Below, in pieces: positions 1 through 64,000 of a stretch of 64,000 nucleotides of DNA (positions within the stretch are counted from its first letter, which is position 1; each line of letters begins with the position of its first letter). This stretch comes from Candidatus Heimdallarchaeota archaeon. GTDB taxonomy: Archaea; Asgardarchaeota; Heimdallarchaeia; Heimdallarchaeales; Heimdallarchaeaceae. Below the pieces are notes generated by a model that saw only the letters and a list, made by a program, of their open reading frames with translations, was not told the origin of the DNA and searched no databases. The DNA lies in NCBI GenBank assembly GCA_021399345.1, contig JAAFKI010000112.1, positions 155,557-219,556 on the forward strand, given 5' to 3'. Both the position numbers and the translations under genes were made by a program.

Positions 1-344
1 CCAGCAAAAGCTTTTGGTTTGGACACTCGTCTCTTAATTTCTATTGATTTAGGATTAGAGCCCAACCTGTAGAAAGGCAAACCCAATAGAACTGAAAAGA
101 TAAGCATCACTCCACCGATAATGAAGAACCAGATGAGAGTTCCTTGACTATCTACATAAAAATGAAGGAAATCCATAACTCCAAAACCCTCAGGATCTGG
201 GATGAAATCTGGATCATCTATTTGTGGGTTAAAACCAAACGAGTCAAGCATCACATTGAGTGATAAATATCCCGCTAGTGCAAAGCCTGCGCTAATCATG
301 ATGATTCCAGCAAAGATTAGCCAGCCACCTCGGCGAGTAAACAA
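1..344 (-). CDS. DUF58 (vWA-like) membrane protein, N-terminal part; runs off the window start
   Basis: Not in the ORF track. Manual translation from TTG at 344, preceded by SD-like AGGTGG: MFTRRGGWLIFAGIIMISAG...LGSNPKSIEIKRRVSKPKAFAG. Two TM helices and the 'TRRG...R..S' layout typical of DUF58 N-termini; directly downstream of moxR. Confidence 0.75.
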   Translation of the reverse strand, partial: MFTRRGGWLIFAGIIMISAGFALAGYLSLNVMLDSFGFNPQIDDPDFIPDPEGFGVMDFLHFYVDSQGTLIWFFIIGGVMLIFSVLLGLPFYRLGSNPKSIEIKRRVSKPKAFA

Positions 345-367
345 TATTTTCCACCTAGTTTTTGATT

Positions 368-1378
368 CTATACGGGTACTGGTAGATTTCTCAATATTTC
401 ATTGACAACCATTGTACCAGTTGTTCCTTCTAATTCTGCTTCTGGTTTCATCATTAACCTGTGTGCGGAAGCTACTCTTGCAATACGTTTGATATCGTCA
501 GGAATAACATAATCTCGACCACGCATTGCAGCAACGGATTTAGCAGCATTTAACAAAGCAATACTACAACGAGGACTACCTCCAAGAGAAAGTCTGGGAT
601 CGGTTCGGGTTGAGACGGTCAGGTCTTTGATGTACTCCATAAGATCCTCATGGATGTAAATTCTAGACTCAACGGTTTCTTTCATCTTGACAATAGTCAT
701 GGGAGTGGTAACTCGTCTGACGGTTTCTCGAACCTGACTGTGTTTCAACTTAATGATATCCATCTCTTCTTCAGGGGAAGGCAAGTCAACTAGCAGTTTG
801 AACATAAAACGATCAACTTGAGCCTCAGGTAAAGGATACGTCCCTTCTTGCTCGATGGGATTCTGAGTTGCTATAACCAAAAATGGATCGTCCAGTTTGA
901 ATGTTGTTCCTTCTACTGTCACTTGTTTTTCTGCCATTGCTTCCAATAGAGCTGCTTGTGTCTTTGGCGGACTTCTATTTATTTCGTCTGCTAGAAGTAT
1001 GTTTGTGAATATTGGTCCTTTTCTCATCTTGAAAGTCCCTGCTTTTGGATCATATATTGTTGTTCCAACCACATCTGATGGTAGTAAATCTGGAGTGAAT
1101 TGCACTCTTTTAAACTCACACCCTAGTGTTTGAGCAAACGATTTCGCCATCACTGTTTTAGCTATTCCTGGAACACCTTCTAACAAAGCGTGTCCTCCTC
1201 CAAGTAGCGAGATGAACATATCTTCTAGCACATCCAGTTTTCCAATGATCACTCTAGCTAGTTCGTTGTATATTTCATCCCATACTCTCTTTACGTCTTT
1301 TGGAGTTACAACTGCTTCAGTAGCTGCTTTCGCTTTTCCTTTTACTTCTTCATTTTTTTCTTCACTCATTTTTTTCAC
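368..1378 (-). CDS. moxR: MoxR-family AAA+ ATPase (copy 1; start may be ATG 1369)
   Basis: Walker A GVPGIAKT, RVQFTPDLLPSD, Walker B LLADEINRSPPKTQAALLEAM, ATQNPIEQEGTYPLPEAQVDRF, GGSPR. Confidence 0.97.
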   Translation of the reverse strand: MKKMSEEKNEEVKGKAKAATEAVVTPKDVKRVWDEIYNELARVIIGKLDVLEDMFISLLGGGHALLEGVPGIAKTVMAKSFAQTLGCEFKRVQFTPDLLPSDVVGTTIYDPKAGTFKMRKGPIFTNILLADEINRSPPKTQAALLEAMAEKQVTVEGTTFKLDDPFLVIATQNPIEQEGTYPLPEAQVDRFMFKLLVDLPSPEEEMDIIKLKHSQVRETVRRVTTPMTIVKMKETVESRIYIHEDLMEYIKDLTVSTRTDPRLSLGGSPRCSIALLNAAKSVAAMRGRDYVIPDDIKRIARVASAHRLMMKPEAELEGTTGTMVVNEILRNLPVPV

Positions 1379-1391
1379 TTTTCCTTTTTAA

Positions 1392-3056
1392 TTAACCGGG
1401 CAATCTATCGATTAAACCCTTTATGAATGTCATATATTTCATAAACATGTGTTCTGGTATAATACGTGGTTTTGCCAAATAGGCCTCAATTCTAATTAAT
1501 GTGTCAAGCAGATCTTTTTGACTTAGTGATGGATCTCTTATACTGAAGTACTCTGCTATTTCTTGAGGTGAGGACATTGATTGTTTTGTCACCTTTCTCA
1601 ATCCTCTCAACATTGTTCTGTGAAGTAGACCCACTGCCTCACTATATGCCCCCGTGTCAACTATCCTCCGTATCTCTCTTTCAAACCTTGACCTTCCTTT
1701 TTCTCCTCTATACTTTGTCCAAAGTATTGGAGTCAGACGGGTTTTCTTTGGTATCAAACGATATCCCAATATAGCAAAAATAATAGGTATAAATGGTGCA
1801 TATAGAGGAAACATGGACATTTCTGTAATAAATCTCATTAAAACCATGGAGTATACTGTAGCACTATAGAACTTCTGATGTGCGTGCCCTTCATCAAAAA
1901 TTATGGGTACGGATTTTGGATCAGTTGTATTCATATCTGCTGTAAGATAATTGAATAAATTGATCGAGAATTGTGCATTATCATTCTCTGTTGGTTGGTC
2001 AATCCATTTATTGATAAATATGTCTGGATCTCCAATCATAACTATTTTTCCTCGGCCTATTGGTAGAGTCATAATAGGCGCAAACATGGCATTACCCCAT
2101 TCATCAGCATCAGGTGTTGCTGTTCCTTCCTTTGCAGATTGGAAATCTGATTCTAACCAAGATGATTCGGTTGTGTAAAAAGGTAGGAATGGCAAGAAGA
2201 AATAACCTGCATCAATACCTAGATGTTCAAGCAAGTTAATAGCTTGCAGCGGCATCCAATCTGTTCTGTAAGCTTTGACTGTTTCAGCCTCATCTAGAAA
2301 GAATGAATGATTTATAGCAACGCTTAATGCTGTTCCAAATTCCATCTGAAGTCTATCAACACCAGATGTTAACGGTGTTGAAACAGCTGGGGTTAGAATT
2401 GGCTGGGCAGGATTAACTGTATAACTTTCAGCATCCATCAATACAGAACCATTAAAAGCAATACCTTTCATCATACCTAGCAGTTCGAAGAAAATGGTTT
2501 CTTCTGTTACTCCACCACCCTCTTCACCAAATCCGAACATTTCAGCTAAGGAAGGTATACCACCCTGCATCATAGCGATTTGATCCCAAGTATTAATTAT
2601 ATTAAATAATGGTTCGAATATTTCAGCCCCTGTTCCATAATCGTCAGCAACTAGTAAACTTCCTCCTCTCGCTAGGAAAGTTATTAGTGAGATTGTGTCA
2701 GTTGTGCTATACTGTGTAGCTGGTCCGATTATCGCAAAAACACCGGGTTCATATACTCTATTCAACAAAGATAAAGAAGACATACCATTGGTAATACCAG
2801 TAAAACCATCATTTTCAAGCACTTGACGTACACTAGATAAACCATCCCAACTATCACTATAAATACTGAATTTTGTCCCATATCCACCTAGACCTACAAG
2901 ACCTAGAAAGATAGGTACTACTACGATCATGAACAGAATAGACATCACAATTGTGTATTTTGTGAAACTAAATTTAGGTAATTTAAATCTAGTTCTTGCT
3001 CTTGATTGTCTTTCTTGTTCTGCCTTTGCTCTTGGTTGGTTTCCTTGTTGGCTCAA
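1392..3056 (-). CDS. DUF4350 (GATase-like fold) membrane protein with cytosolic helical tail
   Basis: N-terminal TM; FSIYSDSWDGLS; FLARGGSLLVADDYG; GRGKIVMIGDPDIFIN; IIFDEGH; second TM; moxR context. Start uncertain (68-nt overlap with the upstream gene). Confidence 0.8.
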   Translation of the reverse strand: MSQQGNQPRAKAEQERQSRARTRFKLPKFSFTKYTIVMSILFMIVVVPIFLGLVGLGGYGTKFSIYSDSWDGLSSVRQVLENDGFTGITNGMSSLSLLNRVYEPGVFAIIGPATQYSTTDTISLITFLARGGSLLVADDYGTGAEIFEPLFNIINTWDQIAMMQGGIPSLAEMFGFGEEGGGVTEETIFFELLGMMKGIAFNGSVLMDAESYTVNPAQPILTPAVSTPLTSGVDRLQMEFGTALSVAINHSFFLDEAETVKAYRTDWMPLQAINLLEHLGIDAGYFFLPFLPFYTTESSWLESDFQSAKEGTATPDADEWGNAMFAPIMTLPIGRGKIVMIGDPDIFINKWIDQPTENDNAQFSINLFNYLTADMNTTDPKSVPIIFDEGHAHQKFYSATVYSMVLMRFITEMSMFPLYAPFIPIIFAILGYRLIPKKTRLTPILWTKYRGEKGRSRFEREIRRIVDTGAYSEAVGLLHRTMLRGLRKVTKQSMSSPQEIAEYFSIRDPSLSQKDLLDTLIRIEAYLAKPRIIPEHMFMKYMTFIKGLIDRLPG

Positions 3057-3444
3057 CTACTTCTACACCCTGTTCTCTTATTCCTCTGAAACAGATATCT
3101 AGTCTCTGAATTGCTTCTTGATAATCGTCATAAGATATATCGGCATCAGTATAACGTGCTATCTCAAATGATGTTAAGTATTCATCCATAACTTCATGTG
3201 AAATATTAGCTGTGTTTGCTACATTAATACCAAATTCTCGTCCTGTTTCATAAGGAGCACGAGCCATGCTAAGAAGACCATCAGCGATGTTTGTTAAACC
3301 TCCAAAAGAGGCTATTACAGCACCTCTATAGTCTTGTCGTTGCTCGAAAATTCTAACATCTGCCATTACAGATGTAAACATTTGGTTTAAAGCCTTAACT
3401 TGTTTTCTTCTTTTAAAGAATCCAGAGGATTTACTACGACTCAA
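2989..3444 (-). CDS. Small soluble DUF4129-like protein
   Basis: YRGAVIASF...APYETGREF...FEIARY matches the DUF4129 (T.REF / FE.ARY) pattern; overlaps the upstream gene by 11 nt. Confidence 0.7.
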   Translation of the reverse strand: MSRSKSSGFFKRRKQVKALNQMFTSVMADVRIFEQRQDYRGAVIASFGGLTNIADGLLSMARAPYETGREFGINVANTANISHEVMDEYLTSFEIARYTDADISYDDYQEAIQRLDICFRGIREQGVEVVEPTRKPTKSKGRTRKTIKSKN

Positions 3445-6400
3445 TTTTCATTTCACCTACTTCAATTTTATCTACTATTTTTAATAATGCACGCACTCCA
3501 GCATTGAAATCTTTTTCAGTGATTTCCTCAAAACCATATCGTGCTTTTTCGAAATACTCTAAAAGAGTACCAATGAGCTCGCGCTCAATTTTACTTTTGT
3601 AAGCTAATAATCTTGCAAATTCTGTAGGAGTCTGACTCCTATATCTTGGGAGATCATAGAATTCTCTACCAATACCCTCCACAACACTCCATGTCTTTAA
3701 CAAACCCTGTTTATATCTTCCCTCTAGCCCATCTTTCTTAATATCATCAATTATCTCTCGCAGATAATCTCTCAATCTTCTTCTGAATGTTTGTTTCTGG
3801 GCATATGTTTTGATTGTATGTCTATTGAACCAGAGGAATAAACCTGCTAGAATAAGAACAACTGCACCAGCTGCTCCACCTATAATTGCTCCTAAATTAC
3901 CTATTCCTAATCCACTGCTTTCATAGACTACTGATAAGCTTCTTAATACAGAACCCGTATTTTCAACTGCATCAGTTGCTGCTATCGTATAAAGGAGAGC
4001 ATATGTTCCTGAAGTTCTGAATCTAAATTGTGACAAATCTACTGTTGCTGTGAAAATATCACTAGTACCTATTCTAGTCATTTCTACAGAATAATCTTCA
4101 ACAACAATTGTAGTTCCAAGTGAAATTGTAATATTAATAGTAACAGTAGAAACATTGGTTAATATGTCTATTACTGATGCATTGAATGTTAAAACAGAAT
4201 CAGGATCAGCTGTACCATTAATTGCATTTACAGTAATTGCGAAAATGTTAGGACTATCAGAATCATCTGTAATGAAAAACATTGAAGGAAATAATCCTAG
4301 ATTAGGCTGAGGTAATGCATTATCATAAGCTCCATAATACCAAGTATAGTTGTAATTATAATCTAAATCTATATGGTAAGTCCATTCATTTGTAAATGGA
4401 ACATTTATCATAAGATCTTGAAAGTTTACATCTACAACATTTGTTAGAAGATTTCTACCTGTAACATTAATTGCAACAAACCACATACCGCTATAAACTT
4501 TTGAATCATTAACGAACACAGAAATATCAATAAATGGATTAGGAATATTACCTGAATAAGTTACCACAGGAACTGCAACTGCCTCTGGAGGATGAAAATC
4601 TCCCACTCTATATAATCCATCTTCAGTATCCGTATAACCAAAATTAGCATCATACCACTGCGCTGGAAGAATTTGTCTACTTCCAAATTCATCTAAACCA
4701 TGTCCTGCATAATCTTTTACTTCCACTGAATATTCAACATACCATTGACTTTGAGAAGCATTCATGGTTATGTTATCTTCATATGTGTCAGGTGCAATGT
4801 TGGTTAAAGTGACACTGCTTGTTGAATCGTAAACACCTAATTCATCATATAAATCATAGTAGATTATAACGGATCTAACCCCTGAATCTGCGTCTGTTGC
4901 AACTACTGTGAAAGTAATATTGAAATAAGGATCATGACTTGCAGTGCTGTTTGGATCAGGTGATAAATTAACACTTACTAAAACAGGTGCTTCAGTATCA
5001 GGACCATAAATATTAATCGTTTGTGTGATAGTTGTTGCTGGAGCATAATCTCCACCTATTGCTATCAAATCTCCTGTAAAAGCAAGATTGTGATCCCATC
5101 CTGCTCCTAAATGTGTCTTATCATATCTCACATAATTTTGTCCTGCAGTTACAAAGAAGAATGCTTCTTCACCAGCAAAAGTTATTGATATCCTTGCACC
5201 TACAGGATTTCCTCCCCATTGATCCTGTGCTTGAAGTTCATAATACTCATCATTTATATCAAAGTCATTCCAAAAAGTTCTATTCCACACATCTCTTGAA
5301 GTACCATCTAAAGCTGCCCCTCCATCATTATCAGTTAGAGTTAATGAAAGAGCATAATACATATTAAAGTTGTCAGCAGCAGTTGGAGAACTTGGAGCAT
5401 AATATTTGTAAGTTCCTCCATCATAATCTAATCCTGTAACAGTTATAGGTTCTGTTTGAGCTTGAACTGCATAACTGGGAACTAGAGATATTATATCTCT
5501 ATCTCCACTAGCTGTAGTAAAGTAGAAATCAGGTGGCTCACCTGTGAAATCTATTTGAAATTGTGAGATAGGACATAAATTCCCATTAATGTCTTCAATT
5601 TCTACAGTGAAGTCAATCGGTAATCCTACTGTATAGGAACTTATTATATCAGCGATTGTTATACGAACCGTCGTTATGTTTACAGTTAATACTGAATCTA
5701 AGGAATCTCCAATCATTCTTGCTCCAGGAAATTCTGCAGCTACAGGTTGAAGGTAAACAATAAAACCTTGTGTTATATCAGAAACATTAACTAATGGGTT
5801 CAAGTATGTGCTAAATTTAATTCCACCTGTAGAATTAGTTGTGTATATATCACTTGGAGAGGTATGATTAGATCCATCATAATAATAATATACATTTATC
5901 GTTTTTGCGGATTCTAAACCTGAGCTAGAAGATAAGTTTGCTTGTATTTCAAAGGTATCTCCTATTTCAATTTCCATTGGTATTTTGCTTAATGCACTTC
6001 CTATGTTATAATAAGCATCGACTAGTGCTGATTCTTCCGTATTTCCAAATGCAGATCCAAGTAAGTGTAGAGCAGGATTAAAAGTACCTATTCTCACAAA
6101 GAAGCTGAAAGGTAATTGAGTTATATCATAATCTACATCATATGTTACACTGTCAGTTCCAGCTGCAGGTGCTATTCCACTATATATATGCTGATTGGAT
6201 GCAAAAACTGCAGTTCCACTATCATCAAACGCATCATAAGTTGCCCAATCAACAACATAATCAAAACTGGTTCCTGTTGGATCTAAAACAGTTCCATTAT
6301 CAAAAAGAATCTGTGTTGTAAAAGAATAAGGAAAATTAGGATTACCAACTACTGGATTAATACTAAATTCAAGCTCACCATAAATTTCAACTATTACATC

Positions 6401-7078
6401 TCCAGGACTTCCTTCTAACCTATTTGGATCAGTTAAACTACCTCTGAACCAAGTCAATAATGTGATTTCACCAACTTTGGAAAACGGATCTATTGATAGG
6501 TCTGAAGTAACTAAATCTATACTAAAAACACCAAGGCTATTAGTTATTGCAGAACCCACTTCATATTGAGGGTTTCCCTCATAGAATAGTTTGTTCCCTT
6601 CAAATGTTGCCTTAGTAATATTATAGTAAAGATATACAGTTTCACCATCCCAAAAATCCCCAGGCAAACCTGAAGTAAGAACACCAGTTACAGTAATAGT
6701 AACTCCTCTGATATATTGACTACTTGGTGTTGGAAGAGTAATTGTTTGAGAATCTCCCAAATCGGGGTCTAATAGGTCTGAATTCTTCAACCTAACTTCT
6801 AAAATCTGTGCTTCTGGTTTTCTAGCACCACTAAGATTTTCAACAAGATTCGATTCATAACCGGGATAACTTTGTCTGTAAGGGAGATTAAATTGAAATT
6901 CATTTTTGGTAAGTTCAATTGGGAATTCTTTCCGTAATTCTGAAGAACCAGTTGATACTGATGAAAGATCTTGAATTTGTTTATTGATTATTGCTTCACT
7001 ATAAACAGGAATTATCAAACTGCTAGTTAGTCCTACTAGAAAAACAATTGTCAATATTTGAAAGGTCCTTCTGTTCAT
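3434..7078 (-). CDS. Large secreted Ig/beta-sandwich-repeat surface protein with C-terminal TM anchor and cytosolic DUF4129 domain
   Basis: Signal peptide; acidic, T/S/Y-rich beta-strand body with DTEAP / DFHPP / DDSDSP domain junctions and many N-x-S/T sequons; TM GAIIGGAAGAVVLILAGLFLWF; tail SQTPTEF...YFEKARYG. Confidence 0.8.
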   Translation of the reverse strand: MNRRTFQILTIVFLVGLTSSLIIPVYSEAIINKQIQDLSSVSTGSSELRKEFPIELTKNEFQFNLPYRQSYPGYESNLVENLSGARKPEAQILEVRLKNSDLLDPDLGDSQTITLPTPSSQYIRGVTITVTGVLTSGLPGDFWDGETVYLYYNITKATFEGNKLFYEGNPQYEVGSAITNSLGVFSIDLVTSDLSIDPFSKVGEITLLTWFRGSLTDPNRLEGSPGDVIVEIYGELEFSINPVVGNPNFPYSFTTQILFDNGTVLDPTGTSFDYVVDWATYDAFDDSGTAVFASNQHIYSGIAPAAGTDSVTYDVDYDITQLPFSFFVRIGTFNPALHLLGSAFGNTEESALVDAYYNIGSALSKIPMEIEIGDTFEIQANLSSSSGLESAKTINVYYYYDGSNHTSPSDIYTTNSTGGIKFSTYLNPLVNVSDITQGFIVYLQPVAAEFPGARMIGDSLDSVLTVNITTVRITIADIISSYTVGLPIDFTVEIEDINGNLCPISQFQIDFTGEPPDFYFTTASGDRDIISLVPSYAVQAQTEPITVTGLDYDGGTYKYYAPSSPTAADNFNMYYALSLTLTDNDGGAALDGTSRDVWNRTFWNDFDINDEYYELQAQDQWGGNPVGARISITFAGEEAFFFVTAGQNYVRYDKTHLGAGWDHNLAFTGDLIAIGGDYAPATTITQTINIYGPDTEAPVLVSVNLSPDPNSTASHDPYFNITFTVVATDADSGVRSVIIYYDLYDELGVYDSTSSVTLTNIAPDTYEDNITMNASQSQWYVEYSVEVKDYAGHGLDEFGSRQILPAQWYDANFGYTDTEDGLYRVGDFHPPEAVAVPVVTYSGNIPNPFIDISVFVNDSKVYSGMWFVAINVTGRNLLTNVVDVNFQDLMINVPFTNEWTYHIDLDYNYNYTWYYGAYDNALPQPNLGLFPSMFFITDDSDSPNIFAITVNAINGTADPDSVLTFNASVIDILTNVSTVTINITISLGTTIVVEDYSVEMTRIGTSDIFTATVDLSQFRFRTSGTYALLYTIAATDAVENTGSVLRSLSVVYESSGLGIGNLGAIIGGAAGAVVLILAGLFLWFNRHTIKTYAQKQTFRRRLRDYLREIIDDIKKDGLEGRYKQGLLKTWSVVEGIGREFYDLPRYRSQTPTEFARLLAYKSKIERELIGTLLEYFEKARYGFEEITEKDFNAGVRALLKIVDKIEVGEMKIES

Positions 7079-7079
7079 T

Positions 7080-10000
7080 TCAGTATTTCACATCCTTATT
7101 AATCAGAATGGTAATGCACTCAATTTCCGATAGAAATTCTGCACAATTGTAATTCGCTAATTCAAGTATTCCGATGTTGGTAATTCCATATGGTGTCATA
7201 ATCTGCGAGGATGCAGTAGATTCTGCACCTATGACCTTGTAGCTCATATGAGATGGTGGAAATGCAATAGTTATTTGCGCAGATATATTCCACGTATCTA
7301 GATAAAATACTACCAATCGGTAGAAATTCGGTCCGTATTCTGTAACATCTACATTAAGAGTTGTATTAAAGAAGCCATTAATATCTGAGTAACCACTGCC
7401 CACATCATTTGCATCATACTGTTCAATAAGCAGATTTGTACTATCTCTGTCAAGAACAAATTCATCGAGTAATGTTGTAGCATCGGTTTTATCTGCTGCA
7501 TCATATGTTGCTTGATTAACTAACCATATTTCTACATTTTCACCAGTTATAGGGCTTGGTGACCCACCAGGGGGTTCTTGATAAACATAAATATCAACAT
7601 CAGGAGTGAAGATATCTCCATCAACTCCCTGATCATGGTAATAATCACTTGAATCTACAGTTGAATACTTCCCATCGAAATAAAGCATAATTGTGTAAGT
7701 ATAATTCTGTCCAAACAAGGCTGCAATATAGTACGCAGCACCAACTGTAACAGGAGGAGTTAAGGTTGATAAAACATTAGTTGTCCCTAGCATGGTATAA
7801 ACACTCGAATTACCATTTGGATCCGTATATGCAGATCCTATTATTCTTAATGTAGCAGGATCCAATGTTCCAAGAAGTAAATCATTTTTCTCATTTTCAT
7901 CTAAAATGTAGTAAGTAACTAAGCGACCTTCTAAAGGTATTGTCAGGTTAGCGAGTTCAAATAGTTCAGTTGAAATTTGATATTGAACTCCTTTTTGCAT
8001 TAAGAATAAATCAAACACTCCTACTGGAGGTGGACTTGGATTTGGAAGTGTATCTTTTGTAGCGTTTATACTTATACCCGTTAGATATCCAGTAGGTATA
8101 ATTACAAATCCCGTATAATTAGTTGAAAGTAACGTCACGTAAGCTAATAACACATAAGCCGTTCCTCCGGGATTACTCGGATTGTAAACAGTATATTGTA
8201 CAGGATTCCATTCCGTATAAAGTTCAGCTACTCCTCCAGCTACAGAAACAGCTGTACCTAGATTGTTTGCTACAGACAATAATCCTGCAGGATTTGTTGA
8301 ATATGCCTGTAATTGAGCTACTGTTACTGTTGCAAAATTAACCGTAGATCCCTCTACAAAGCCTGTTTCATCACTGACTGTTGCTCTAAGAGTATAAGTT
8401 TTGGCGTAATCTGTAAGATAAACATCTTCGCCATCTATGTTTTGCTTGGTAACTGGTAAATACAAAGCTGGTTCTCCAAACATTTCTATGCTTACATTGA
8501 ATGAAGAGTATAGAGTGTTTTCACAATAATACATTGAACTTGTATCTATATCAACATAAGGTCCCATTTGGAACTGACCCCATTTGAAGGTAGGTCCTCC
8601 AACACCATCATCAACTGGAATAAGAGCTTCTACCCAAGCATAAATATTTTCAGATAATGAAAGGGTTCTAACTGTAGCAGTTCCATCTCCAATTGCAAAA
8701 CCAATAACGGGACGACATGGAATATTATTTAATCTTAAAGTCATAATGGCCAAAGCTATATAAGCGGATGCTGAGGTATCTGAACCTTCCAGAAGAAGTT
8801 CTGCTCTATCTCGACCATTGTTATCGTCATTATCAGCTGTAGGCATCCCAAAATCGGATAGTATCTTTTCTAGAATGTATGATGTTTGCTGGTACATTGT
8901 ATGACCATTTGTTATTCCATGTTCAGTAGCATTTGCCGCATAAGCAGCTACCAAAGGAGAGATGGTTTCATAATTCAACGGCTTCTGAAGGAAACGAGCG
9001 AATGTTGAATTATACCAACTCGTATGAAGATAAGTATAATCATCATAATTTGTTGAATCTGAAATAATGGAGGAGAGGTTGTCATCACTGATAAAATAAG
9101 GTTGATAATTGAAATCTCCAAAGAATCCTATTTGATTAGTTGTAGCTTTCAAAGACAACATGTCATTTAGATTATATTTGACATTAGCTGTTCCTTCTAC
9201 AGCACACACAGTACCATTTTCATCAACTAAGTTATCTGTCCAGTTTAAATCATTTGTCAAGAATGGTTCATTATAATTATTACTCCAAGTGGATATTAAT
9301 TGTGTAAGCAGAGCTGTTTGAACACTATAAACCAATTGAGTTACATCTAATTGTTGATAGCTACTTGGAGGGTCTGAATGTACAGCTGGGTCATTATTTT
9401 CAGCTGTTAAATCAAATCTAGTTTCGCCACTCGTCTCAATAAAATCCCACGAGCTCGCTTGATAATTATCCCTAACATCCCACCGATAGAGATAGTTCCC
9501 TAATGTACCAGAAAGAGCTTCTACTTGTGCTATTTCATCTATATCGAGATCTGGGTCTATATCCATGTTATCTAGAAGATCTAGTATACCATCTATGTAA
9601 AACGGTGCATCTCCTGTAAAAAGCGAATCAAACCATGAAGGATTGGTGTCCATTGGTGTGATATCACCAGGAGGTAAATCACGATATTTTCCAATCAAAT
9701 TAAAATAAGGAGTAAAGAAAGAAACTAATAATGAACCTATGATAAAACCTACAACCATTATCCTTTTCACATTATGTCTTGTGCGTATTTTTGGGAAAGA
9801 AAATGATTTTGCTTCAAAAGCCAACAGGACTAAAAATACCTCTAGTATTAAAACAACGGGTACAATGTACTTCAGAAATAGATCGGGCAATGGAATAGGA
9901 ATAAATTCAATAAAATAACTGTTAATAATTGTTACAATTAAAAGCCCAAGAAATAAAATAGAAAAAGCTATGTTCCAAGCAGTTATACCCCTTGGCATCA

Positions 10001-10133
10001 TTGTAGCGACGGGTAATTTGGTACTTCCTTTTTTCATCTTTTTATATTTAGGAACTACTGCAGGTTTTGTCTTTAGCTTAGCTCCCTCTTTAAACCGCTT
10101 AGTGTTTTTAGCCGAATCTTCGCTTTCTGACAT
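7080..10133 (-). CDS. Membrane-anchored transglutaminase-like (TgpA-type) protein, predicted catalytically inactive
   Basis: Three N-terminal TMs; YLYRWDVRDNY; TGase core AYIALAIMTLRLNNIPCRPVIGFAIG and YAWVE; Ig-like C-terminal region. Confidence 0.8.
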   Translation of the reverse strand: MSESEDSAKNTKRFKEGAKLKTKPAVVPKYKKMKKGSTKLPVATMMPRGITAWNIAFSILFLGLLIVTIINSYFIEFIPIPLPDLFLKYIVPVVLILEVFLVLLAFEAKSFSFPKIRTRHNVKRIMVVGFIIGSLLVSFFTPYFNLIGKYRDLPPGDITPMDTNPSWFDSLFTGDAPFYIDGILDLLDNMDIDPDLDIDEIAQVEALSGTLGNYLYRWDVRDNYQASSWDFIETSGETRFDLTAENNDPAVHSDPPSSYQQLDVTQLVYSVQTALLTQLISTWSNNYNEPFLTNDLNWTDNLVDENGTVCAVEGTANVKYNLNDMLSLKATTNQIGFFGDFNYQPYFISDDNLSSIISDSTNYDDYTYLHTSWYNSTFARFLQKPLNYETISPLVAAYAANATEHGITNGHTMYQQTSYILEKILSDFGMPTADNDDNNGRDRAELLLEGSDTSASAYIALAIMTLRLNNIPCRPVIGFAIGDGTATVRTLSLSENIYAWVEALIPVDDGVGGPTFKWGQFQMGPYVDIDTSSMYYCENTLYSSFNVSIEMFGEPALYLPVTKQNIDGEDVYLTDYAKTYTLRATVSDETGFVEGSTVNFATVTVAQLQAYSTNPAGLLSVANNLGTAVSVAGGVAELYTEWNPVQYTVYNPSNPGGTAYVLLAYVTLLSTNYTGFVIIPTGYLTGISINATKDTLPNPSPPPVGVFDLFLMQKGVQYQISTELFELANLTIPLEGRLVTYYILDENEKNDLLLGTLDPATLRIIGSAYTDPNGNSSVYTMLGTTNVLSTLTPPVTVGAAYYIAALFGQNYTYTIMLYFDGKYSTVDSSDYYHDQGVDGDIFTPDVDIYVYQEPPGGSPSPITGENVEIWLVNQATYDAADKTDATTLLDEFVLDRDSTNLLIEQYDANDVGSGYSDINGFFNTTLNVDVTEYGPNFYRLVVFYLDTWNISAQITIAFPPSHMSYKVIGAESTASSQIMTPYGITNIGILELANYNCAEFLSEIECITILINKDVKY

Positions 10134-10580
10134 CTTCTTTCCTCGTGATTATAAAGTATCAAGAGTACCGATGGTTACCCTAATGACTCTATACTCCTAC
10201 ATTATTCAAAAACTTTTTGCGATATAAATACTTGCAAATTGGCCATCAGCCTCGAGAAAAATAGAAGTGCTAAAATTCCTACTTTTAGACTTTGGGAAAG
10301 AAATTTACACACTTAGTTTAAATATAAACAAGTCTAAAACAGGTTTTTTGTGTTAATATATGATTTTGCATATAATATTACTGAAGTAAGGTATTACTAA
10401 AAGTTTGAAACAAATCTGAAAATAAACAATCTTGTGTTAATAAATAAGCTACAAATTCAATCAATGAAGATGATGTAAAATCAACAAAACAAATTGTGAA
10501 GGAATGTCATACATTCATTAAAATATAACTCACATTTATCGATAAATGGTGAACATTTCTCATATTGAGAACATCGCTAT

Positions 10581-11276
10581 TTGGAAGTGATATCCATTCA
10601 AGTAAAGCTGATCTCCTACCCAAAAGAAACTGATTTAATTGCTAAAATGGCTGCAGCAATCTGTTATTCAGGTGGTCATGATTACGAAGAAATAAGAAAA
10701 GATGCTGAGAGTAAACCTGCAGAATATCTTAGTATAATAGTTAAGAATGGTCATTTATCTATTCTCGAACATAATATCTATGTTTTCTATATTTCTGGTT
10801 TAAGTAGAGTAGCAAGTCATCAACTAGTCAGAAAGCGTATTGCTAGTTATTCCCAACAATCACAAAGATATGTTAATGCAAAAAATTTCAGAGCTGTTAT
10901 TCCTGATACAATTGAAAAATCACAATTCCTAGAACAGTACAACAAGAAACTTGAGGATTGCAGCAATTTGTATCAACAAATGGTAGATGGGGGTATTCCG
11001 AAAGAAGACGCAAGATTCATCTTACCAGGTGCAACAACAACACAGCTGATGGTTTCCATGAACGCACACGCTTTAATCGACTTTTTTGTCCAGAGATTAT
11101 GTGTGCGTAGTCAGTGGGAGATCAGACAACTAGCTGTGGCAATGTTGGAAGAAGCTCAGAAAGTTTCTCCTTTAATATTCAAGGATTTAGGTGCATATTG
11201 TGATTTTTACGGCTATTGTCCAGAAAATGACAAATCATGTGGAAGAATTAAAACTTTGAAAGAACTAATAAAATAA
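10581..11276 (+). CDS. thyX: FAD-dependent thymidylate synthase
   Basis: GHLSILEH, SRVASHQLVRKRIASYSQQSQRY, EDARFILP, RLCVRSQWEIR. Confidence 0.95.
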   Translation: MEVISIQVKLISYPKETDLIAKMAAAICYSGGHDYEEIRKDAESKPAEYLSIIVKNGHLSILEHNIYVFYISGLSRVASHQLVRKRIASYSQQSQRYVNAKNFRAVIPDTIEKSQFLEQYNKKLEDCSNLYQQMVDGGIPKEDARFILPGATTTQLMVSMNAHALIDFFVQRLCVRSQWEIRQLAVAMLEEAQKVSPLIFKDLGAYCDFYGYCPENDKSCGRIKTLKELIK

Positions 11277-11344
11277 GGATAAGTAAGCATTCGAATTTTA
11301 CTTCTTTAGTTTATAGCTATATAGTATACAATAATAGAAAGCAG

Positions 11345-12151
11345 TTATTCACTAAACTCAGATATCTCATCATCGTTGTCTATTGGTACTATAGTTTCAT
11401 CTTTAATTTTCGGTAAAATTGCATTCATTCTTGTAAGGATAATTGTATAGAGGATTGCTACAACAATAAGTGAAGGACGAATTATGAATTCAGCTATAGT
11501 ATTTGGGGGGATTATGAAATAAATTATCGTTGAATATAAAACTGCAAATAAAATTAGAATCAGTATTGAAATTAAGGGCCAAAACATCTTTTTGATAAGT
11601 ATCCACCACTTCTGAAGCACATCAAGCTCTTTAACTGGTTCGCTTTCAAAATCAGTTAAGGTTAAATTATCTTCGTAGTGTTTCACTTGTTCCTTTGCGT
11701 AATCTCCAGTTGGTAAAATGTAAAATCTTTCTTGAGAATAGAATTCCAGAAAGAACATAGATAGGAGTAATCTCAAGGCTATACAAATCCCTGCAGATAC
11801 TTGGTAAAGTATGATGTCAATTCTGCCAAGTGTATCTGGGAAAAACATGGAATTTACATTTGCAAGTAATAGAGAAAATGCTGTACCCAAAATAAAGAAA
11901 ATTCCGAAACTCAATTCATTTTTGAGATTCAAATCTCCGCCCCTAAATAAATCAATCATCAGATTGATAATACCTATTATTAGCCAGATTGTAAAAACAT
12001 AAACATTCAAACTTATAGCTGACTGTAAAATTATTATTGCGATCGCTATCACCCCAAATAGATGATGACAAAATATCATAATCTGAGAGCCAGGAGCTGT
12101 TTTCTTGGTTTTTTTCCAATCATCCTCAAAGACTTTATCTCTTATTCTCAT
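11345..12151 (-). CDS. Multi-pass membrane protein of unknown function (last gene of MoxR operon 2)
   Basis: About 6 hydrophobic segments; starts 1 nt after the DUF58 stop. Confidence 0.75.
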   Translation of the reverse strand: MRIRDKVFEDDWKKTKKTAPGSQIMIFCHHLFGVIAIAIIILQSAISLNVYVFTIWLIIGIINLMIDLFRGGDLNLKNELSFGIFFILGTAFSLLLANVNSMFFPDTLGRIDIILYQVSAGICIALRLLLSMFFLEFYSQERFYILPTGDYAKEQVKHYEDNLTLTDFESEPVKELDVLQKWWILIKKMFWPLISILILILFAVLYSTIIYFIIPPNTIAEFIIRPSLIVVAILYTIILTRMNAILPKIKDETIVPIDNDDEISEFSE

Positions 12152-12152
12152 T

Positions 12153-13544
12153 TTATCGCCCTAATGCTTCTTGTACTAATCTATGTGATGGGGAATATTT
12201 ATTCATCAACCTGTAAAGTGACAAAATTATGTTATCTTCATACCCATTAATCTCCACATAATCACCACCAACTGAATATAGAATTCGTCTAATTTCAGCT
12301 TCTCTCTTCAGATATTCATCTCTCACTAAACTAGGAAAGACATTATCTATGATATCTCTATATTCAATATTCTGAGCTTCATTAGCTATCCATTCAGATG
12401 AGGCAAGAATATTGAAATCCATAGTAGAAAAATTAACGAATATTACTCGGCTCCCCATAGAATGAAGCAAATGTAACCCTTGAAGTTTCTTTTTTAAATC
12501 ACCTTCCAAATCAGAAAATATTATAGCTATTGAATGATTCAATTGATTGTTTTTAGTAAATTTCACAGCATTGATGAAGTTACTTTCAACCCCAAGGGGC
12601 TCAATATCAAATAAATTTAACATTAATCTCAATTCATTTCTCCCAACTTGGGGAACAATGAATCTACTAACATTGTCCCCATATGCAATCACTGCCAAAT
12701 CATGGCTTGTCCCTCTGATGAGTGAGGAAACTTCAACAGCAGAAGATAAAGAGTGTTCAAATTTAGGACCAAACATAGTACTTCCTAAATCAAGGTATAT
12801 TAGGAAGTGAAGATTTCTTTCATCTTCATATTCTCTGGTAATCAATTTGTCATGTCTTGCAGTAGCAAACCAGTCTATGTGTTTTACTTCATCACCTGGG
12901 AGGTAATCACGAAGTGCAAAGAATTCATCGCCGCGACCCTTAACCCTTTGAGCAAATTCATGGACCATTTTAAGAAGAAGTTCTTTCTTTGTTTTCCATG
13001 GTATATTGATACGTGGTCTTTGGGGAAGCACCTTTATTGCTGTAATTTCTCTCAGAATTCTTAGATTTTTAAACAGCTGTTGATGAGGTCCTACAGCTAT
13101 TTCTATTGGTCCAATTTCTGCATTTCCTCTTCGAACTGCTAATAATATCCATACAACTTTCTGTGTTTGATCTGGTTCTAATCTTAGATATAATTGATCT
13201 GGTATGTTGATACTTTGGAAGTGATATGAAAATCGCAATGTGGTTTTAATCATAATTGTTTTTTTCGAACAATTGGTCAGATTTACTGCAACAGCGAGTA
13301 AACCTCTACTCCTTAGATACTCTTTTGATATTCTCACATCAACATCAAAAGAAACATCTTGTGTTGTTAGGTAGTGAACAAATGCAGAAGCTATTACTAA
13401 CCAGAAAAGAAGACCTGGAATAATTAAGAGATAGTTATCAATAGATAAACCTAGAACTATAGACAAACTTCCCAAAAGGATGAATATCCTTCCATTCTTT
13501 GTTAATTCAAAGACTTTTTCCTCTTCCATAGTTAACTTCCTCAT
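12153..13544 (-). CDS. DUF58 (vWA-like) membrane protein (copy 2)
   Basis: N-terminal TMs; GRGDEFFALRDYLPGDEVKHIDWFATAR, REYEDER; MIDAS-like YLDLGSTM and IFSD. Confidence 0.92.
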   Translation of the reverse strand: MRKLTMEEEKVFELTKNGRIFILLGSLSIVLGLSIDNYLLIIPGLLFWLVIASAFVHYLTTQDVSFDVDVRISKEYLRSRGLLAVAVNLTNCSKKTIMIKTTLRFSYHFQSINIPDQLYLRLEPDQTQKVVWILLAVRRGNAEIGPIEIAVGPHQQLFKNLRILREITAIKVLPQRPRINIPWKTKKELLLKMVHEFAQRVKGRGDEFFALRDYLPGDEVKHIDWFATARHDKLITREYEDERNLHFLIYLDLGSTMFGPKFEHSLSSAVEVSSLIRGTSHDLAVIAYGDNVSRFIVPQVGRNELRLMLNLFDIEPLGVESNFINAVKFTKNNQLNHSIAIIFSDLEGDLKKKLQGLHLLHSMGSRVIFVNFSTMDFNILASSEWIANEAQNIEYRDIIDNVFPSLVRDEYLKREAEIRRILYSVGGDYVEINGYEDNIILSLYRLMNKYSPSHRLVQEALGR

Positions 13545-13551
13545 GCTTAGG

Positions 13552-14496
13552 TTAAATTACAACTTCAACTTCTGACAGAATATTTTGGATAATTTCTGAA
13601 ACCCTAATTTGTTCAATTTCAGCTTCAGGAGACAAGATCAATCTATGATTCATGACTGGAAAGAAAATAGATTTGATATCATCTGGTTCTACAAAATCTC
13701 TTCCTCTTATTGCAGCAATTGATCTACTTAATGTTAACAAAGCTATAGAACCTCTAGGGCTTGCGCCCAATGCTAGAGATGGTACCGATCTTGTAGCAAC
13801 AACAAGTTTTGCTATATATTCGATTATCTGATTGCTCAAAATTACGCCACCTTCTATCTCATTTGATAATTTTTGTAAAGTATCCTTTTTTGTAACAGCG
13901 TTTACATCAGCAAACATTTGTTCTTTCTTTTTCAGCAGCATAGATATTTCTCCTTGCAAAGAGGGAGGATAAACAGGTATTTTTACAAGGAATCGGTCAA
14001 TCTGAGCTTCTGGGAGAGGATAGACTCCGGTACTTTCAATGGGATTTTGAGTCGCAATTACCATGAAAGGTTCTGGAAGTTTGTATGTTTTTTTTCCTGA
14101 AGAAACTTGTTTCTCTTGCATTGCTTCTAAAAGAGCTGATTGTGTCTTTGGAGGACTTCTGTTTATTTCATCAGTTAGAAGAATATTGGTGAAAACTGGT
14201 CCTTCAATGAAATTGAACGAGCTTGTTTCTCTTTCATATATATTTCCACCAGTAATATCTGCAGGCATCAAATCGCTTGTAAATTGAATTCGTTTAAATC
14301 CTACTTTCATTACTTCTGCTAGAGTGCTTGCCATCAAAGTTTTGGCTATTCCTGGTACACCTTCTAGAAGAACATTTCCTCCACTTAGTAGTGAAGCAAA
14401 CATAAGTTCAATGACATTTTCATTTCCAACAATCCTTTTCTTCATTTCGTCCATAATTTTACTGAATATTTCTTTCGTTTCTTGTATTTGTGTCAT
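13552..14496 (-). CDS. moxR: MoxR-family AAA+ ATPase (copy 2)
   Basis: GVPGIAKT, RIQFTSDLMPAD, LLTDEINRSPPKTQSALLEAM, ATQNPIE..GVYPLPEAQIDRF, GASPRG. Confidence 0.97.
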   Translation of the reverse strand: MTQIQETKEIFSKIMDEMKKRIVGNENVIELMFASLLSGGNVLLEGVPGIAKTLMASTLAEVMKVGFKRIQFTSDLMPADITGGNIYERETSSFNFIEGPVFTNILLTDEINRSPPKTQSALLEAMQEKQVSSGKKTYKLPEPFMVIATQNPIESTGVYPLPEAQIDRFLVKIPVYPPSLQGEISMLLKKKEQMFADVNAVTKKDTLQKLSNEIEGGVILSNQIIEYIAKLVVATRSVPSLALGASPRGSIALLTLSRSIAAIRGRDFVEPDDIKSIFFPVMNHRLILSPEAEIEQIRVSEIIQNILSEVEVVI

Positions 14497-15779
14497 TTAT
14501 ATCGCCTTCTTTTTTGTATGATTTCCAACTTCTTAAACAGAAATAGGAATGTATCGTGATCTAATTTCTTTGTTAGTGCGAGCTCATAAAGCTCTCTCTC
14601 TTCCTCTTCGAATAGATGAGAAGGAACAAATTTCATCTTCTCTAGAATAAAATAATTATAACCCTTACTTGGATAAAGTTCATGTTGAAAATATAAATAG
14701 GAAAGAACTTTTTCCTCAACTGTTGGATTAATGGGGGATCCAAATGTATCAAATAGCTCTCTCCGTCTACTCCAGATTTTTTTTGATATAAATTTCTTAT
14801 AGGATTCCTTTGTTTTATATACGTCTTTAATTCTTGGAGTTAAATAATAAAAAATCAACAATAAAAGAACTGCCACGAAGATGAAATATCGAGTTTTTGA
14901 CAACAAAATCACAGCTCCATATGTTTGGTTAACTATACCTTCTGTAGAAGCGAAGGGCCACCTTTTGTGGCTTTCTTCAAAACAAACTAAAGATTCTGAA
15001 CCCCCAGAGTATGCTCCAATAAGATTTATTGCAAGATTAATATTATCAAATCCCGCAGTGTACAAATCATTAGAAAGAAAACTTACTGCAGAAATTGCTA
15101 CTATTACTCCAGAACCTCTACTTATTGCTACAGCTACCTTGTAGCTTCTAGTACTTTCTGAGACTTGATTCCACATCTTGTCTCCATTTTTGTCGATAAA
15201 AGTTGTTGGCTCAGTTGCAATTGATTGAACTTCAGTTTGTTGTGAGCTTGTTGAAACATAGAGAATTGCTTTCGCTTGAGCAAAACACAATGTTCCATTA
15301 ACAGTTGCGGGTGAATGTGCAAAAATAAATTCTGGAGTGGGGTAGTAATTTTCTGTTTCTAAAAGCATAGAAGCAGATATTCCCAAACCTAAATATCTTG
15401 CAAGATCATAGGAAGAACCTGACCCCACAAGAAGAAGAAGGGTTCCCCCTCGCCCAATAAACGAATCTATAACAATTTTTTCTGCAGATCTATAGTTTTT
15501 AGCCCCTCCTGCAATTACAAGAATTGAGGAATCAGGTAGTGTCTTTACTGGTTCGGTTGACAAGATAGTCCTAGTGGTATTAAATCCTCTTTCCTGAAGA
15601 AGTGAATTAAAGATAGACAGTCCACTTGGTGAAGTGTCATATATTGTATAAGGAGGAGGAGAACTAGTAATATTGATGCTTAAGGGAATTGTAACTATAG
15701 CAAATATCAGTAGAGTTTGAATAACCATTTTAAAGAATGGTGAATATTTATTGGAAAAGAAAGCCTTTGAAAACTTCAT
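14493..15779 (-). CDS. DUF4350 membrane protein (copy 2)
   Basis: TM; YTIYDTSPSGLS; FIGRGGTLLL; GSGVIVAISAVSFLSN; CFEESH; second TM; ATGA overlaps on both sides. Confidence 0.75.
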   Translation of the reverse strand: MKFSKAFFSNKYSPFFKMVIQTLLIFAIVTIPLSINITSSPPPYTIYDTSPSGLSIFNSLLQERGFNTTRTILSTEPVKTLPDSSILVIAGGAKNYRSAEKIVIDSFIGRGGTLLLLVGSGSSYDLARYLGLGISASMLLETENYYPTPEFIFAHSPATVNGTLCFAQAKAILYVSTSSQQTEVQSIATEPTTFIDKNGDKMWNQVSESTRSYKVAVAISRGSGVIVAISAVSFLSNDLYTAGFDNINLAINLIGAYSGGSESLVCFEESHKRWPFASTEGIVNQTYGAVILLSKTRYFIFVAVLLLLIFYYLTPRIKDVYKTKESYKKFISKKIWSRRRELFDTFGSPINPTVEEKVLSYLYFQHELYPSKGYNYFILEKMKFVPSHLFEEEERELYELALTKKLDHDTFLFLFKKLEIIQKRRRYK

Positions 15780-16546
15780 TCTACCTCACCTAGTTGTTTT
15801 GTTTGAGATATCTGAATATCGATTTCCTTACCACTCAAATCTTTGATAGTTTTCAATTCCAGTATAAACTGTTCAAGATCATCATAGGTCATTTGAGAAA
15901 TTCTATATCGTGCCACATAGAAGATATCTATTATCCATTTGAAATGGGGGAGGATTTCAGGTAAATCTAGAGATAAGGAAAATTCTTTTGGTGTAAGGTA
16001 AGTTTCTCTTTTAATTCCAAGAACCAATTTCATATTCTTATCCAATTGATGATATCCAAAGATTATGCCCTCAGCAAAATTTCCTTTTTTCAAATAATCT
16101 TCTAAAACATCAACTAAGGTAACAATCCGAGTACTGAATTTTTGTCTTCTTGTAGAAATTGTGGATTTACTTTGTACTGAACTTGCACTTGTTGAACTCA
16201 CTTCTTTCCTTTTTCGAAAGTATAGCATGAAAACTAGTATTAAAATCGCAACTCCTATGCCTATAGGAAGTATTCGGGAAGAAATACTAGGTTTTTCAGT
16301 TTGCGTGATTCCACCATTTGAAGGAGTAGGAGGAGTAGCGGTTGGGTAAGTTGGTCCAGAAGTGGTTGATAAAGGATCTGACGTCGTATTGAAATCCCCA
16401 ATATTTGTTGTAGTAAGCGTACTAACCGGAATATCATTAATACTTTCATAACTTTCTTGAGAACTATTTAACAAGATGAAAATGATTAGACAAACTACTA
16501 GAAGTAGAATTCTAAAATTAAAGTACTTACTAATATTTCTAGACAT
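15776..16546 (-). CDS. Two-TM protein with Thr/Pro-rich loop and cytosolic DUF4129 domain
   Basis: Likely start ATG 16546 (MSRNISK); loop TLTTT...PTATPPTPS between two TMs; tail FAEGIIFGY...YLTPKEF...FYVARY. Confidence 0.7.
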   Translation of the reverse strand: MSRNISKYFNFRILLLVVCLIIFILLNSSQESYESINDIPVSTLTTTNIGDFNTTSDPLSTTSGPTYPTATPPTPSNGGITQTEKPSISSRILPIGIGVAILILVFMLYFRKRKEVSSTSASSVQSKSTISTRRQKFSTRIVTLVDVLEDYLKKGNFAEGIIFGYHQLDKNMKLVLGIKRETYLTPKEFSLSLDLPEILPHFKWIIDIFYVARYRISQMTYDDLEQFILELKTIKDLSGKEIDIQISQTKQLGEVE

Positions 16547-17525
16547 TGTTTTCACCTTCCATGGAATCGTCAATAACTAACTTACTCTCACTTAAGAATG
16601 CATATACCCTACATAATGGCCAGTAATCAGTCAAGCAAATCTGATACTTATGTTCTGCTGTAACATAACCCAAATATGCACATTTGCCTTCAGCAAAATA
16701 CTTGCAATATTTCTTCTCTGTGGATTTTAATAGGCTCTCTACTTTTCGATTCATGTAAACCATAGATAATGCGTGGTATTGTCTATCTTCAGATTTAGGC
16801 GGTTTATCCAGATCAAAAACTGTTTTTACTGACAGAGGCATTTTTGGTTGTATTAGGTTAGAATAAGTTATTTTCGCTCCTTTCTTAGGGAGAAACATAT
16901 TTATGAATAATTTACCAAATCGAACACCTATTACCCCCCCTAGAGAACCAATAATTAAGAAAGATACTGAAAATACAAAAATGAAACCTAGATACCAAAA
17001 ACCTGCAAAGACTCCCGAGATACTAGCTGCTAAAGAACTGAATAAAATCACTTGCGAAAGATGTAGTGTAATAAAAAGTAAAAATGTTATTAGTGCAGAA
17101 CTAAGAACTAAATCACGCGCTTCTTCTCCCCAAAAAAGTGCACAAATGATCCCAGCTAAAAAGAATGGTAAAAAAATGGTGAGCACATAATTGGTAATCA
17201 GAGAATCTATGTTTTGTGAAATGAAAGTGGATAGAAATGGGAGATAAAGAATTTCTTCAGGACTCCAAATAAGTCCATAGAATAATGAAAAATCATCTAA
17301 ATAATACAATATCAAGCTGAGAGTAATTGATATGGCATAAGTGATAGCAAGATACGTTGAGGTTCTTCTGATCAAAACTCCTAGATACTCCCGTTTTCCC
17401 CTATTCTTTAAGGAGGGAAAGAATAGCTTATAGAGAAGATATTTGAAATCAAGCTTAAAGGGAGCAGGTCCCTTTTTTCCTGTTTTTGGTGGGGGAGGGT
17501 TGTAAGAAGCATCTCGTCTTTCCAT
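16539..17525 (-). CDS. Multi-pass membrane protein with C-terminal Cys4 motif
   Basis: 4-5 TMs followed by YCKYFAEGKCAYLG...ICLTDYWPLCRVY. Confidence 0.7.
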   Translation of the reverse strand: MERRDASYNPPPPKTGKKGPAPFKLDFKYLLYKLFFPSLKNRGKREYLGVLIRRTSTYLAITYAISITLSLILYYLDDFSLFYGLIWSPEEILYLPFLSTFISQNIDSLITNYVLTIFLPFFLAGIICALFWGEEARDLVLSSALITFLLFITLHLSQVILFSSLAASISGVFAGFWYLGFIFVFSVSFLIIGSLGGVIGVRFGKLFINMFLPKKGAKITYSNLIQPKMPLSVKTVFDLDKPPKSEDRQYHALSMVYMNRKVESLLKSTEKKYCKYFAEGKCAYLGYVTAEHKYQICLTDYWPLCRVYAFLSESKLVIDDSMEGENNV

Positions 17526-17533
17526 ATTATCAC

Positions 17534-19249
17534 CTAAATTACTATAAGATTCGTCCCCCTTGCAGCTTTTATGATGAACCTTATGAACAGAACATCAAGT
17601 AATAGTATCAAACTAATACCAATCAGTCCAAAGAAGATTTGATAGATAGATATTATCAAAAAAACAGCAAATATTGACAAGTACAGGGTTGTTATTAGAA
17701 GAGAAAATGCAACAATGGCTGTGATGTTAATAGAAGCTAAAATTGATTTAACTCTGTTTTTTGAAGATCTGTACCAAGCAATGCTAACACCTAGAGCAAT
17801 TATAACACTCAGGAGAAATATAGTATTCCCCAAGAAATGCAAGGAATTTTCAATTGTACTAAAAACAAAAGCAAAGATAATAATTATACCAACTCCTAAA
17901 ATCCTAGTAAAACCAACAGAAAAATGTATGTAAAGAGGTGGTGATGAAGAGCCCATTTTTTCATGCAATGTTGGAACATCTGAACCACATGCCCAACAAT
18001 TTCTGCTAAAAGCTGGAACAACTTGGTTGCAGTTTTCGCATTGAAGTTTAGGAAAAGACCAACAATTACCACAAAACTGTCCATTGTAAAGAGGATACTG
18101 ACATTCAGGACATAGCATCATTCTTGTTGATTCGTCAATAAGTCTCTTAACACTCTTCTTCTTCTTAATTTTCTTCTCATACATCGTGTTTTTCCCCTCA
18201 TATTGTTCACAATCATTGATTCTATGTTCACTATGACAACTAGGACAAATTTTCGGAACATTAAATAAAATCCAAATCGCAAATAAACCAAAAATACCAT
18301 AGGAAACATAACCCATTAGTTGAAGTTGGGAAATAATGAATTTCTCGCTAAAAACTTGGAAATTATAATTCCAGTATGCATGAAAACCAACAGAAATTAA
18401 CAGAAACAGAATAAAAATTATTCTTGAAGCTAATTTCTTCTTGTTTTTTCTTGATATGAAGAGAAAACCTACTCCGAATGCAAGTAACATAGAAGTGACA
18501 GAATGTAAGGGAAATATAGTTCTCGTATTAATTAGTATGTCTATTATTTCTTGATTATTTAATGCTGAAGCGAAATATCCTGTTGGAGGATTGCTCAAAA
18601 TTGAGAAGGACAGGAACTGTTCAAACAAATCAAACCATGCTCCATAAAAAGCCCCTAATAAAACAAAAGTTCGATGGGTTGGGATTAAATTAGTTACAAT
18701 ATTCTTTTTTCCAACGCTAATTCTTGCATAGTTTCCAAGAAGAATAAGAAGCGGAAATATCTTTGCAAATTCCTCAATAAGAGGAATTATTGAAACATAC
18801 AATACTGAATTAGCCAATTCATAAGTAGCTCCTGGCACGCCTATTGAAGTTAAAAGACTTCTAAAAGAAAAAATTAGTAAAGTAGCTTTGTTCTCTATCA
18901 CAGTTGCAAAGTAAGCTGTTAGTGAAGCTGTAACTAATAACAATGGAAATATTTTCCTTATAACTGATTTTTCAATATTAGTACTAGTTATGGAGAAAAG
19001 AAAATAAAGACTGAAAATCCAAACTAGAAAAAATAGAATAATTACAAATATTAGTACAATTGAAAAATAATTTGATTCAACATAATAACTCAATAAAGAA
19101 TAAGGTAGATACATCATACCAATCAAAATGCCAACTAAAACCAATTTTCCTAAGCTTGAAAGACTGAAGATTCTATTGTACAAAAATCTGTTAGGAACCA
19201 CTATGGAAGAACTACTCTCACTAACATTCTCCTCTGAAGTTCTCAACAT
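17534..19249 (-). CDS. PrsW-family (M82) intramembrane protease fused to double zinc ribbon
   Basis: PrsW motifs EEFAK, GAFYGAWFDLFEQ, PLH, FHAYWN; CPSCHSEH, CPEC..FCGNC, CENC..NCWAC; three extra C-terminal TMs. Confidence 0.85.
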   Translation of the reverse strand: MLRTSEENVSESSSSIVVPNRFLYNRIFSLSSLGKLVLVGILIGMMYLPYSLLSYYVESNYFSIVLIFVIILFFLVWIFSLYFLFSITSTNIEKSVIRKIFPLLLVTASLTAYFATVIENKATLLIFSFRSLLTSIGVPGATYELANSVLYVSIIPLIEEFAKIFPLLILLGNYARISVGKKNIVTNLIPTHRTFVLLGAFYGAWFDLFEQFLSFSILSNPPTGYFASALNNQEIIDILINTRTIFPLHSVTSMLLAFGVGFLFISRKNKKKLASRIIFILFLLISVGFHAYWNYNFQVFSEKFIISQLQLMGYVSYGIFGLFAIWILFNVPKICPSCHSEHRINDCEQYEGKNTMYEKKIKKKKSVKRLIDESTRMMLCPECQYPLYNGQFCGNCWSFPKLQCENCNQVVPAFSRNCWACGSDVPTLHEKMGSSSPPLYIHFSVGFTRILGVGIIIIFAFVFSTIENSLHFLGNTIFLLSVIIALGVSIAWYRSSKNRVKSILASINITAIVAFSLLITTLYLSIFAVFLIISIYQIFFGLIGISLILLLDVLFIRFIIKAARGTNLIVI

Positions 19250-19401
19250 TTCTATTCTCCTGAAGTAGTTTAGCAGACACAGGTATTTTCTTGTCGAGAA
19301 ATATAAAATTAATACACTTAAATCTATTTTGGGATAATGATTTACTGAAAAACATAAACCTTACTTTCAAAAAATAAAAAAATCTAGAACAAAGATATTT
19401 A

Positions 19402-19425
19402 ATAAGAGTGATATTATGCTCTTAT
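19402..19425. terminator. 7-bp inverted repeat ATAAGAG-N10-CTCTTAT followed by a T-tract on the minus strand
   Basis: Lies 12 nt downstream of the stop of the 85-aa gene; could instead be an operator upstream of the PrsW operon. Confidence 0.35.
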
Positions 19426-19437
19426 AGGTTTTCTGAA

Positions 19438-19695
19438 TTATTCGATTAAGGCAGATTCTGTAATGTCTCCAATTGCTTTGAACAACCCAACGAAGAAGAC
19501 TAACAGACCAACGACTAAACCAATAAACCATACATAGGATACGGAAGACGCGTCAAGTGCGACAAATCCTAATTCTGCAATTCCGCCGTTAAGTAAAGCT
19601 CCAAACGAGATCAAAGCAACAACTAAAGGTATTAAACCAAGAAAGAAGAACAGAATTGAAACCTTCAATGATTGTATTATGCTTACCATATGCAA
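19438..19695 (-). CDS. Small two-TM membrane protein
   Basis: 85-aa ORF with two hydrophobic helices; SD-like GAGG upstream; fills an intergenic gap. Confidence 0.65.
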   Translation of the reverse strand: MHMVSIIQSLKVSILFFFLGLIPLVVALISFGALLNGGIAELGFVALDASSVSYVWFIGLVVGLLVFFVGLFKAIGDITESALIE

Positions 19696-19797
19696 AACCT
19701 CTGTTTTTTATTTTTAAGAATCTATGCCTAAAGAATCTTTTAAATGTTTGTTTACTGCCCCCTCAATTTCATGTTTAAACAAAGCTAAGACAAATAA

Positions 19798-20517
19798 TTA
19801 GAGCTTCTTAGTAAGCTTTTCTACTTTTTCCTTTATCTCTTGAATTCTACTCCGAGAGCCTGCTAGTTGATAATTTTGCAAGGCTTCAGCATAATATTTC
19901 AACGCCATCTCTGGTTTTTCATCTTCTACAAAAAGGGCATTGTAGAACGCAAGATGAGCTTTTATAATTGGTTCCTCAGATCCTCTTTCTTCAATTAACT
20001 CTACTGCCTTTTTAAGATATAATTTTCTACCAGAAATATGCTTTTCTGCTGCAGCTCTAGATATGTATGATTTAGCTTTACAATCCATCTCATCGGCTTT
20101 GTTATCAAGTCTCTGATAGGAGATAGCAGCTTGTTCAAAATATGAGGCGGCATCTACAAACCTTCTTTCTTTCATCTGTTGTATCGCCATAACTCTAAGG
20201 ATTTTAGCTTGCTGTTCAAAAACTCTTTGATATTCAGTAATCATACCTAATCTTTGGTAGAAACCACCAGAACGACCTAGATAATTAGCTGCTTCTAATG
20301 CTTTGTTATATTTTATTGCACTCATTCCCAAGTATTCATTTTGTAGAGCTTTAGCCACGTCCATTTGCTTTCTATTATCTTCTTCTTTTAGAATTTCAAT
20401 TGCAGACTCTGCAAACTTAGCAGCTTCTTTGTAGTTCTTTTGCTGAGCTGCTAATCGTGCTTTTCCCAATTCTTCATTTGCTTTTTCTTTGGAAGATTTT
20501 CGAGTTCCTTTAAACAA
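19798..20517 (-). CDS. TPR/alpha-SNAP-like all-helical repeat protein
   Basis: Repeated helix pairs YKEAAKFAESA, LEAANYLGRSGGFY, VDAASYFEQAAISY, MALKYYAEALQNY; TTG start with GAGGTG SD. Confidence 0.7.
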   Translation of the reverse strand: MFKGTRKSSKEKANEELGKARLAAQQKNYKEAAKFAESAIEILKEEDNRKQMDVAKALQNEYLGMSAIKYNKALEAANYLGRSGGFYQRLGMITEYQRVFEQQAKILRVMAIQQMKERRFVDAASYFEQAAISYQRLDNKADEMDCKAKSYISRAAAEKHISGRKLYLKKAVELIEERGSEEPIIKAHLAFYNALFVEDEKPEMALKYYAEALQNYQLAGSRSRIQEIKEKVEKLTKKL

Positions 20518-20603
20518 TAAAGAACACCTCTCTTAGAAAGTTTTCAAGCTAGATTAAAATTATAACGTTTTTAAATTACTGTTGGTGACAATCGACAGCT
20601 GTT

Positions 20604-21362
20604 TTATCTAAAAAGACGTCGTTCATCGTTAAATTGAAGCTCTTCAACACCAGAAACTGGAGATCTGAACTGTATTCCTCTTATAATAACAACAGGAATC
20701 ATCTCTCCTGCTTGTCCCATCACAAGTTCTGCAGCTGAACAAACTTCATCAGCAAAAGCTACTATTGTTGATGTAAGTTCATACCCAAAAATATCTTTTC
20801 TTCCTCTTGAATCATCAATTACTGGAAAATTGTAAGAACCAATAGCCACATTGATAGCTCCACGTCTTAGTGCCCTTCCGTGTGTATCAGATACAATTAT
20901 AGACACATCTTTCTTCAGAAAATTATTTAGGGTTTTGTTTATTGCCATTGCTGATTTGTTGGAATCATCGGGAAGAGTAACTGCACAATTAGGGCGGGCA
21001 TTTGATTGATCAACAGCAGAATTCGCACAAATCCAATTATGTTTTGTTTTAGTAATAATAATGTTATTTTTCACTTTAAGAATCTTCGACGCTTCACTAA
21101 CAATTAACTGGACTAGAGCAGGATCCTTACCAGTTTTTCTTGCAATGTATTCTGCAAAAGGAGAAGAGGAAAGTTTCGGTAAGTAATATTCATTACCTTC
21201 TGCTCTTGAGATGATAGTATGAGCAATTACAAAAACATCACCTTCGTTTATGTCCAGTTTTTCTTTTTGGAGAGAACTTATAATTAGAGCACCTATATTA
21301 TCGTCTTTAGCTACAATTGGTAGTTTTAATGGTATTAATTCTACTCTTGTTATTGCTCTCAC
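20604..21362 (-). CDS. cofE: Coenzyme F420-0:L-glutamate ligase
   Basis: IISRAEG, ICANSAVDQSN, VSDTHGRALRRG, ADEVCSAAELVMGQAGE.IPVVIIRG. Confidence 0.93.
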   Translation of the reverse strand: MRAITRVELIPLKLPIVAKDDNIGALIISSLQKEKLDINEGDVFVIAHTIISRAEGNEYYLPKLSSSPFAEYIARKTGKDPALVQLIVSEASKILKVKNNIIITKTKHNWICANSAVDQSNARPNCAVTLPDDSNKSAMAINKTLNNFLKKDVSIIVSDTHGRALRRGAINVAIGSYNFPVIDDSRGRKDIFGYELTSTIVAFADEVCSAAELVMGQAGEMIPVVIIRGIQFRSPVSGVEELQFNDERRLFR

Positions 21363-21388
21363 CTATTGAAATAAGAGTAAGTGAAGGA

Positions 21389-22447
21389 TTAATTAGTTTC
21401 GATAGGAGGTAAAGGTTTAGCTGTTTTCTTTTTAATTGATGACAATTTAAGGGCCGCAGCTAGAACTTCAGACCACTTATCTTGTTCTATTTTTTCAACA
21501 TCTAGAACATTTTCCTTAAGAGCTAAATCAAACAACTCTTTTCCTGCTTGAGTACGAATAATGATTATATTACTATCATCATCAACACCCACATTCCCAA
21601 TAGATATGTCTGCGAATTCAGCAGAAAAATCTTTACAATATTTACATCCTTCAGCTTTTGCATCAGCACATTCTTTGATTTTTATGTCAGTTGTTCCATC
21701 TGAACCCACAAAGAAAAATTTACCTCTAGCACAATCTGTTTTACTAAGTTCATCTGCACTCAAGCCAAGATTTTGAGTTATAATATTTCTGAAATTCCTT
21801 GGATCATAACTGCTCATGCAAAAGAGACCAATTTTGTATTTTACTCTATGATCGGCACCTAAATTCTTCATGTTGATAGCATTTGTTAATGTATCAATAT
21901 GGCATGGTAATCCTACAACAGCTACTGAGTTTTTCTGACTAAGCTTTATTGAAGTTAATTTTGTTAAAGCAGGATTTAATGTATACTTTGAGCGTGCAGA
22001 TTTTTTAATATCGAGCTCATTAAGTGCCAAAACTGGAACGGGGCCTAACAGATCAGCAATATGCCCTGTAACTAACGCACTATCGATATCTCCCTTGCTC
22101 ATAGCGTTCAAGAGCAAAGTTGTTACTATACCACCGTTTTGAGCTTTTTCTCTGACATCCTCGAAGACGGAATGTCCTTTGTAAAGTTCTATTATCTCCC
22201 CCAAACTTGTTTCATCATATTTAGGTTGTTCTTTTCGTTGTTTATATCGCAGACATACATCCACACAAGCACCACACGAAATACAACCTCCAACTAATTT
22301 TGGTATAAGCTGTTCAATTGAGATTACATACACAGGACATACAGCTTCACAGCCACCACATGACACGCAATAACCTGGTTTGATTACTTCCCTATTCAAC
22401 ATAGCAAAATTGGGTCTTCTTTTCTTCTTTGGCTTTGATTCACTCAT
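21389..22447 (-). CDS. FrhB/FpoF-family F420-binding oxidoreductase subunit with N-terminal 2x[4Fe-4S]
   Basis: CVSCGGCEAVCP, CISCGACVDVC, AQNGGIVT, SKY, VGLPCH, IGLFC, GCKYCKDFSAEFADISIG. Confidence 0.9.
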   Translation of the reverse strand: MSESKPKKKRRPNFAMLNREVIKPGYCVSCGGCEAVCPVYVISIEQLIPKLVGGCISCGACVDVCLRYKQRKEQPKYDETSLGEIIELYKGHSVFEDVREKAQNGGIVTTLLLNAMSKGDIDSALVTGHIADLLGPVPVLALNELDIKKSARSKYTLNPALTKLTSIKLSQKNSVAVVGLPCHIDTLTNAINMKNLGADHRVKYKIGLFCMSSYDPRNFRNIITQNLGLSADELSKTDCARGKFFFVGSDGTTDIKIKECADAKAEGCKYCKDFSAEFADISIGNVGVDDDSNIIIIRTQAGKELFDLALKENVLDVEKIEQDKWSEVLAAALKLSSIKKKTAKPLPPIETN

Positions 22448-22530
22448 TTTCAGTCAATACCAAATTAGCGAATAAAAAAGCTAACGGTAGGGCATTGTCA
22501 AAATAATCAAGGAAAGAATGAAGAAATATA

Positions 22531-23691
22531 CTAGAGTTCTTCAATCTCTTCTAGAATGTATCTTGCGCTTCCAGTTTGTTGACTCTGAATTTCTAATTCT
22601 CTTTCGGAAACAATTTCTCTTTCGATTCTGTCTAAAGCAACAGCAAATGCTCCAAAAATACCATAACCATCAGAACGAGAAACATAGGTCTTTCCTTTAT
22701 TTGTAGAAATTCTCACTCTCACTTGATGAAGAATAGAACCACGAAACTTTCTTTTAGGAATTGCCTTTGCATGGATATACATTTGACCAGAAGTACCTAT
22801 TATGTCTGAATATTTCTTTACTATTTCAATTCCCATTTCAATAACATCTTCCATGTCTGAATCCTCAACATCTCCAAGAACTCTTAAATAGTAACCTTCA
22901 GTTTCTGGGGGCATTGAAACAGTTTCAAGTAAGTCGGTAGTTGTGATTATTCCAACAGGATGATTTTTCCCATCAACAACTATCAATGCTTTATGATCTG
23001 CTTTTTCAAGCTTAACTATAGCTTCTATTAAGAAGTCATTTTCAGTGCAAGTTGCAACTTCTTGAGTCATCAACTCCTCAACAGTTACTGAGAGTACATC
23101 TAGCTGTCCTGCTTTTCTGTAACCTCGTTTTTGTTTTAGAGAATCCGATAGAATTAAATCAGTGGTATCGTGTGGGCTCATTATACCCACAAGCTCATTC
23201 GATTCATTAACAACTGGTGTTCTAGAGATGTTGTTAGTTCTGCAAATGGCAATAAACTTAGCAACTGAAGTGTTTACGGTAACTACAATAGGGTTTTGAG
23301 TCATAACCTCAATCACCCTTTTGCTGCCAAAAATATCTTCTGAAGCTCTTAGCAAATCAATATCACGAATTACCCCAATAATATGACCATCATCCACTAC
23401 AGGAACGGAAAAAATCTTTTCGGATAAAAGCGCTCTTGCAATCGCATCAGGAGCAGAGTCTTTACTAACTGTAGGCACACGTTTAATTAAATTTGATACT
23501 ACTGTATCAGGTTGAACTTTTGATTGATGTGTAACATATCGTTTAGTTAGATAACCAAGAAACACGTCTTTTTCCTCAAAAACCAGTATTTCTCTTGTTT
23601 TCTCCTTAAACATAGATGCAACATTTGATAACGGTTCAGTACCATCAACTGAAACAAACTCTGTTATAATAGAAGAATCTTCGTCATTCAT
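22531..23691 (-). CDS. 4xCBS domain + C-terminal HPF/RaiA-like domain (archaeal ribosome hibernation factor, HibA/AHA type)
   Basis: Four CBS units; C-terminal beta-alpha-beta-beta-beta-alpha segment ending SDGYGIFGAFAVALDRIEREI; TTTATAAA 23 nt upstream suggests a leaderless mRNA. Confidence 0.8.
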   Translation of the reverse strand: MNDEDSSIITEFVSVDGTEPLSNVASMFKEKTREILVFEEKDVFLGYLTKRYVTHQSKVQPDTVVSNLIKRVPTVSKDSAPDAIARALLSEKIFSVPVVDDGHIIGVIRDIDLLRASEDIFGSKRVIEVMTQNPIVVTVNTSVAKFIAICRTNNISRTPVVNESNELVGIMSPHDTTDLILSDSLKQKRGYRKAGQLDVLSVTVEELMTQEVATCTENDFLIEAIVKLEKADHKALIVVDGKNHPVGIITTTDLLETVSMPPETEGYYLRVLGDVEDSDMEDVIEMGIEIVKKYSDIIGTSGQMYIHAKAIPKRKFRGSILHQVRVRISTNKGKTYVSRSDGYGIFGAFAVALDRIEREIVSERELEIQSQQTGSARYILEEIEEL

Positions 23692-23824
23692 GCTAGCAAA
23701 TCATCAACCAATGTTTATAAAAGATTTTGTCGTGTGGTCATATTAAACTGACAGTGAATAGCTTGGAAGGATAGTCAGGTGGAGAATATTACTGGGGCTT
23801 TTATAGGGAATTCCAAGAGAAAAA

Positions 23825-24052
23825 GTGATGACAAAAATACTAAGAGTAGAGTGTATAGAAGTAGAGTATAAGCAAGCTCTGAGCACACTTTGTCATCAAG
23901 TGAAAAATCTCTATAATCGAGCAAATTATCTGGTAAAACAAGCACTGAATAACAAGGAAGAGAAGAAACTACTACTATACTATGACCTCAACTCTTTGCT
24001 CAAGAACAAGGAATGCTATAAGGTCTCTATAAAAGACGTTCAACTATCTTGA
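23825..24052 (+). pseudogene. tnpB: Truncated IS200/IS605 TnpB (OrfB) N-terminal fragment
   Basis: LCHQVKNLYNRANYLVKQ...YYDLNSLLKNKECYK is the typical TnpB N-terminus; it stops after about 65 aa with no RuvC or zinc finger. Confidence 0.75.
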
Positions 24053-24106
24053 CTACTATGGCAAGATGACAAAAACTCATCATAGTTTTATGGAGAATTC
24101 AATAAA

Positions 24107-24694
24107 TTAAAGTGAATATTCTTTTCTGAATTTTAGCATATTATCGCCATATTGATGAGATAACCTACTTGCATGATGAAATAGCTTGTCTACATTGAAG
24201 CCAGAAAGAGCAGAAGACTCCACATAATCAAACTTATGTAATTTAGTATAATCTAACATTACTTCTTTCTCAATAGATCTAGCTTCATTTAAGTCAAATT
24301 TATTTCCACAAACTACAATAGGTATATCTGGACATTTCGAGACAACTTCATTTACCCAGATTTCTATCTCATCAGAAGAGCTTTGATTGGTGATATCATA
24401 GACAATAACGGCACAAGTGGCACCGGCGTAGTATTTTGGACGGAGATAAGTAAACATCTCTTGTCCACCTGTATCCCATAAACTAAGTCTGATTTTCAAT
24501 GGTTCAGTATATATTTCCTTAGTTAAATTTTCATTAAGTTGTTCTGGAGTTAAGGTTATAGTTTTTGTTAGCCAGCTAACTCCCAAAGTAGGGATATAAC
24601 TGTGAATAAATGTGTTTAAAGTAAATCTTCTAGCCAATGATGTTTTTCCAACAAAAGCAGAACCAACGCAGATAATTTTTTGTAACTGATTCAT
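24107..24694 (-). CDS. Rab/Ras-like small GTPase
   Basis: G1 GSAFVGKTS, switch I YIPTLGV, G3 WDTGGQE, RPKYYAGA, YDIT, G4 NKFD, G5 ESSAL; no CAAX. Confidence 0.93.
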   Translation of the reverse strand: MNQLQKIICVGSAFVGKTSLARRFTLNTFIHSYIPTLGVSWLTKTITLTPEQLNENLTKEIYTEPLKIRLSLWDTGGQEMFTYLRPKYYAGATCAVIVYDITNQSSSDEIEIWVNEVVSKCPDIPIVVCGNKFDLNEARSIEKEVMLDYTKLHKFDYVESSALSGFNVDKLFHHASRLSHQYGDNMLKFRKEYSL

Positions 24695-24698
24695 TTTC

Positions 24699-25550
24699 TT
24701 ACCTCCATACTAAATTTAAAACATCTTGTAGAACCCCCAATCCCATCATTCTATCCCATTCTACTCTTATCGTTGAAGGGGATTTTGATGCTACAATCTG
24801 TCGTAATTCTTTAATTCCTATCTTCTCTTCAACAAAATCCATTATTTTCTTTAATAGAACTAAAAATTCTTCTTTTATTTCTATAGCTGTTCCTCTTTGA
24901 ATATCTATGTCACAGAAACTGAAACCTTCGTCCTCTTTCAAAGAAAATTTTTCTTTTATTAAGTAGGTATTCTTATTAAGAAAATCGCTTATATCTTCTT
25001 TTATTTCTTGCATAGAAACTGTTGTAATCTTCGATTCATTTTCAACAAGAAATAGTCTAATTCCTAACCAGATTGAATTCAAAATGTTCTCAAAAACTTC
25101 AATCATGTTCCTCTTATCAATATCTTCTATGTGTAAATCAAGTACATTCCACAGCATAAATGAATGTGATAATGATTCAGAGATTTCTCTTCTCTTTATT
25201 CCTTCAAGTTCATGTAAAAACTCACTGGCGCTTTTCTCATCTTTTATTTCGAAAGCGTTTAAGAATAATTTCATAAAGAAGAACAGTTGCGATGAAATCA
25301 TTTCAGTGGAATAATTTGGAGGACTAAGGAGAATAAATAAGAAAGAATATTTACACATGAAAATTACTTTGGATTTGGCAAATTGGAGTACTTGTAATTC
25401 CTCTAATAGTGGTTGTTCTTTAGAACTCATATAAAAATCTAATAATGTTTTAACAATAGAATCAACTTCTGTTTCGTCTGCTTTGACAGAAAGAGGTCTA
25501 CAGAATAAGATTTCCATCTCTTCTTTGTTAATAATATAGAAGCCCATCAA
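24699..25550 (-). CDS. Longin-like domain protein with helical C-terminal domain
   Basis: N-terminus GFYIINKE.MEILFCR, then a helix, three strands and a helix (longin topology); 4 nt from the Rab gene with a GGAGGT SD. Confidence 0.55.
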   Translation of the reverse strand: MMGFYIINKEEMEILFCRPLSVKADETEVDSIVKTLLDFYMSSKEQPLLEELQVLQFAKSKVIFMCKYSFLFILLSPPNYSTEMISSQLFFFMKLFLNAFEIKDEKSASEFLHELEGIKRREISESLSHSFMLWNVLDLHIEDIDKRNMIEVFENILNSIWLGIRLFLVENESKITTVSMQEIKEDISDFLNKNTYLIKEKFSLKEDEGFSFCDIDIQRGTAIEIKEEFLVLLKKIMDFVEEKIGIKELRQIVASKSPSTIRVEWDRMMGLGVLQDVLNLVWR

Positions 25551-25620
25551 TTTACGAACAACCCTTCAATATTCAACATTGTATATTTATACTTAAAAAT
25601 TTGTTTAATATCATAGCTAG

Positions 25621-25668
25621 TCAAAGAAAAGAAAATATAATTAAAAAGAAATAAAAAAGAAGAATCTT
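25621..25668 (-). terminator. Oligo-T terminator downstream of cdc48
   Basis: Long A-rich run on the + strand (T-tracts on -) immediately after the cdc48 stop. Confidence 0.5.
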
Positions 25669-27882
<2,214 letters not shown>

Positions 27883-28039
27883 TTAAACTATTTTTTGATT
27901 AAATTGTAACTATATAATGGTTTGTTTTCTTCCTAGTTAGCATTAAAATATAGCTAATTAACTATATATAACCATAGAATCTTTTAATGAAACAAAACAT
28001 CAAGCAAAAATAGATAAAGGGGAGGTTTGATGGCTAAAA

Positions 28040-28963
28040 CTAGATTCTGAATGTTAGTTTTAATGCCCCTTCTTTACATGCATCAATACACTCACCACAA
28101 TTGATGCACATCTTATTCGTAATATCTTTATCATACGTCAGAATAGGGACTTGAATTGGACATGCTTTTTCGCAACTATCACAACCACTTGTACATCTGT
28201 TCTTGTTTATTCGCAGACCAAATATACTAAATCGACTGAAAAGTCCTAGAAGTACACCTGTTGGACATAGCCATCTACAATAAGCTCTTGGATATACTGT
28301 GATTAATCCAATCACAATGATGAAAATAATTATACGTAAGAAGAATAAGAATTTCCATTGACCTATTTCTGCTCCAAAAGAAGCATTTTGCATCCCCCAA
28401 TATAGGTAATAATACAAAGTTGCAAAAAGTGTTGAGGAAGGGTCAATGGTGCTAAAAGGCATATCCTTACCCGCACCAAATGTTGTCTTCACACCGCTAT
28501 TATTGAATGTGATACCAATTATGAAAGACATTATTAAGATAAAAACAAGAATTGTTGTGCCAATTTTAGTTAAATTCTTGTTAGTTGGACGGGATACACG
28601 CTTTTTCTTAATAGGAATCAGTCTAAATAAATCTTGAAAGAAACCAAATGGACAAACCCACCCACAGGTAGTTTTTCCAAAAATTGATCCAAATAGCAAG
28701 AATACAGAAAGTGCTAGATATGGAAATACCCATGCTGTAAGAAGGTATTGTAGAGCTTCAAAGGCATTCCAAACTGTGGAGAAAGGACCACCAGTTGGAA
28801 AAGATATCGGAAGGAGTATTGGAAGTCTTCCTATTCCAAAGATTAAACCATTAAGAAGTCCAAACATTATAATTTGTACAATTGTCCTAATAACCCTAAT
28901 TTTATGATCTTGAATAGGCCTAAATATAGTCGAAAGTATAGGTTTTATTTGCTTTGTAGCCAT
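28040..28963 (-). CDS. Membrane 4Fe-4S protein (NapH/MauN/YccM family)
   Basis: TMs; CGWVCPFG; RAYCRWLCPTG; two C-terminal ferredoxin motifs. Confidence 0.9.
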   Translation of the reverse strand: MATKQIKPILSTIFRPIQDHKIRVIRTIVQIIMFGLLNGLIFGIGRLPILLPISFPTGGPFSTVWNAFEALQYLLTAWVFPYLALSVFLLFGSIFGKTTCGWVCPFGFFQDLFRLIPIKKKRVSRPTNKNLTKIGTTILVFILIMSFIIGITFNNSGVKTTFGAGKDMPFSTIDPSSTLFATLYYYLYWGMQNASFGAEIGQWKFLFFLRIIIFIIVIGLITVYPRAYCRWLCPTGVLLGLFSRFSIFGLRINKNRCTSGCDSCEKACPIQVPILTYDKDITNKMCINCGECIDACKEGALKLTFRI

Positions 28964-28978
28964 TTCTAATCACTTATC

Positions 28979-29161
28979 CTATCCTGTTATTGGATTTGGA
29001 AAACCAGTTACATATGTACTCAAGAAATCTCTCATTACAAAGTCAGTAAATGAGCTGATTGCTTCGTACCTCAAAATTTGACCTTGAACTATAGCAATAA
29101 TAAGGAAAATAATTCCTATAGCCAAAAAGAATATCAGGTATATCCTATTTCTTGCATTCAT
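28979..29161 (-). CDS. Small single-TM protein upstream of the 4Fe-4S membrane protein
   Basis: 60-aa ORF with one TM, 15 nt before the 4Fe-4S gene; AT-rich TATA-like element about 25 nt upstream. Confidence 0.55.
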   Translation of the reverse strand: MNARNRIYLIFFLAIGIIFLIIAIVQGQILRYEAISSFTDFVMRDFLSTYVTGFPNPITG

Positions 29162-29323
29162 GATGACTGAAGACGTTCAAAAATTACACCTATTAAAAAT
29201 TTTGCTTTGCGTGAAGTCTTTGTTTAAAATTACAAAATAACTTCCCTAATGATAAAAGGAATACTGCGAACAGTTTTTTTCTCAATCACAAGGCATTTAA
29301 ACAGATACATAAAAAGATATAAC

Positions 29324-29590
29324 ATGAACAAAAAGGACACGTGGAAGGTTACACCACTTAAATCGTGTATTTTAGCAATCCTCGAAAAAAGAGGAGGGGT
29401 AATTTTAGAAAACGATTTAGAAAATTCATTAAAAGATATGTATGGAGACTTTTCAAATAGTGAACTCAATAAAGCTTTAATGACACTAGAAAATCAAGGC
29501 TTGGTCCATGTTGGTTGGATATCAAAAACTAAACGTAGAATTCAAGCAATGACCAAAGACATGCACTTTTTAGCTGTTGGAGAAGACTAA
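29324..29590 (+). CDS. Small winged-helix protein conserved in archaea
   Basis: Probable start MNKKDTWKVTPL at 29324 (TTTAAA at 29296-29301); ELNKALMTLENQGLVHV wHTH pattern. Confidence 0.75.
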   Translation: MNKKDTWKVTPLKSCILAILEKRGGVILENDLENSLKDMYGDFSNSELNKALMTLENQGLVHVGWISKTKRRIQAMTKDMHFLAVGED

Positions 29591-29615
29591 AATAACAAAA
29601 AATAATATGAAAATT

Positions 29616-30881
29616 TCATATTGTTTCGTTCAATTGTTTTGTGAAAATAGTTAAATATCTATTAATGATATTGTGTTTTCGTCCTATTTGTAAAGGAAGA
29701 GAAACACGGAAAAATTTACTTGATTCTTGATTGACTAAAGAACACTGAATAGCTATTTTTTCTATATCAGGATGTACTTCAAGTTTATCTGAGTAGTGAT
29801 ACACTGGAAGTATGAATATAATTTTCCCAGTATCCTTTAGTAGATTGGAACCTTCTCTCAGCACTCTTATGTATAACTTTTCGAGAGTTTTCATAGTTTC
29901 TCTAGCTTCATCAATTGAAGGTAATTGCTTCAAGAAAGGTCCAAGATATGGTTCGGTGACAATGGCATCAAGACTTTTCTCTTTCAGAATTTTCCCCAAA
30001 TCTCTAGAATCTTGACTATAAACTATCCATTTGTCCTTCATTTTTGCTCTCGCAGGGTATTGAAGACTGAAAGCATTGAGATTATCCTTAGAAGCTCTGA
30101 AGCATTTAGGGTCTTTATCCATCCCTATTGTCTGCATTTTTCGTTTAAGTGCTTCAATAAGTATAGTACCTGTTCCACAGAAGGGATCTAGTAATAACCC
30201 ATCATTGGAAACCTCAGAGAGAAAGACAAGCGTTCGAGCTAGTTTAATTGATGTTCCATGAGTAAAAAGTCTTGTTTGACGCCTTTCATCTTGTTTAATA
30301 TCTAGTAAAGGATTAGTAACCCATTTTGTTATACCAAAGATAAGTTTGGACTTTACGTTAAAGCTTATTACCTCCAATCCTCTCTTAGGAAAATTCTCCT
30401 TGTAAAACTGAAAAGGTGTTATCTCTGAATAGGTTTTTTTCATTCCAATAATTTTTGTTTGAATCTTCACTTCTTTTGAATAGTTTTTGATGGTTGTTCT
30501 GATGTAATTGATAATCCTGTTACGTAACTCTATATTTTTTGCTTGAACATCCAAAGCAATTTTTAATAAATTATTTTTTTCAGATGAAAATTTTTCTATG
30601 TTCATAACTAAGTGATCTTTTAGTTTCAGTTTCCAGATGTCTTCCTTATCAATACTCACTTCTGAATTCAGGTATCCTGCTTTTATTATGCTCCCTGTAT
30701 AGTCGAGAATTTTAAAGAATTTAGTAAAAGTATTTCTGTTTAGTTTTATTAAAATATAATCCATCCATTCAGTGAAAGCAACATCTTTTACACCTAATTT
30801 CTTTAACAAAACAGATAATTCCAATTTTGCTAAATCCTTGTTCGAACCAAGTTTAACAAAAATTGTGTATTTAGAAGACAT
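29616..30881 (-). CDS. Trm11/TrmG10-like THUMP RNA methyltransferase
   Basis: LLDPFCGTGTILIEA (SAM motif I); IVTEPYLG; N-terminal LAKLEL. Confidence 0.8.
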   Translation of the reverse strand: MSSKYTIFVKLGSNKDLAKLELSVLLKKLGVKDVAFTEWMDYILIKLNRNTFTKFFKILDYTGSIIKAGYLNSEVSIDKEDIWKLKLKDHLVMNIEKFSSEKNNLLKIALDVQAKNIELRNRIINYIRTTIKNYSKEVKIQTKIIGMKKTYSEITPFQFYKENFPKRGLEVISFNVKSKLIFGITKWVTNPLLDIKQDERRQTRLFTHGTSIKLARTLVFLSEVSNDGLLLDPFCGTGTILIEALKRKMQTIGMDKDPKCFRASKDNLNAFSLQYPARAKMKDKWIVYSQDSRDLGKILKEKSLDAIVTEPYLGPFLKQLPSIDEARETMKTLEKLYIRVLREGSNLLKDTGKIIFILPVYHYSDKLEVHPDIEKIAIQCSLVNQESSKFFRVSLPLQIGRKHNIINRYLTIFTKQLNETI

Positions 30882-30889
30882 TTAAATCA

Positions 30890-31927
30890 TCAACCAAAAA
30901 ATGCGTCAAGACTTTTCTGCTTCAAAGCAGTTTCTTGCCCTTTCTTTGCTCTTTGGAGAGTATTGATTACTCTTTCTTTTGCAAATCCGCGCTCTTCACA
31001 TAGAAACTCAACTGTTCCTTCAACATCTATCGATTTGAATTTTAGGTTAACATCTTCAACTAGTGGAGGATTAAGGAAAATGTCTCTTATTGCTTCATAA
31101 TCAGCATCAAACTCTATTTTGGTTTCATTTTCCAGAACTGTTTCTAAGTTTCCATGTTGCTTAATATATTTGTAAGCTGTTTTGGGTCCAACTCCTTTGA
31201 CACCATCTGGATTGAAGTCTGTACCAATTAAAATGGATAGATCAATAAGCTGTTCTCTTGTGATTTCAAGAGCTTGAAGTAATTCTCTTTGATTGTAGAG
31301 TTCAACATTTATTGTAGTGAACCTATTAGTTCGAGGAAGTTTTCTTCTTCCAGATAAAGTCAGGTTTCTTATCAAAATAGGAGAACCGAAAAGTAAACTG
31401 TCATAATCCTGAGATGCGACAGCATAAACTTTGTTTTTTCTTACTAAATAAGCAGCTTGTGATTCACCGTCTTGAGGTGATTCAACAACAGGAATTCCCA
31501 TTAGAGATAAAAGCTTCTTACTATCCTCAACCATAGGTTTTGTAAGCTTACTGGTTCTTTGGGCTACTGTACGAGCTCTTTCCATATCACCTCTTTCCAA
31601 TGCTTCTTCAAGTTCTTCTCTAGCTTTTTGTTTGACTGCAGCTCTTCTTTTAATTTCTTCTCTCTTTAGTTGAGATGGTTTTCCATCAAAAACATAAACT
31701 AGCTGAATTCCTTTTTCAATCAATTTTGCATTTCTGTACAAGAGACCAGATAGATGACTAGTTACCACTCCTTCTGAATCTGTTAAGAGACCTCCATCAT
31801 ATCCACGAATAGAAGCTAAAAACTGGTAGATGATATTGTAAGCATCAACTGCTAACTTCTTTTGTCTCAGATGGTCTAAATCGATGGGGGTTCCTTGAAA
31901 AAGATCGCTTATTTTTTTGACACCCAT
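30890..31927 (-). CDS. fen: Flap endonuclease 1
   Basis: MGV start, VDAYNIIYQFLASIR, TSHLSG, DGESQAA, SQDYDSLLFG, GTDFN; PIP box QKSLDAFF. Confidence 0.98.
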   Translation of the reverse strand: MGVKKISDLFQGTPIDLDHLRQKKLAVDAYNIIYQFLASIRGYDGGLLTDSEGVVTSHLSGLLYRNAKLIEKGIQLVYVFDGKPSQLKREEIKRRAAVKQKAREELEEALERGDMERARTVAQRTSKLTKPMVEDSKKLLSLMGIPVVESPQDGESQAAYLVRKNKVYAVASQDYDSLLFGSPILIRNLTLSGRRKLPRTNRFTTINVELYNQRELLQALEITREQLIDLSILIGTDFNPDGVKGVGPKTAYKYIKQHGNLETVLENETKIEFDADYEAIRDIFLNPPLVEDVNLKFKSIDVEGTVEFLCEERGFAKERVINTLQRAKKGQETALKQKSLDAFFG

Positions 31928-31990
31928 AAGTGTTCACCTAGCATGTTAATTTCTATATTTTAGTTAAAAAACTTGCCTAAAAGAAGAAAA

Positions 31991-32671
31991 TTAGCCATAA
32001 TTCCCAGTTAAAGGTACAAATGCAACTCCACCCATTTTTTTCTCCGAATATTTGTCTTCAGATTCTCTTTTTATTATAACCAGTTCTTGGTAAAATGTTC
32101 TTCCAAGAGGTAAAACGAGAATCCCACCTACTTTCAGCTGCTCTAACAAAGGAGGAGGTACTCTTTTACTAGCCGCTGCAACAGAAATAATATCATAAGG
32201 AGCTTCTTCGAGATAACCCAAACCACCGTCTGATTGAATAATTGTTACAAGATCAGAATAACCTGTTGTTTCAATGTTTTTCTTAGCAAACTCAGCAAGT
32301 TCAGGAATTATCTCACTAGCATAAACATGACCAGGATTAGAAGAACTTTGCGGAGCAACCATTTCTGCGAACATTGCAGCATTATATCCACTTCCAGCCC
32401 CAACTTCAAGGATTTTATCTCCAATTTTTGGATCAGTACATTTAGGAGAAATATAAATCATAACCATGTGGATTGCGCTAATTGTTTGCCCTGATAGAAT
32501 AGGTAGGGGTGTGTCCACGTAAGCTCTGTTTCTATGTTTCTCTAATACAAATTCTTCCCGAGGAACATTCATGAAAGCATCTATCATCCCATTTGTGAGA
32601 GAAATATCGTGAAAACGAAGTTTAGAAAGAACCTTTTTCTTCTCTTCGATTATGTTTTCATCAACTGTCAT
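31991..32671 (-). CDS. pcm: Protein-L-isoaspartate O-methyltransferase
   Basis: VPREEF, AYVDTPLPI..GQTISAIHM, LEVGAGSGYNAA, DGGLG..APYD, VAFVPL; likely start ATG 32671. Confidence 0.95.
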   Translation of the reverse strand: MTVDENIIEEKKKVLSKLRFHDISLTNGMIDAFMNVPREEFVLEKHRNRAYVDTPLPILSGQTISAIHMVMIYISPKCTDPKIGDKILEVGAGSGYNAAMFAEMVAPQSSSNPGHVYASEIIPELAEFAKKNIETTGYSDLVTIIQSDGGLGYLEEAPYDIISVAAASKRVPPPLLEQLKVGGILVLPLGRTFYQELVIIKRESEDKYSEKKMGGVAFVPLTGNYG

Positions 32672-32905
32672 TAGAAACAACATGTGCAATGATTCGACTA
32701 ATTTATAGAAATTTTTGACCTTAATGTATATTTTGGTGAATTGTTTTTTAACATTTAACAAACTATAAGAACTAACCAGAAAAACATTTCTTGATACTGA
32801 AAACTATCATAAGTTTTTAAAAATGATTCATAATATGTATATAATAGAATTAATATCTTTAAAGAAGATTAATTAAATTGGTACCGAATTAAAGGAGAAT
32901 ATCGA

Positions 32906-33205
32906 ATGATATCACAAAAACAATTTGAAGAGACTTTAAAATCCTTAGAGTCGCATCCGGGAGTAAGAGGAGTAATAATCACTAGTAATGATGGACTGCC
33001 AATTTCTAGCACACAAAATCTTAGCATGGAAATGAGAGAAAATGTGTCAGCTCTAGTTGCATCACTTGTAGGTAGGGCAAAGGCAGTTGTTACTGAGCTG
33101 AATGAAGGAGAATTGAATTTCTTCACCCTAGATACAAGTCACGGAGAAATTTTAGTTGCTCCTGAAAATGATTATGTTCTAATTGTATTGAGAGAAAAAA
33201 GTTAA
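32906..33205 (+). CDS. Roadblock/LC7 protein (dynein light chain roadblock-like; MglB position)
   Basis: [26 protein letters not shown]...[14 protein letters not shown]. Confidence 0.93.
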
Positions 33206-33252
33206 GAAGGCCTTAAACACGGAGACATTATTGGAAAGTTGATGAGGAAAAG

Positions 33253-33819
33253 ATGAGAAAAGACGCATCAGGAAAAATGCATTTTAAGTTGGTCTTTGTA
33301 GGACCTAGCTTAGCTGGCAAGACTACACTACTGAAGAAACTTCACACCGATGTTACAGGGATAAAGAAGGGGGGACTGAATAGCATAGAAGATCCATCAG
33401 GAAGAACTATCTATTTTGATTTCAGTCCTTTTATGGCAACATCTTCAGTGATACTAGACATATACACAGTAGCAGGACAAAGAAGACATAGACATCAAAG
33501 GTCTCTAGTGTTAAAGGGAGTGGATGGATTGCTATTTGTAGCAGACTCATCCCGAGCAATGTTAGCGGATAATGTAGAATCTGCTGAGGAACTGAAAAAT
33601 GAACTAGGAGATAAAATTGGTACAGAAACGCCCATTGTTATTGCACTGAACAAGAGAGATGCCCCTGATGCAATGCCAAAAAAAGAATTGGTAGATGCTC
33701 TTAATTTGGGAGCAAATATACCTGTTTATGAAACAATAGCTATTGAAGGTATTGGAGTAAAAAGAGCATTTCAATCTCTATCTAGAGAAGTTCTTCTCAA
33801 AAAATTATACGCGGTTTAA
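33253..33819 (+). CDS. mglA: MglA-family small GTPase
   Basis: GPSLAGKTT, RTIYFDF, YTVAGQ, LKGVDGLLFVADS, NKRD; directly follows a roadblock gene. Confidence 0.88.
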   Translation: MRKDASGKMHFKLVFVGPSLAGKTTLLKKLHTDVTGIKKGGLNSIEDPSGRTIYFDFSPFMATSSVILDIYTVAGQRRHRHQRSLVLKGVDGLLFVADSSRAMLADNVESAEELKNELGDKIGTETPIVIALNKRDAPDAMPKKELVDALNLGANIPVYETIAIEGIGVKRAFQSLSREVLLKKLYAV

Positions 33820-33845
33820 TCAAGAAAGGGAGAGGATATTTCCAC

Positions 33846-34562
33846 TTATTGTTTACCTGGCAACAAGAGGATATGATCAATGTTTGAGGTTTCATCTTGG
33901 TCAATAATGAAACGCACTGCTTTTGCAACATCTTCAACCGCTAACATTTTGGTTCTATCAACTTCTTTTCCATCAAACCAAGGGGTGTCAACTGAACCAG
34001 GGTTAATAGTAGCTGCTTTTACTCTAGTACCCTTTAGTTCATCTCTTAAACACCAAACCATAGCTTGTACAGCATGTTTAGTTCCAGCATAAAGACTACA
34101 TCTAGCACCCGTTTTCATACCTAAATTGGATGAAGTTACAATTACATGACCGCTATTTTGTTCTTTTAATAGTGGTAATACTTTGTTAATCCAAAGGAAA
34201 ACTCCTCGAACATTTGTATTAAATTGAGCATCATATTGCTTAATTGTTAAATCTTCTAAATTGCCAAAGTAACCAACACCAGCATTAGCAAAAAGAACAT
34301 CTACACCACCTAACTTCTTTTTTACATCTTGAAAATGACTTTCTACATCTGCTTCAACACCTACATCACCTACACCATAATGTGCATCACACCCTAGTGA
34401 GTTTAACTTACTACATATTTGTTGAAGTCTTTCTTCATTACGACCAGTTAAATAAAAACGGTGACCACTTTTTGCCATTTCTAATGCTGCGGCCCCACCA
34501 ATACCGCTAGAACCTCCGGTGATAATTACACGTAATGATTTTTGCTCTTTAGTGTCATTCAT
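33846..34562 (-). CDS. Short-chain dehydrogenase/reductase
   Basis: TGGSSGIG, ANAG, YAGTK, NPGSVDT. Confidence 0.95.
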   Translation of the reverse strand: MNDTKEQKSLRVIITGGSSGIGGAAALEMAKSGHRFYLTGRNEERLQQICSKLNSLGCDAHYGVGDVGVEADVESHFQDVKKKLGGVDVLFANAGVGYFGNLEDLTIKQYDAQFNTNVRGVFLWINKVLPLLKEQNSGHVIVTSSNLGMKTGARCSLYAGTKHAVQAMVWCLRDELKGTRVKAATINPGSVDTPWFDGKEVDRTKMLAVEDVAKAVRFIIDQDETSNIDHILLLPGKQ

Positions 34563-34697
34563 GAAAAGAAATTTCAGCTATAGTTAATATTCTTTTACAT
34601 TAATCATTAACATATATTCTCTCCACTTCAAACGATTCAAAACAGTTATTACATTATTGATTCATTTTAACCTATAATATATACAGTTGGTATAATA

Positions 34698-36041
34698 GTG
34701 GATTTTGAAACAAAATCATTTCTCTATTTCTTTATTGCATGCAGAAGGCGTATAAAATCAATGTCTAAAGAGAAACTTGAGAAATATCAATTAAAGAAAT
34801 CTCAAAATATTGTTCAATACGCTACAAATAATTCAGATTTTTTCAAAGAATACTACAGAAAGTTAGATTCAAAAGATGTCTGGAATCTCCCTACTGTCGA
34901 TAAAAAAATAATGATGGAAAATTTAACCAATTATAACACAGTTGGTTTAAAAAAACAGGAATTAATTGATTTTTGTTTAAGGAATGAAGAAACTCAGAAT
35001 TTTGATGAACGATATGGAAAGTACAATGTTGCAATGTCTTCGGGAACAAGCGGTAACAAGGGGGTTGTTATCACTAGTCCTTCTGAGGAAAGATATTTAC
35101 GCGCTGCGTTTTTTTCACGTTTTAGTTTTCCTCGAACTTTGCGATTGAATATTGCATTTATCCTACGTGTGACAACTCCTGCTTTTCAGATTGACAAATT
35201 CGGACAAAAACTTACTCACATTAGTCAGTTAAACACAATTGATAAAATAAAACATCAATTACAAGAACTTCAACCAAACGTGCTTTCAGCTCCTCCTTCA
35301 ATGCTTGAAATGCTTGCAAACGAGATAAACGAAGGTAGATTGAATATCTCCCCCAAGAGAGTAATTTCTTATGCTGAAATACTCTATCCAGAAACCGAAG
35401 AAAAGCTTGAACAAATATATGGTAGTAAAATTCATCAAATATATCAAGCAAGTGAGGGATCAATAGCTATGTCTTGTAAACATGGTTCTTTACACATTAA
35501 TGAGGATTTGATATATGTTCAGACCTTAAATTCAGATGGAACACCAACACCCCCAGGAGAACCTTGTTATAAAATGATAATCACTGATTTGCATCGAACC
35601 GCACAACCAATAATTCGCTATGAATTAAACGACTTGATCATAACAAGCCCATATAAATGTGAGTGTGGTTCTTCATTTAGAGTGATTGAGCAAGTTCTAG
35701 GTAGATCAGATGATTTGTTTTGGGCAAAAAGAAATGATAATGGTGAGATGCAATTTATCTTTCCTGACTACATTAGACGTGCTATTATTAGCAGCTCTGA
35801 GGAAATCGAAGAATATCAAGCTATTCAGAAAAACTATAGTAAAGTTGTAATTCATATTATTTCAAAAACTAATGCAGATAAAGGAACTATTTCAAAGTGT
35901 ATAGAAGAGAAAATCCAACAGGTGTTTGGAAAACATAATTGTAAAACACCAAAAATTGAAGTTGTTTTTAAAACAAAATTGGAAAGAGATGTCTCTCAAA
36001 AGATAATCCGAATCTCTAGAGATTTTGATGTTCCCTTCTAG
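34698..36041 (+). CDS. F390 synthetase/PaaK-related adenylate-forming enzyme
   Basis: SSGTSGNKG, YAEIL, HQIYQASEG, TDLHR..QPIIRYELND, GRSDD. Confidence 0.85.
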   Translation: MDFETKSFLYFFIACRRRIKSMSKEKLEKYQLKKSQNIVQYATNNSDFFKEYYRKLDSKDVWNLPTVDKKIMMENLTNYNTVGLKKQELIDFCLRNEETQNFDERYGKYNVAMSSGTSGNKGVVITSPSEERYLRAAFFSRFSFPRTLRLNIAFILRVTTPAFQIDKFGQKLTHISQLNTIDKIKHQLQELQPNVLSAPPSMLEMLANEINEGRLNISPKRVISYAEILYPETEEKLEQIYGSKIHQIYQASEGSIAMSCKHGSLHINEDLIYVQTLNSDGTPTPPGEPCYKMIITDLHRTAQPIIRYELNDLIITSPYKCECGSSFRVIEQVLGRSDDLFWAKRNDNGEMQFIFPDYIRRAIISSSEEIEEYQAIQKNYSKVVIHIISKTNADKGTISKCIEEKIQQVFGKHNCKTPKIEVVFKTKLERDVSQKIIRISRDFDVPF

Positions 36042-36145
36042 AATGAATTCATTTGAAATCTAACTATTTGTCTTATGTAAACAATTTTACCATTTAATAG
36101 TCAAAATCTGCGAATATTATTCAATCACCGATATACTTTCTTTTT

Positions 36146-37543
36146 TTATTTTGCTAAATTTTCTAGAAGATAAAGGCTTGTTTTAACTCCCTTTACAAAC
36201 CATTCCACCATCATATTTTCATTTGGAGCATGATTATCTTCGTCTGGCTGTGCATATGGTATAATGTACATTGGTTTCTTTGTTGCTTTGTATAGTGAAT
36301 ACAAAGGTAAGCTTCCACCTGCCAGAGGAATCAGCAAGGGTTTTTCTCCAAATCCTTTCTGAATAGAACGCTCAAGAATTTCTGTCCAAGGAAGTCCAAT
36401 TGGTGTAAACATGGGATAAAAACTTGTTTCAGATTTGAAGGAACATCTCTCAAGTATCTGCTTATACCGATCATTTGTTCTCTTCAATTTTTCAATATGA
36501 TTAAAGAATAATTGTTTAATCTTATCAGGTTCTTGATTTGGTACAAGTCTGATATCTAATTCAACATAAGCTTCCTTGGGTATAATTGTTTTAGCTTTTT
36601 CCTTAACACTTCCAGAACTAAAACCACGAATGTTAAATGTAGGTCTAAACATTAAACGATGAACAAGTGGTTGATCTTGTTCTTCCCCGAAATAAGAAAT
36701 TCCTAACTGGTCCAGGTATACCTCAGGATCACGATTGAGTTTCTTTACTGCGTCTAAAGCGGCTTCACTAGGAGTAAAAACGTCATTATAAAAACCATTA
36801 ATCAAACATTTACCAGTATCATCTTTCATAGTTTTGAGGATTGTAATCAAATCCCAAACTGGATTTGGTTGGATTCCACCAAAATTTCCAGAATGTACAT
36901 CTCCTTTAGCAGTCTGTAAATGAAGCTGAATAGTCACTATTCCTCTAGCACCGAACTCAAGAGTTGGTTTCCAAGTAGGATCAGCAGGCCCATCGGATAC
37001 AATAACTAAATCAATATTGCTGAAGAATTCCTTTTCTATTGAAATTGCTTCATCTAGATTAACAGAACCCAATTCTTCTTCACCATCCAAAATGAGTTTA
37101 ACATGTGCACCCAATTGGTTTGATTTTATCATACACTCAATAGCTGCTATATGCGCAAAAAACTGTCCTTTGTTATCTCCAACCCCTCTTGCATAGATTC
37201 TACCGTCTCTAATTTCAGGTTCAAAAGGAGGAGAAAGCCACTTATCTAATGGATCAGGAGGTTGAACATCATAATGGCCATAAAAGAGAATAGTTGTTGG
37301 TACCTTCGCAGAGATTTCACTAATTTGAGGTTTCCATTCAGCAATAACAACAGGATTACCTTGAGTAGGAATCTGTTGTACAAAGTCAGCAGTTTGTTTT
37401 AATCTCTTCTCAAGCCAGTTTGCAGCTTCTTGAACTGATTTGTTATCTCGAGTAACACTGGGGATTCTTATTAAATCGAATAAATCTTCCAAAAAGGAAT
37501 TCTGAAACTTGTCTAAATATTCTAACGATTTCACTTTATTCAC
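36146..37543 (-). CDS. M20-family metallopeptidase (dipeptidase/ArgE-like)
   Basis: YGHYDVQP, RGVGDNKG, GEEELGS, DVHSG, NHAPNE. Confidence 0.95.
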   Translation of the reverse strand: MNKVKSLEYLDKFQNSFLEDLFDLIRIPSVTRDNKSVQEAANWLEKRLKQTADFVQQIPTQGNPVVIAEWKPQISEISAKVPTTILFYGHYDVQPPDPLDKWLSPPFEPEIRDGRIYARGVGDNKGQFFAHIAAIECMIKSNQLGAHVKLILDGEEELGSVNLDEAISIEKEFFSNIDLVIVSDGPADPTWKPTLEFGARGIVTIQLHLQTAKGDVHSGNFGGIQPNPVWDLITILKTMKDDTGKCLINGFYNDVFTPSEAALDAVKKLNRDPEVYLDQLGISYFGEEQDQPLVHRLMFRPTFNIRGFSSGSVKEKAKTIIPKEAYVELDIRLVPNQEPDKIKQLFFNHIEKLKRTNDRYKQILERCSFKSETSFYPMFTPIGLPWTEILERSIQKGFGEKPLLIPLAGGSLPLYSLYKATKKPMYIIPYAQPDEDNHAPNENMMVEWFVKGVKTSLYLLENLAK

Positions 37544-37614
37544 TCACTAAAACTATAGTTCTCTTGTATCAATTAAGAGGGGAGTATAAATATTTCTGTG
37601 CAGTTCTTGGGAGT

Positions 37615-38088
37615 CTATTTAGCAGGAGTTTCAATTTTTTTTCCTAACCAAAAGAACAGAGCAGCTAATCCTCCTGCGAAGATTCCGGCATAAAAACCTG
37701 AATCAAACCACCAATCAGCATGACTAACAGATATAGCAAAAATTATCCCAGATACAACTGTAAGAATTACAATTCCTATAGCTGTCCAAAAACCTGCTTT
37801 TTCAATTTTCACTTCTCTTTCAGCTGACATAGTAATTACAGGATAAATTTTCTGTAAAGCCACATATGCAGTAAATAGAAAACCGAGAACAATTGGAACA
37901 TGTGCAAATTGTCCCCAAGGTGCAGCTACAGAAGTATCAATTGAGAAGTAATAATAATAACCGATATACCATCCACCTATACCATCTATTGCAACTAGAA
38001 CAAGACCAACAATACTAGCAATCATAGTGCCTACATAAAGAGCTGGTCTAGCATATTCAGGGACTTCCTTTTCTGACGACATAATCAA
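37615..38088 (-). CDS. Four-TM membrane protein of unknown function
   Basis: Four hydrophobic helices; WWFDSGFYAG motif. Confidence 0.75.
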   Translation of the reverse strand: MIMSSEKEVPEYARPALYVGTMIASIVGLVLVAIDGIGGWYIGYYYYFSIDTSVAAPWGQFAHVPIVLGFLFTAYVALQKIYPVITMSAEREVKIEKAGFWTAIGIVILTVVSGIIFAISVSHADWWFDSGFYAGIFAGGLAALFFWLGKKIETPAK

Positions 38089-38174
38089 ATATTGCTCAAG
38101 ACTAGTTTAAAAATTTATTTGGAGGACAAAAATATCAAAACATACTAGACTTTAAGAAGAGGAATTAGAGAGTA

Positions 38175-38193
38175 AACGAAAGTTTTATTAAAA
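38175..38193 (+). promoter_or_regulatory. BRE/TATA promoter of tRNA-Lys(CTT)
   Basis: AACGAAAGTTTTATTAAAA ending about 25 nt before the tRNA; identical to the element before the other tRNA-Lys. Confidence 0.8.
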
Positions 38194-38217
38194 AACTGAT
38201 TGAAAGAAAAACGATAA

Positions 38218-38315
38218 GGGCCTGTGGCTCAGTTAGGTAGAGCGTTGGACTCTTAGACAAGGAAACTTGTAGAGTAATCCAGTGGTCGCCGGTTCAAATC
38301 CGGCCAGGCTCGCCA
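38218..38315 (+). tRNA. tRNA-Lys(CTT) with 21-nt intron (38256-38276) at position 37/38; CCA encoded
   Basis: Cloverleaf GGGCCTG/CAGGCTC, D-arm GCTC/GAGC, T-loop GGTTCAAATCC. BHB motif: CTCT/AGAG helix, TAG and TAA bulges, ACAAG-GAAA-CTTGT hairpin. Confidence 0.95.
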
Positions 38316-38326
38316 CACTTCTCTTT

Positions 38327-39559
38327 TTATCTTCCTCTTAAGAGCATCTTTTTCTTTGTTTTCTCGTATTCTTCATCTACTAATTTGTCATAGTCTCTAT
38401 CAATTGGTTCTGATTTTCGTGTCTTTTTCCTATTTTTGTATCTTTGAATTCTCATCTCAATATGTTCTCTTCTCATCCCATACATAGTCCATGTCGATAA
38501 TGTTACTAAGTATATCAATAGTACAATACCTAGTATAAGATTGCTGTATATTTTTTCTATTGGTTCCAGGTTCTCGTCTAATGGGTACTTATCTATGACA
38601 TCTGACCCTTCTATCTCGTATTTATATGAAAAACCATTTGTTTTGAAGTCATTCCAATAGTTCCCTTCTTTAGCAGCTTCATCATACCATTGATTTTCAT
38701 TGCGAGAGGAACTATCGTAAGCTTGGCTTTTTCCTTCTAAATTGTTTGAAATGAATTTATTATGATGAATTAGATTGTAATCTGACCGATCTAGATAAAC
38801 CCCATTTCTCTGATTTTCAAACATCAGATTAAATGTTACATTACATAAGTCCATATGATAGGCTCTTATACCAAAAGTATTGTTTCTAAAATAATTACCT
38901 TCTATATTTGATTTATCGATAAAATACAGTCTTAACCCTTCATCTAAATTGTTAGTTAGGTTGTTATCTATTATTTGTGCAAAATTACAGTATGATAGCC
39001 TGATACCAGACCAGAAATTATAGGAACAGTTATTCCCTTCTATCAATGTAAATTCAGAACTAAAAACGTAAATTCCATAATCATTTTGCGAACAGGTGTT
39101 ATTCAGGATTTTACAGTAATCACTGTTTCTAATTTCAATACCATAACTAAAGTAATCTACTTCATAGCTGAAACTAAAACAATTTCGAACAACCGAGGTG
39201 TTTGGTGCTGTATCTCTTATTCTAATACCACTTATATTAGCAGCTACGTACCCATTCTGAACTATAAAATGTTTTGAAGTCTCTTGAATATTAATCCCAA
39301 ATTCAGATGTGGTTTCAATATCAAAAGATTCTACCACATACGGGGATTCTTCACTACCATTACCTGAAAAGCCATATGAAATAAAATCGTCATCACTTGT
39401 AATGTTGATGGGGTTTGTATAGAGAGGAGAATCTATTGTAATAGGCTTAGAAAATGTTCTCCTTTCAACGTAATTTTCTGGTTGTAAACTAAACACATGA
39501 GGAAAAATTCCTGAGAAAACTAAAAACAATATTACAAATCTCAGTTTTATTTGACACAT
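38327..39559 (-). CDS. Secreted right-handed beta-helix (NosD/CASH) protein with C-terminal TM anchor
   Basis: Signal peptide; GNGSEESPYVV; repeated NN..GI.L; GNYWND...DKYPL; TM with basic tail. Confidence 0.88.
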   Translation of the reverse strand: MCQIKLRFVILFLVFSGIFPHVFSLQPENYVERRTFSKPITIDSPLYTNPINITSDDDFISYGFSGNGSEESPYVVESFDIETTSEFGINIQETSKHFIVQNGYVAANISGIRIRDTAPNTSVVRNCFSFSYEVDYFSYGIEIRNSDYCKILNNTCSQNDYGIYVFSSEFTLIEGNNCSYNFWSGIRLSYCNFAQIIDNNLTNNLDEGLRLYFIDKSNIEGNYFRNNTFGIRAYHMDLCNVTFNLMFENQRNGVYLDRSDYNLIHHNKFISNNLEGKSQAYDSSSRNENQWYDEAAKEGNYWNDFKTNGFSYKYEIEGSDVIDKYPLDENLEPIEKIYSNLILGIVLLIYLVTLSTWTMYGMRREHIEMRIQRYKNRKKTRKSEPIDRDYDKLVDEEYEKTKKKMLLRGR

Positions 39560-39625
39560 TTTTCTCTACTCTTGATACTATCAATCATTAAGTAAAAGAA
39601 ATTAGATATTTAACTTTTATTGATT

Positions 39626-40558
39626 CTAATTCTCTATTCTTAATTGTTCAGCATAATCTCTCTCCCACTCCTTGATAAGATGTTTCTCCCAAGTATCTGT
39701 ATCAATTAATATCTTAATTATTTCCTCAAAATGCTTTTTCTCTTCAAAAATCTGAAAAGCTTCATCTATTTCTATTCCTTCATTGTAAAGCCAATCATTG
39801 CATAAATCAGCTACAAATTCTGCAAATCTTCTATAAATTGCGCGATTTTCTTTCTTATGAGATATTACTACAGCAAAAGCTTTCTCAATTTTTTGAACAT
39901 AAATGATTAAATTCTCACTCTCAAGGATTTTCAGTTCCCCTAATCCAATTGATTTTCCTAAATCTAGAACAGCAGACATAAAGGCAGTTATGAGGGTTGC
40001 ATCATAAGGTAAAGATAAAGTTAACATAAGAAAAACAGGCTGTCCTGATTCTAAGGTTATTAACATATCCACATCTTGTATAAGTAGGGGTTTTTCTAAA
40101 TCATCTTCAACTTCAATCATAACACTTTTCTTCTTTTGTGAGTTGATCGTTCGTCTATTGATGATCAAATTCAGATTTCGCATGAAATAATATATTCCTT
40201 CTCTTTCCTTCTCAAGAAGTTCTTCGTCTTCGATCCATGGAGTACTTTCTTTGATAATCTCTAAAGGTTGAAAGTTGTCTTGAAAATTCTTCTTCACTCT
40301 ACTTACTAAGGATTCGTAAGTTCCTTTCTCTTTTACAATAGTAAGAATATAGTCCCCTTTTGCTTCACAAACAATCTCGTTATTACCAAATTCAATTAGT
40401 TTAGGAGACTTTTCACCAAACTCACCGATAATTGATGTTACTGCAGTAATGTAACTGATTACCTCTACATTCTTCTCTTCAGATGCCCATTGGGAATCAT
40501 AGATTCTGTAGTATCTACATGAACCTGAAGTTTTCAGTACAAGAACTGCTTTAACCAA
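39626..40558 (-). CDS. Tandem (double) longin-like protein
   Basis: Unit 1 VKAVLVLKTSGSCRYYR..ISYITAV; unit 2 MLITLESGQPVF..DATLITAFMSAVLDLG..GELKILE (Asgard longin pattern). Confidence 0.7.
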   Translation of the reverse strand: MVKAVLVLKTSGSCRYYRIYDSQWASEEKNVEVISYITAVTSIIGEFGEKSPKLIEFGNNEIVCEAKGDYILTIVKEKGTYESLVSRVKKNFQDNFQPLEIIKESTPWIEDEELLEKEREGIYYFMRNLNLIINRRTINSQKKKSVMIEVEDDLEKPLLIQDVDMLITLESGQPVFLMLTLSLPYDATLITAFMSAVLDLGKSIGLGELKILESENLIIYVQKIEKAFAVVISHKKENRAIYRRFAEFVADLCNDWLYNEGIEIDEAFQIFEEKKHFEEIIKILIDTDTWEKHLIKEWERDYAEQLRIEN

Positions 40559-40650
40559 CCTAAATCACACTAAACTAATATATCGGTAATCGAGTATACC
40601 TTCAACAAATAGAAATAAGTCTTAAAAGCTTTCTTTAAGGGAAAAAGATA

Positions 40651-41724
40651 ATGAAAAGTACTTCATGTGGAATTCAAATACCGTATTCTAAAGCTGAAAA
40701 CATTCTAAGTATTCTTCGGCAAAATCGAATTATTAACTTAGACTTGGAGTTTATCAGGAAAGATGAAACCATTGTAATCCCAGTTATTACTACCCAAGAT
40801 AATCTCAGAAATTTATTAGAATCAACCGTTATTGATTTTGATTACAACATTGATAATTTTATTTTTACTAAAAAAGAAAAACATCCTAAGAATCTGTTTG
40901 AAGCTGTACAGGATACCATTCCTGAACATTTGCATGAGTATATTCCTAAAGCATATGATATTATTGGAGATATTATTATTATTGATGTTCCAGAAGAAAT
41001 TCTAACTTATAAACCTGAATTTGGTAAAGCTCTTCTTTCTTTATTTTCCTCTATAAAAACCGTTTATAGAAAAGCTTCAGCAGTTTCTGGTGAATTGAGA
41101 ATAAGAGAGATAGAATATTTATCTGGAGAAAAAAAATGTGAAACTATTCACACCGAACATGGGATAAAGATAGCTGTTAATGTTTGTGAAGCATATTTTA
41201 GTCCCCGACTGGGACATGAACATAAGAGAGTTGCAGATCAGAGTAAAGAAGGAGAAGTCATCATTGATCTTTTCTCGGGAGTAGGTTCTTTTCCATTACA
41301 TATTACCAAACGTAAGAGTTCAACTGTACATGCGGTTGATATAAATAAAGAAGCATTGAAGTGTTTAGGAAAATCAATTAAGATTAACAATCTTATAGGA
41401 GTGATAATACCAACACTAGGTGATTGCAGACGGATAGCAGACACATTACCAAAAGCTGATAGAATTATAATGAATCTACCAGGTAAAGCTCAAGAATATA
41501 TTGATGTAGTATGTAGAATTGCAAAACCTAGCAGTATTATCTATTTCTACCAATTTGTTTCATCTTCAAGTCCTTTTGAGGATATGAAGGAGATACTAAA
41601 AGAGAAACTAAAAGAACAGAATTGGATAATAAAAGAGATTATAAGTTTTGAAAAAATAAGAGAAAGTGCGCCTAGAGAGATTCATGCTTGTTTAGAAGTT
41701 TCAATTATTCCTCAACATAAATAG
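40651..41724 (+). CDS. trm5: tRNA (guanine37-N1)-methyltransferase Trm5 (Met-10+ family)
   Basis: AYDIIGDI, GELRIR, YFSPRL..EH.R, DLFSGVGSF, DRIIMNLP. Confidence 0.9.
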   Translation: MKSTSCGIQIPYSKAENILSILRQNRIINLDLEFIRKDETIVIPVITTQDNLRNLLESTVIDFDYNIDNFIFTKKEKHPKNLFEAVQDTIPEHLHEYIPKAYDIIGDIIIIDVPEEILTYKPEFGKALLSLFSSIKTVYRKASAVSGELRIREIEYLSGEKKCETIHTEHGIKIAVNVCEAYFSPRLGHEHKRVADQSKEGEVIIDLFSGVGSFPLHITKRKSSTVHAVDINKEALKCLGKSIKINNLIGVIIPTLGDCRRIADTLPKADRIIMNLPGKAQEYIDVVCRIAKPSSIIYFYQFVSSSSPFEDMKEILKEKLKEQNWIIKEIISFEKIRESAPREIHACLEVSIIPQHK

Positions 41725-42127
41725 TAACTTTAAGCTGGGAATCAGAATTTTTTAGCTTTTTAATAATATCCTTAGAAATATTGCAAGCTGCTTTATTAGC
41801 TTTGATAGCTAAAGTCTTGGGGCAAGTATACGCGCTTTTTCTTACAATGATTGCACTAGAATCAGATAATTGTAAATTTGGATTACCATGTCCTAATATT
41901 TCTTCAATATCCTCCCCTATTTGAAGAACGATTTTGATTTGGCTATTTTCTCTTCTTATTTTCTCTTTGAATTCTTCTGGTAGATTCTTCAGACTAAGAG
42001 ATGAATTTACTCCAACAATGCAATCACCCTTAAGTGATAAAAATGAATCAGTAGTGAATTCCATAGTGGATTTATGAGTAGAGATGATATTCTTGTGACC
42101 ACGACAAGTAAAGGATACAGGATTCAT
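41705..42127 (-). CDS. DUF371 family protein
   Basis: GHKNI.STHKSTMEFT, GDCIVGV, G.P.L, IIVRKS, ANKAA. Confidence 0.9.
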   Translation of the reverse strand: MNPVSFTCRGHKNIISTHKSTMEFTTDSFLSLKGDCIVGVNSSLSLKNLPEEFKEKIRRENSQIKIVLQIGEDIEEILGHGNPNLQLSDSSAIIVRKSAYTCPKTLAIKANKAACNISKDIIKKLKNSDSQLKVTIYVEE

Positions 42128-42281
42128 TAAGAGAGATTCAGAAGATTACTTAACAAAATTTCGCTTAAGGTGAAAAACAAGTAGAAACAACATTGTTTCT
42201 GCAAATAATTTAAATTACACCATCTTCTAATTAGAAAACGTTATAATTATATATGCTCAAATCTGTCGTAGGTAGACGTTT

Positions 42282-43496
42282 ATGTCCCAAGAATTAACTT
42301 TAGAAAAAGCCTTTGAATGGTTTAATAGTCGAGTATCTTCATCTTTTTCTAGTTACAGAAATAGTGCATCAAAACAAATTAGATCTATTAACGATAAAGT
42401 TGAGGAATTAAAAAGTTCTGCACATCGTTTTGATTACTCTGATATAAAGGATCCTGATGTTTACCAAAATTATGCTACAACGATTTATATCAAAACCAAC
42501 GAGTTATTTGACGATTTAGAAATTCCTGAAAACATCACTTATAATAACCTTGAGAATTTTGCAACTGTTACAAAAAATAAAGTAAATTCGTACTTGAGTT
42601 TTCTTTCAAAGTACTTATCTTGGTTGAAAAGAGATAGATCTTACAAAGATAAAGTCAAAAGCTTGGATAGAACTCTTACAAGACTTAAAGAAGAAATACA
42701 TCATTTTGAATCAAAAACTATGGTAAACTATTCAGAGATTATTCCAAAAGAGAAGGTGCTAGATGACATTGAAAATCTTACTCATTTAGTACAAAGGGAC
42801 AATGAACTCGAAGAAGAAATAATCTCACATGCAAATGAAGTAGAGAAGTTAACTAAGGAAATTGACAAGCAAAAGGAAAAACTAAATGAATTGAAAAATC
42901 ATCCAGGTTTCATCCAAAGAGAAAATAACTTAAAGGAACTAGAACACATAGAAATTTCAATTTCCAATAAAGTTTCTGAAATTAAAAAACTCTGCAATAA
43001 GGTGCTTAGAGCATCAGATAATAAGAAAATAAGCTTGGATAATTATGATAAAGATATAATGAAGGGTTTGATAAAAGATCCTTTAAGTCTTTTCATTAAA
43101 GAATCAGAAGGATATCGAGGAATTAAAGCAGCTCTTCAGACTCTAAAAGAAATAAGCCTTGACCCTTCAATTCAGATGAAGAAAGAAAAACTTCAAAGAG
43201 CATTTGATAATATTGATGAAATAGTTAATAATGAGCTGTTAGAAAATCAGAAGAGAGCTCAATTCATTATAAAACAAAATGAAGCTATAAATCACAAATT
43301 TGAAGATATGCAGCTTTTTGTTAAAATAAAGAAATTTGAACAAGAAATTGATAATCTTACAATTGATAGAAACCGGATAACTCTCTCACTTAGAAGAGAA
43401 AAAGAAGAAATTGATGATAAAATTGCATCTATTTCTAAATCTATTGAGGAGAGAATCGTTGAATTCACTGGTAAGGAAATGAAACTGGTATTCTAA
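42282..43496 (+). CDS. Long coiled-coil protein of unknown function
   Basis: E/K-rich heptads across most of the 404 aa; no Walker motifs. Confidence 0.8.
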   Translation: MSQELTLEKAFEWFNSRVSSSFSSYRNSASKQIRSINDKVEELKSSAHRFDYSDIKDPDVYQNYATTIYIKTNELFDDLEIPENITYNNLENFATVTKNKVNSYLSFLSKYLSWLKRDRSYKDKVKSLDRTLTRLKEEIHHFESKTMVNYSEIIPKEKVLDDIENLTHLVQRDNELEEEIISHANEVEKLTKEIDKQKEKLNELKNHPGFIQRENNLKELEHIEISISNKVSEIKKLCNKVLRASDNKKISLDNYDKDIMKGLIKDPLSLFIKESEGYRGIKAALQTLKEISLDPSIQMKKEKLQRAFDNIDEIVNNELLENQKRAQFIIKQNEAINHKFEDMQLFVKIKKFEQEIDNLTIDRNRITLSLRREKEEIDDKIASISKSIEERIVEFTGKEMKLVF

Positions 43497-43788
43497 AATT
43501 GTGCATTTAACCTTCAATAGATTATTTTTCCTTATGGCAGAAATCTTAATTATTGTAAGCATTTTTACAAGGAAAAAATACTGTATATCGGAAAAATTAT
43601 GGCAAAACTTCCGACAACAAAAAAGATATGAGAATATATTTTACAGCAAAAAGAAAAACTAGAAGAGCTTCAATCTAGAACATTCTCTTGCCCAACCAAA
43701 TAAGTTTAAAAACAATGTTGAGATAAACGTACAAGTAATAGCTGAATCTATAAAGTAAAGCTAAGCAAACAAAAAGTAGGTAACACAG

Positions 43789-44178
43789 ATGGCTTTTGGA
43801 ATAACATTCGAAAATAAAACAAATGAATTAAAGACTACATTAAGTGATCTGAAAATTAAAGTTCCTGAAATTGAGAGCGCAGCAATTGTATCTATTGAAG
43901 GATTACCTATAGCTTCAGTGCTACCACAGGAAATTGAAGAAGCACGTTTAGCTGCAATGACTGCCGCAATGCTTTCCCTAGGGGAAAGGGTAGCTCAAGA
44001 GATGCAAAGGGGAGAATTAGAAAAAATTTTCATTGAAGGTGCTTACGGATACATTATTACTTTAGCTGCAGGACAAAATGCTGTTTTAACTGTTTCAGCT
44101 AGAAAGGAAGCAAAATTAGGTTTAGTTTTTCTGGATATGGCTAGAGCAGCTCAAGAAGTTGAACGACAACTTAATTGA
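43789..44178 (+). CDS. Roadblock/LC7 (MglB-like) protein
   Basis: IESAAIVSIEGLPIAS, AAMTAAMLSLGER, IEGAYG, AKLGLVFLDM. Confidence 0.95.
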   Translation: MAFGITFENKTNELKTTLSDLKIKVPEIESAAIVSIEGLPIASVLPQEIEEARLAAMTAAMLSLGERVAQEMQRGELEKIFIEGAYGYIITLAAGQNAVLTVSARKEAKLGLVFLDMARAAQEVERQLN

Positions 44179-44303
44179 TTTTACCTCTTTCCATCTTATT
44201 TCATTCAATACAAACTAATGTTATTTATTTTTACAACGAAAACTATTGTCATCTTACGAAAAACCTTTAAAAACAATCACTTTTCAGAATTTGAGCTGAA
44301 CAA

Positions 44304-45212
44304 ATGGGAGAATTAACTGATGAACAATTTGCAGGCGATGAATTAGTAGTAAAGCTAGGTAAATTAGAGGAAAACATTACTGTTCTTAAGAATCAAAGAA
44401 ACGAATATAACCAGCTCACAAAAGATTCTCTTGGATTAAGAAATGAAATTAATGAAGAGATTCATCAATTATTAGAAAAAGCTAAAGAATTTACAGTTAA
44501 ACGTGATGATTTAAACACTCAAGTTAAACAATTAAAGCTAACACGAAAAGAATTGTATGAAGGTTTACAAGTTAATAAGAAGGCTCTAGAGGAAATTGTA
44601 GAGAAAGAGAAACTCCTAGAAAAAGGGGACATTCAAAAAAAACGAAGAAGTATGAGCAATCTTAGCAGCAAGATAGACAAATTGGAATGGGATTTGCAAA
44701 CAAGTGTTCTGAAACCTGAAGAAGAGAAAGAGATGATTCAGATTTTGGAAAAACTCTCTGAAAATCTAAATAGATTAGCAGAAGAAGTTCATATCACAAC
44801 CCATCAAACCGAATTATGGAGAAAAATTTCATCCTCCCAAAAACAAATCAATCAACTACATTCTCAAATAGTTGATTATGCAAAAGAATCCCAAATTTAT
44901 CACAATCTAATGAATCAACAGTTTCAACAAGTTAATGCTTTAAGAAAAAAAGCAAATGACTATCATAAGGATTTCTTGAAAAACAAGAAAAAAGCAGATA
45001 ATTATCATAAAGATTTTCTTTCAAAGGTTACAGAAAAAAATGAGCTGAAGAAGCAACTAAAGGAAGCTCAAAACGATCACAGAAGAAAGATTAGAGAGAG
45101 AATCAAATCCAATATACAAGAAAGTGTTGATAAAGCATTCAAGAAATATGAAAATGGAAAAAATCTATCTCTTGATGAGTTTAGATTGTTAGTAGAAAAT
45201 GGAATGATTTGA
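44304..45212 (+). CDS. Archaeal coiled-coil protein (COG1340-like)
   Basis: RNE.N / RDDLN repeats, LEWDLQTSVL.PEEEK, AD.YH, C-terminal GKNLSLDEF. Confidence 0.85.
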   Translation: MGELTDEQFAGDELVVKLGKLEENITVLKNQRNEYNQLTKDSLGLRNEINEEIHQLLEKAKEFTVKRDDLNTQVKQLKLTRKELYEGLQVNKKALEEIVEKEKLLEKGDIQKKRRSMSNLSSKIDKLEWDLQTSVLKPEEEKEMIQILEKLSENLNRLAEEVHITTHQTELWRKISSSQKQINQLHSQIVDYAKESQIYHNLMNQQFQQVNALRKKANDYHKDFLKNKKKADNYHKDFLSKVTEKNELKKQLKEAQNDHRRKIRERIKSNIQESVDKAFKKYENGKNLSLDEFRLLVENGMI

Positions 45213-45339
45213 AATAGACAATCTTGTATCTATTAGGTTAATTTTAGAAAAGGTAACTAAAAATAGGATTAATAAAGTGGTGTTCCTAAAATCATTCGCA
45301 ATCATTTGAAAATGTGAAAATCTCAAGTAGGTTTATTTT

Positions 45340-46110
45340 ATGCGATTACTGACACCCAAATTCATCTACAAAATATATGCGAAAAGACTTTCTGCTGAAA
45401 TAAAAAACAAACCTATTCCAAAACATATTGGAATTATCTTAGATGGAAATAGAAGAGCTAGTAAAATGATGGGTATTGATTATAAAACAGGTTATGAACT
45501 TGGTGCTGAAAAACTTGAAGAGGTTCTTAATTGGTGCTGGGAATTAGAGGTTGAAGTAATTACCTGTTGGGTATTCTCAACTGAAAATTTTTCACGACCT
45601 AAGAAACAAGTAGAAGCCATTATGAAACTTGCAGTTGAAAACTTGAGAAGAATCAGAGAGGACAAACGTATAGCTACAAATAAAGTAAAAGTAAATGTTT
45701 TAGGAAGATTAAACCTACTACCTAAAAATGTACAGGAAGAGATAAAATTAACAGAAGACGCAACCAAAAATCACGATAAATATGTTCTCAATCTCTGTAT
45801 GGCTTATGGTGGTCGTGCAGAAATTGTGGATGCATTGAAACAGATATTAGATAAAATGAAAGAGGGGAGTATTAGCATTGATGATGTTGATGAAGAATTA
45901 ATTAGTAATCACTTATACACTGACGGTATTTCAGATCCTGATTTAATCATTAGAACTTCGGGAGAAGAAAGATTGTCAGGATTTCTTTTATGGCAATCAG
46001 CATTTTCAGAATATTATTTTGCAGAGGTTAATTGGCCGCTTTTTAGAAAAATAGATTTGTGGAGAGCAATTAGAACATTTCAAAGAAGACAGAGAAGATA
46101 TGGAACTTAA
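45340..46110 (+). CDS. uppS: cis-prenyltransferase (polyprenyl diphosphate synthase)
   Basis: PKHIGIILDGNRR, FSTENFSR, YGGRAEI, DPDLIIRTSGEERLSGFLLWQ, RRYG. Confidence 0.96.
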   Translation: MRLLTPKFIYKIYAKRLSAEIKNKPIPKHIGIILDGNRRASKMMGIDYKTGYELGAEKLEEVLNWCWELEVEVITCWVFSTENFSRPKKQVEAIMKLAVENLRRIREDKRIATNKVKVNVLGRLNLLPKNVQEEIKLTEDATKNHDKYVLNLCMAYGGRAEIVDALKQILDKMKEGSISIDDVDEELISNHLYTDGISDPDLIIRTSGEERLSGFLLWQSAFSEYYFAEVNWPLFRKIDLWRAIRTFQRRQRRYGT

Positions 46111-46123
46111 TTTTACTCTAGTT

Positions 46124-46903
46124 TTATTCGTAAAAATCATCTCTTTGACCCCAATCTCTCTCTAACAATGCGATTAGAGTGTCAATGTTGTGGCCTGTAT
46201 TTGAACTAATAGGGAGCAATTCACCAGTGGATTTAAACTGTTGTAAAATATCTATAATGCTCATACCTAGTTGTTGAGATAAGGAAACAATACCACTTCT
46301 CTGTAAATCGGTAACTAATGATTCTGGAGAATCAATCCAGTTATCTAGATTTTCCATTTGAACTTTTTCAATTATATCAGACTTTGATATAGCAGTTATT
46401 TGTGGTAAAGCCAATTGAAATGCAACTGAAACACTGAGTAATAAGATACTGGAAAATCCTTCTGGCCTTAAGGCAAGAGAAGGATCAATTAAAAAGATAG
46501 AAGCTGGTTGACTACCTTCAGCTATAACTGAGGAAACTAACCTTCCACTGCTTCGGTAAGCAAATAACTCAATTTGACCAGGTGTATCTACAAGTAAGTA
46601 TTCTGGTTTAATATAATCAATCTCATCGCGTATAGTGTCAATTTTTGTTGCAATAAGGTCCATACTGGCAATCATAGCACCATTTGGTCCCAAATCTAGT
46701 TTATCCATCAAATTATCTATATTCACAATGTCTCTTGCATCTATATCAGGATTGTAGGGTAATCGTCTAACTCCCGCATCAAGATTAAGTGTAATAACAT
46801 CTAATTTTTTCTCGTTGAACCAATCAAGAAGGGTTCTTGTTAAAACTGTTTTTCCGCTACCAGCGGTACCTAACAGAAAAATTGTATAATATCTATTTGC
46901 CAT
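46124..46903 (-). CDS. GPN-loop GTPase
   Basis: GTAGSGKT, NLDAG, LGPNG, DTPGQIELF, SKSD. Confidence 0.95.
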   Translation of the reverse strand: MANRYYTIFLLGTAGSGKTVLTRTLLDWFNEKKLDVITLNLDAGVRRLPYNPDIDARDIVNIDNLMDKLDLGPNGAMIASMDLIATKIDTIRDEIDYIKPEYLLVDTPGQIELFAYRSSGRLVSSVIAEGSQPASIFLIDPSLALRPEGFSSILLLSVSVAFQLALPQITAISKSDIIEKVQMENLDNWIDSPESLVTDLQRSGIVSLSQQLGMSIIDILQQFKSTGELLPISSNTGHNIDTLIALLERDWGQRDDFYE

Positions 46904-46908
46904 TTTAT

Positions 46909-47700
46909 CTATTCCTCCAAATCCATTACTCTAGCTTCAGTAAAATTGTTTTCAAAACATTCTCTTAGTTTCTTTATCGCTGTCTTGACCTGAGTTTTAG
47001 CTATATCACCAAATCCTGATATATGAATGACAATCCCTTGTTTATCCTTATAAGCAGGATGAGATTTTATGTATAGATCCTCAAATTCATCCTTTAGCTC
47101 TTTAATAAAAGGAGCAAGTTGACTCTCTGCACAGCCAAAAATCTGAAACTTCTTCTCAAATAGTTCACTTCGATTCAATTCCTTTAACTTAGGAATGACA
47201 TGTCTATCCATAATATCTTTCATCTCAGTTGGTACCCCTGGTAAACAATAGATACCCATTTCTTTATATTTGAAATAGCATCCAGGAGCACTTCCGACAT
47301 CATTATCAAAAGCTATCGCTTCAACTGGAAGATAAGCCATTTTCACTCGATCCTCAGTTAGAGATAGGTTTCTCAATTCATAAAAATCCTTTATTTGTTT
47401 AAGAGCTTTAGTATTTTTTACCAATTCTATACCTGTTGCCGTTGAAAGAACTTCTAATTGGATATCATCATATGTTGGACCAAGACCTCCTGATACAATA
47501 ATAATATCAGGTTTTCTTTCGAATAATTCAAGAAAGAATTCCACAGCTAATTCCATATCATCTCGTATGCAAGTAACTCTTCTAACTTCTATTCCTAGCC
47601 TTGTAATATTTTCACCGATGAACGTAGCATTTGTATTGGTAGTTACACCTATTAATAGTTCATTTCCTAAACAAACAATTTCAGCTGTTGGTAAATCCAT
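46909..47700 (-). CDS. Stand-alone CinA N-terminal / COG1058 (molybdopterin-binding-like) pyrophosphatase
   Basis: GNELLIG..TNTN, SGGLGPTYDD, GSAPG, LPGVPTEM, IKSHP; no PncC domain. Confidence 0.88.
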   Translation of the reverse strand: MDLPTAEIVCLGNELLIGVTTNTNATFIGENITRLGIEVRRVTCIRDDMELAVEFFLELFERKPDIIIVSGGLGPTYDDIQLEVLSTATGIELVKNTKALKQIKDFYELRNLSLTEDRVKMAYLPVEAIAFDNDVGSAPGCYFKYKEMGIYCLPGVPTEMKDIMDRHVIPKLKELNRSELFEKKFQIFGCAESQLAPFIKELKDEFEDLYIKSHPAYKDKQGIVIHISGFGDIAKTQVKTAIKKLRECFENNFTEARVMDLEE

Positions 47701-47712
47701 AAAGAATCCCTA

Positions 47713-48786
47713 CTAATTATCTCGATTTACACCTTTTTTCGCAATTTCTCTGAGATATTGCATATATTTCTGATCTAGTGCTGGTTCAGCTTTTTCTAGA
47801 TACTGCAGACTTGATTTATACAATTCTTCAGCTTTGCTTTTTGAGTATTTCAGAGCACCTGTAGTTCTGAAAATCTCTCTGACAGATTCTACATCATTAT
47901 TACTAACATCTCTATTTCCTACTATTCCTTCCAGAGTTTCTCTTTCTGAATCATCTGCAAATTCAAGAGCTTTAATTAGTAATAGAGTTTTCTTCCCCTC
48001 TTTGATATCACTATCAATGGGTTTTCCAGTTTTTTTAGCATTTCCAAATGATCCGATTATATCATCCACAATTTGGAATGCTATTCCTGCATTTTTACCA
48101 AAAAATCCCAGATTATCTATTTGAGATTCTGTAGCATTTGCTAAGATTGCACCCATCTTGGTAGCTGCATTAAACAATGCGGCTGTTTTGCCTTCAACCA
48201 TTGTTAAATAATCTTTTTCTGATACATTGAATCTTCCCATGAGGTCGGTTTCTATTATAACTCCACGAACTACTTTAAAGAATCCTTCATTAAATTCTAA
48301 AGATGCTTTCAAAACCGTTTCTGGAGGGAATTCATTGACATGAATGGCATTATAAGCCATGTTATAGGCAAAGTCGCCGCCCAATATACCCATTGAAACA
48401 CCAAAATCTTCGTGGTTCTGGATGGTATCACTATAATTCTGTTTAGAATATAGAGTTAGAACTTTGTGAAAGGCTTTTTTACCTCTTCTAGTTTCAGCAT
48501 TGTCCATGATATCATCATGTATAAGGCTTGCATTATGTAACAACTCAAGAGAAAGAGCAACTTTTATTATTCCATTTTCATTTATAGCTGGATTAACTGC
48601 TGCTCCTGATGTAACCATTAGAATTGGTCTAACTCTCTTTCCACCAGAGAAAAGAAACCGTTCTATCTCATCATAGTAAAATTGTAAAAAATCGTTTTTA
48701 TCTATTGCTACGGCATTTTTGTACATGAATTCTTTTAATGAAGTATCAATTTGTTTCACCAAATTAGCATAATAAGAAAGAAACAT
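47713..48786 (-). CDS. trans-polyprenyl diphosphate synthase (IdsA-like)
   Basis: GGKRVRP, FARM ASLIHDDIMD..RRG, KTAALF, SARM FQIVDDII, SDIKEGK. Confidence 0.95.
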   Translation of the reverse strand: MFLSYYANLVKQIDTSLKEFMYKNAVAIDKNDFLQFYYDEIERFLFSGGKRVRPILMVTSGAAVNPAINENGIIKVALSLELLHNASLIHDDIMDNAETRRGKKAFHKVLTLYSKQNYSDTIQNHEDFGVSMGILGGDFAYNMAYNAIHVNEFPPETVLKASLEFNEGFFKVVRGVIIETDLMGRFNVSEKDYLTMVEGKTAALFNAATKMGAILANATESQIDNLGFFGKNAGIAFQIVDDIIGSFGNAKKTGKPIDSDIKEGKKTLLLIKALEFADDSERETLEGIVGNRDVSNNDVESVREIFRTTGALKYSKSKAEELYKSSLQYLEKAEPALDQKYMQYLREIAKKGVNRDN

Positions 48787-48903
48787 AATTATCGTCCTAG
48801 AGTCTGTCTGATTACAGAAAGAGTGCCACTATTAAATTTTTGTTCTTTGTGTTACTATAGATATCAAGCACAAGATATTTGAAATACCAAAAAAAGAGTT
48901 TAA

Positions 48904-49545
48904 TTGAATAAGATGGTTGACACAACAAATTTTCAGGATAGTGCAACAAAAATAGAGGAAAGGCTTCTAAAAAATGACATTAGAAGAGAAGAATTACTGA
49001 AATTATCAAGAATAATAATTAAATATTCTGGGCAAAGTATAGAAAATTTCCACCGAGGTAAAATACTTCAAGCTAAAGAAAAGTTGGAAGAAGCAAAAAA
49101 TGAATTGTCCAGAGTTAACAAGATACTGAAAGAAAATCCAGCACCTTATAACATTGGTATCATTGGTGTAGCTATGCAGGAGTACACAGAAGCTCGATTA
49201 TTTTATGATTTGATAGAAAATAAGAAATTTACTCCTGTAGAGGATCTTGAAGTTACAGATTCATCGTATTTATTAGGTATAGCAGATCTCATAGGTGAGC
49301 TTAGAAGGTTTATTTTAGAAAACCTAGTAGAAGGAGATATTGATACTGCAAAATACTTCTATGGCATAATGAAAGAACTATATGGAACTTATCTGCAAAT
49401 TGAATTTGGTAAGAATCTTATACCAGAATTACGAAGAAAAAAGGATACAGCACGAGTACTAGTTGAGCGAACATTATCAGACCTCTTCGTTGCACAACAA
49501 AGCAGAAACTTAGAAAAGAGATTGGATGAAAAGAGCAAAGATTAA
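48904..49545 (+). CDS. Archaeal translin/Trax (C3PO) family protein
   Basis: REELLKLSR, QEYTEA, YLLGIADLIGELRR, LRRKKD; start probably ATG 48913. Confidence 0.9.
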   Translation: MNKMVDTTNFQDSATKIEERLLKNDIRREELLKLSRIIIKYSGQSIENFHRGKILQAKEKLEEAKNELSRVNKILKENPAPYNIGIIGVAMQEYTEARLFYDLIENKKFTPVEDLEVTDSSYLLGIADLIGELRRFILENLVEGDIDTAKYFYGIMKELYGTYLQIEFGKNLIPELRRKKDTARVLVERTLSDLFVAQQSRNLEKRLDEKSKD

Positions 49546-50930
49546 TCTTTGTCTATTACGATACAAATTACTCCAACATCCATAAGATTAGTTCCAGTAT
49601 AACCAGTTATGAGTTCTCCTCCATATTTTTTGAAGAAAAAGTTGGTATTATTTTCAGCTAATGTTTTTTCCGCTTCTTTTTCTTTTTCTTTGTCTGAGAT
49701 TGTAAATGGACCAACTATAGCCCCAGCTGCACTAGAATTTCCATCAATACCATCAGTTCCTAAACTAAGAAAATAGATCGCTTCAGTATCTTTGGTAGAT
49801 AAGGCAAAAGACATTGCCAATTCCTGATTTCTTCCCCCTCTACCTCTTAACGAAGATAACTTTACAGTAGTCTCACCTCCAAACAGTAAATATTGAATGG
49901 TTTTTCTTTCTTCTTCTAAATTTGCTAAAAATGTACCTGCTATACTAGCAAATTTCACTCCCATTTCTTTTGCTTCACCTTGGATTCTGTGATCGATAAT
50001 TTCAGAAATTGCATTAAGCTTAAGTTTTGTGTTCAACAGTTCAAGAAGACCAAGATTATCTCCAACAAGATAGTTTTTCACATGAGAAAAATCTGCTAAA
50101 TCAGAAGAATTTTCCTTTAATGAGCTATTTAATCCTCTTTTCAATATTTTTCTGACTGGGTCTGAAAGAGAAGAATTAAGAGAATACTTCTCAAAAACAT
50201 CAGCACAATCTCTCCAAGTTGTATTATCAGTAACAGTTGGACCAGAAGCTATGGTTGAAAGATCATTACCTACAACATCAGAAATAACTAATGTTACCAT
50301 TGAGGCATCTGATAATGCAGCGAGCTTACCGCCTTTAATTTTTGAATAATGTTTTCTTATTGTGTTAAGCTCAGAAATGGAAGCACCACATGATAACAAA
50401 ATTTCCACTAATTTTGAGTATTCTTCAAGAGATAAACCAAAATCAGGATATTCAAGAAGTGCACTACCACCACCAGAAATAAGGAATATACACAAGTCTT
50501 TAGAGGTACTTTCTTTCAGTAAAGAAATAACTTTTTCAGCTGCATCAAGACTATTTTGATCTGGTTTAGGGTGACCAGTTTTATGAAAATGAAAATTATC
50601 GAGATTAGGCAAATCTGATATTTGATCATCGGGTGATACGAGAATAATACGAGAAAAAGACCTTGTAAAACGTTCTAAAAACCATTTAGACATGGTTTGA
50701 GAAGCTTTTCCAAAAGAAATCAAGTAAAAGTTCTCATAGGAATTTAAATCGTAACTGTCATCTTTTATTACTAATTTATCATCGCTGAATGAAATGAATG
50801 AAGACAATAAATTTTTTGGTTGCGCTTGTTCAAGAATAAATTCTACAATATCTACTAAGGATGTTAATATCTTTTCCTCAGAGAAGTTCCTCGATAGTTT
50901 AACTATTGAAGATCTATTCTTGACAAACAT
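49542..50930 (-). CDS. Glycerate 2-kinase (MOFRL family)
   Basis: GKAS, GHP.PD, LISGGGSAL, KGG, SDVVG, GGETTV, GGRNQE, GTDGIDG, TGTNLMD. Confidence 0.95.
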   Translation of the reverse strand: MFVKNRSSIVKLSRNFSEEKILTSLVDIVEFILEQAQPKNLLSSFISFSDDKLVIKDDSYDLNSYENFYLISFGKASQTMSKWFLERFTRSFSRIILVSPDDQISDLPNLDNFHFHKTGHPKPDQNSLDAAEKVISLLKESTSKDLCIFLISGGGSALLEYPDFGLSLEEYSKLVEILLSCGASISELNTIRKHYSKIKGGKLAALSDASMVTLVISDVVGNDLSTIASGPTVTDNTTWRDCADVFEKYSLNSSLSDPVRKILKRGLNSSLKENSSDLADFSHVKNYLVGDNLGLLELLNTKLKLNAISEIIDHRIQGEAKEMGVKFASIAGTFLANLEEERKTIQYLLFGGETTVKLSSLRGRGGRNQELAMSFALSTKDTEAIYFLSLGTDGIDGNSSAAGAIVGPFTISDKEKEKEAEKTLAENNTNFFFKKYGGELITGYTGTNLMDVGVICIVIDKD

Positions 50931-50996
50931 ACAATTTGATTAAGTCTAGAAATTTTAAGAAGGTTTCTAAGTTATTTTGACAACTTGTTAGATTGC

Positions 50997-51632
50997 TCAT
51001 TCTCGATAATTGTGTTTTATTATTTCTTGAACAATTCTAGATGTTGATTTTCCCGAAACATGTTTTTGAAGTCTGATAATTTTTACATGGGGATATCCCC
51101 TCTCGGCTATTGCTTTGTAAAGCTCTTTTTCATCATGTTTCTGATCATATCCCAACGCGATTATATCTGGATTTACAATATCAATCATCGTCATATAGTC
51201 AGTTTCATCTCCCACTAATGCAGCATCAACGCCTTTAACATACTCAACTATTTCAGCTCTATCTTTCTGAGAGTTTGTTGGAGGGTGATTCTTTAATTTC
51301 TCAACGTTTTTGTCAGTTGCTATAATCACTACAAGAACATCTCCTAAAAGCTTAGATTGGTTAAATGTAAAGAGATGCCCAACATGAAGTATGTCAAAGG
51401 TCCCCCCTGTTAAAATTACAGAAATTTGCTTACGTCCTAGTTCTGTTAAATGATAATTTTTTTGATAATCAACTTCTATTGAACCCTTATCGATTAAAGA
51501 TTCAAAAGAAGTGTTGACATATTCTAAAGAGAACCCTAATTGTCGGGAGACACTAGTGAGAGAGCTTTTGATATCTTTTAGGGAATTTATATAGATTTGT
51601 TTAATTACAAGTTTATCTTCTATGCTTGACAT
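50997..51632 (-). CDS. ribL: Archaeal FAD synthase with N-terminal wHTH-like extension
   Basis: GGTFDILHVGH, PDIIALGYDQ, STSRI; 2 nt downstream of ribK. Confidence 0.85.
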   Translation of the reverse strand: MSSIEDKLVIKQIYINSLKDIKSSLTSVSRQLGFSLEYVNTSFESLIDKGSIEVDYQKNYHLTELGRKQISVILTGGTFDILHVGHLFTFNQSKLLGDVLVVIIATDKNVEKLKNHPPTNSQKDRAEIVEYVKGVDAALVGDETDYMTMIDIVNPDIIALGYDQKHDEKELYKAIAERGYPHVKIIRLQKHVSGKSTSRIVQEIIKHNYRE

Positions 51633-51634
51633 AC

Positions 51635-52381
51635 TTAACCATGCTCGTTTTGTTCTAGTGAAAACTTAATAATTATTTCATCACCATCTTCGAGATTCAT
51701 TGTATCTCTAATGCATACATCACTTATGATTTCAAGAATGTTCTCCCCATGGTGAGTTCTCCTAGGTTTAATTCCTGCAGCTTTAGCATCAAGCTTGATG
51801 ACTTCAAGTGGATAGCATAAAACATCCCCAAATTCTCGTTCTTCACCTTCAAACCCAGTAATAATAGTTGGCCAAGAACCTCTAATCAAATCCAGTCTAT
51901 CCTTATCAGCAGCATCTATTCTAACGTTTAATGTTCCATGATAAGGTGTGAAACCCAATTTAGTTTTGAATGATTTAAGATACGATGGTCGAGAGATGTA
52001 GTATTTTCCTTGCCCAGTACCTGTTACAATTTTCCCTTTTAGTGTAACAGAAGATAAATCTGGATGAAGTGCTTTTTCAAGTTCAAAACGAAGTTGTTCA
52101 AGAATCGAAATGCCAATAGGGGTTAGTTTAACCAAAGAGCCTTTAGGAGTAGATTTCCAAGTCACAATCTTCTTCTTATCAAGCTCTTGCAAACATCTTG
52201 ATGCAGTTTGTTGAGAGATGGAAAAGTAGCTAGCTAATTGAGTAGTAGTTACTTCTATTACTTTCTCTGCTGCTCTTCTCTGAGCTAAATAAATTAAAAT
52301 GGCTATTTCTCTAAAGATAGAGTTCTTAGTTGAAAGATCAAGTATATTCACACTCTTTTCGCTTTCTCCACGGCTGTTCAC
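51635..52381 (-). CDS. ribK: wHTH-CTP-dependent riboflavin kinase (RbkR-type)
   Basis: HTH SQQTASR; GKIVTGTGQG.YY, LGFTPYHGTLN, P.RTHH, LEIIS. Confidence 0.93.
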   Translation of the reverse strand: MNSRGESEKSVNILDLSTKNSIFREIAILIYLAQRRAAEKVIEVTTTQLASYFSISQQTASRCLQELDKKKIVTWKSTPKGSLVKLTPIGISILEQLRFELEKALHPDLSSVTLKGKIVTGTGQGKYYISRPSYLKSFKTKLGFTPYHGTLNVRIDAADKDRLDLIRGSWPTIITGFEGEEREFGDVLCYPLEVIKLDAKAAGIKPRRTHHGENILEIISDVCIRDTMNLEDGDEIIIKFSLEQNEHG

Positions 52382-52511
52382 ATTAACACCTCTTTTGAGC
52401 TGTTATACGTAAAAAGGGTGGGATACTTAAATTTTTCAATACGTCCTTCAAAAATGAGTAACAAAAATCTGATTCAGTTAATATTTTATATTGTTGCTCT
52501 TAACCAAAGTT

Positions 52512-53087
52512 ATGGCTCTTGAACAAACAATAATTGAAGAATGGGAACGAGTAAGAGCTCCAAGTGCACCAGAACTAACAGAAGTTAAGCTAAAACTCAA
52601 AGAAACTGCTCTTCTAGTTTTGGATATCCAAAATAATAACTGTAATGAAGACAGAAGATTAAGGTGTTTGAAGAGATTACATCACGTTCAGCTAATTCTA
52701 GAGAAGGCTAGAAATAGTGAAATGGTAATCATTTATAGTTTAACAAGCGCAGCATCAAGAAATGATATCAGAAGAGAAGTCTTTCCAAAAAAAGATGAAG
52801 TTATTATAAAATCAGGTGTTGATAAATTCTATAATACAGAATTAGAAAATATTCTCAAAAATAATAAAATTAAAACGGTCATTATCGTTGGAACCTCAGC
52901 AAACGGAGCTGTTCTACATACTACTACAGGAGCAGCTGCAAGAGGGTTAGAAACTATTGTTCCTGTAGATGCAATATCATCAACTTATCCTTATGAAGAA
53001 CAATATGCTGTCTGGCATTTAATGAATGCGCCAGGAACAAAAAGAAGGGTTATATTAACTAAGGCAAACATGATTAAATTTGTCTAA
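52512..53087 (+). CDS. Isochorismatase/cysteine hydrolase family protein (catalytic Cys absent)
   Basis: TALLVLDIQN, K..VDKFYNTEL, VGTSANGAVLHT, VPVDA; likely start ATG 52512. Confidence 0.85.
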   Translation: MALEQTIIEEWERVRAPSAPELTEVKLKLKETALLVLDIQNNNCNEDRRLRCLKRLHHVQLILEKARNSEMVIIYSLTSAASRNDIRREVFPKKDEVIIKSGVDKFYNTELENILKNNKIKTVIIVGTSANGAVLHTTTGAAARGLETIVPVDAISSTYPYEEQYAVWHLMNAPGTKRRVILTKANMIKFV

Positions 53088-53106
53088 AATTAATTAGTGC
53101 AAAACA

Positions 53107-53775
53107 ATGAAAACTATTATCACATTATCTAAAGTCCAAAGAAGAGAAATACCAGAGAGATTCAGAAAAAACGATAATAGGTTCTCTGAGACACTCGTAG
53201 AGTATTTCCTTGAAGAACATACAACAAGGGGAGATATTGTACTAGATATATTTGCGGGGTTAGGAACAACTCTTTTTGTAGCAGAAGATATGGAAAGAAT
53301 TCCGTATGGAATAGAGTATGATGAACGAAGATGTAATTACATTAGAGAGAATCTGGAACATAAAGAGAATATAATTCATGGAGATGCGTTGAAATTATTT
53401 GAATATAACATTCCAAAATGTGATTTCTGTTTAACATCCCCACCGTATATGCCTAAAGATGATATTGAAAATCCTTTCACTGCTTATTCAACAAAAGGAA
53501 GCTACGAGCAGTATTTACTGGATTATGGGATAATCTATAAACAGATAAAACAAGTAATGAAACCTGACTCAATCATTGTTGTAGAAGTGTCGAATTTAAA
53601 AAACCGTGGTGAGGTTACAACTTTAGCTTGGGATGTTGCAAAAGAAATCTCCAAAGTTTTGCATTTTGAAGGAGAAATAGTAATAAAATGGGAAAATGCA
53701 GATACAGAAACAAATGATGGGACATATGGATACGGTTACGATCATAGTTATTGTTTGATTTTCCGAAATATTTAG
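53107..53775 (+). CDS. Orphan amino (N4/N6) nucleic-acid methyltransferase
   Basis: Motif I VLDIFAGLGTT followed by motif IV TSPPY. Confidence 0.8.
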   Translation: MKTIITLSKVQRREIPERFRKNDNRFSETLVEYFLEEHTTRGDIVLDIFAGLGTTLFVAEDMERIPYGIEYDERRCNYIRENLEHKENIIHGDALKLFEYNIPKCDFCLTSPPYMPKDDIENPFTAYSTKGSYEQYLLDYGIIYKQIKQVMKPDSIIVVEVSNLKNRGEVTTLAWDVAKEISKVLHFEGEIVIKWENADTETNDGTYGYGYDHSYCLIFRNI

Positions 53776-53781
53776 ATGTTG

Positions 53782-53800
53782 AACGAAAGTTTTATTAAAA
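53782..53800 (+). promoter_or_regulatory. BRE/TATA promoter of tRNA-Lys(TTT)
   Basis: AACGAAAGTTTTATTAAAA, identical to 38175-38193, about 25 nt before the tRNA. Confidence 0.8.
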
Positions 53801-53825
53801 GAATATCATCAAAAGAAAACGTAAT

Positions 53826-53902
53826 GGGCTAGTAGCTCAGCTAGGTAGAGCAGCAGGCTTTTAACCTGACGGCCAGGAGTTCAAATCTCCTCTAGCTCAC
53901 CA
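53826..53902 (+). tRNA. tRNA-Lys(TTT), intronless, CCA encoded
   Basis: GGGCTAG/CTAGCTC acceptor stem, GCTC/GAGC D-stem, CAGG-CTTTTAA-CCTG anticodon arm, AGGAG-TTCAAAT-CTCCT T-arm. Confidence 0.95.
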
Positions 53903-53954
53903 TTTTGTATCCTTTTACGAATCTTTTTAACAAAATCTTTGTTCTTTCTATTTA

Positions 53955-54707
53955 ATGAAAAAGGCAATCTTAAAACATGCTTTAAGTCAATTAAACAAGA
54001 AAACAAGCACTATTTCATTTCGTGGAATAAATAAATTCCCTGAACCTGTTCAACGATATCTTCGACTTGTTTTGACTGAGGGGATTGTACCTACTTTCTA
54101 TGCAGAAATGCATCATGGAGGAGAGTTTAAAACTGATCAAAATAAGCCTTGGTTTGAAATTAAAGGTCATTGTCACTATTTGGTAGACAAACCTGCTTTT
54201 TATTGGAAAGGAAAAATTAAACCCTTACCAATTCTTTCTATTTCAGCTAAAGATTATTATTATGAGGGAAAAGGACAAGTTAAGATTAAGCTTAACTCTT
54301 TCATTCCAATTGCTAAAAGTTCAGGAAACGAGGTAGACCAAGCTTCACTTCTGAGATTTCTTTCTGAATTACCAATGTTTCCTTCTGTCTTTTTAACTGC
54401 TAACTATTTGAAATGGGAGGAAATTGATTCCACTTCTGCTCGAATTTTCATTGAAGATAAAGGAATCAAAGTAGATGGTGTTTTTACTTTTAACGAGAAG
54501 GGTGAGATCACCAGATTTGAAAGTGTGAGAGCTAGAATAACCAAATCAGGGATTTCTTTTGATAAATGGGGTGGGTGTTATGAGGAATACAAGAAATTTG
54601 GAAACTTTTTAATTCCTACATATTTCTTAGGTGTTTGGTATCTTCCAGAAGGAGATTTTGAGTATGTAAAATTCAAAGTTAATTCAATTGAGTTCAATAA
54701 TCCTTAA
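53955..54707 (+). CDS. DUF6544-like protein
   Basis: PEPVQRYLR, AFYWKG, DYY..GKG, RFLSELP.FP, WEEID, GDFEY pattern recalled for this family. Confidence 0.65.
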   Translation: MKKAILKHALSQLNKKTSTISFRGINKFPEPVQRYLRLVLTEGIVPTFYAEMHHGGEFKTDQNKPWFEIKGHCHYLVDKPAFYWKGKIKPLPILSISAKDYYYEGKGQVKIKLNSFIPIAKSSGNEVDQASLLRFLSELPMFPSVFLTANYLKWEEIDSTSARIFIEDKGIKVDGVFTFNEKGEITRFESVRARITKSGISFDKWGGCYEEYKKFGNFLIPTYFLGVWYLPEGDFEYVKFKVNSIEFNNP

Positions 54708-54875
54708 ACTCTTTTTTTGAATTTCTTTAAGCATATGGTCAATCATTGGATTCAGAATACAGCTGTTTTATCTCTTTTTTAGTTTATCTCGGTACTCTAA
54801 TGAATTTTCTGATTTACCAGATTCTTTTTAATCTGTTTGTCTTTCCTTTGTGCATAGATTACATCAGGGATAGAA

Positions 54876-56771
54876 ATGAGATTTTTCCAACCCTTAACGC
54901 AATTTGGATTCGGACGCATCTTAGCTGAAACTCGGACTCATTATCCTTTATCACCAGGCCTCATATCAATTGAAAAACCTGAATCTCTAGAAGGATACTC
55001 AGCTCATTTTGATTCCACACTTGTACCTAACTATTCATCTTATGACTCATCAGAGATCAAACTTCTTTGGAATCTCCCAGATGCAAAAAAAGAGAAAATT
55101 CTACATGAAGCTAATCAGCTTTCTTTACAACCGTTTTATCCTTCATATGCTTCTGAGAAGTTAACAAATGAAGATTATGACACATATCTAAAGGAGTTTT
55201 TGTCTCTTCCTAGAATAGGAGAACAGAGTTTTTATCTACCAATAGATCAATTTGAATCTGAAAAAATAGATGAAATTCTTGAAACAGATTGTTCTTTGAT
55301 AATACTTAACGACTTAGGTAAACTATTCAACAATCAACGAAAACTGGCCGAAAAAATGTCTAATCTAAGAACTAGATTATCACCAGATATAGGTCTCTAT
55401 CTGCCTGGTTCTGTTTCACCAGCTTTTTACTCTTTTCTAACTTATATTGGAATAGACTTCTTTGATAACTCAATAGCCTATCAAGTATCAAAAAATGGTT
55501 ACTTTCTTACTGAAGACGGTGTCTTCCCTATAGATAGTCATCCCCCCTGTTATTGCTCACAATGCAGTTCAACACCCAAAAACATCTTCAAACATAATGA
55601 AATGGTTTTGAAGAATGCTCTTGCCAGAGTGAATTTCGCTCTGAGAAATGGAACTTTAAGAAGTATAGTTGAACAGGACATTCACAGAAATATCACTTTC
55701 GCAGCAACTCTAAGACATTTAGATACTAAATTTGGAGAATTATTAAGGAGACGAACTCCAATCATCTCATCAGCTAAAGTCAAATGCTTAGGGGAAGAAT
55801 CCTTAAATCGACCAGTTGTTTCTGAGTTTAGAGAAAGAGTCAAGGAAAGATTTAGACCGCATCCTTCATCGAGAATCATAATACTGTTGCCATGCTCAGC
55901 TAGAAAACCATATGCAATGTCTCGATCACATATCATGTTTAGAAATGCAATAAAGAAAGCTGGTTCTAGCATTTTTTCAATGTTATCAGAATTAATTGTC
56001 ACGTCTCCATTATCCGTAGTTCCTCGAGAACTTGAAAATATTTACCCCGCAAGATTCTACGATATTCCTGTAGCAGGAAGTTGGTCTGAAAAAGAAATAG
56101 AGATTACTTCAAATCTTCTCTCAAATGTACTATCCCGTTATCAAGAAGACAGCATTATCATTAATCACCTTCATGGTTCAGGATATGAAGATATCATTGA
56201 GAGAGTTAGAGAAAAGAGTTCCGTTGAAGTAATAGATACATCTTACAAAGCACCACCAACTAGTCATCAATCATTACAAGAACTATCAGAAGCTTTGGTG
56301 AACGCCAAAGAAAGATTCTCCTTAAATCAAACTGAGAAAGTTATTTCAAATACAAAGAAAATTCAAGCAATTGCTGATTTTCAATATGGACCAGGAACTG
56401 GAAAAAGGATTTTTCACGGCAAAATAAAGCTAAAAGGTAGATATCCAAGAAGCCCTCAAATTTTCCGAGATGATAAGCATATTGCTACTATACATGCATC
56501 AACAGGTTATCTTTCACTTTTCCCTGCGTATGCAAAAGAAATTTCAAAAATCAGCTTAAACAAACTTGATTTTGGAGCGGATTATGTATCAGGTAGCAAT
56601 ATTTATGCCCCAGGTTGTCTAAAGGCAGATACACACATACTTCCTGAGGATGAAATTTTTGTTTTGTATGAGAATGATGTTATTGCAACAGCACGTGCAT
56701 TGATATCCGGAGAGGATATGAACAAGATGACATCTGGTAAAGTTGCAGAAATAAAAAAGAAAAAAAGGTGA
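54876..56771 (+). CDS. arcS: Archaeosine synthase subunit alpha (lysine transferase ArcS)
   Basis: Degenerate TGT-like N-domain (YIGIDFFD, CYCSQC..H); LLPCSARKPY..S.SH; TSPLSVVPRELE..YPA..YDIPV.G.W; C-terminal PUA domain. Confidence 0.93.
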   Translation: MRFFQPLTQFGFGRILAETRTHYPLSPGLISIEKPESLEGYSAHFDSTLVPNYSSYDSSEIKLLWNLPDAKKEKILHEANQLSLQPFYPSYASEKLTNEDYDTYLKEFLSLPRIGEQSFYLPIDQFESEKIDEILETDCSLIILNDLGKLFNNQRKLAEKMSNLRTRLSPDIGLYLPGSVSPAFYSFLTYIGIDFFDNSIAYQVSKNGYFLTEDGVFPIDSHPPCYCSQCSSTPKNIFKHNEMVLKNALARVNFALRNGTLRSIVEQDIHRNITFAATLRHLDTKFGELLRRRTPIISSAKVKCLGEESLNRPVVSEFRERVKERFRPHPSSRIIILLPCSARKPYAMSRSHIMFRNAIKKAGSSIFSMLSELIVTSPLSVVPRELENIYPARFYDIPVAGSWSEKEIEITSNLLSNVLSRYQEDSIIINHLHGSGYEDIIERVREKSSVEVIDTSYKAPPTSHQSLQELSEALVNAKERFSLNQTEKVISNTKKIQAIADFQYGPGTGKRIFHGKIKLKGRYPRSPQIFRDDKHIATIHASTGYLSLFPAYAKEISKISLNKLDFGADYVSGSNIYAPGCLKADTHILPEDEIFVLYENDVIATARALISGEDMNKMTSGKVAEIKKKKR

Positions 56772-56775
56772 AAAA

Positions 56776-57822
56776 ATGAAAATCAATCCAGATTTCGCCA
56801 ACACTATTAGAGAAATAAGAGATAAAGCATTAGGAGAAAGATCCCATTCAAGAAAAGTAGTTCACTGGGTTGAGGATCACCGTCTTCGTTCTGGACCAGG
56901 TAAAGCGATTGTTTTCATTCTCCCAACCAAAGGTTGTTCTTGGGCTTTATCGAAAAGTGGTGGTTGTTCTATTTGTGGCTATATCTACGATAATCCTCAA
57001 GAACCTAATTTTGAGAATATGATGAAAAATTTCAAGGAAAAACTTCATGATTCCATAAAAGATGGAGAGAACTATTCGTTAAAGTTATTCACTAGTGGAA
57101 GTTTTCTAGATATTTCTGAAATTCCTGAGGAGATACAGAAAGAAATATTGGAAGAAGCTTCCCAATATAGAGAAATAACCGAAATTGTACTTGAATCTAG
57201 ACCAGAGTATGTTACAGAAAAGATAATGCAAATGATAAAAGAATCAATTGATATTGAAAAAATTGAGATAGCAATCGGATTAGAAAGTGCAAACGATAAT
57301 ATCTTAAAAAAATCTATCAACAAGGGATTTTTCTGGACAGACTTTGAAAAAGCTGCAGCTAGAATTTTCGATGTAGGAGCAAAAGTAAAGGCATATCTGT
57401 TATTTAAACCACCTTTTGTCTCTGAATATGATTCTATAAAGGATATTTTGCAAAGCGTGTCCAAGTTGAATAAACTTGGAGTTGATACTATTTCTATAAA
57501 TGCAATCAGTATACATAGAGGAACTTATCTTTCGATAATGTTTGAGAAAAACCAATACAGAACTCCTTGGTTATGGTCTCTACTGCACCTATGTAAAGAA
57601 ATAAAATCAAAATACCCCGATTTAAGATTAATTTGTGATGTTGTTGCAGGAGGAACTCAAAGAGGAGCACATAACTGTGGTGACTGCGACAAACAAATGA
57701 TAGAGACTTTGAAACAATTTGTTTTATCACAAAATTTAGAAGACTTAAACAATGAATTCAAATGTTCATGTCAAACAGAATGGAAAAGTTTTCTACTTCA
57801 AGAAAAAATTACTATTAGTTAG
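56776..57822 (+). CDS. Radical SAM enzyme for archaeosine formation (RaSEA)
   Basis: GCSW.....GGCSICGY, KLFTSGSFLD, ESRPEY, AIGLES, KAYLLFKPPF, PWLWS, RGAHNCG.CD; adjacent to arcS. Confidence 0.93.
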   Translation: MKINPDFANTIREIRDKALGERSHSRKVVHWVEDHRLRSGPGKAIVFILPTKGCSWALSKSGGCSICGYIYDNPQEPNFENMMKNFKEKLHDSIKDGENYSLKLFTSGSFLDISEIPEEIQKEILEEASQYREITEIVLESRPEYVTEKIMQMIKESIDIEKIEIAIGLESANDNILKKSINKGFFWTDFEKAAARIFDVGAKVKAYLLFKPPFVSEYDSIKDILQSVSKLNKLGVDTISINAISIHRGTYLSIMFEKNQYRTPWLWSLLHLCKEIKSKYPDLRLICDVVAGGTQRGAHNCGDCDKQMIETLKQFVLSQNLEDLNNEFKCSCQTEWKSFLLQEKITIS

Positions 57823-57851
57823 ATGGAAACAATATTTGTTATTAGATATTT

Positions 57852-58835
57852 TTATTCAGTCACTTGTTTATAGCCAAGTACCATATCTTTTATTCTACGT
57901 GCAATTCTCTCAAATACAGGATCCATCATAACAGCATCAACTTCTTTTGATGCAATTGCGTACATGAAATTTTTCTCATCTAAATTAACAAAGATTATTT
58001 GGTGTTTATTAGTAATATCGATTGCATTTTGTGTTTGTTCATCTTTCATAATTTCAAGGATATTAGAAAGGTATTTCTCACAAATTTTCTGAGTCTTGGC
58101 TACAAAATCCTCATCTAAACTACCATTCTGGAAAAACAATTCTGTATGCTCTTCGTCATGTTCAACAAACACAAGATGGTCTATACCTTGTATTGAGTTC
58201 AGTATATTAAACGTCACTGCACTAAGCATTTGTTCTGGGGATTGTTCTTCTTCAGGAGTTAATTGTTTCACCTTTGCAGACTGTTCTGCAGGTTTTGCTT
58301 GAGATTTTGAAACTAGCATCAAATCATCAAAACTAATAGGTACATCTACTAATTCTAAATCAAATTGTGTATCTAGAGCATATTGATGGGTTGTTGGACT
58401 TTCTTTGTTAATTACTGCCCTAAAAAGTTCTTCCACCGTCTGATTATAAACAGCTGATGCGCCTGAAAATACTTGCCCAGGATCAGCACTATGAAATTTA
58501 GACTTAGATTTACTTTCAAATTCATTAGAAATGTAATCTATAGCATCGTCAGCTTTAGATCTTTCACGTATTCCATGATTAAGAACATAGGTTATATCTT
58601 GTATCTTTCTAAAGGATATTTTTGATTTTGTTAGTTCTATCGTTCCACGATCAGATATTTTGGTTTCTTCAGTGAAAGAGCAAAAAGCTTTAACTAGATT
58701 TGTTAAGATATCAATCGGGCATTTCTCTTCATTGAAAATACTTTCCTTATAGATTACACCATCTTTATCCCCCAAAAAGAATGCATAAATTGTATCAGCA
58801 TGTTCAGCAATAATTTCCGAAGTTTGCCCTGTCGT
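57852..58835 (-). CDS. Longin-like + roadblock/longin-like two-domain protein; probable ACG start at 58835
   Basis: The frame is open for 20 codons upstream of the TTG at 58775, supplying strand TIYAFFLGDKDG; GAGGAG lies 6 nt before the ACG. C-domain LNSIQGIDHLVFV...IIFVNL...FMYAIA. Confidence 0.6.
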   Translation of the reverse strand, partial: TTGQTSEIIAEHADTIYAFFLGDKDGVIYKESIFNEEKCPIDILTNLVKAFCSFTEETKISDRGTIELTKSKISFRKIQDITYVLNHGIRERSKADDAIDYISNEFESKSKSKFHSADPGQVFSGASAVYNQTVEELFRAVINKESPTTHQYALDTQFDLELVDVPISFDDLMLVSKSQAKPAEQSAKVKQLTPEEEQSPEQMLSAVTFNILNSIQGIDHLVFVEHDEEHTELFFQNGSLDEDFVAKTQKICEKYLSNILEIMKDEQTQNAIDITNKHQIIFVNLDEKNFMYAIASKEVDAVMMDPVFERIARRIKDMVLGYKQVTE

Positions 58836-58962
58836 TTGAATCTCCTCGTGTAATTATTATACTGTACTCATTATTGATTAATATTACTTTATCTGAAATA
58901 GCTGTCAAAATAACCTGCAGGATACCATTTTTCTCACTCATAGATAAGACAATAGAAACGTA

Positions 58963-59037
58963 TAAATTCGTTTTAAATTCTACGTACAATCAATTATCAA
59001 ATAGATGAATGACTCAAGATAATACAAAACGAATTTA
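58963..59037. promoter_or_regulatory. 12-bp perfect inverted repeat forming back-to-back BRE/TATA-like elements
   Basis: TAAATTCGTTTT (58963-58974) and AAAACGAATTTA (59026-59037) between divergent genes. Confidence 0.55.
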
Positions 59038-59116
59038 AATGAAACGCTTTATCATTAGAGTAGAAGAAACATAACAAGGGTAAAAATAGCATTTAATACA
59101 GAAAATCGGGATTAAT

Positions 59117-61207
59117 ATGGATGAAGATCTAGTAACTGAATCACTTGTAGAGTTCCTTAAATTATTAGCTAATGGAGACTTACTTGATAGTAGAATAAAA
59201 ATTTCTATGATTCAAAGAGCAAGTCGAGCTATTAAAAATGCACTAGATCCTGTTTTAATTTTGGTTAGCTATTATGATCATGAAAATCAATTTCTTTATC
59301 CAATTTGTATAGAAGAGGAGCAAATTGCAAAGAGTAATTTAGAAATTGAAATGGATGCTTTTGATCCTGAGAATCCTTACACTGAAGTATTTGCACAATC
59401 TGATATAGCTTGGTTTCCAACTGATGCCATTGCTGAAGGCAACAACTACAAGGTATTTCTAAAAAATCAGAACATTAGTGATTTCATTGTATGTCCGATG
59501 TATTTAGGGGACATTACTATTGGAGCAATAAGTGTTTTTCTCCATCCAAACACAGTAAAACACAACCAAGAAAGATATTTGTCTGTAATAAAAGAAATAT
59601 CATTGTTAATAATAGATATGCTTTCATTTTGGTACGGTCAGTACAGTTCTGGTTTAAAATTGCACCAAACGGATTTAATTGTAGAGATGTCAACCCTTAC
59701 TCTTGAAACTACTGAAATACAACTTATACTTGATCGAATTTTACCAAAAATTAAGTCAAAAACTGAGATTGAAGGATTAGGTGTGTTTATCAAAGATATT
59801 GCGGAAGTTTCTCTAATTCAAGATATAGGGTTGAGTGACCAAGTAAGAGAATACTTCAAATCGCCTCAACTAGTGATATCAAGCTTACCTTATTATAATA
59901 CTCCTAACAAAATTGAAGAAATTAATTTCCCACAATTTGAAGAGCAATATGGGGTAATTCTTCCTATCGGCTCCACAAATCTAATGCTAGGTTTTCTAGT
60001 TGTTGTTTCCGAGTCAATAGAAAAACTCTCAGAATCAAATATTCATTTTCTCCGAATTATGGTTAATCAATTATTTCTAACTCTTCAAAGAAAAAGACTT
60101 CTTGATGACATTCAACAGATAACTCAAACTTCTGAGTTTTCTTCTTTTCCTGTTATGCTTGTAAACAATAGATTTGAGATCATTTATCTCAATAAACAGG
60201 CTGAGAAAACATTTGGTTTTGATCACGATGAAACAATTGGATTAAAATTGGATTACTTGCTTGGCCTAGATTCAGATAAAGCTAAGGAAATGCTTCGGAA
60301 AACCCGTGATGTAATGGCAAATATCGCAAAAGATACTATGAAACTTGAAATAGAAATTTTTCAATTGGGGAAAAGAGATTCTAGAACCTTCTTTGTACAA
60401 TTATCTCCAACAATCAATAATCTAACTGGGGAATATTGTGTTGTTTTGTCTTTAGTTGATATTTCTGAAGCAACAAAATTACAATCCATCGCAGAAGAAT
60501 ACTCTAACCGATCAAAAATGTACCTAAATGTTTTAACACATGATATTTACAACATTCTTTTTGGAATCTCAGGTTATTATGAATTATTAACTGGCAGCAT
60601 TCCTCCTGAAGAAAACGTGATATTGGAAAGAGTAAATACTCTTGTAAGAAGAGGTACAGGAATAGTTCAAGATATACGATTATTATCTAATGTATTAGAT
60701 GTTTCAAGTGGAGCAGAAGTTCATTTTGTTCCGCTTAAGATGACTATTTTGAGATTACTTGAAAAGGTAAAGGAAGAACACAATGAAAATGAATTCAATA
60801 TAGATGTTAATTTGCCCAGTGTTATTAAGATTCTAGGAGGGGTTTTTCTTTATGATATGTTCTACTATGTTTTGAAGAGCTTAATATTGAAAACTGAAAG
60901 TAAGAAGATTAACATAGATATCAGCGGGAGAGAGATAATAGAAGATGATCAAGAATTCTTTGAGATAATGATTCTTGATAAAGAGGGTGTTGAACCTGAA
61001 CTCAATGATGAAATACAAAGAGTTATTGATGAATCACCTTTTGACGAAACTCTTCGTAAACATTTAGGTTTTCTGATTGTTAATGAAATAGCTAAAAAAT
61101 ATGACTATAATTTGTTTATTGAAGATATAGATAAAGAAGACTGGACAAAAGGATTAGCAATAAAAATTAAAATGCAAAAATCTGTTGAAAATGAAAAAGG
61201 AAACTAA
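59117..61207 (+). CDS. GAF-GAF-PAS sensor with HisKA domain and degenerate HATPase domain
   Basis: GAF-like CPMYLGDITIGAISV and LPIG..MLGFLVV; PAS VNNRFEIIYLNKQAEKTFG; H-box VLTHDIYNIL; N, G1 and G2 boxes eroded. Confidence 0.8.
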   Translation: MDEDLVTESLVEFLKLLANGDLLDSRIKISMIQRASRAIKNALDPVLILVSYYDHENQFLYPICIEEEQIAKSNLEIEMDAFDPENPYTEVFAQSDIAWFPTDAIAEGNNYKVFLKNQNISDFIVCPMYLGDITIGAISVFLHPNTVKHNQERYLSVIKEISLLIIDMLSFWYGQYSSGLKLHQTDLIVEMSTLTLETTEIQLILDRILPKIKSKTEIEGLGVFIKDIAEVSLIQDIGLSDQVREYFKSPQLVISSLPYYNTPNKIEEINFPQFEEQYGVILPIGSTNLMLGFLVVVSESIEKLSESNIHFLRIMVNQLFLTLQRKRLLDDIQQITQTSEFSSFPVMLVNNRFEIIYLNKQAEKTFGFDHDETIGLKLDYLLGLDSDKAKEMLRKTRDVMANIAKDTMKLEIEIFQLGKRDSRTFFVQLSPTINNLTGEYCVVLSLVDISEATKLQSIAEEYSNRSKMYLNVLTHDIYNILFGISGYYELLTGSIPPEENVILERVNTLVRRGTGIVQDIRLLSNVLDVSSGAEVHFVPLKMTILRLLEKVKEEHNENEFNIDVNLPSVIKILGGVFLYDMFYYVLKSLILKTESKKINIDISGREIIEDDQEFFEIMILDKEGVEPELNDEIQRVIDESPFDETLRKHLGFLIVNEIAKKYDYNLFIEDIDKEDWTKGLAIKIKMQKSVENEKGN

Positions 61208-61221
61208 ATGGAGGGACGAAC

Positions 61222-61494
61222 CTACAATCTAGTGATAAAAGTCATCTGAATTGATGATATTTCTTCGATTGAATTTAGAACATCCTCTAAATTATCTTGT
61301 GCACCATCTTCCTCTGGAATAATGAATTGACCAATTATACCAACTAACCCGAAGAATAGCGGTTTTTCCTCAGGATTATTTTGCATTTTCACTTTCTCTG
61401 GAAGCTTTAACCTTATAATTTCTTCTAATTTCTTAGGAGTTATTTCTGTAGTTTCTGGTCTAATTTCATATACTAATAAAACTTCACCCAACAT
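61222..61494 (-). CDS. ef1b: Translation elongation factor aEF-1beta
   Basis: GEVLLVYEIRPE, EEKPLFFGL, EEDG; follows the Zn-ribbon gene; start ATG 61494 with AGGTG SD. Confidence 0.9.
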   Translation of the reverse strand: MLGEVLLVYEIRPETTEITPKKLEEIIRLKLPEKVKMQNNPEEKPLFFGLVGIIGQFIIPEEDGAQDNLEDVLNSIEEISSIQMTFITRL

Positions 61495-61504
61495 TTTCAC
61501 CTGC

Positions 61505-61687
61505 TTAAGGACCTTTAAAGTTGCATTTTGGGCATACATATTCATTTCCAAAAAGCCTACATTTTGGACATCTAATAATCAGAACATCATTACACTTTGG
61601 ACATGAAAAACGTGTATCTCCTTCATCACTAGGACTTATGACTCTATTACAGCTTGTGCATCTTGGCATATCAATCATTTTACTCAT
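61505..61687 (-). CDS. Zn-ribbon protein (DUF1610/HVO_2753 family)
   Basis: CTSC..FSCPKC..IRCPKCR..YVCPKCNFKGP; usual position upstream of ef1b. Confidence 0.93.
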   Translation of the reverse strand: MSKMIDMPRCTSCNRVISPSDEGDTRFSCPKCNDVLIIRCPKCRLFGNEYVCPKCNFKGP

Positions 61688-61932
61688 ATATAATCACGCG
61701 ATTGATTCTCTATAGAGTTACGTAAAGGTTGGTGTTTTAAGCTTTTTGAATTAACCTATTTTTATAGTTAGGCAAATTTTTCATCCTAGATGATGTTTAA
61801 GTAACACATTGAGTGTTGTAAAATCGTGTTAAGCATTTAATTAAGCCTTATACTATGGAAACCATCATAAAGGTTATATTAGGATTTTCCCATCTTAATT
61901 TATAATATTTTCAAAAGGAATGGAAGATTTAA

Positions 61933-63090
61933 ATGAGCGGTTACTCGCCAACGTGGACTAATAAAGGTAGTGATAAATTAAGAGCCCTTCAAGCAACAAA
62001 GATTCTAATGAATTCTCTAGAGAAAATAATAGCCTCTTTTGATGTTACTAATAGAGATACTGAACATGCCATTACTTCTGCAATAGCTGATGCTGTGTTC
62101 AATTTCTTTACTCCCCACAGAGATCTTGGAATTGAAGAGCAATTTGATCTTCTTATGGAATCTTTGGGATGGAAGAACATCAGGATTGAAAAAAATGAAG
62201 ATAATGCAGTAATACAACTTGGGGCAAATCGTTTCATAGCCTCAGAAGCGACCTATCACCCCTATCTAGTTATTGTTTCTGGGATCATGAAAGCATTAGG
62301 ATATTTCTTGTTTAATTCAGATGCTAGAGTAGAACAAATGCCAAGTCAATTTGAATCTCAACAATTACAGATAATTATACAAAAAGTTGACAATAAAATT
62401 CCTACTGTTCGTGCTCAAGAGATTTCTACTGAACCAAGTATGGCAACTTCCCCAGCTCAAACTAAAACTGAAGGTGTTTCTGGAGTAACACTGCAACCAA
62501 GTGCACCTGTTGAAGAGAAGGAGATTAAGGCAAGTTTGGATCTTGATTTAGATACAGTCTTCTCTCCGATTCTAAAAGAATATCCAACAACTATGGTTTT
62601 ACCTTTATTTCACAAAGTTTTGGCAGAAATTACATCCACTTTCTTTAGTGATATTGAGGATTCAAATGTTAAGAAAGCAAAAGAAGAATTCAACGATATA
62701 CATGTTCTGTTCTTAATTGAATTCCTTCTGATTAACATACGTGATTCAGAGCAAGATATCAAAGAAATCTCGTCAATGATTGGTCAATATGTTACCAAAG
62801 CTTTACAAGCAAAAGCAACAGATGACCTCAAAAATTACCTGCCTGCCGATATTATTTCAAGTATTTCACGAAGGGTGGCTTATGTAGAATATCCTGCGAG
62901 AACTTATTGTACTTATGCACCTGGTGAAAAATGTGTAGAAGGAAAACGCGATTTATGCGATTTTGTTTTATATATATGGGAAGGTATCTTAACAGTCTTA
63001 CTTCCAGAAAGTAATTTCAAAGTTGGTGAGCGAATACCATCTACAAGAAGAGGTAAATTCTGTCTTGTTGAATTTCTGAGGAATGAATGA
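61933..63090 (+). CDS. Protein with two V4R/Bet3(TRAPP)-like domains joined by a flexible linker
   Basis: N-domain ESLGW..I...VSGIMKAL...ARVEQ; S/T/P/E-rich linker; C-domain YC...C...LCDFVLYIWEGIL...VGE...GKFCLVEF. Confidence 0.5.
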   Translation: MSGYSPTWTNKGSDKLRALQATKILMNSLEKIIASFDVTNRDTEHAITSAIADAVFNFFTPHRDLGIEEQFDLLMESLGWKNIRIEKNEDNAVIQLGANRFIASEATYHPYLVIVSGIMKALGYFLFNSDARVEQMPSQFESQQLQIIIQKVDNKIPTVRAQEISTEPSMATSPAQTKTEGVSGVTLQPSAPVEEKEIKASLDLDLDTVFSPILKEYPTTMVLPLFHKVLAEITSTFFSDIEDSNVKKAKEEFNDIHVLFLIEFLLINIRDSEQDIKEISSMIGQYVTKALQAKATDDLKNYLPADIISSISRRVAYVEYPARTYCTYAPGEKCVEGKRDLCDFVLYIWEGILTVLLPESNFKVGERIPSTRRGKFCLVEFLRNE

Positions 63091-63217
63091 TACTTAGAAT
63101 CAAAGAAGATTTGCCTATTAGATACAATAATTTTATACTCAATTCTCTCTTTAGCATCTAATTGACATTTGAAAAGATATATAAGAATAAGATGGAGAAT
63201 AGCCATAAGGTGATTAA

Positions 63218-63682
63218 ATGGGAAGAAGAGTTGTAAAAAAAGTTTACAAAAATACTTATGCTCGAGGGCAAAGGGACACCAAAGAATTTGAGGATAGATT
63301 TTTAGCAAGAATAGAACTAATTTCACTAAAAGTTCTAGAAGACAGGGATCTCTTTGGTAATGAGTCAGAACTCTATTTTAGAGTAGGGCAAAGACCTAAT
63401 TATAGTAGTAGAATACCAAACAAAGGAACCATAAATCTAGAGAAAAATGAAGTGTTTAAACCACCAGAAGGTATGACACTTTATTCAGAATTTAGAAATG
63501 CTCCTCGTGGTGGAGTAATTCAAGTTCCCTTTCATGTTTTTGAAAGAGATCCAGGAAAGAATGATGATAAACTCATAGATCATGATTTAGCTGTTCCTTT
63601 AGGATCATCTGATTATAAAGTAATTACGCAAAACTCAATCAAAGTGAAGTTGAAGATATCAGGTCTAAGATCAAGATATTAG
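63218..63682 (+). CDS. Cytosolic C2-domain-like protein
   Basis: LKVLEDRDLFGNESELYFRV and HVFERDPGKNDDKL resemble C2 Ca2+-binding loops 1 and 3; basic N-terminus; no signal peptide. Confidence 0.55.
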   Translation: MGRRVVKKVYKNTYARGQRDTKEFEDRFLARIELISLKVLEDRDLFGNESELYFRVGQRPNYSSRIPNKGTINLEKNEVFKPPEGMTLYSEFRNAPRGGVIQVPFHVFERDPGKNDDKLIDHDLAVPLGSSDYKVITQNSIKVKLKISGLRSRY

Positions 63683-63712
63683 CAAAAGATAACCACTATA
63701 ATAGACATCTCT

Positions 63713-64000
63713 TCATTTTTTCTTTTCTTTGTTTTTAAGGAGAAATTTTAAGCCTGTTGATAAAAGAATTGGCCACAGATTTAGATTCATAAGCAGATTG
63801 AAAACAATAGTTCTTTGATTGTCTATATCTCCAGATTCTGAAATTTTATTTCTAATACGGGGTTTATTTAGTAAATTGAAAAGTCGATCGAGATCCTTAG
63901 TAGATAATGAGTTGATATAAGACCGAATAAGTTTCATTACTTTCAAGTTTTGTTTTAACTCTTTTTTCCAGAGTTTCTGGTATTTTGAAAGATATTGGGA
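63713..64000 (-). CDS. Geranylgeranyl-reductase-family flavoprotein, C-terminal part; begins beyond the window end
   Basis: Frame open to the window edge: SQYLSKYQKLWKKELKQNLKVMKLIR..LSTKDLDRLF..GDIDNQ, typical of GGR C-termini. Confidence 0.7.
   Translation of the reverse strand, partial: SQYLSKYQKLWKKELKQNLKVMKLIRSYINSLSTKDLDRLFNLLNKPRIRNKISESGDIDNQRTIVFNLLMNLNLWPILLSTGLKFLLKNKEKKK

Follow-up and report, generated by a model that had tools for sequence, protein, structure and literature searches.

MoxR-class ATPases work through vWA partners, as in RavA-ViaA, CbbQ-CbbO, NorQ-NorD and midasin. In Bacillus, PrsW is the site-1 protease of RsiW, and ClpXP clears the stub left after PrsW and RasP. 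TgpA has, by its Pfam architecture, a C-terminal DUF4129 domain, the same domain that closes A2, one of the proteins described below. Operons that combine MoxR, vWA and transglutaminase-like (TGL) proteins were predicted from genomes by Zhang and Aravind in 2012 (PMC3495828), and those of the YebA/TgpA type encode MoxR, DUF58 and a membrane transglutaminase-like protein together (PMC3495828; P. aeruginosa TgpA, PMC3507681). A DUF4350-MoxR-vWA neighbourhood was likewise predicted from genomes by Makarova et al. in 2015 (PMC5898192); in these arCOG01314 neighbourhoods the DUF4350 protein begins with a signal or anchor and ends in a TM segment, and its gene adjoins those of a COG0714 MoxR ATPase and a vWA (DUF58) protein, with membrane and large surface proteins also encoded nearby. 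The order DUF4350 (Rv3691), MoxR2 (Rv3692), DUF58 (Rv3693) with multi-TM partners is found in mycobacterial Rv3689-Rv3695, and M. chelonae co-regulates genes of this type as one block (PMC8191103). Experimental evidence for a surface-sensing role exists for the Esr pathway of oral Actinobacteria, where a kinase/FHA relay is driven by four components: MoxR, a vWA protein, a filamentous Ig-repeat surface protein and the transglutaminase that keeps this filament surface-bound (bioRxiv 10.64898/2026.09.08.750141).

The window analysed here is a 64,000-nt stretch of the genome of Candidatus Heimdallarchaeota archaeon (GCA_021399345.1), and all coordinates are window positions unless given otherwise. 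Open reading frames and Pfam matches place two seven-gene operons, A and B, on its minus strand, with the following content.

A1, 7080-10133, minus strand: transglutaminase-like protein, 1017 aa (Transglut_core 1.6e-6)
A2, 3434-7078, minus strand: surface protein, 1214 aa, with a PF13559 (DUF4129) tail (5.9e-7, residues 1142-1198)
A3, 2989-3444, minus strand: soluble DUF4129 protein, 151 aa (PF13559 weak, 0.008)
A4, 1392-3056, minus strand: DUF4350 (GldG/GIFT-like) ectodomain protein (DUF4350 2.1e-14)
A5, 368-1378, minus strand: MoxR AAA+ ATPase, 336 aa (AAA_3 2.7e-66, AAA_lid_2 5.8e-22)
A6, 3-344 (first 114 codons, continuing past the window start), minus strand: DUF58/vWA protein, 482 aa
A7, L001:9377-10951, wholly outside the window after A6, minus strand: multi-TM protein, 524 aa
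thyX, 10581-11276, plus strand: Thy1 1.9e-59, between the operons
B1, 17534-19249, minus strand: PrsW protein (3.9e-9) with a double zinc ribbon (DZR 2.2e-4)
B2, 16539-17525, minus strand: membrane protein with 4-6 TM segments and a cytosolic C-terminal C-x7-C-x14-C-x7-C domain
B3, 15776-16573, minus strand: single-pass protein, 265 aa, with a DUF4129-type cytosolic tail
B4, 14493-15779, minus strand: DUF4350 protein (2.3e-12; ABC_transp_aux 1.2e-5) with N- and C-terminal TM segments
B5, 13552-14496, minus strand: MoxR AAA+ ATPase, 314 aa (AAA_3 2.4e-62), Walker A and B intact
B6, 12153-13544, minus strand: DUF58 protein (4.9e-18) with a TM hairpin and a vWA domain
B7, 11345-12151, minus strand: last operon B gene, 268 aa, about six TM segments

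The initial annotation had described tightly packed twin operons on one strand, and this picture holds: both share the order DUF4129 protein(s)-DUF4350-MoxR-DUF58, and neighbouring genes overlap or are spaced by 23 nt at most, apart from three longer overlaps (35, 56 and 68 nt) that hinge on mechanically called TTG starts. Its gene lists were incomplete at six genes per operon, A7 and B7 being added here, and its statement that only thyX separates the operons is right as to thyX but overlooks B7, which also lies there, between B6 and thyX. The gene thyX occupies the same position at six loci in four genera and is a conserved spacer outside the system. Gene content, order, conservation, paralogy and the intact or lost state of catalytic motifs were read directly from these and related loci.

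Operon A belongs to the neighbourhood type of PMC5898192, the account of which is computational, predates Asgard genomes for its authors, places the vWA protein outside the cell and lacks DUF4129, PrsW, the A7 family and any transglutaminase-like protein. The mycobacterial genes differ in being bacterial and in their partners, the SpoIIM-like Rv3694c and the RDD protein Rv3695 rather than the A7/B7 families. Compared with the TgpA operons, the TgpA-like parts are here distributed over separate genes, no TgpA_N domain was detected, and the operon additionally encodes a DUF4350 and a soluble DUF4129 protein. By sequence, A1 is basic at its N-terminus and has three TM segments; its large external part bears the transglutaminase-like core, the Cys-His-Asp triad of which is lost (replaced by Ala, Tyr and Gln, respectively), identically in all family-level orthologues, as its initial designation as a pseudo-transglutaminase implied. 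In A2 an anchor or signal at the N-terminus is followed by about 1040 residues of ectodomain, one TM segment and the cytosolic DUF4129 tail (TM segments near residues 8 and 1064); the protein carries 21 N-x-S/T sequons where about 11 are expected. A3 has a basic C-terminal tail and conserved residues Y39, A42, R62, T67, R69, E70, E94 and A96; its predicted structure is a five-helix model (pLDDT 78.8), and its orthologue in genome G065 scores 4e-29 with the D4129 HMM. A4 has TM segments at both termini and a cytosolic tail of about 120 residues, the likeness of which to DUF4129 is not demonstrable (hhalign probability 17%; HMM E-values above 1). A5 carries the Walker motifs GVPGIAKT and ILLADEINR, and the whole A6 gene (L001:10896-12344) matches DUF58 (9.9e-34) and VWA_2 (2.8e-11), with an intact MIDAS (DSSAS).

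The Esr pathway and the PFNA cluster likewise combine genes for MoxR, DUF58/vWA, a transglutaminase and a large surface protein of Ig type (bioRxiv 10.64898/2026.09.08.750141; PMC8430577), and operon A holds the same four kinds of part. An outside-in sensing role, in which A2 in operon A and B3 in operon B would be sensors read in the cytosol by MoxR-DUF58, draws further on the genetic evidence for the Esr pathway of surface filament, transglutaminase, MoxR and vWA protein (bioRxiv 10.64898/2026.09.08.750141) and on the fact that Bacillus PrsW is a signalling protease. We nevertheless regard it as unlikely. The Ser/Thr kinases, phosphatase, FHA proteins, beta-propeller sensor head and transglutaminase taken as active in Esr are not seen here: no output gene, whether for a transcription factor, kinase, phosphatase or FHA protein or of another kind, lies in or next to either operon, no beta-propeller was detected, and the A1 transglutaminase-like domain is dead and so cannot anchor covalently. 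PADLOC gave no defence family save one marginal DolB row for B5 (4.8e-4), and near-universal single-copy conservation in Asgard archaea resembles that of a housekeeping rather than a diversifying conflict system.

The membrane topology was judged from charge and TM positions. A6 begins with a TM hairpin flanked on both sides by basic sequence, at its N-terminus and behind TM2, and basic stretches follow the last TM segments of A2 and B3. This predicts a cytosolic location for MoxR, the DUF58 vWA domain and the DUF4129 tails and an external one for most of A1, A2, A4, B3 and B4, in support of the cytosolic MoxR, membrane-tethered DUF58 and inward-facing tails proposed at first. This arrangement bears on the role in secretion or surface assembly proposed for arCOG01314 neighbourhoods by Makarova, Galperin and Koonin (PMC5898192, section 3.2), whereby the GldG-like DUF4350 protein, together with its membrane partners, would serve as conduit or platform for exporting or installing a large surface protein, with MoxR as assembly factor. 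Such a role would agree with the matches of 13 out of 14 DUF4350 proteins to ABC_transp_aux (GldG-like) and with the gene for a large exported protein that stands immediately upstream in the Heimdall and Thor loci, among other Asgard ones. The hairpin, however, puts the vWA domain in the cytosol rather than outside; no component could be recognised as channel-forming or Sec/Tat-like; family and fold comparisons gave no match for A7 or B7; and B3, with only about 60 outside residues (Thr/Pro-rich), could hardly be cargo. We consider this role quite improbable.

By sequence identity (MoxR 50%, E 7e-109; DUF58 27%, 1e-17; DUF4350 26%, 1.5e-6), operons A and B are ancient paralogues. Both MoxRs are of the AAA_3/MoxR-proper type, not of unrelated subfamilies, and Walker A and B are present in all MoxRs examined. 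The MoxR and DUF58 trees, called for initially as a check on co-duplication, are congruent, with A and B as separate clades (support in the MoxR and DUF58 trees 100/99 and 96 for B, 99/97 and 97 for A), which indicates joint evolution of each ATPase with its adaptor and the front end that belongs to them. Synteny extends to relatives: 13 genomes of the genus share the twin layout with thyX, as do three further genera of the same family. Further afield, a survey of 80 loci in species-representative genomes, seeded with an alignment of A-type DUF58 proteins (in which the DxSxS MIDAS is kept), matched almost exclusively Asgard contigs; DUF4350, MoxR, DUF58 and the A7 family occur together at 59 of the 80, the remainder being mostly short contigs or matches close to a contig end. 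Operon A is the local form of a pan-Asgard cluster, DUF4129 protein-DUF4350-MoxR-DUF58-A7 membrane protein, present in nearly all Asgard archaea. In one Heimdallarchaeia family (f3) all seven A genes are retained but split between two loci (A1-A2-A3-A4 and DUF58-MoxR-A7), which fits one functional unit of two sub-modules. Operon B was seen only in Heimdallarchaeia, Hodarchaeales included, with all seven genes kept across families f1, f2, f3 and f5. The 'interchangeable' front ends of the initial annotation are not supported because each stays with its own MoxR-DUF58 lineage. Its division of labour, one module building and the other processing or releasing, has no support either; most Asgard genomes have A without B. 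Nor is this an undescribed system, the core having been predicted in 2012 and 2015 (PMC3495828; PMC5898192); our literature search found no paper on PrsW-MoxR coupling.

B1 carries the PrsW motifs EExxK, FxxxE, H and HxxxN of the Bacillus subtilis PrsW-RsiW system and is likewise encoded beside single-pass membrane proteins with a cytosolic domain; it differs in a cytosolic zinc-ribbon cluster inserted ahead of the last TM block, in extra TM segments and in being coupled to MoxR-DUF58 rather than to RasP and ClpXP. Residues E159, E160, K163, F206, E210, H249, H290 and N294 and ten zinc-ribbon Cys are invariant in ten class-level orthologues, the motifs being unchanged despite a divergence to 17-43% identity, and by these motifs B1 is an intact PrsW-family intramembrane protease. 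The four Cys of B2 are conserved in families f1, f3 and f5. B3, first read as a DUF4129 protein, has no such match of its own in a Pfam scan, but scores 3e-13 with the g3 family HMM built from order-level orthologues, resembles A3 (3e-4) and has an orthologue that matches PF13559 at 2.6e-9. An HMM of order-level B7 counterparts detects same-genus orthologues (7.8e-8 to 4.8e-4) and scores 0.063 with B7 itself. The MIDAS is degenerate in B6 (DLGST) and in its f3 orthologues, which makes a classical metal-mediated grip doubtful in operon B. A second B lineage, in the sister families f3 and f4, has kept the operon but neither the PrsW motifs nor the Cys4 domain, with the MIDAS Asp gone as well in f3; proteolysis can therefore not be the whole function.

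An intact peptidase paired with MoxR-vWA across the whole class might suggest membrane-proximal ATP-dependent degradation of the kind envisaged by Zhang and Aravind in 2012 (PMC3495828), in which vWA would recruit and MoxR unfold general membrane-protein substrates for degradation by TGL (operon A) or PrsW (operon B), as quality control. We judge this improbable: in operon A the triad of the TGL is gone and topology prediction sets this domain on the outer side of the membrane, remote from MoxR, the DUF4129 and DUF4350 proteins conserved in the same operons look like dedicated and not general clients, and the second B lineage retains the operon without the protease motifs.

We tentatively prefer, with somewhat less than even confidence, two paralogous membrane complexes in which MoxR-DUF58 acts on co-encoded partners and operon B is a regulated-proteolysis device. 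The cytosolic MoxR AAA+ ring would, via the membrane-tethered DUF58 (vWA) adaptor, remodel, assemble or extract single- or few-pass membrane proteins with their bulk outside, the cytosolic ends of which would be DUF4129 helical bundles or the DUF4350 helical tail. Operon A would serve the giant, presumably glycosylated surface protein, with the catalytically dead A1 as a binding or scaffold partner. Operon B would bring in the active PrsW protease with its cytosolic zinc ribbons; its substrate would be a single-pass protein of the same operon, B3 or B4 being the likeliest, and MoxR-DUF58 may present this protein or clear its cytosolic stub, as ClpXP does in Bacillus. The binding partners and the cleaved substrate are putative. 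We know of no sigma/anti-sigma pair in archaea, so the PrsW analogy is a borrowed one.

As far as sequence comparison can tell, two old, separately inherited operons lie side by side here and would couple an intracellular ATPase and its adaptor to surface and membrane proteins. The PrsW-led operon appears confined to the Heimdall class, and its neighbour is the local form of a near-universal Asgard cluster.

The two tightly coupled operons that the initial annotation had placed on either side of thyX are borne out by the open reading frames and by Pfam, with the correction that each comprises seven genes. All genes of both operons lie on the minus strand of the window, which comes from an 88.6% complete MAG. 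Successive genes overlap or are spaced by no more than 23 nt; three longer overlaps rest on TTG starts that were called mechanically. The gene order proposed for operon A stands, but the operon extends past the window start, beyond which lie the rest of A6 and the seventh gene, A7. An EF-2/EF-G-like GTPase gene (755 aa; extracted locus L001:7004-9271, plus strand), also outside the window start, converges on this end, and the strand switch after A7 marks the boundary of operon A. The assignment of B3 as a DUF4129 protein holds at the family level, where the family HMM gives 3e-13 and an orthologue matches PF13559 at 2.6e-9.

Genes of operons A and B and the gene between them (coordinates in the window; Pfam E-values in brackets)
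A1, minus strand: transglutaminase-like protein, 1017 aa (Transglut_core, 1.6e-6)
A2, minus strand: surface protein, 1214 aa, with DUF4129 at residues 1142-1198 (5.9e-7)
A3, minus strand: 151 aa, weak DUF4129 match
A4, 1392-3056, minus strand: DUF4350 protein (2.1e-14)
A5, minus strand: MoxR (AAA_3, 2.7e-66; AAA_lid_2, 5.8e-22)
A6, minus strand: DUF58/vWA protein, 482 aa (9.9e-34, 116.9 bits), first 114 codons in the window
A7, minus strand: 524 aa, about eight TM segments, seventh gene of operon A, 3' of A6
thyX, between operons A and B, opposite strand to both
B1, minus strand: PrsW (3.9e-9, 36.8 bits) with a double zinc ribbon
B2, minus strand: membrane protein with C-terminal C-x7-C-x14-C-x7-C
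B3, minus strand: 265 aa, DUF4129 tail by family-level evidence only
B4, 14493-15779, minus strand: DUF4350 protein (2.3e-12)
B5, minus strand: MoxR (AAA_3, 2.4e-62; lid, 1.6e-22)
B6, minus strand: DUF58 protein (4.9e-18, 65.6 bits)
B7, minus strand: 268 aa, about six TM segments, seventh gene of operon B

Upstream of B1, at 19798-20517 (minus strand), lies a gene for a helical-repeat protein of 239 aa that matches TPR and HEAT_Nup120 weakly, and ORFs of the same size occupy this position in two other genera (L087:11108-11827 and L088:6319-7041).

Pairwise identities between the operons are 50% for MoxR, 27% for DUF58 and 26% for DUF4350, which marks the divergence of A and B as old and not as a local duplication. 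Similarity between the DUF4129 regions is barely detectable, neither A1 nor A2 showed any to B1 or B2 in pairwise comparison, and homology of A7 and B7 is not supported (hhalign probability 0.9%).

As the initial annotation required, A5 and B5 belong to one subfamily: both are MoxR proper, combining AAA_3 and AAA_lid_2 with intact Walker A and B motifs, which are also intact in all 43 relatives. A DUF58 gene, the vWA partner, lies directly 3' of each MoxR gene, and A6 and B6 both score above the Pfam DUF58 cut-off of 23.4 bits. The vWA metal-site motif (MIDAS, DxSxS) is intact in A6 (DSSAS) and conserved in A-type proteins across Asgard archaea. It reads DLGST in B6 and DxSL(F/M) in the B6 orthologues of f3, the sister family within the class Heimdallarchaeia. 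According to predicted topology, the N-terminal TM hairpin of DUF58 with its basic flanks would place the β-sandwich and vWA domains in the cytosol alongside MoxR, and the transglutaminase-like (TGL) domain of A1, which follows three TM segments and a lysine-rich N-terminus, should lie outside the cell.

A tree of 43 MoxR sequences (IQ-TREE, LG+C20), rooted on the third AAA_3 protein of the genome, unites all B sequences in one clade (100/99), which divides into the B1 and B2 lineages (two types of operon B, distinct from the genes B1 and B2), and places a Heimdall A clade (99/97) within an unresolved radiation of A-type Asgard sequences. The DUF58 tree recovers the same groups (A, 97; B, 96; B2 lineage, 99) with matching family order. 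This congruence, with separate A and B clades in both trees, indicates that ATPase and adaptor were inherited as pairs, each with its own front ends. The base of the MoxR tree is a polytomy, and the trees do not separate duplication of A from transfer as the origin of B. Word-indexed protein searches for a source of B outside Asgard archaea returned only Heimdall relatives, and a genome scan with A-type DUF58 gave almost only Asgard contigs. The third MoxR itself (340 aa; G000:C55:31983-42531, outside the window) is followed by six co-directional genes, for a 727-aa membrane protein and then proteins of 230, 530, 313, 620 and 753 aa; since this locus has no DUF4350 gene, it is probably a different, Bat-like type of MoxR operon. 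A third operon variant with very long branches in both trees occurs in a sister family (L045; G031:C135:1-5912); its products are a 557-aa protein, a short DUF4350 protein (339 aa), MoxR, DUF58 and a five-TM protein of 181 aa.

The twin layout is kept across the genus and the family, as the initial annotation had anticipated. Thirteen genomes of the genus carry both DUF4350 paralogues on a single contig, separated by 12–13 kb, and full maps show operon B, opposite-strand thyX and operon A in the same arrangement in three genus members and three other genera of the family. Some operon B genes of genus members carry in-frame stops: a B4 orthologue (G011:C6:3538-4818) has one TGA, and two B6 orthologues (G004:C79:10354-11730 and G019:C114:2537-3916) have one TAG apiece. 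Sequencing error or decay of the copies could account for them. In f3 the A set is divided: A1-A2-A3-A4 stand at one locus, followed by GTP cyclohydrolase I, and DUF58-MoxR-A7, in changed order and with 53–56% identity to A6, at another.

Beyond the class, an A-type core recurs in other Asgard classes and comprises a DUF4129-tailed surface protein (826–2261 aa), DUF4350, MoxR, DUF58 and a member of the A7 family. One genome per GTDB species was surveyed with an A-type DUF58 alignment. The best 80 of 522 confirmed matches come from contigs assigned to Heimdall, Thor, Loki/Promethearchaeota, Hermod, Hod, Jord, Frey or just 'archaea', apart from one DPANN and one 'Nanopelagicaceae' contig. The latter (L168; DATKTW010000073.1, labelled Candidatus Nanopelagicaceae bacterium) has a DUF4350-MoxR-DUF58-A7 cluster typical of the Loki type, its gene lengths matching those of the Promethearchaeota loci, and is probably a misbinned Asgard contig. 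DUF4350, MoxR, DUF58 and A7 occur together, with the core order kept, in 59 of these best 80 loci, most of the remaining 21 being short contigs or matches close to a contig end, and 171 of the 201 Asgard genomes sampled have DUF58 relatives. The arrangement is that of arCOG01314, in which a DUF4350 protein that starts with a signal or anchor and ends with a TM segment is encoded beside a COG0714 ATPase and a vWA partner.

The front end of operon A departs from TgpA in both active site and architecture. In an alignment with two canonical TGL proteins that this genome also encodes, the catalytic Cys, His and Asp are replaced in A1 by Ala, Tyr and Gln. The Cys is absent in all eight A1-family members; those of f3 keep the His and have Asn for the Asp, and a fused TGL-DUF4129 protein of another class has Gly in place of the Cys. 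Pfam detects no TgpA_N in A1, and the DUF4129 domains sit on A2 and A3 and not on A1, so the single-polypeptide architecture of TgpA is not found here; TGL and DUF4129 are fused in other Asgard loci (L097 and L143 to L145). A PDB sequence search with the TGL region of A1 gave no match. A2 contains 21 N-x-S/T sequons against approximately 11 expected, and Pfam gives no match to Ig-like or S-layer-type domains in the A1 or A2 ectodomains.

A3, modelled from a 21-sequence alignment (pLDDT 78.8), is predicted to form a five-helix bundle whose basic tail is disordered, and its top structural matches are HEPN-type bundles (Foldseek E 0.037; VIA Z 10.7, rmsd 4.1, 116 residues). Between helical bundles such scores are not decisive, and Rx4-6H, the catalytic motif of HEPN domains, is not conserved; the modelled likeness of DUF4129 to the HEPN fold is therefore a lead only. 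The DUF4129 HMM has no match in Loki loci. A soluble protein of 119–125 aa with the DUF4129-like motifs 'EAIAY', 'REYA' and 'IYGG', below the HMM threshold, is encoded directly before DUF4350 in Loki-group loci (L170:3930-4289, L155:4524-4901, L147:4388-4759 and L163:4693-5070, Ca. Lokiarchaeum ossiferum included), and on these motifs a small soluble DUF4129 protein may be a pan-Asgard part of the core. The possibility that the DUF4350 tails are themselves DUF4129 domains was rejected, the DUF4129 HMM finding two of 41 at E >1 and hhalign giving a probability of 17%; by eye, the two share the motifs 'Y..A...LY' and '(S/T)PxE'. DUF4350 proteins match the GldG-like ABC_transp_aux family in 13 of 14 cases, and seven of 14 orthologues match IFT52_GIFT weakly (best E 2.2e-4). 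Pfam gave no match for the A7 or the B7 family, nor did NCBIfam for A7 and B7 themselves. A7 was modelled from 58 sequences as all-helical (pLDDT 77.5); Foldseek returned no structural match (TM-scores <0.2) and the ESM Atlas only low-score unnamed clusters. R406, E443 and P451 are invariant in the A7 family.

Operon B is confined more narrowly. Its seven genes are all kept in four families of Heimdallarchaeia (f1, f2, f3 and f5), and among 1.84 billion representative proteins a profile built from ten B1 orthologues recovered only 39 clusters at E ≤1e-30, the named ones from Heimdallarchaeaceae and Hodarchaeales. A-type DUF58 is also present in all five f5 genomes checked. Operon B without operon A was not seen in the genomes examined, which says little because A is near-universal. 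B1 belongs to the PrsW family (peptidase M82): it scores 36.8 bits against a Pfam cut-off of 23.5, and the motifs EExxK, FxxxE, H and HxxxN are invariant in ten orthologues from four families. The invariant positions of the B1 lineage are E159, E160, K163, F206, E210, H249, H290 and N294 together with ten cysteines. The Cys4 domain of gene B2 is kept in f1, f3 and f5 and missing in the f2 orthologue. A second B-type operon of the same seven-gene architecture, the B2 lineage, occurs in f3 and f4. Its first gene retains the zinc-ribbon cysteines and has lost the PrsW motifs, its second gene encodes no cysteine at all, and its DUF58 in f3 lacks the MIDAS Asp; the MoxR Walker motifs are intact throughout, the B2 lineage included. 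An apparent absence of PrsW motifs outside f1 and f2 is explained by this second paralogous lineage, to which the loci concerned belong; the true f3 and f5 orthologues keep the motifs.

Pfam finds no β-propeller, kinase/FHA or effector gene among the 14 operon products or the flanking genes, so that operons A and B match neither the MoxR-vWA-β-propeller ternary conflict systems of Kaur et al. (2020) nor Esr, and the bpMoxR matches of these MoxRs are far weaker than their AAA_3 matches. A reading as defence systems was rejected, since PADLOC recognised no family of this kind beyond a single marginal DolB row, for B5 (4.8e-4). A DUF4350-MoxR-vWA neighbourhood was predicted in 2015 to be a secretion or membrane-remodelling complex (PMC5898192), MoxR-vWA-TGL operons were read in 2012 as membrane-proximal degradation systems (PMC3495828), and in mycobacteria SpoIIM and RDD proteins accompany DUF4350-MoxR-DUF58 (PMC8191103). 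The first genetics for a cluster of surface filament, transglutaminase, MoxR and vWA genes describe a sensing pathway (preprint 2026; bioRxiv 10.64898/2026.09.08.750141). The kind of cluster to which operon A belongs is already known, and operon B is a variant of that kind. We found no literature linking MoxR with Asgard biology or with PrsW, and the pairing of PrsW with MoxR-vWA in operon B appears in no report that we found.

In both operons the ATPase motifs are intact, the ATPase–adaptor pair is co-inherited and the partners are conserved; in operon B the protease motifs of B1 are likewise intact and conserved. The partners are predicted from sequence to have their bulk outside the cell and helical ends in the cytosol. 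From gene linkage and from other established MoxR-vWA pairs, we infer that MoxR-DUF58 would act on the DUF4129-tailed partners. For operon B we favour regulated cleavage by PrsW of B3 or B4, both candidate substrates by their position, in which MoxR-DUF58 would present the substrate or clear the stub. The B2 lineage keeps the operon without a protease site, which shows that the complex has a role outlasting loss of that site. In a bolder version, which we regard as quite unlikely, operon B would be a device peculiar to Heimdallarchaeia that links regulated intramembrane proteolysis to AAA+ extraction: a single-pass surface protein would be cleaved by the intramembrane protease, and MoxR-vWA, on the cytosolic side of the membrane, would extract or release the cytosolic DUF4129 bundle, either to signal or to be disposed of. 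If true, the archaea most closely related to eukaryotes would have a functional analogue, and not a homologue, of pairs such as p97 with signal-peptide peptidase or rhomboid. Operon B itself pairs an intramembrane protease with a MoxR-vWA engine in a defined and conserved way, and the B2 lineage, with its lost protease motifs, provides a natural control.

In eukaryotes, MoxR-type AAA+ domains occur in dynein and midasin, vWA in midasin, TGL in CC2D2A and CEP76, and GldG/GIFT-like domains in IFT52. The pan-Asgard A cluster unites four domain families that are also found in cilium-linked proteins or midasin. This overlap may be coincidence or ancestry; as a looser corollary of the bolder version above, and likewise quite unlikely, the A cluster could be one source of those eukaryotic parts. 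We know of no energy source outside the membrane in archaea; a cytosolic ATPase wired through membrane adaptors would then be one of few ways to power assembly, turnover or signalling at the surface. Nearly all of the Asgard genomes sampled have the A cluster, which can now be tested in cultured Lokiarchaeum and Promethearchaeum strains. It probably represents a core envelope function of the lineage that gave rise to eukaryotes.

Follow-up and report, generated by a model that had tools for sequence, protein, structure and literature searches.

The window, by which we mean the whole 64,000-nucleotide stretch of DNA analysed, lies on contig C41 of a 3.27-Mb Heimdallarchaeaceae MAG that is 88.6% complete. 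ORF calling with translation table 11 identifies a two-gene unit of a roadblock gene and a GTPase gene near its middle, at exactly the positions and with the 47-nt spacing given in a preliminary description of this DNA, and a second group of genes about 10 kb further downstream. The features are as follows.

31991..32761, opposite strand to the pair: protein-L-isoaspartate methyltransferase, an unrelated flanking gene
32833..32897, forward strand: putative promoter and ribosome-binding region, predicted by sequence inspection
32906..33205, forward strand: RBLC7-type roadblock of 99 aa, DYNLRB-like and without a C-terminal helix (ORF, Pfam, PDB phmmer, AlphaFold2, Foldseek, trees)
33206..33252, forward strand: spacer of 47 nt (sequence)
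33253..33819, forward strand: group-1 MglA of 188 aa, with P-loop GPSLAGKT, switch I GRTIYFDF, G3 YTVAGQ and G4 NKRD (ORF, PDB phmmer, motifs)
33846..34562, opposite strand to the pair: short-chain dehydrogenase, an unrelated flanking gene
43789..44178, forward strand: RBdown-type full-length roadblock of 129 aa (Pfam, PDB phmmer, class HMM 179 bits, tree)
44304..45212, forward strand: DUF7121 coiled-coil protein, a lineage insertion between RBdown and UppS (PF23435, E 4.8e-23)
45340..46110, forward strand: UppS-like cis-prenyltransferase, the usual last gene of the probable ancestral cluster (PF01255, E 2.6e-76; class HMM 349 bits)

Because both of the flanking genes are unrelated and lie on the opposite strand, the roadblock and GTPase genes form an isolated two-gene unit. 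A TATA-like AT-rich stretch (approximately 32833-32846) is present 5' of the roadblock gene only, and a Shine-Dalgarno-like AGGAG at 32893-32897 is followed 8 nt further on by the ATG of that gene. The spacer has a Shine-Dalgarno-like GAGGA of its own at 33244-33248, 4 nt ahead of the mglA ATG, and inspection of its sequence revealed neither an AT-rich box nor a T-run. These features are compatible with co-transcription of the two genes, rather than proof of it, and the unit is probably bicistronic.

The roadblock protein is a member of the Robl_LC7 family (PF03259, E 5.9e-21; 74.5 bits, cut-off 23), and its best solved relative in a phmmer search of the PDB is 7F8F (E 1.2e-25), which is titled 'Roadblock from Odinarchaeota LCB_4' in Foldseek and corresponds to the Odin-RBLC7 described by Tran et al. 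2024 (PMC10933270). Second in that search are about 20 eukaryotic DYNLRB/LC7 chains (E 2e-15 to 1e-7), those at E 2e-15 to 1e-10 aligning almost without gaps, and no bacterial MglB chain was matched at E<=1. The AlphaFold2 model (pLDDT 91.6) has the topology a1-b1-b2-a2-b3-b4-b5; its last strand is formed by residues 91-97 of the 99, with neither a third helix nor a C-terminal helix behind it, and the alignments to 7F8F and to DYNLRB extend to the C-terminus. When this model was used as a Foldseek query the Odin structure came first with dynein roadblock chains directly behind it, and MglB was absent among the best 50 matches listed. The LAMTOR5 model of Pfam scores the protein at 26.7 bits, with a cut-off of 27, and LAMTOR5 in the PDB is a far poorer phmmer match (E 0.78) than DYNLRB (~1e-15). 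The close resemblance to DYNLRB claimed in the preliminary description is thus borne out by both the PDB search and the Foldseek ranks.

RBLC7, a roadblock type lacking the C-terminal helix, has been described and its structure published by Tran et al. (PMC10933270), who found Odin-RBLC7 to be a homodimer in the crystal and proposed that it offers a helix-binding site. The window protein shares its short form without a C-terminal helix, is ~56% identical to it in the Foldseek alignment, and its model superimposes with an rmsd of 1.2 A; it differs in genomic setting, since the Odinarchaeia cluster has no MglA whereas the window gene stands directly before mglA, and gene neighbourhood is not discussed in the paper on Odin-RBLC7 (PMC10933270). 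Its likeness to the eukaryotic DYNLRB1/2 proteins (LC7, km23) amounts to 33-43% identity over the whole length, almost without gaps, within the same truncated fold, and includes the common motifs EETLK-L, H-GV-G, dG-PI and EilvAPe-dY-LIV. We know of no dynein in archaea, and the partner of an archaeal RBLC7 must therefore differ from dynein.

The closest solved relatives of the GTPase are the MglA proteins of T. thermophilus (E 3.4e-31) and M. xanthus (E 1e-28), with Arf the next family at E 6e-10 in the same PDB phmmer search, and the alignment with MglA is gap-free from the P-loop (G1) through switch I. Pfam, which has no MglA model, gives Arf as the best family. An intrinsic switch-I arginine is present in GRTIYFDF and threonine replaces aspartate in the G3 motif YTVAGQ; among full-length sequences of MglA orthologues, the arginine is found in 100/102 and TxxGQ in 102/102. 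Judged from its sequence the protein belongs to group 1 of MglA as defined by Wuichet and Sogaard-Andersen (PMC4316618), and its identification at the outset as an MglA with an arginine finger was right. MglA1 has already been reported in Asgard archaea (Vargova et al. preprint). With a bona fide group-1 MglA and a roadblock gene immediately before it, the locus resembles the mglBA operons of T. thermophilus and M. xanthus, but the window roadblock differs from bacterial MglB in lacking both the third and the C-terminal helices and in finding no MglB match at E<=1, and the MglB counterpart of this genome is a different gene, on contig C184.

To place the roadblock protein more broadly, we searched it exhaustively against 1.84 billion cluster representatives, and only 364 clusters were recovered at E<=1e-3. 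Beyond Asgard archaea, every sampled cluster that bears a name consists of eukaryotic dynein light chains, namely those of a rotifer, a copepod, Trypanosoma, Micromonas, Pyramimonas and a nematode. A quick tree (178 sequences, 96 columns) joins the Asgard RBLC7 sequences to the non-Asgard representatives with an SH-aLRT of 93 and keeps them separate from the other three roadblock types found in the cluster discussed below, and one clade of 90 representatives (SH-aLRT 99) contains every named eukaryotic sequence. In a careful IQ-TREE analysis of 110 sequences, RBLC7 and eukaryote-type DYNLRB form a clade supported at 89/89, the eukaryote-type clade alone is supported at 100/99, and the MglB-like proteins constitute a separate clade (99/95) with a split from RBup and RBdown of 100/99. 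Support for where the eukaryotic clade attaches, within the Asgard RBLC7 radiation or next to it, is low (17/66 and 5/0). The trees leave out bacterial MglB, MglC and LAMTOR sequences, and the contrast between RBLC7 and MglB rests on the PDB sequence, profile and fold searches. Membership of the window roadblock in a DYNLRB-type clade, and not in MglB, is supported by these comparisons; the preliminary description had expected it to be of DYNLRB type rather than a generic MglB, and a branching with the latter was not seen. A metagenome scan for P0100, the deepest branch without a name in the eukaryote-type clade, gave no match. Roadblock genes are present in the control genomes Thermus, Deinococcus and M. 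jannaschii.

The second roadblock gene of the window, at 43789, has as its nearest solved relative the Thorarchaeota structure 7F8M (E 1.9e-24), the same match as is obtained for the roadblock gene downstream of mglA in other lineages, and in the IQ-TREE analysis it groups with the RBdown proteins of family f3 (99/88). Together with the score of 179 bits to the RBdown class HMM, these relationships rule it out as an MglB orthologue. The preliminary description had contrasted the window roadblock with this copy as one bearing an MglB-type C-terminal helix; the absence of such a helix from the window roadblock stands, whereas the 43789 copy has an ordinary third helix and not one of the MglB type. 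The UppS-like gene holds an equivalent position in the cluster in other lineages, and because RBdown, DUF7121 and the cluster-ending UppS lie about 10 kb downstream of the pair, the old cluster appears to have been split here into RBLC7-MglA (32.9-33.8 kb) and RBdown-(DUF7121)-UppS (43.8-46.1 kb). On one other Heimdallarchaeaceae contig (L104) four of these genes are contiguous, in the order RBdown> UppS> RBLC7> MglA>. The class HMM search detected no RBup orthologue in the genome of the window, which has seven PF03259 genes in all.

We compared the surroundings of RBLC7 in representatives of most Asgard families and at 80 named loci, with genes labelled by class HMMs. The arrangements are listed here, with arrowheads giving orientation.

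Heimdallarchaeaceae (f1; 29 + 27 loci): RBLC7> MglA>, with gaps of ~30-80 nt
Sister families f2 and f3: RBLC7> MglA>, co-directional
Family f4: RBLC7 and MglA adjacent and divergent
Thor-, Hermod-, Jord-, Frey-, Atabey- and Borrarchaeia, and families f11, f30 and f32: RBup< RBLC7> MglB-like> MglA> RBdown> (UppS>)
Odinarchaeia and f26: the same order minus MglA (in Odinarchaeia, RBup< RBLC7> MglB-like> RBdown>)
Sifarchaeia: RBup< RBLC7> MglB-like>
Family f7 (Heimdallarchaeia): RBLC7> MglB-like<, convergent
Hel- and Loki-type families: RBup or RBdown as the only nearby remnant

The direct pairing of RBLC7 with MglA is therefore one variant of a larger arrangement. It occurs throughout the order to which the window belongs, in each of its four families (co-directional in f1-f3, divergent in f4), and within the Heimdallarchaeaceae the same orientation and tight spacing were found at 56/56 loci examined. 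Where MglA has left the cluster, as in Odinarchaeia, Sifarchaeia and f7, RBLC7 still adjoins the MglB-like gene, and the example of f7 places that adjacency inside the Heimdallarchaeia too. The order with an MglB-like gene between RBLC7 and mglA is probably ancestral in Asgard archaea. The direct adjacency, which is confined to one order, appears to be derived, since many classes carry the MglB-like gene in between and the genome of the window retains such a gene elsewhere. The preliminary description had placed the window roadblock in the MglB position of an mglBA operon, and it does lie immediately upstream of mglA and co-oriented with it; it is, however, no stand-in for MglB, as a separate MglB-like gene exists, and its position is a secondary state given the middle MglB-like gene in many classes and the direct pairing in only one order. 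The linkage to MglA, on whose conservation the preliminary description had made its reading depend, is conserved and does not reflect chance. We found no description of the RBLC7-MglB-MglA-roadblock cluster, or of its Heimdallarchaeaceae variant, in the literature covered by our search, which takes in only a minority of subscription journals and not Klinger et al. 2016. The operon of Liu et al., consisting of a LAMTOR1-like roadblock, a Rab-like GTPase and a DENN protein, was considered as a match and judged to be another locus. Three roadblock and two GTPase families have been counted among the Asgard core genes, and a model of an MglA-MglB pair from Thorarchaeota has been published (PMC13408092).

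The gene between RBLC7 and mglA in these clusters encodes a protein of ~155-165 aa. A single member of the family best matches T. thermophilus MglB (E 2.6e-9) over its full length including the C-terminal extension, compared with an E of 0.64 for DYNLRB, and the family profile has M. xanthus MglB chains as its best solved relatives (E 8.5e-7) and matched no DYNLRB chain among solved structures. Mean column identity in the family is 67%, and the C-terminal helix, LKxALxELEK, is conserved. There is also a weak Pfam match to MAPKK1_Int (LAMTOR3). From these sequence relationships, we regard this ~155-aa protein as the real Asgard counterpart of MglB. The genome of the window has one copy, at 5398..5922 of contig C184 (E 8.7e-39 to the family profile), and its AlphaFold2 model contains a complete roadblock core with a third helix (109-131), joined by a disordered linker to a further helix at the C-terminus (153-173). 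The top Foldseek matches of that model are the MK-D1 Roadblock3 structure and the MglB proteins of T. thermophilus and M. xanthus. A divergent GTPase near this gene was considered as a second MglA and rejected, as it belongs to the Ras/Rab family (PF00071, E 5e-49, with a DxxGQ motif).

We propose, with a probability of roughly 55%, that RBLC7 serves a conserved MglB/MglA module as an accessory roadblock dimer and is not the GAP itself. The ancestral cluster, RBup< RBLC7> MglB-like> MglA> RBdown> UppS>, would have been trimmed in the order of the window, with the MglB-like gene moving away. Bacterial MglB supplies no catalytic residue and instead positions the arginine and glutamine of MglA (Miertzschke 2011, PMC3199381, as summarised in the later literature). 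By analogy, MglA would hydrolyse GTP by means of its own arginine and glutamine once a roadblock dimer has positioned both, and the relocated MglB-like dimer, presumably still the GAP platform, is the leading candidate to do so. The RBLC7 dimer is predicted to have an open groove on one side because the third helix is missing, and as a second roadblock dimer it could accept in this groove the MglB-like dimer or else a helix that another protein provides in trans. Binding of RBLC7 would then localise or tune the MglA cycle, much as MglC acts with MglB or as LAMTOR4/5 sits next to LAMTOR2/3. An accessory role is proposed because the MglB-like protein is retained as a GAP candidate and because the RBLC7 groove is open as in DYNLRB and LAMTOR4/5, both of which hold a partner helix in a groove equivalent to that of RBLC7 (Tran et al., PMC10933270). 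The best functional analogy is provided by M. xanthus MglC, which forms a roadblock homodimer in addition to MglB; it binds MglB, lacks GAP activity and leaves when MglA-GTP displaces it (PMC10329633), and there too an extra roadblock dimer accompanies MglB and MglA. RBLC7 differs in being truncated and in belonging to the DYNLRB clade, and the likeness is drawn at the level of the superfamily.

One observation that counts against an accessory role is that MglA, and not the MglB-like gene, remains beside RBLC7 in the lineage of the window. The relocation of the latter, which in the closed genome of Ca. Heimdallarchaeum aukensis (CP084166) is separated from the RBLC7-MglA pair by 565 kb, could instead mean that in Heimdallarchaeales RBLC7 took over as the direct GAP-type platform for MglA and that the MglB-like protein was re-used elsewhere. 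The retention of RBLC7-MglA adjacency throughout the order agrees with such a takeover, as does the greater divergence of the relocated protein, which scores 133 bits to the family profile compared with 220-272 bits for those of Loki, Hel and Odin genomes. On C184 the gene has also become one of three in a new operon-like group, the other two encoding a KaiC-like ATPase and a coiled-coil protein; a Rab-like GTPase is encoded close by, and the change of setting may have brought a change of partners. Moreover, if MglB brings no catalytic residue, a roadblock dimer on its own might be enough in principle. We nonetheless consider this explanation unlikely, as the MglB-like gene has been retained in 5/5 Heimdallarchaeales genomes examined with its conserved C-terminal helix, and the RBLC7 of f1 is not specially diverged, with 55-66% identity to the RBLC7 of lineages in which MglB is still clustered.

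The distribution of RBLC7 is broader than that of its linkage to the switch. It was detected in 352/400 Asgard genomes at E<=1e-8, including 85/90 of high quality, and an MglA orthologue at E<=1e-45 was found in 225/400. The Loki- and Hel-type families f15-f21 contribute 0/161 genomes to the latter count; a relaxed search showed a divergent MglA-like gene (41-46% identity) to be present in them, and their MglB-like proteins are strongly conserved (E 1e-65 to 1e-80). These families have kept RBLC7, while their closest MglA-like and MglB-like genes are on other contigs or far off. Rab-like GTPases adjoin RBLC7 in two families: in f5 one stands ahead of two RBLC7 paralogues in tandem, and in f19 RBLC7 itself lies ahead of two. 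This unlinking in Loki-type genomes, together with the neighbours in f5 and f19, is a second point against the accessory role. It would fit a protein with no direct part in the MglA cycle, acting as a scaffold for helices in general or together with other small GTPases, for which the adjacency to mglA is a historical remnant. Eukaryotic DYNLRB1 is indeed listed as a Rab6 interactor (PMC10392741), which is in keeping with this explanation. A mere remnant is nevertheless improbable in our view, because the order with both MglB-like and MglA genes has been kept in at least six named Asgard classes, and spacing and orientation are constant throughout the Heimdallarchaeaceae loci examined. In prokaryotes, gene-order conservation over such long periods usually reflects a functional link.

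An accessory roadblock dimer beside MglB and MglA also recalls Ragulator, in which full (LAMTOR2/3) and truncated (LAMTOR4/5) roadblocks surround a small GTPase, as in the probable ancestral Asgard cluster, and the weak Pfam matches to LAMTOR5 for RBLC7 and to MAPKK1_Int for the MglB-like protein run in the same direction. The two differ in that the Ragulator GTPase is Rag and that of the Asgard cluster is MglA, and no LAMTOR1-like gene was seen. A speculative and rather doubtful extension is that RBup, RBLC7, the MglB-type protein and RBdown form one Ragulator-like hetero-oligomeric platform around MglA, and that DYNLRB descends from its truncated subunit. If this were so, the RBLC7 groove would first have been the site of a regulatory helix from the module itself, such as the tethered one at the C-terminus of the MglB-type protein, and only later of the dynein intermediate chain.

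Dynein has, to our knowledge, no prokaryotic precursor. One of its light chains does have a clear Asgard counterpart, genomically tied to an MglB/MglA switch in many classes, and this linkage provides a concrete and testable idea of a pre-dynein role. That the ancestor of the dynein roadblock chain regulated a polarity GTPase, as suggested in the preliminary description, is plausible. The idea of roadblock proteins as NTPase regulators is an old one, attributed to Koonin and Aravind 2000 where it is cited in PMC10933270 and PMC4316618, and the advance is for that reason specific rather than conceptual. The RBLC7 type, its structure and the presence of MglA in Asgard archaea were already known, and what is added here is the derived state of the pair, the new location of its former MglB-like neighbour and a test of clade membership. 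According to Tran et al. 2024 (PMC10933270), GTPases of MK-D1 are generally outside operons with roadblock genes, and the layout of Asgard genomes makes it difficult to predict which GTPases and regulators belong together; the cluster supplies such matched sets, with candidate regulators beside their GTPase. The Heimdallarchaeaceae arrangement, with RBLC7 and MglA alone, represents a natural 'minimal' version and a convenient pair for assays.

Two further observations, on how the three genes vary together, count in favour of the accessory role, as does the persistence of RBLC7 beside the MglB-like gene in lineages where MglA has left the cluster. In an exploratory comparison of pairwise distances over 41 full clusters, RBLC7 follows the MglB-like protein (r 0.86; partial r 0.69 given MglA) and has a partial r of 0.14 with MglA given the MglB-like protein, values that are a hint only because the comparison includes no phylogenetic control. 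In families f24 and f25, RBLC7 and the MglB-like protein are both weak or absent, and MglA is kept.

The RBLC7-type roadblock proteins encoded by the three sister families within the window's own order (f2 to f4; loci L032, L076 and L077) are 41-47% identical to the 99-residue window protein and carry an insertion of approximately five residues past the second strand. RBLC7 proteins of other Asgard classes are closer to the window protein, at 55-66% identity. In the roadblock trees, the deepest branches of the eukaryote-type clade that holds the named DYNLRBs are five representatives from metagenomic sequences (P0100, P0176, P0079, P0103 and P0127), and any of these that proved to be archaeal would be the closest prokaryotic relative of DYNLRB.

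RBLC7 genes are also found beside Rab-like GTPases. Family f5, from the same class as the window, has, at each of two loci (L075:3137-5193 and L078:4419-6352), a tandem pair of RBLC7 paralogues, spaced by about 100 nt and each approximately 35% identical to the window protein. The pair lies 700-850 nt 3' of a Rab-like GTPase gene (motif WDLAGQ) and is not linked to the MglA orthologue in the same genomes. In family f19 (L044:4001-5584), RBLC7 is followed by two same-strand Rab/Ras-like GTPase genes (WDLGGQ and WDIAGQ), which occupy the place of the MglB-like and MglA genes.

The downstream roadblock of the cluster (RBdown) is flanked in the window by two coiled-coil protein genes:

42282-43496, coiled-coil protein, 404 aa, whose sole match is a weak one to DUF4407
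43789-44178 (+), RBdown
44304-45212, coiled-coil DUF7121 protein, 302 aa
45340-46110 (+), UppS, a cis-prenyltransferase

The DUF7121 gene separates RBdown from UppS, two genes that adjoin in most other lineages.

The MglB-like gene, relocated in the Heimdallarchaeaceae, is the first of a tight co-directional trio in the window's genome (contig C184, 5398-8201; locus L072). The second gene encodes a 276-residue product with a weak KaiC-type ATPase match (25.7 bits, slightly below the cut-off), and the third a coiled-coil protein of 268 aa; a Ras/Rab-family GTPase gene is convergent toward the trio. This order is absent from family f4 (L074) and is shared with Ca. Heimdallarchaeum aukensis (L073).

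Further MglA-family sequences are present in the same genome assembly. A fragment at a contig edge (C82:1-324) codes for MglA residues 81-188 with 94% identity to the window MglA, and could reflect strain heterogeneity in the MAG or else a recent duplicate. Contig C169 carries two paralogues 12 kb apart (33476-34249 and 45905-46696), with longer open frames of approximately 260 aa; across roughly their first 148 residues they match the window MglA at 33-45% identity.
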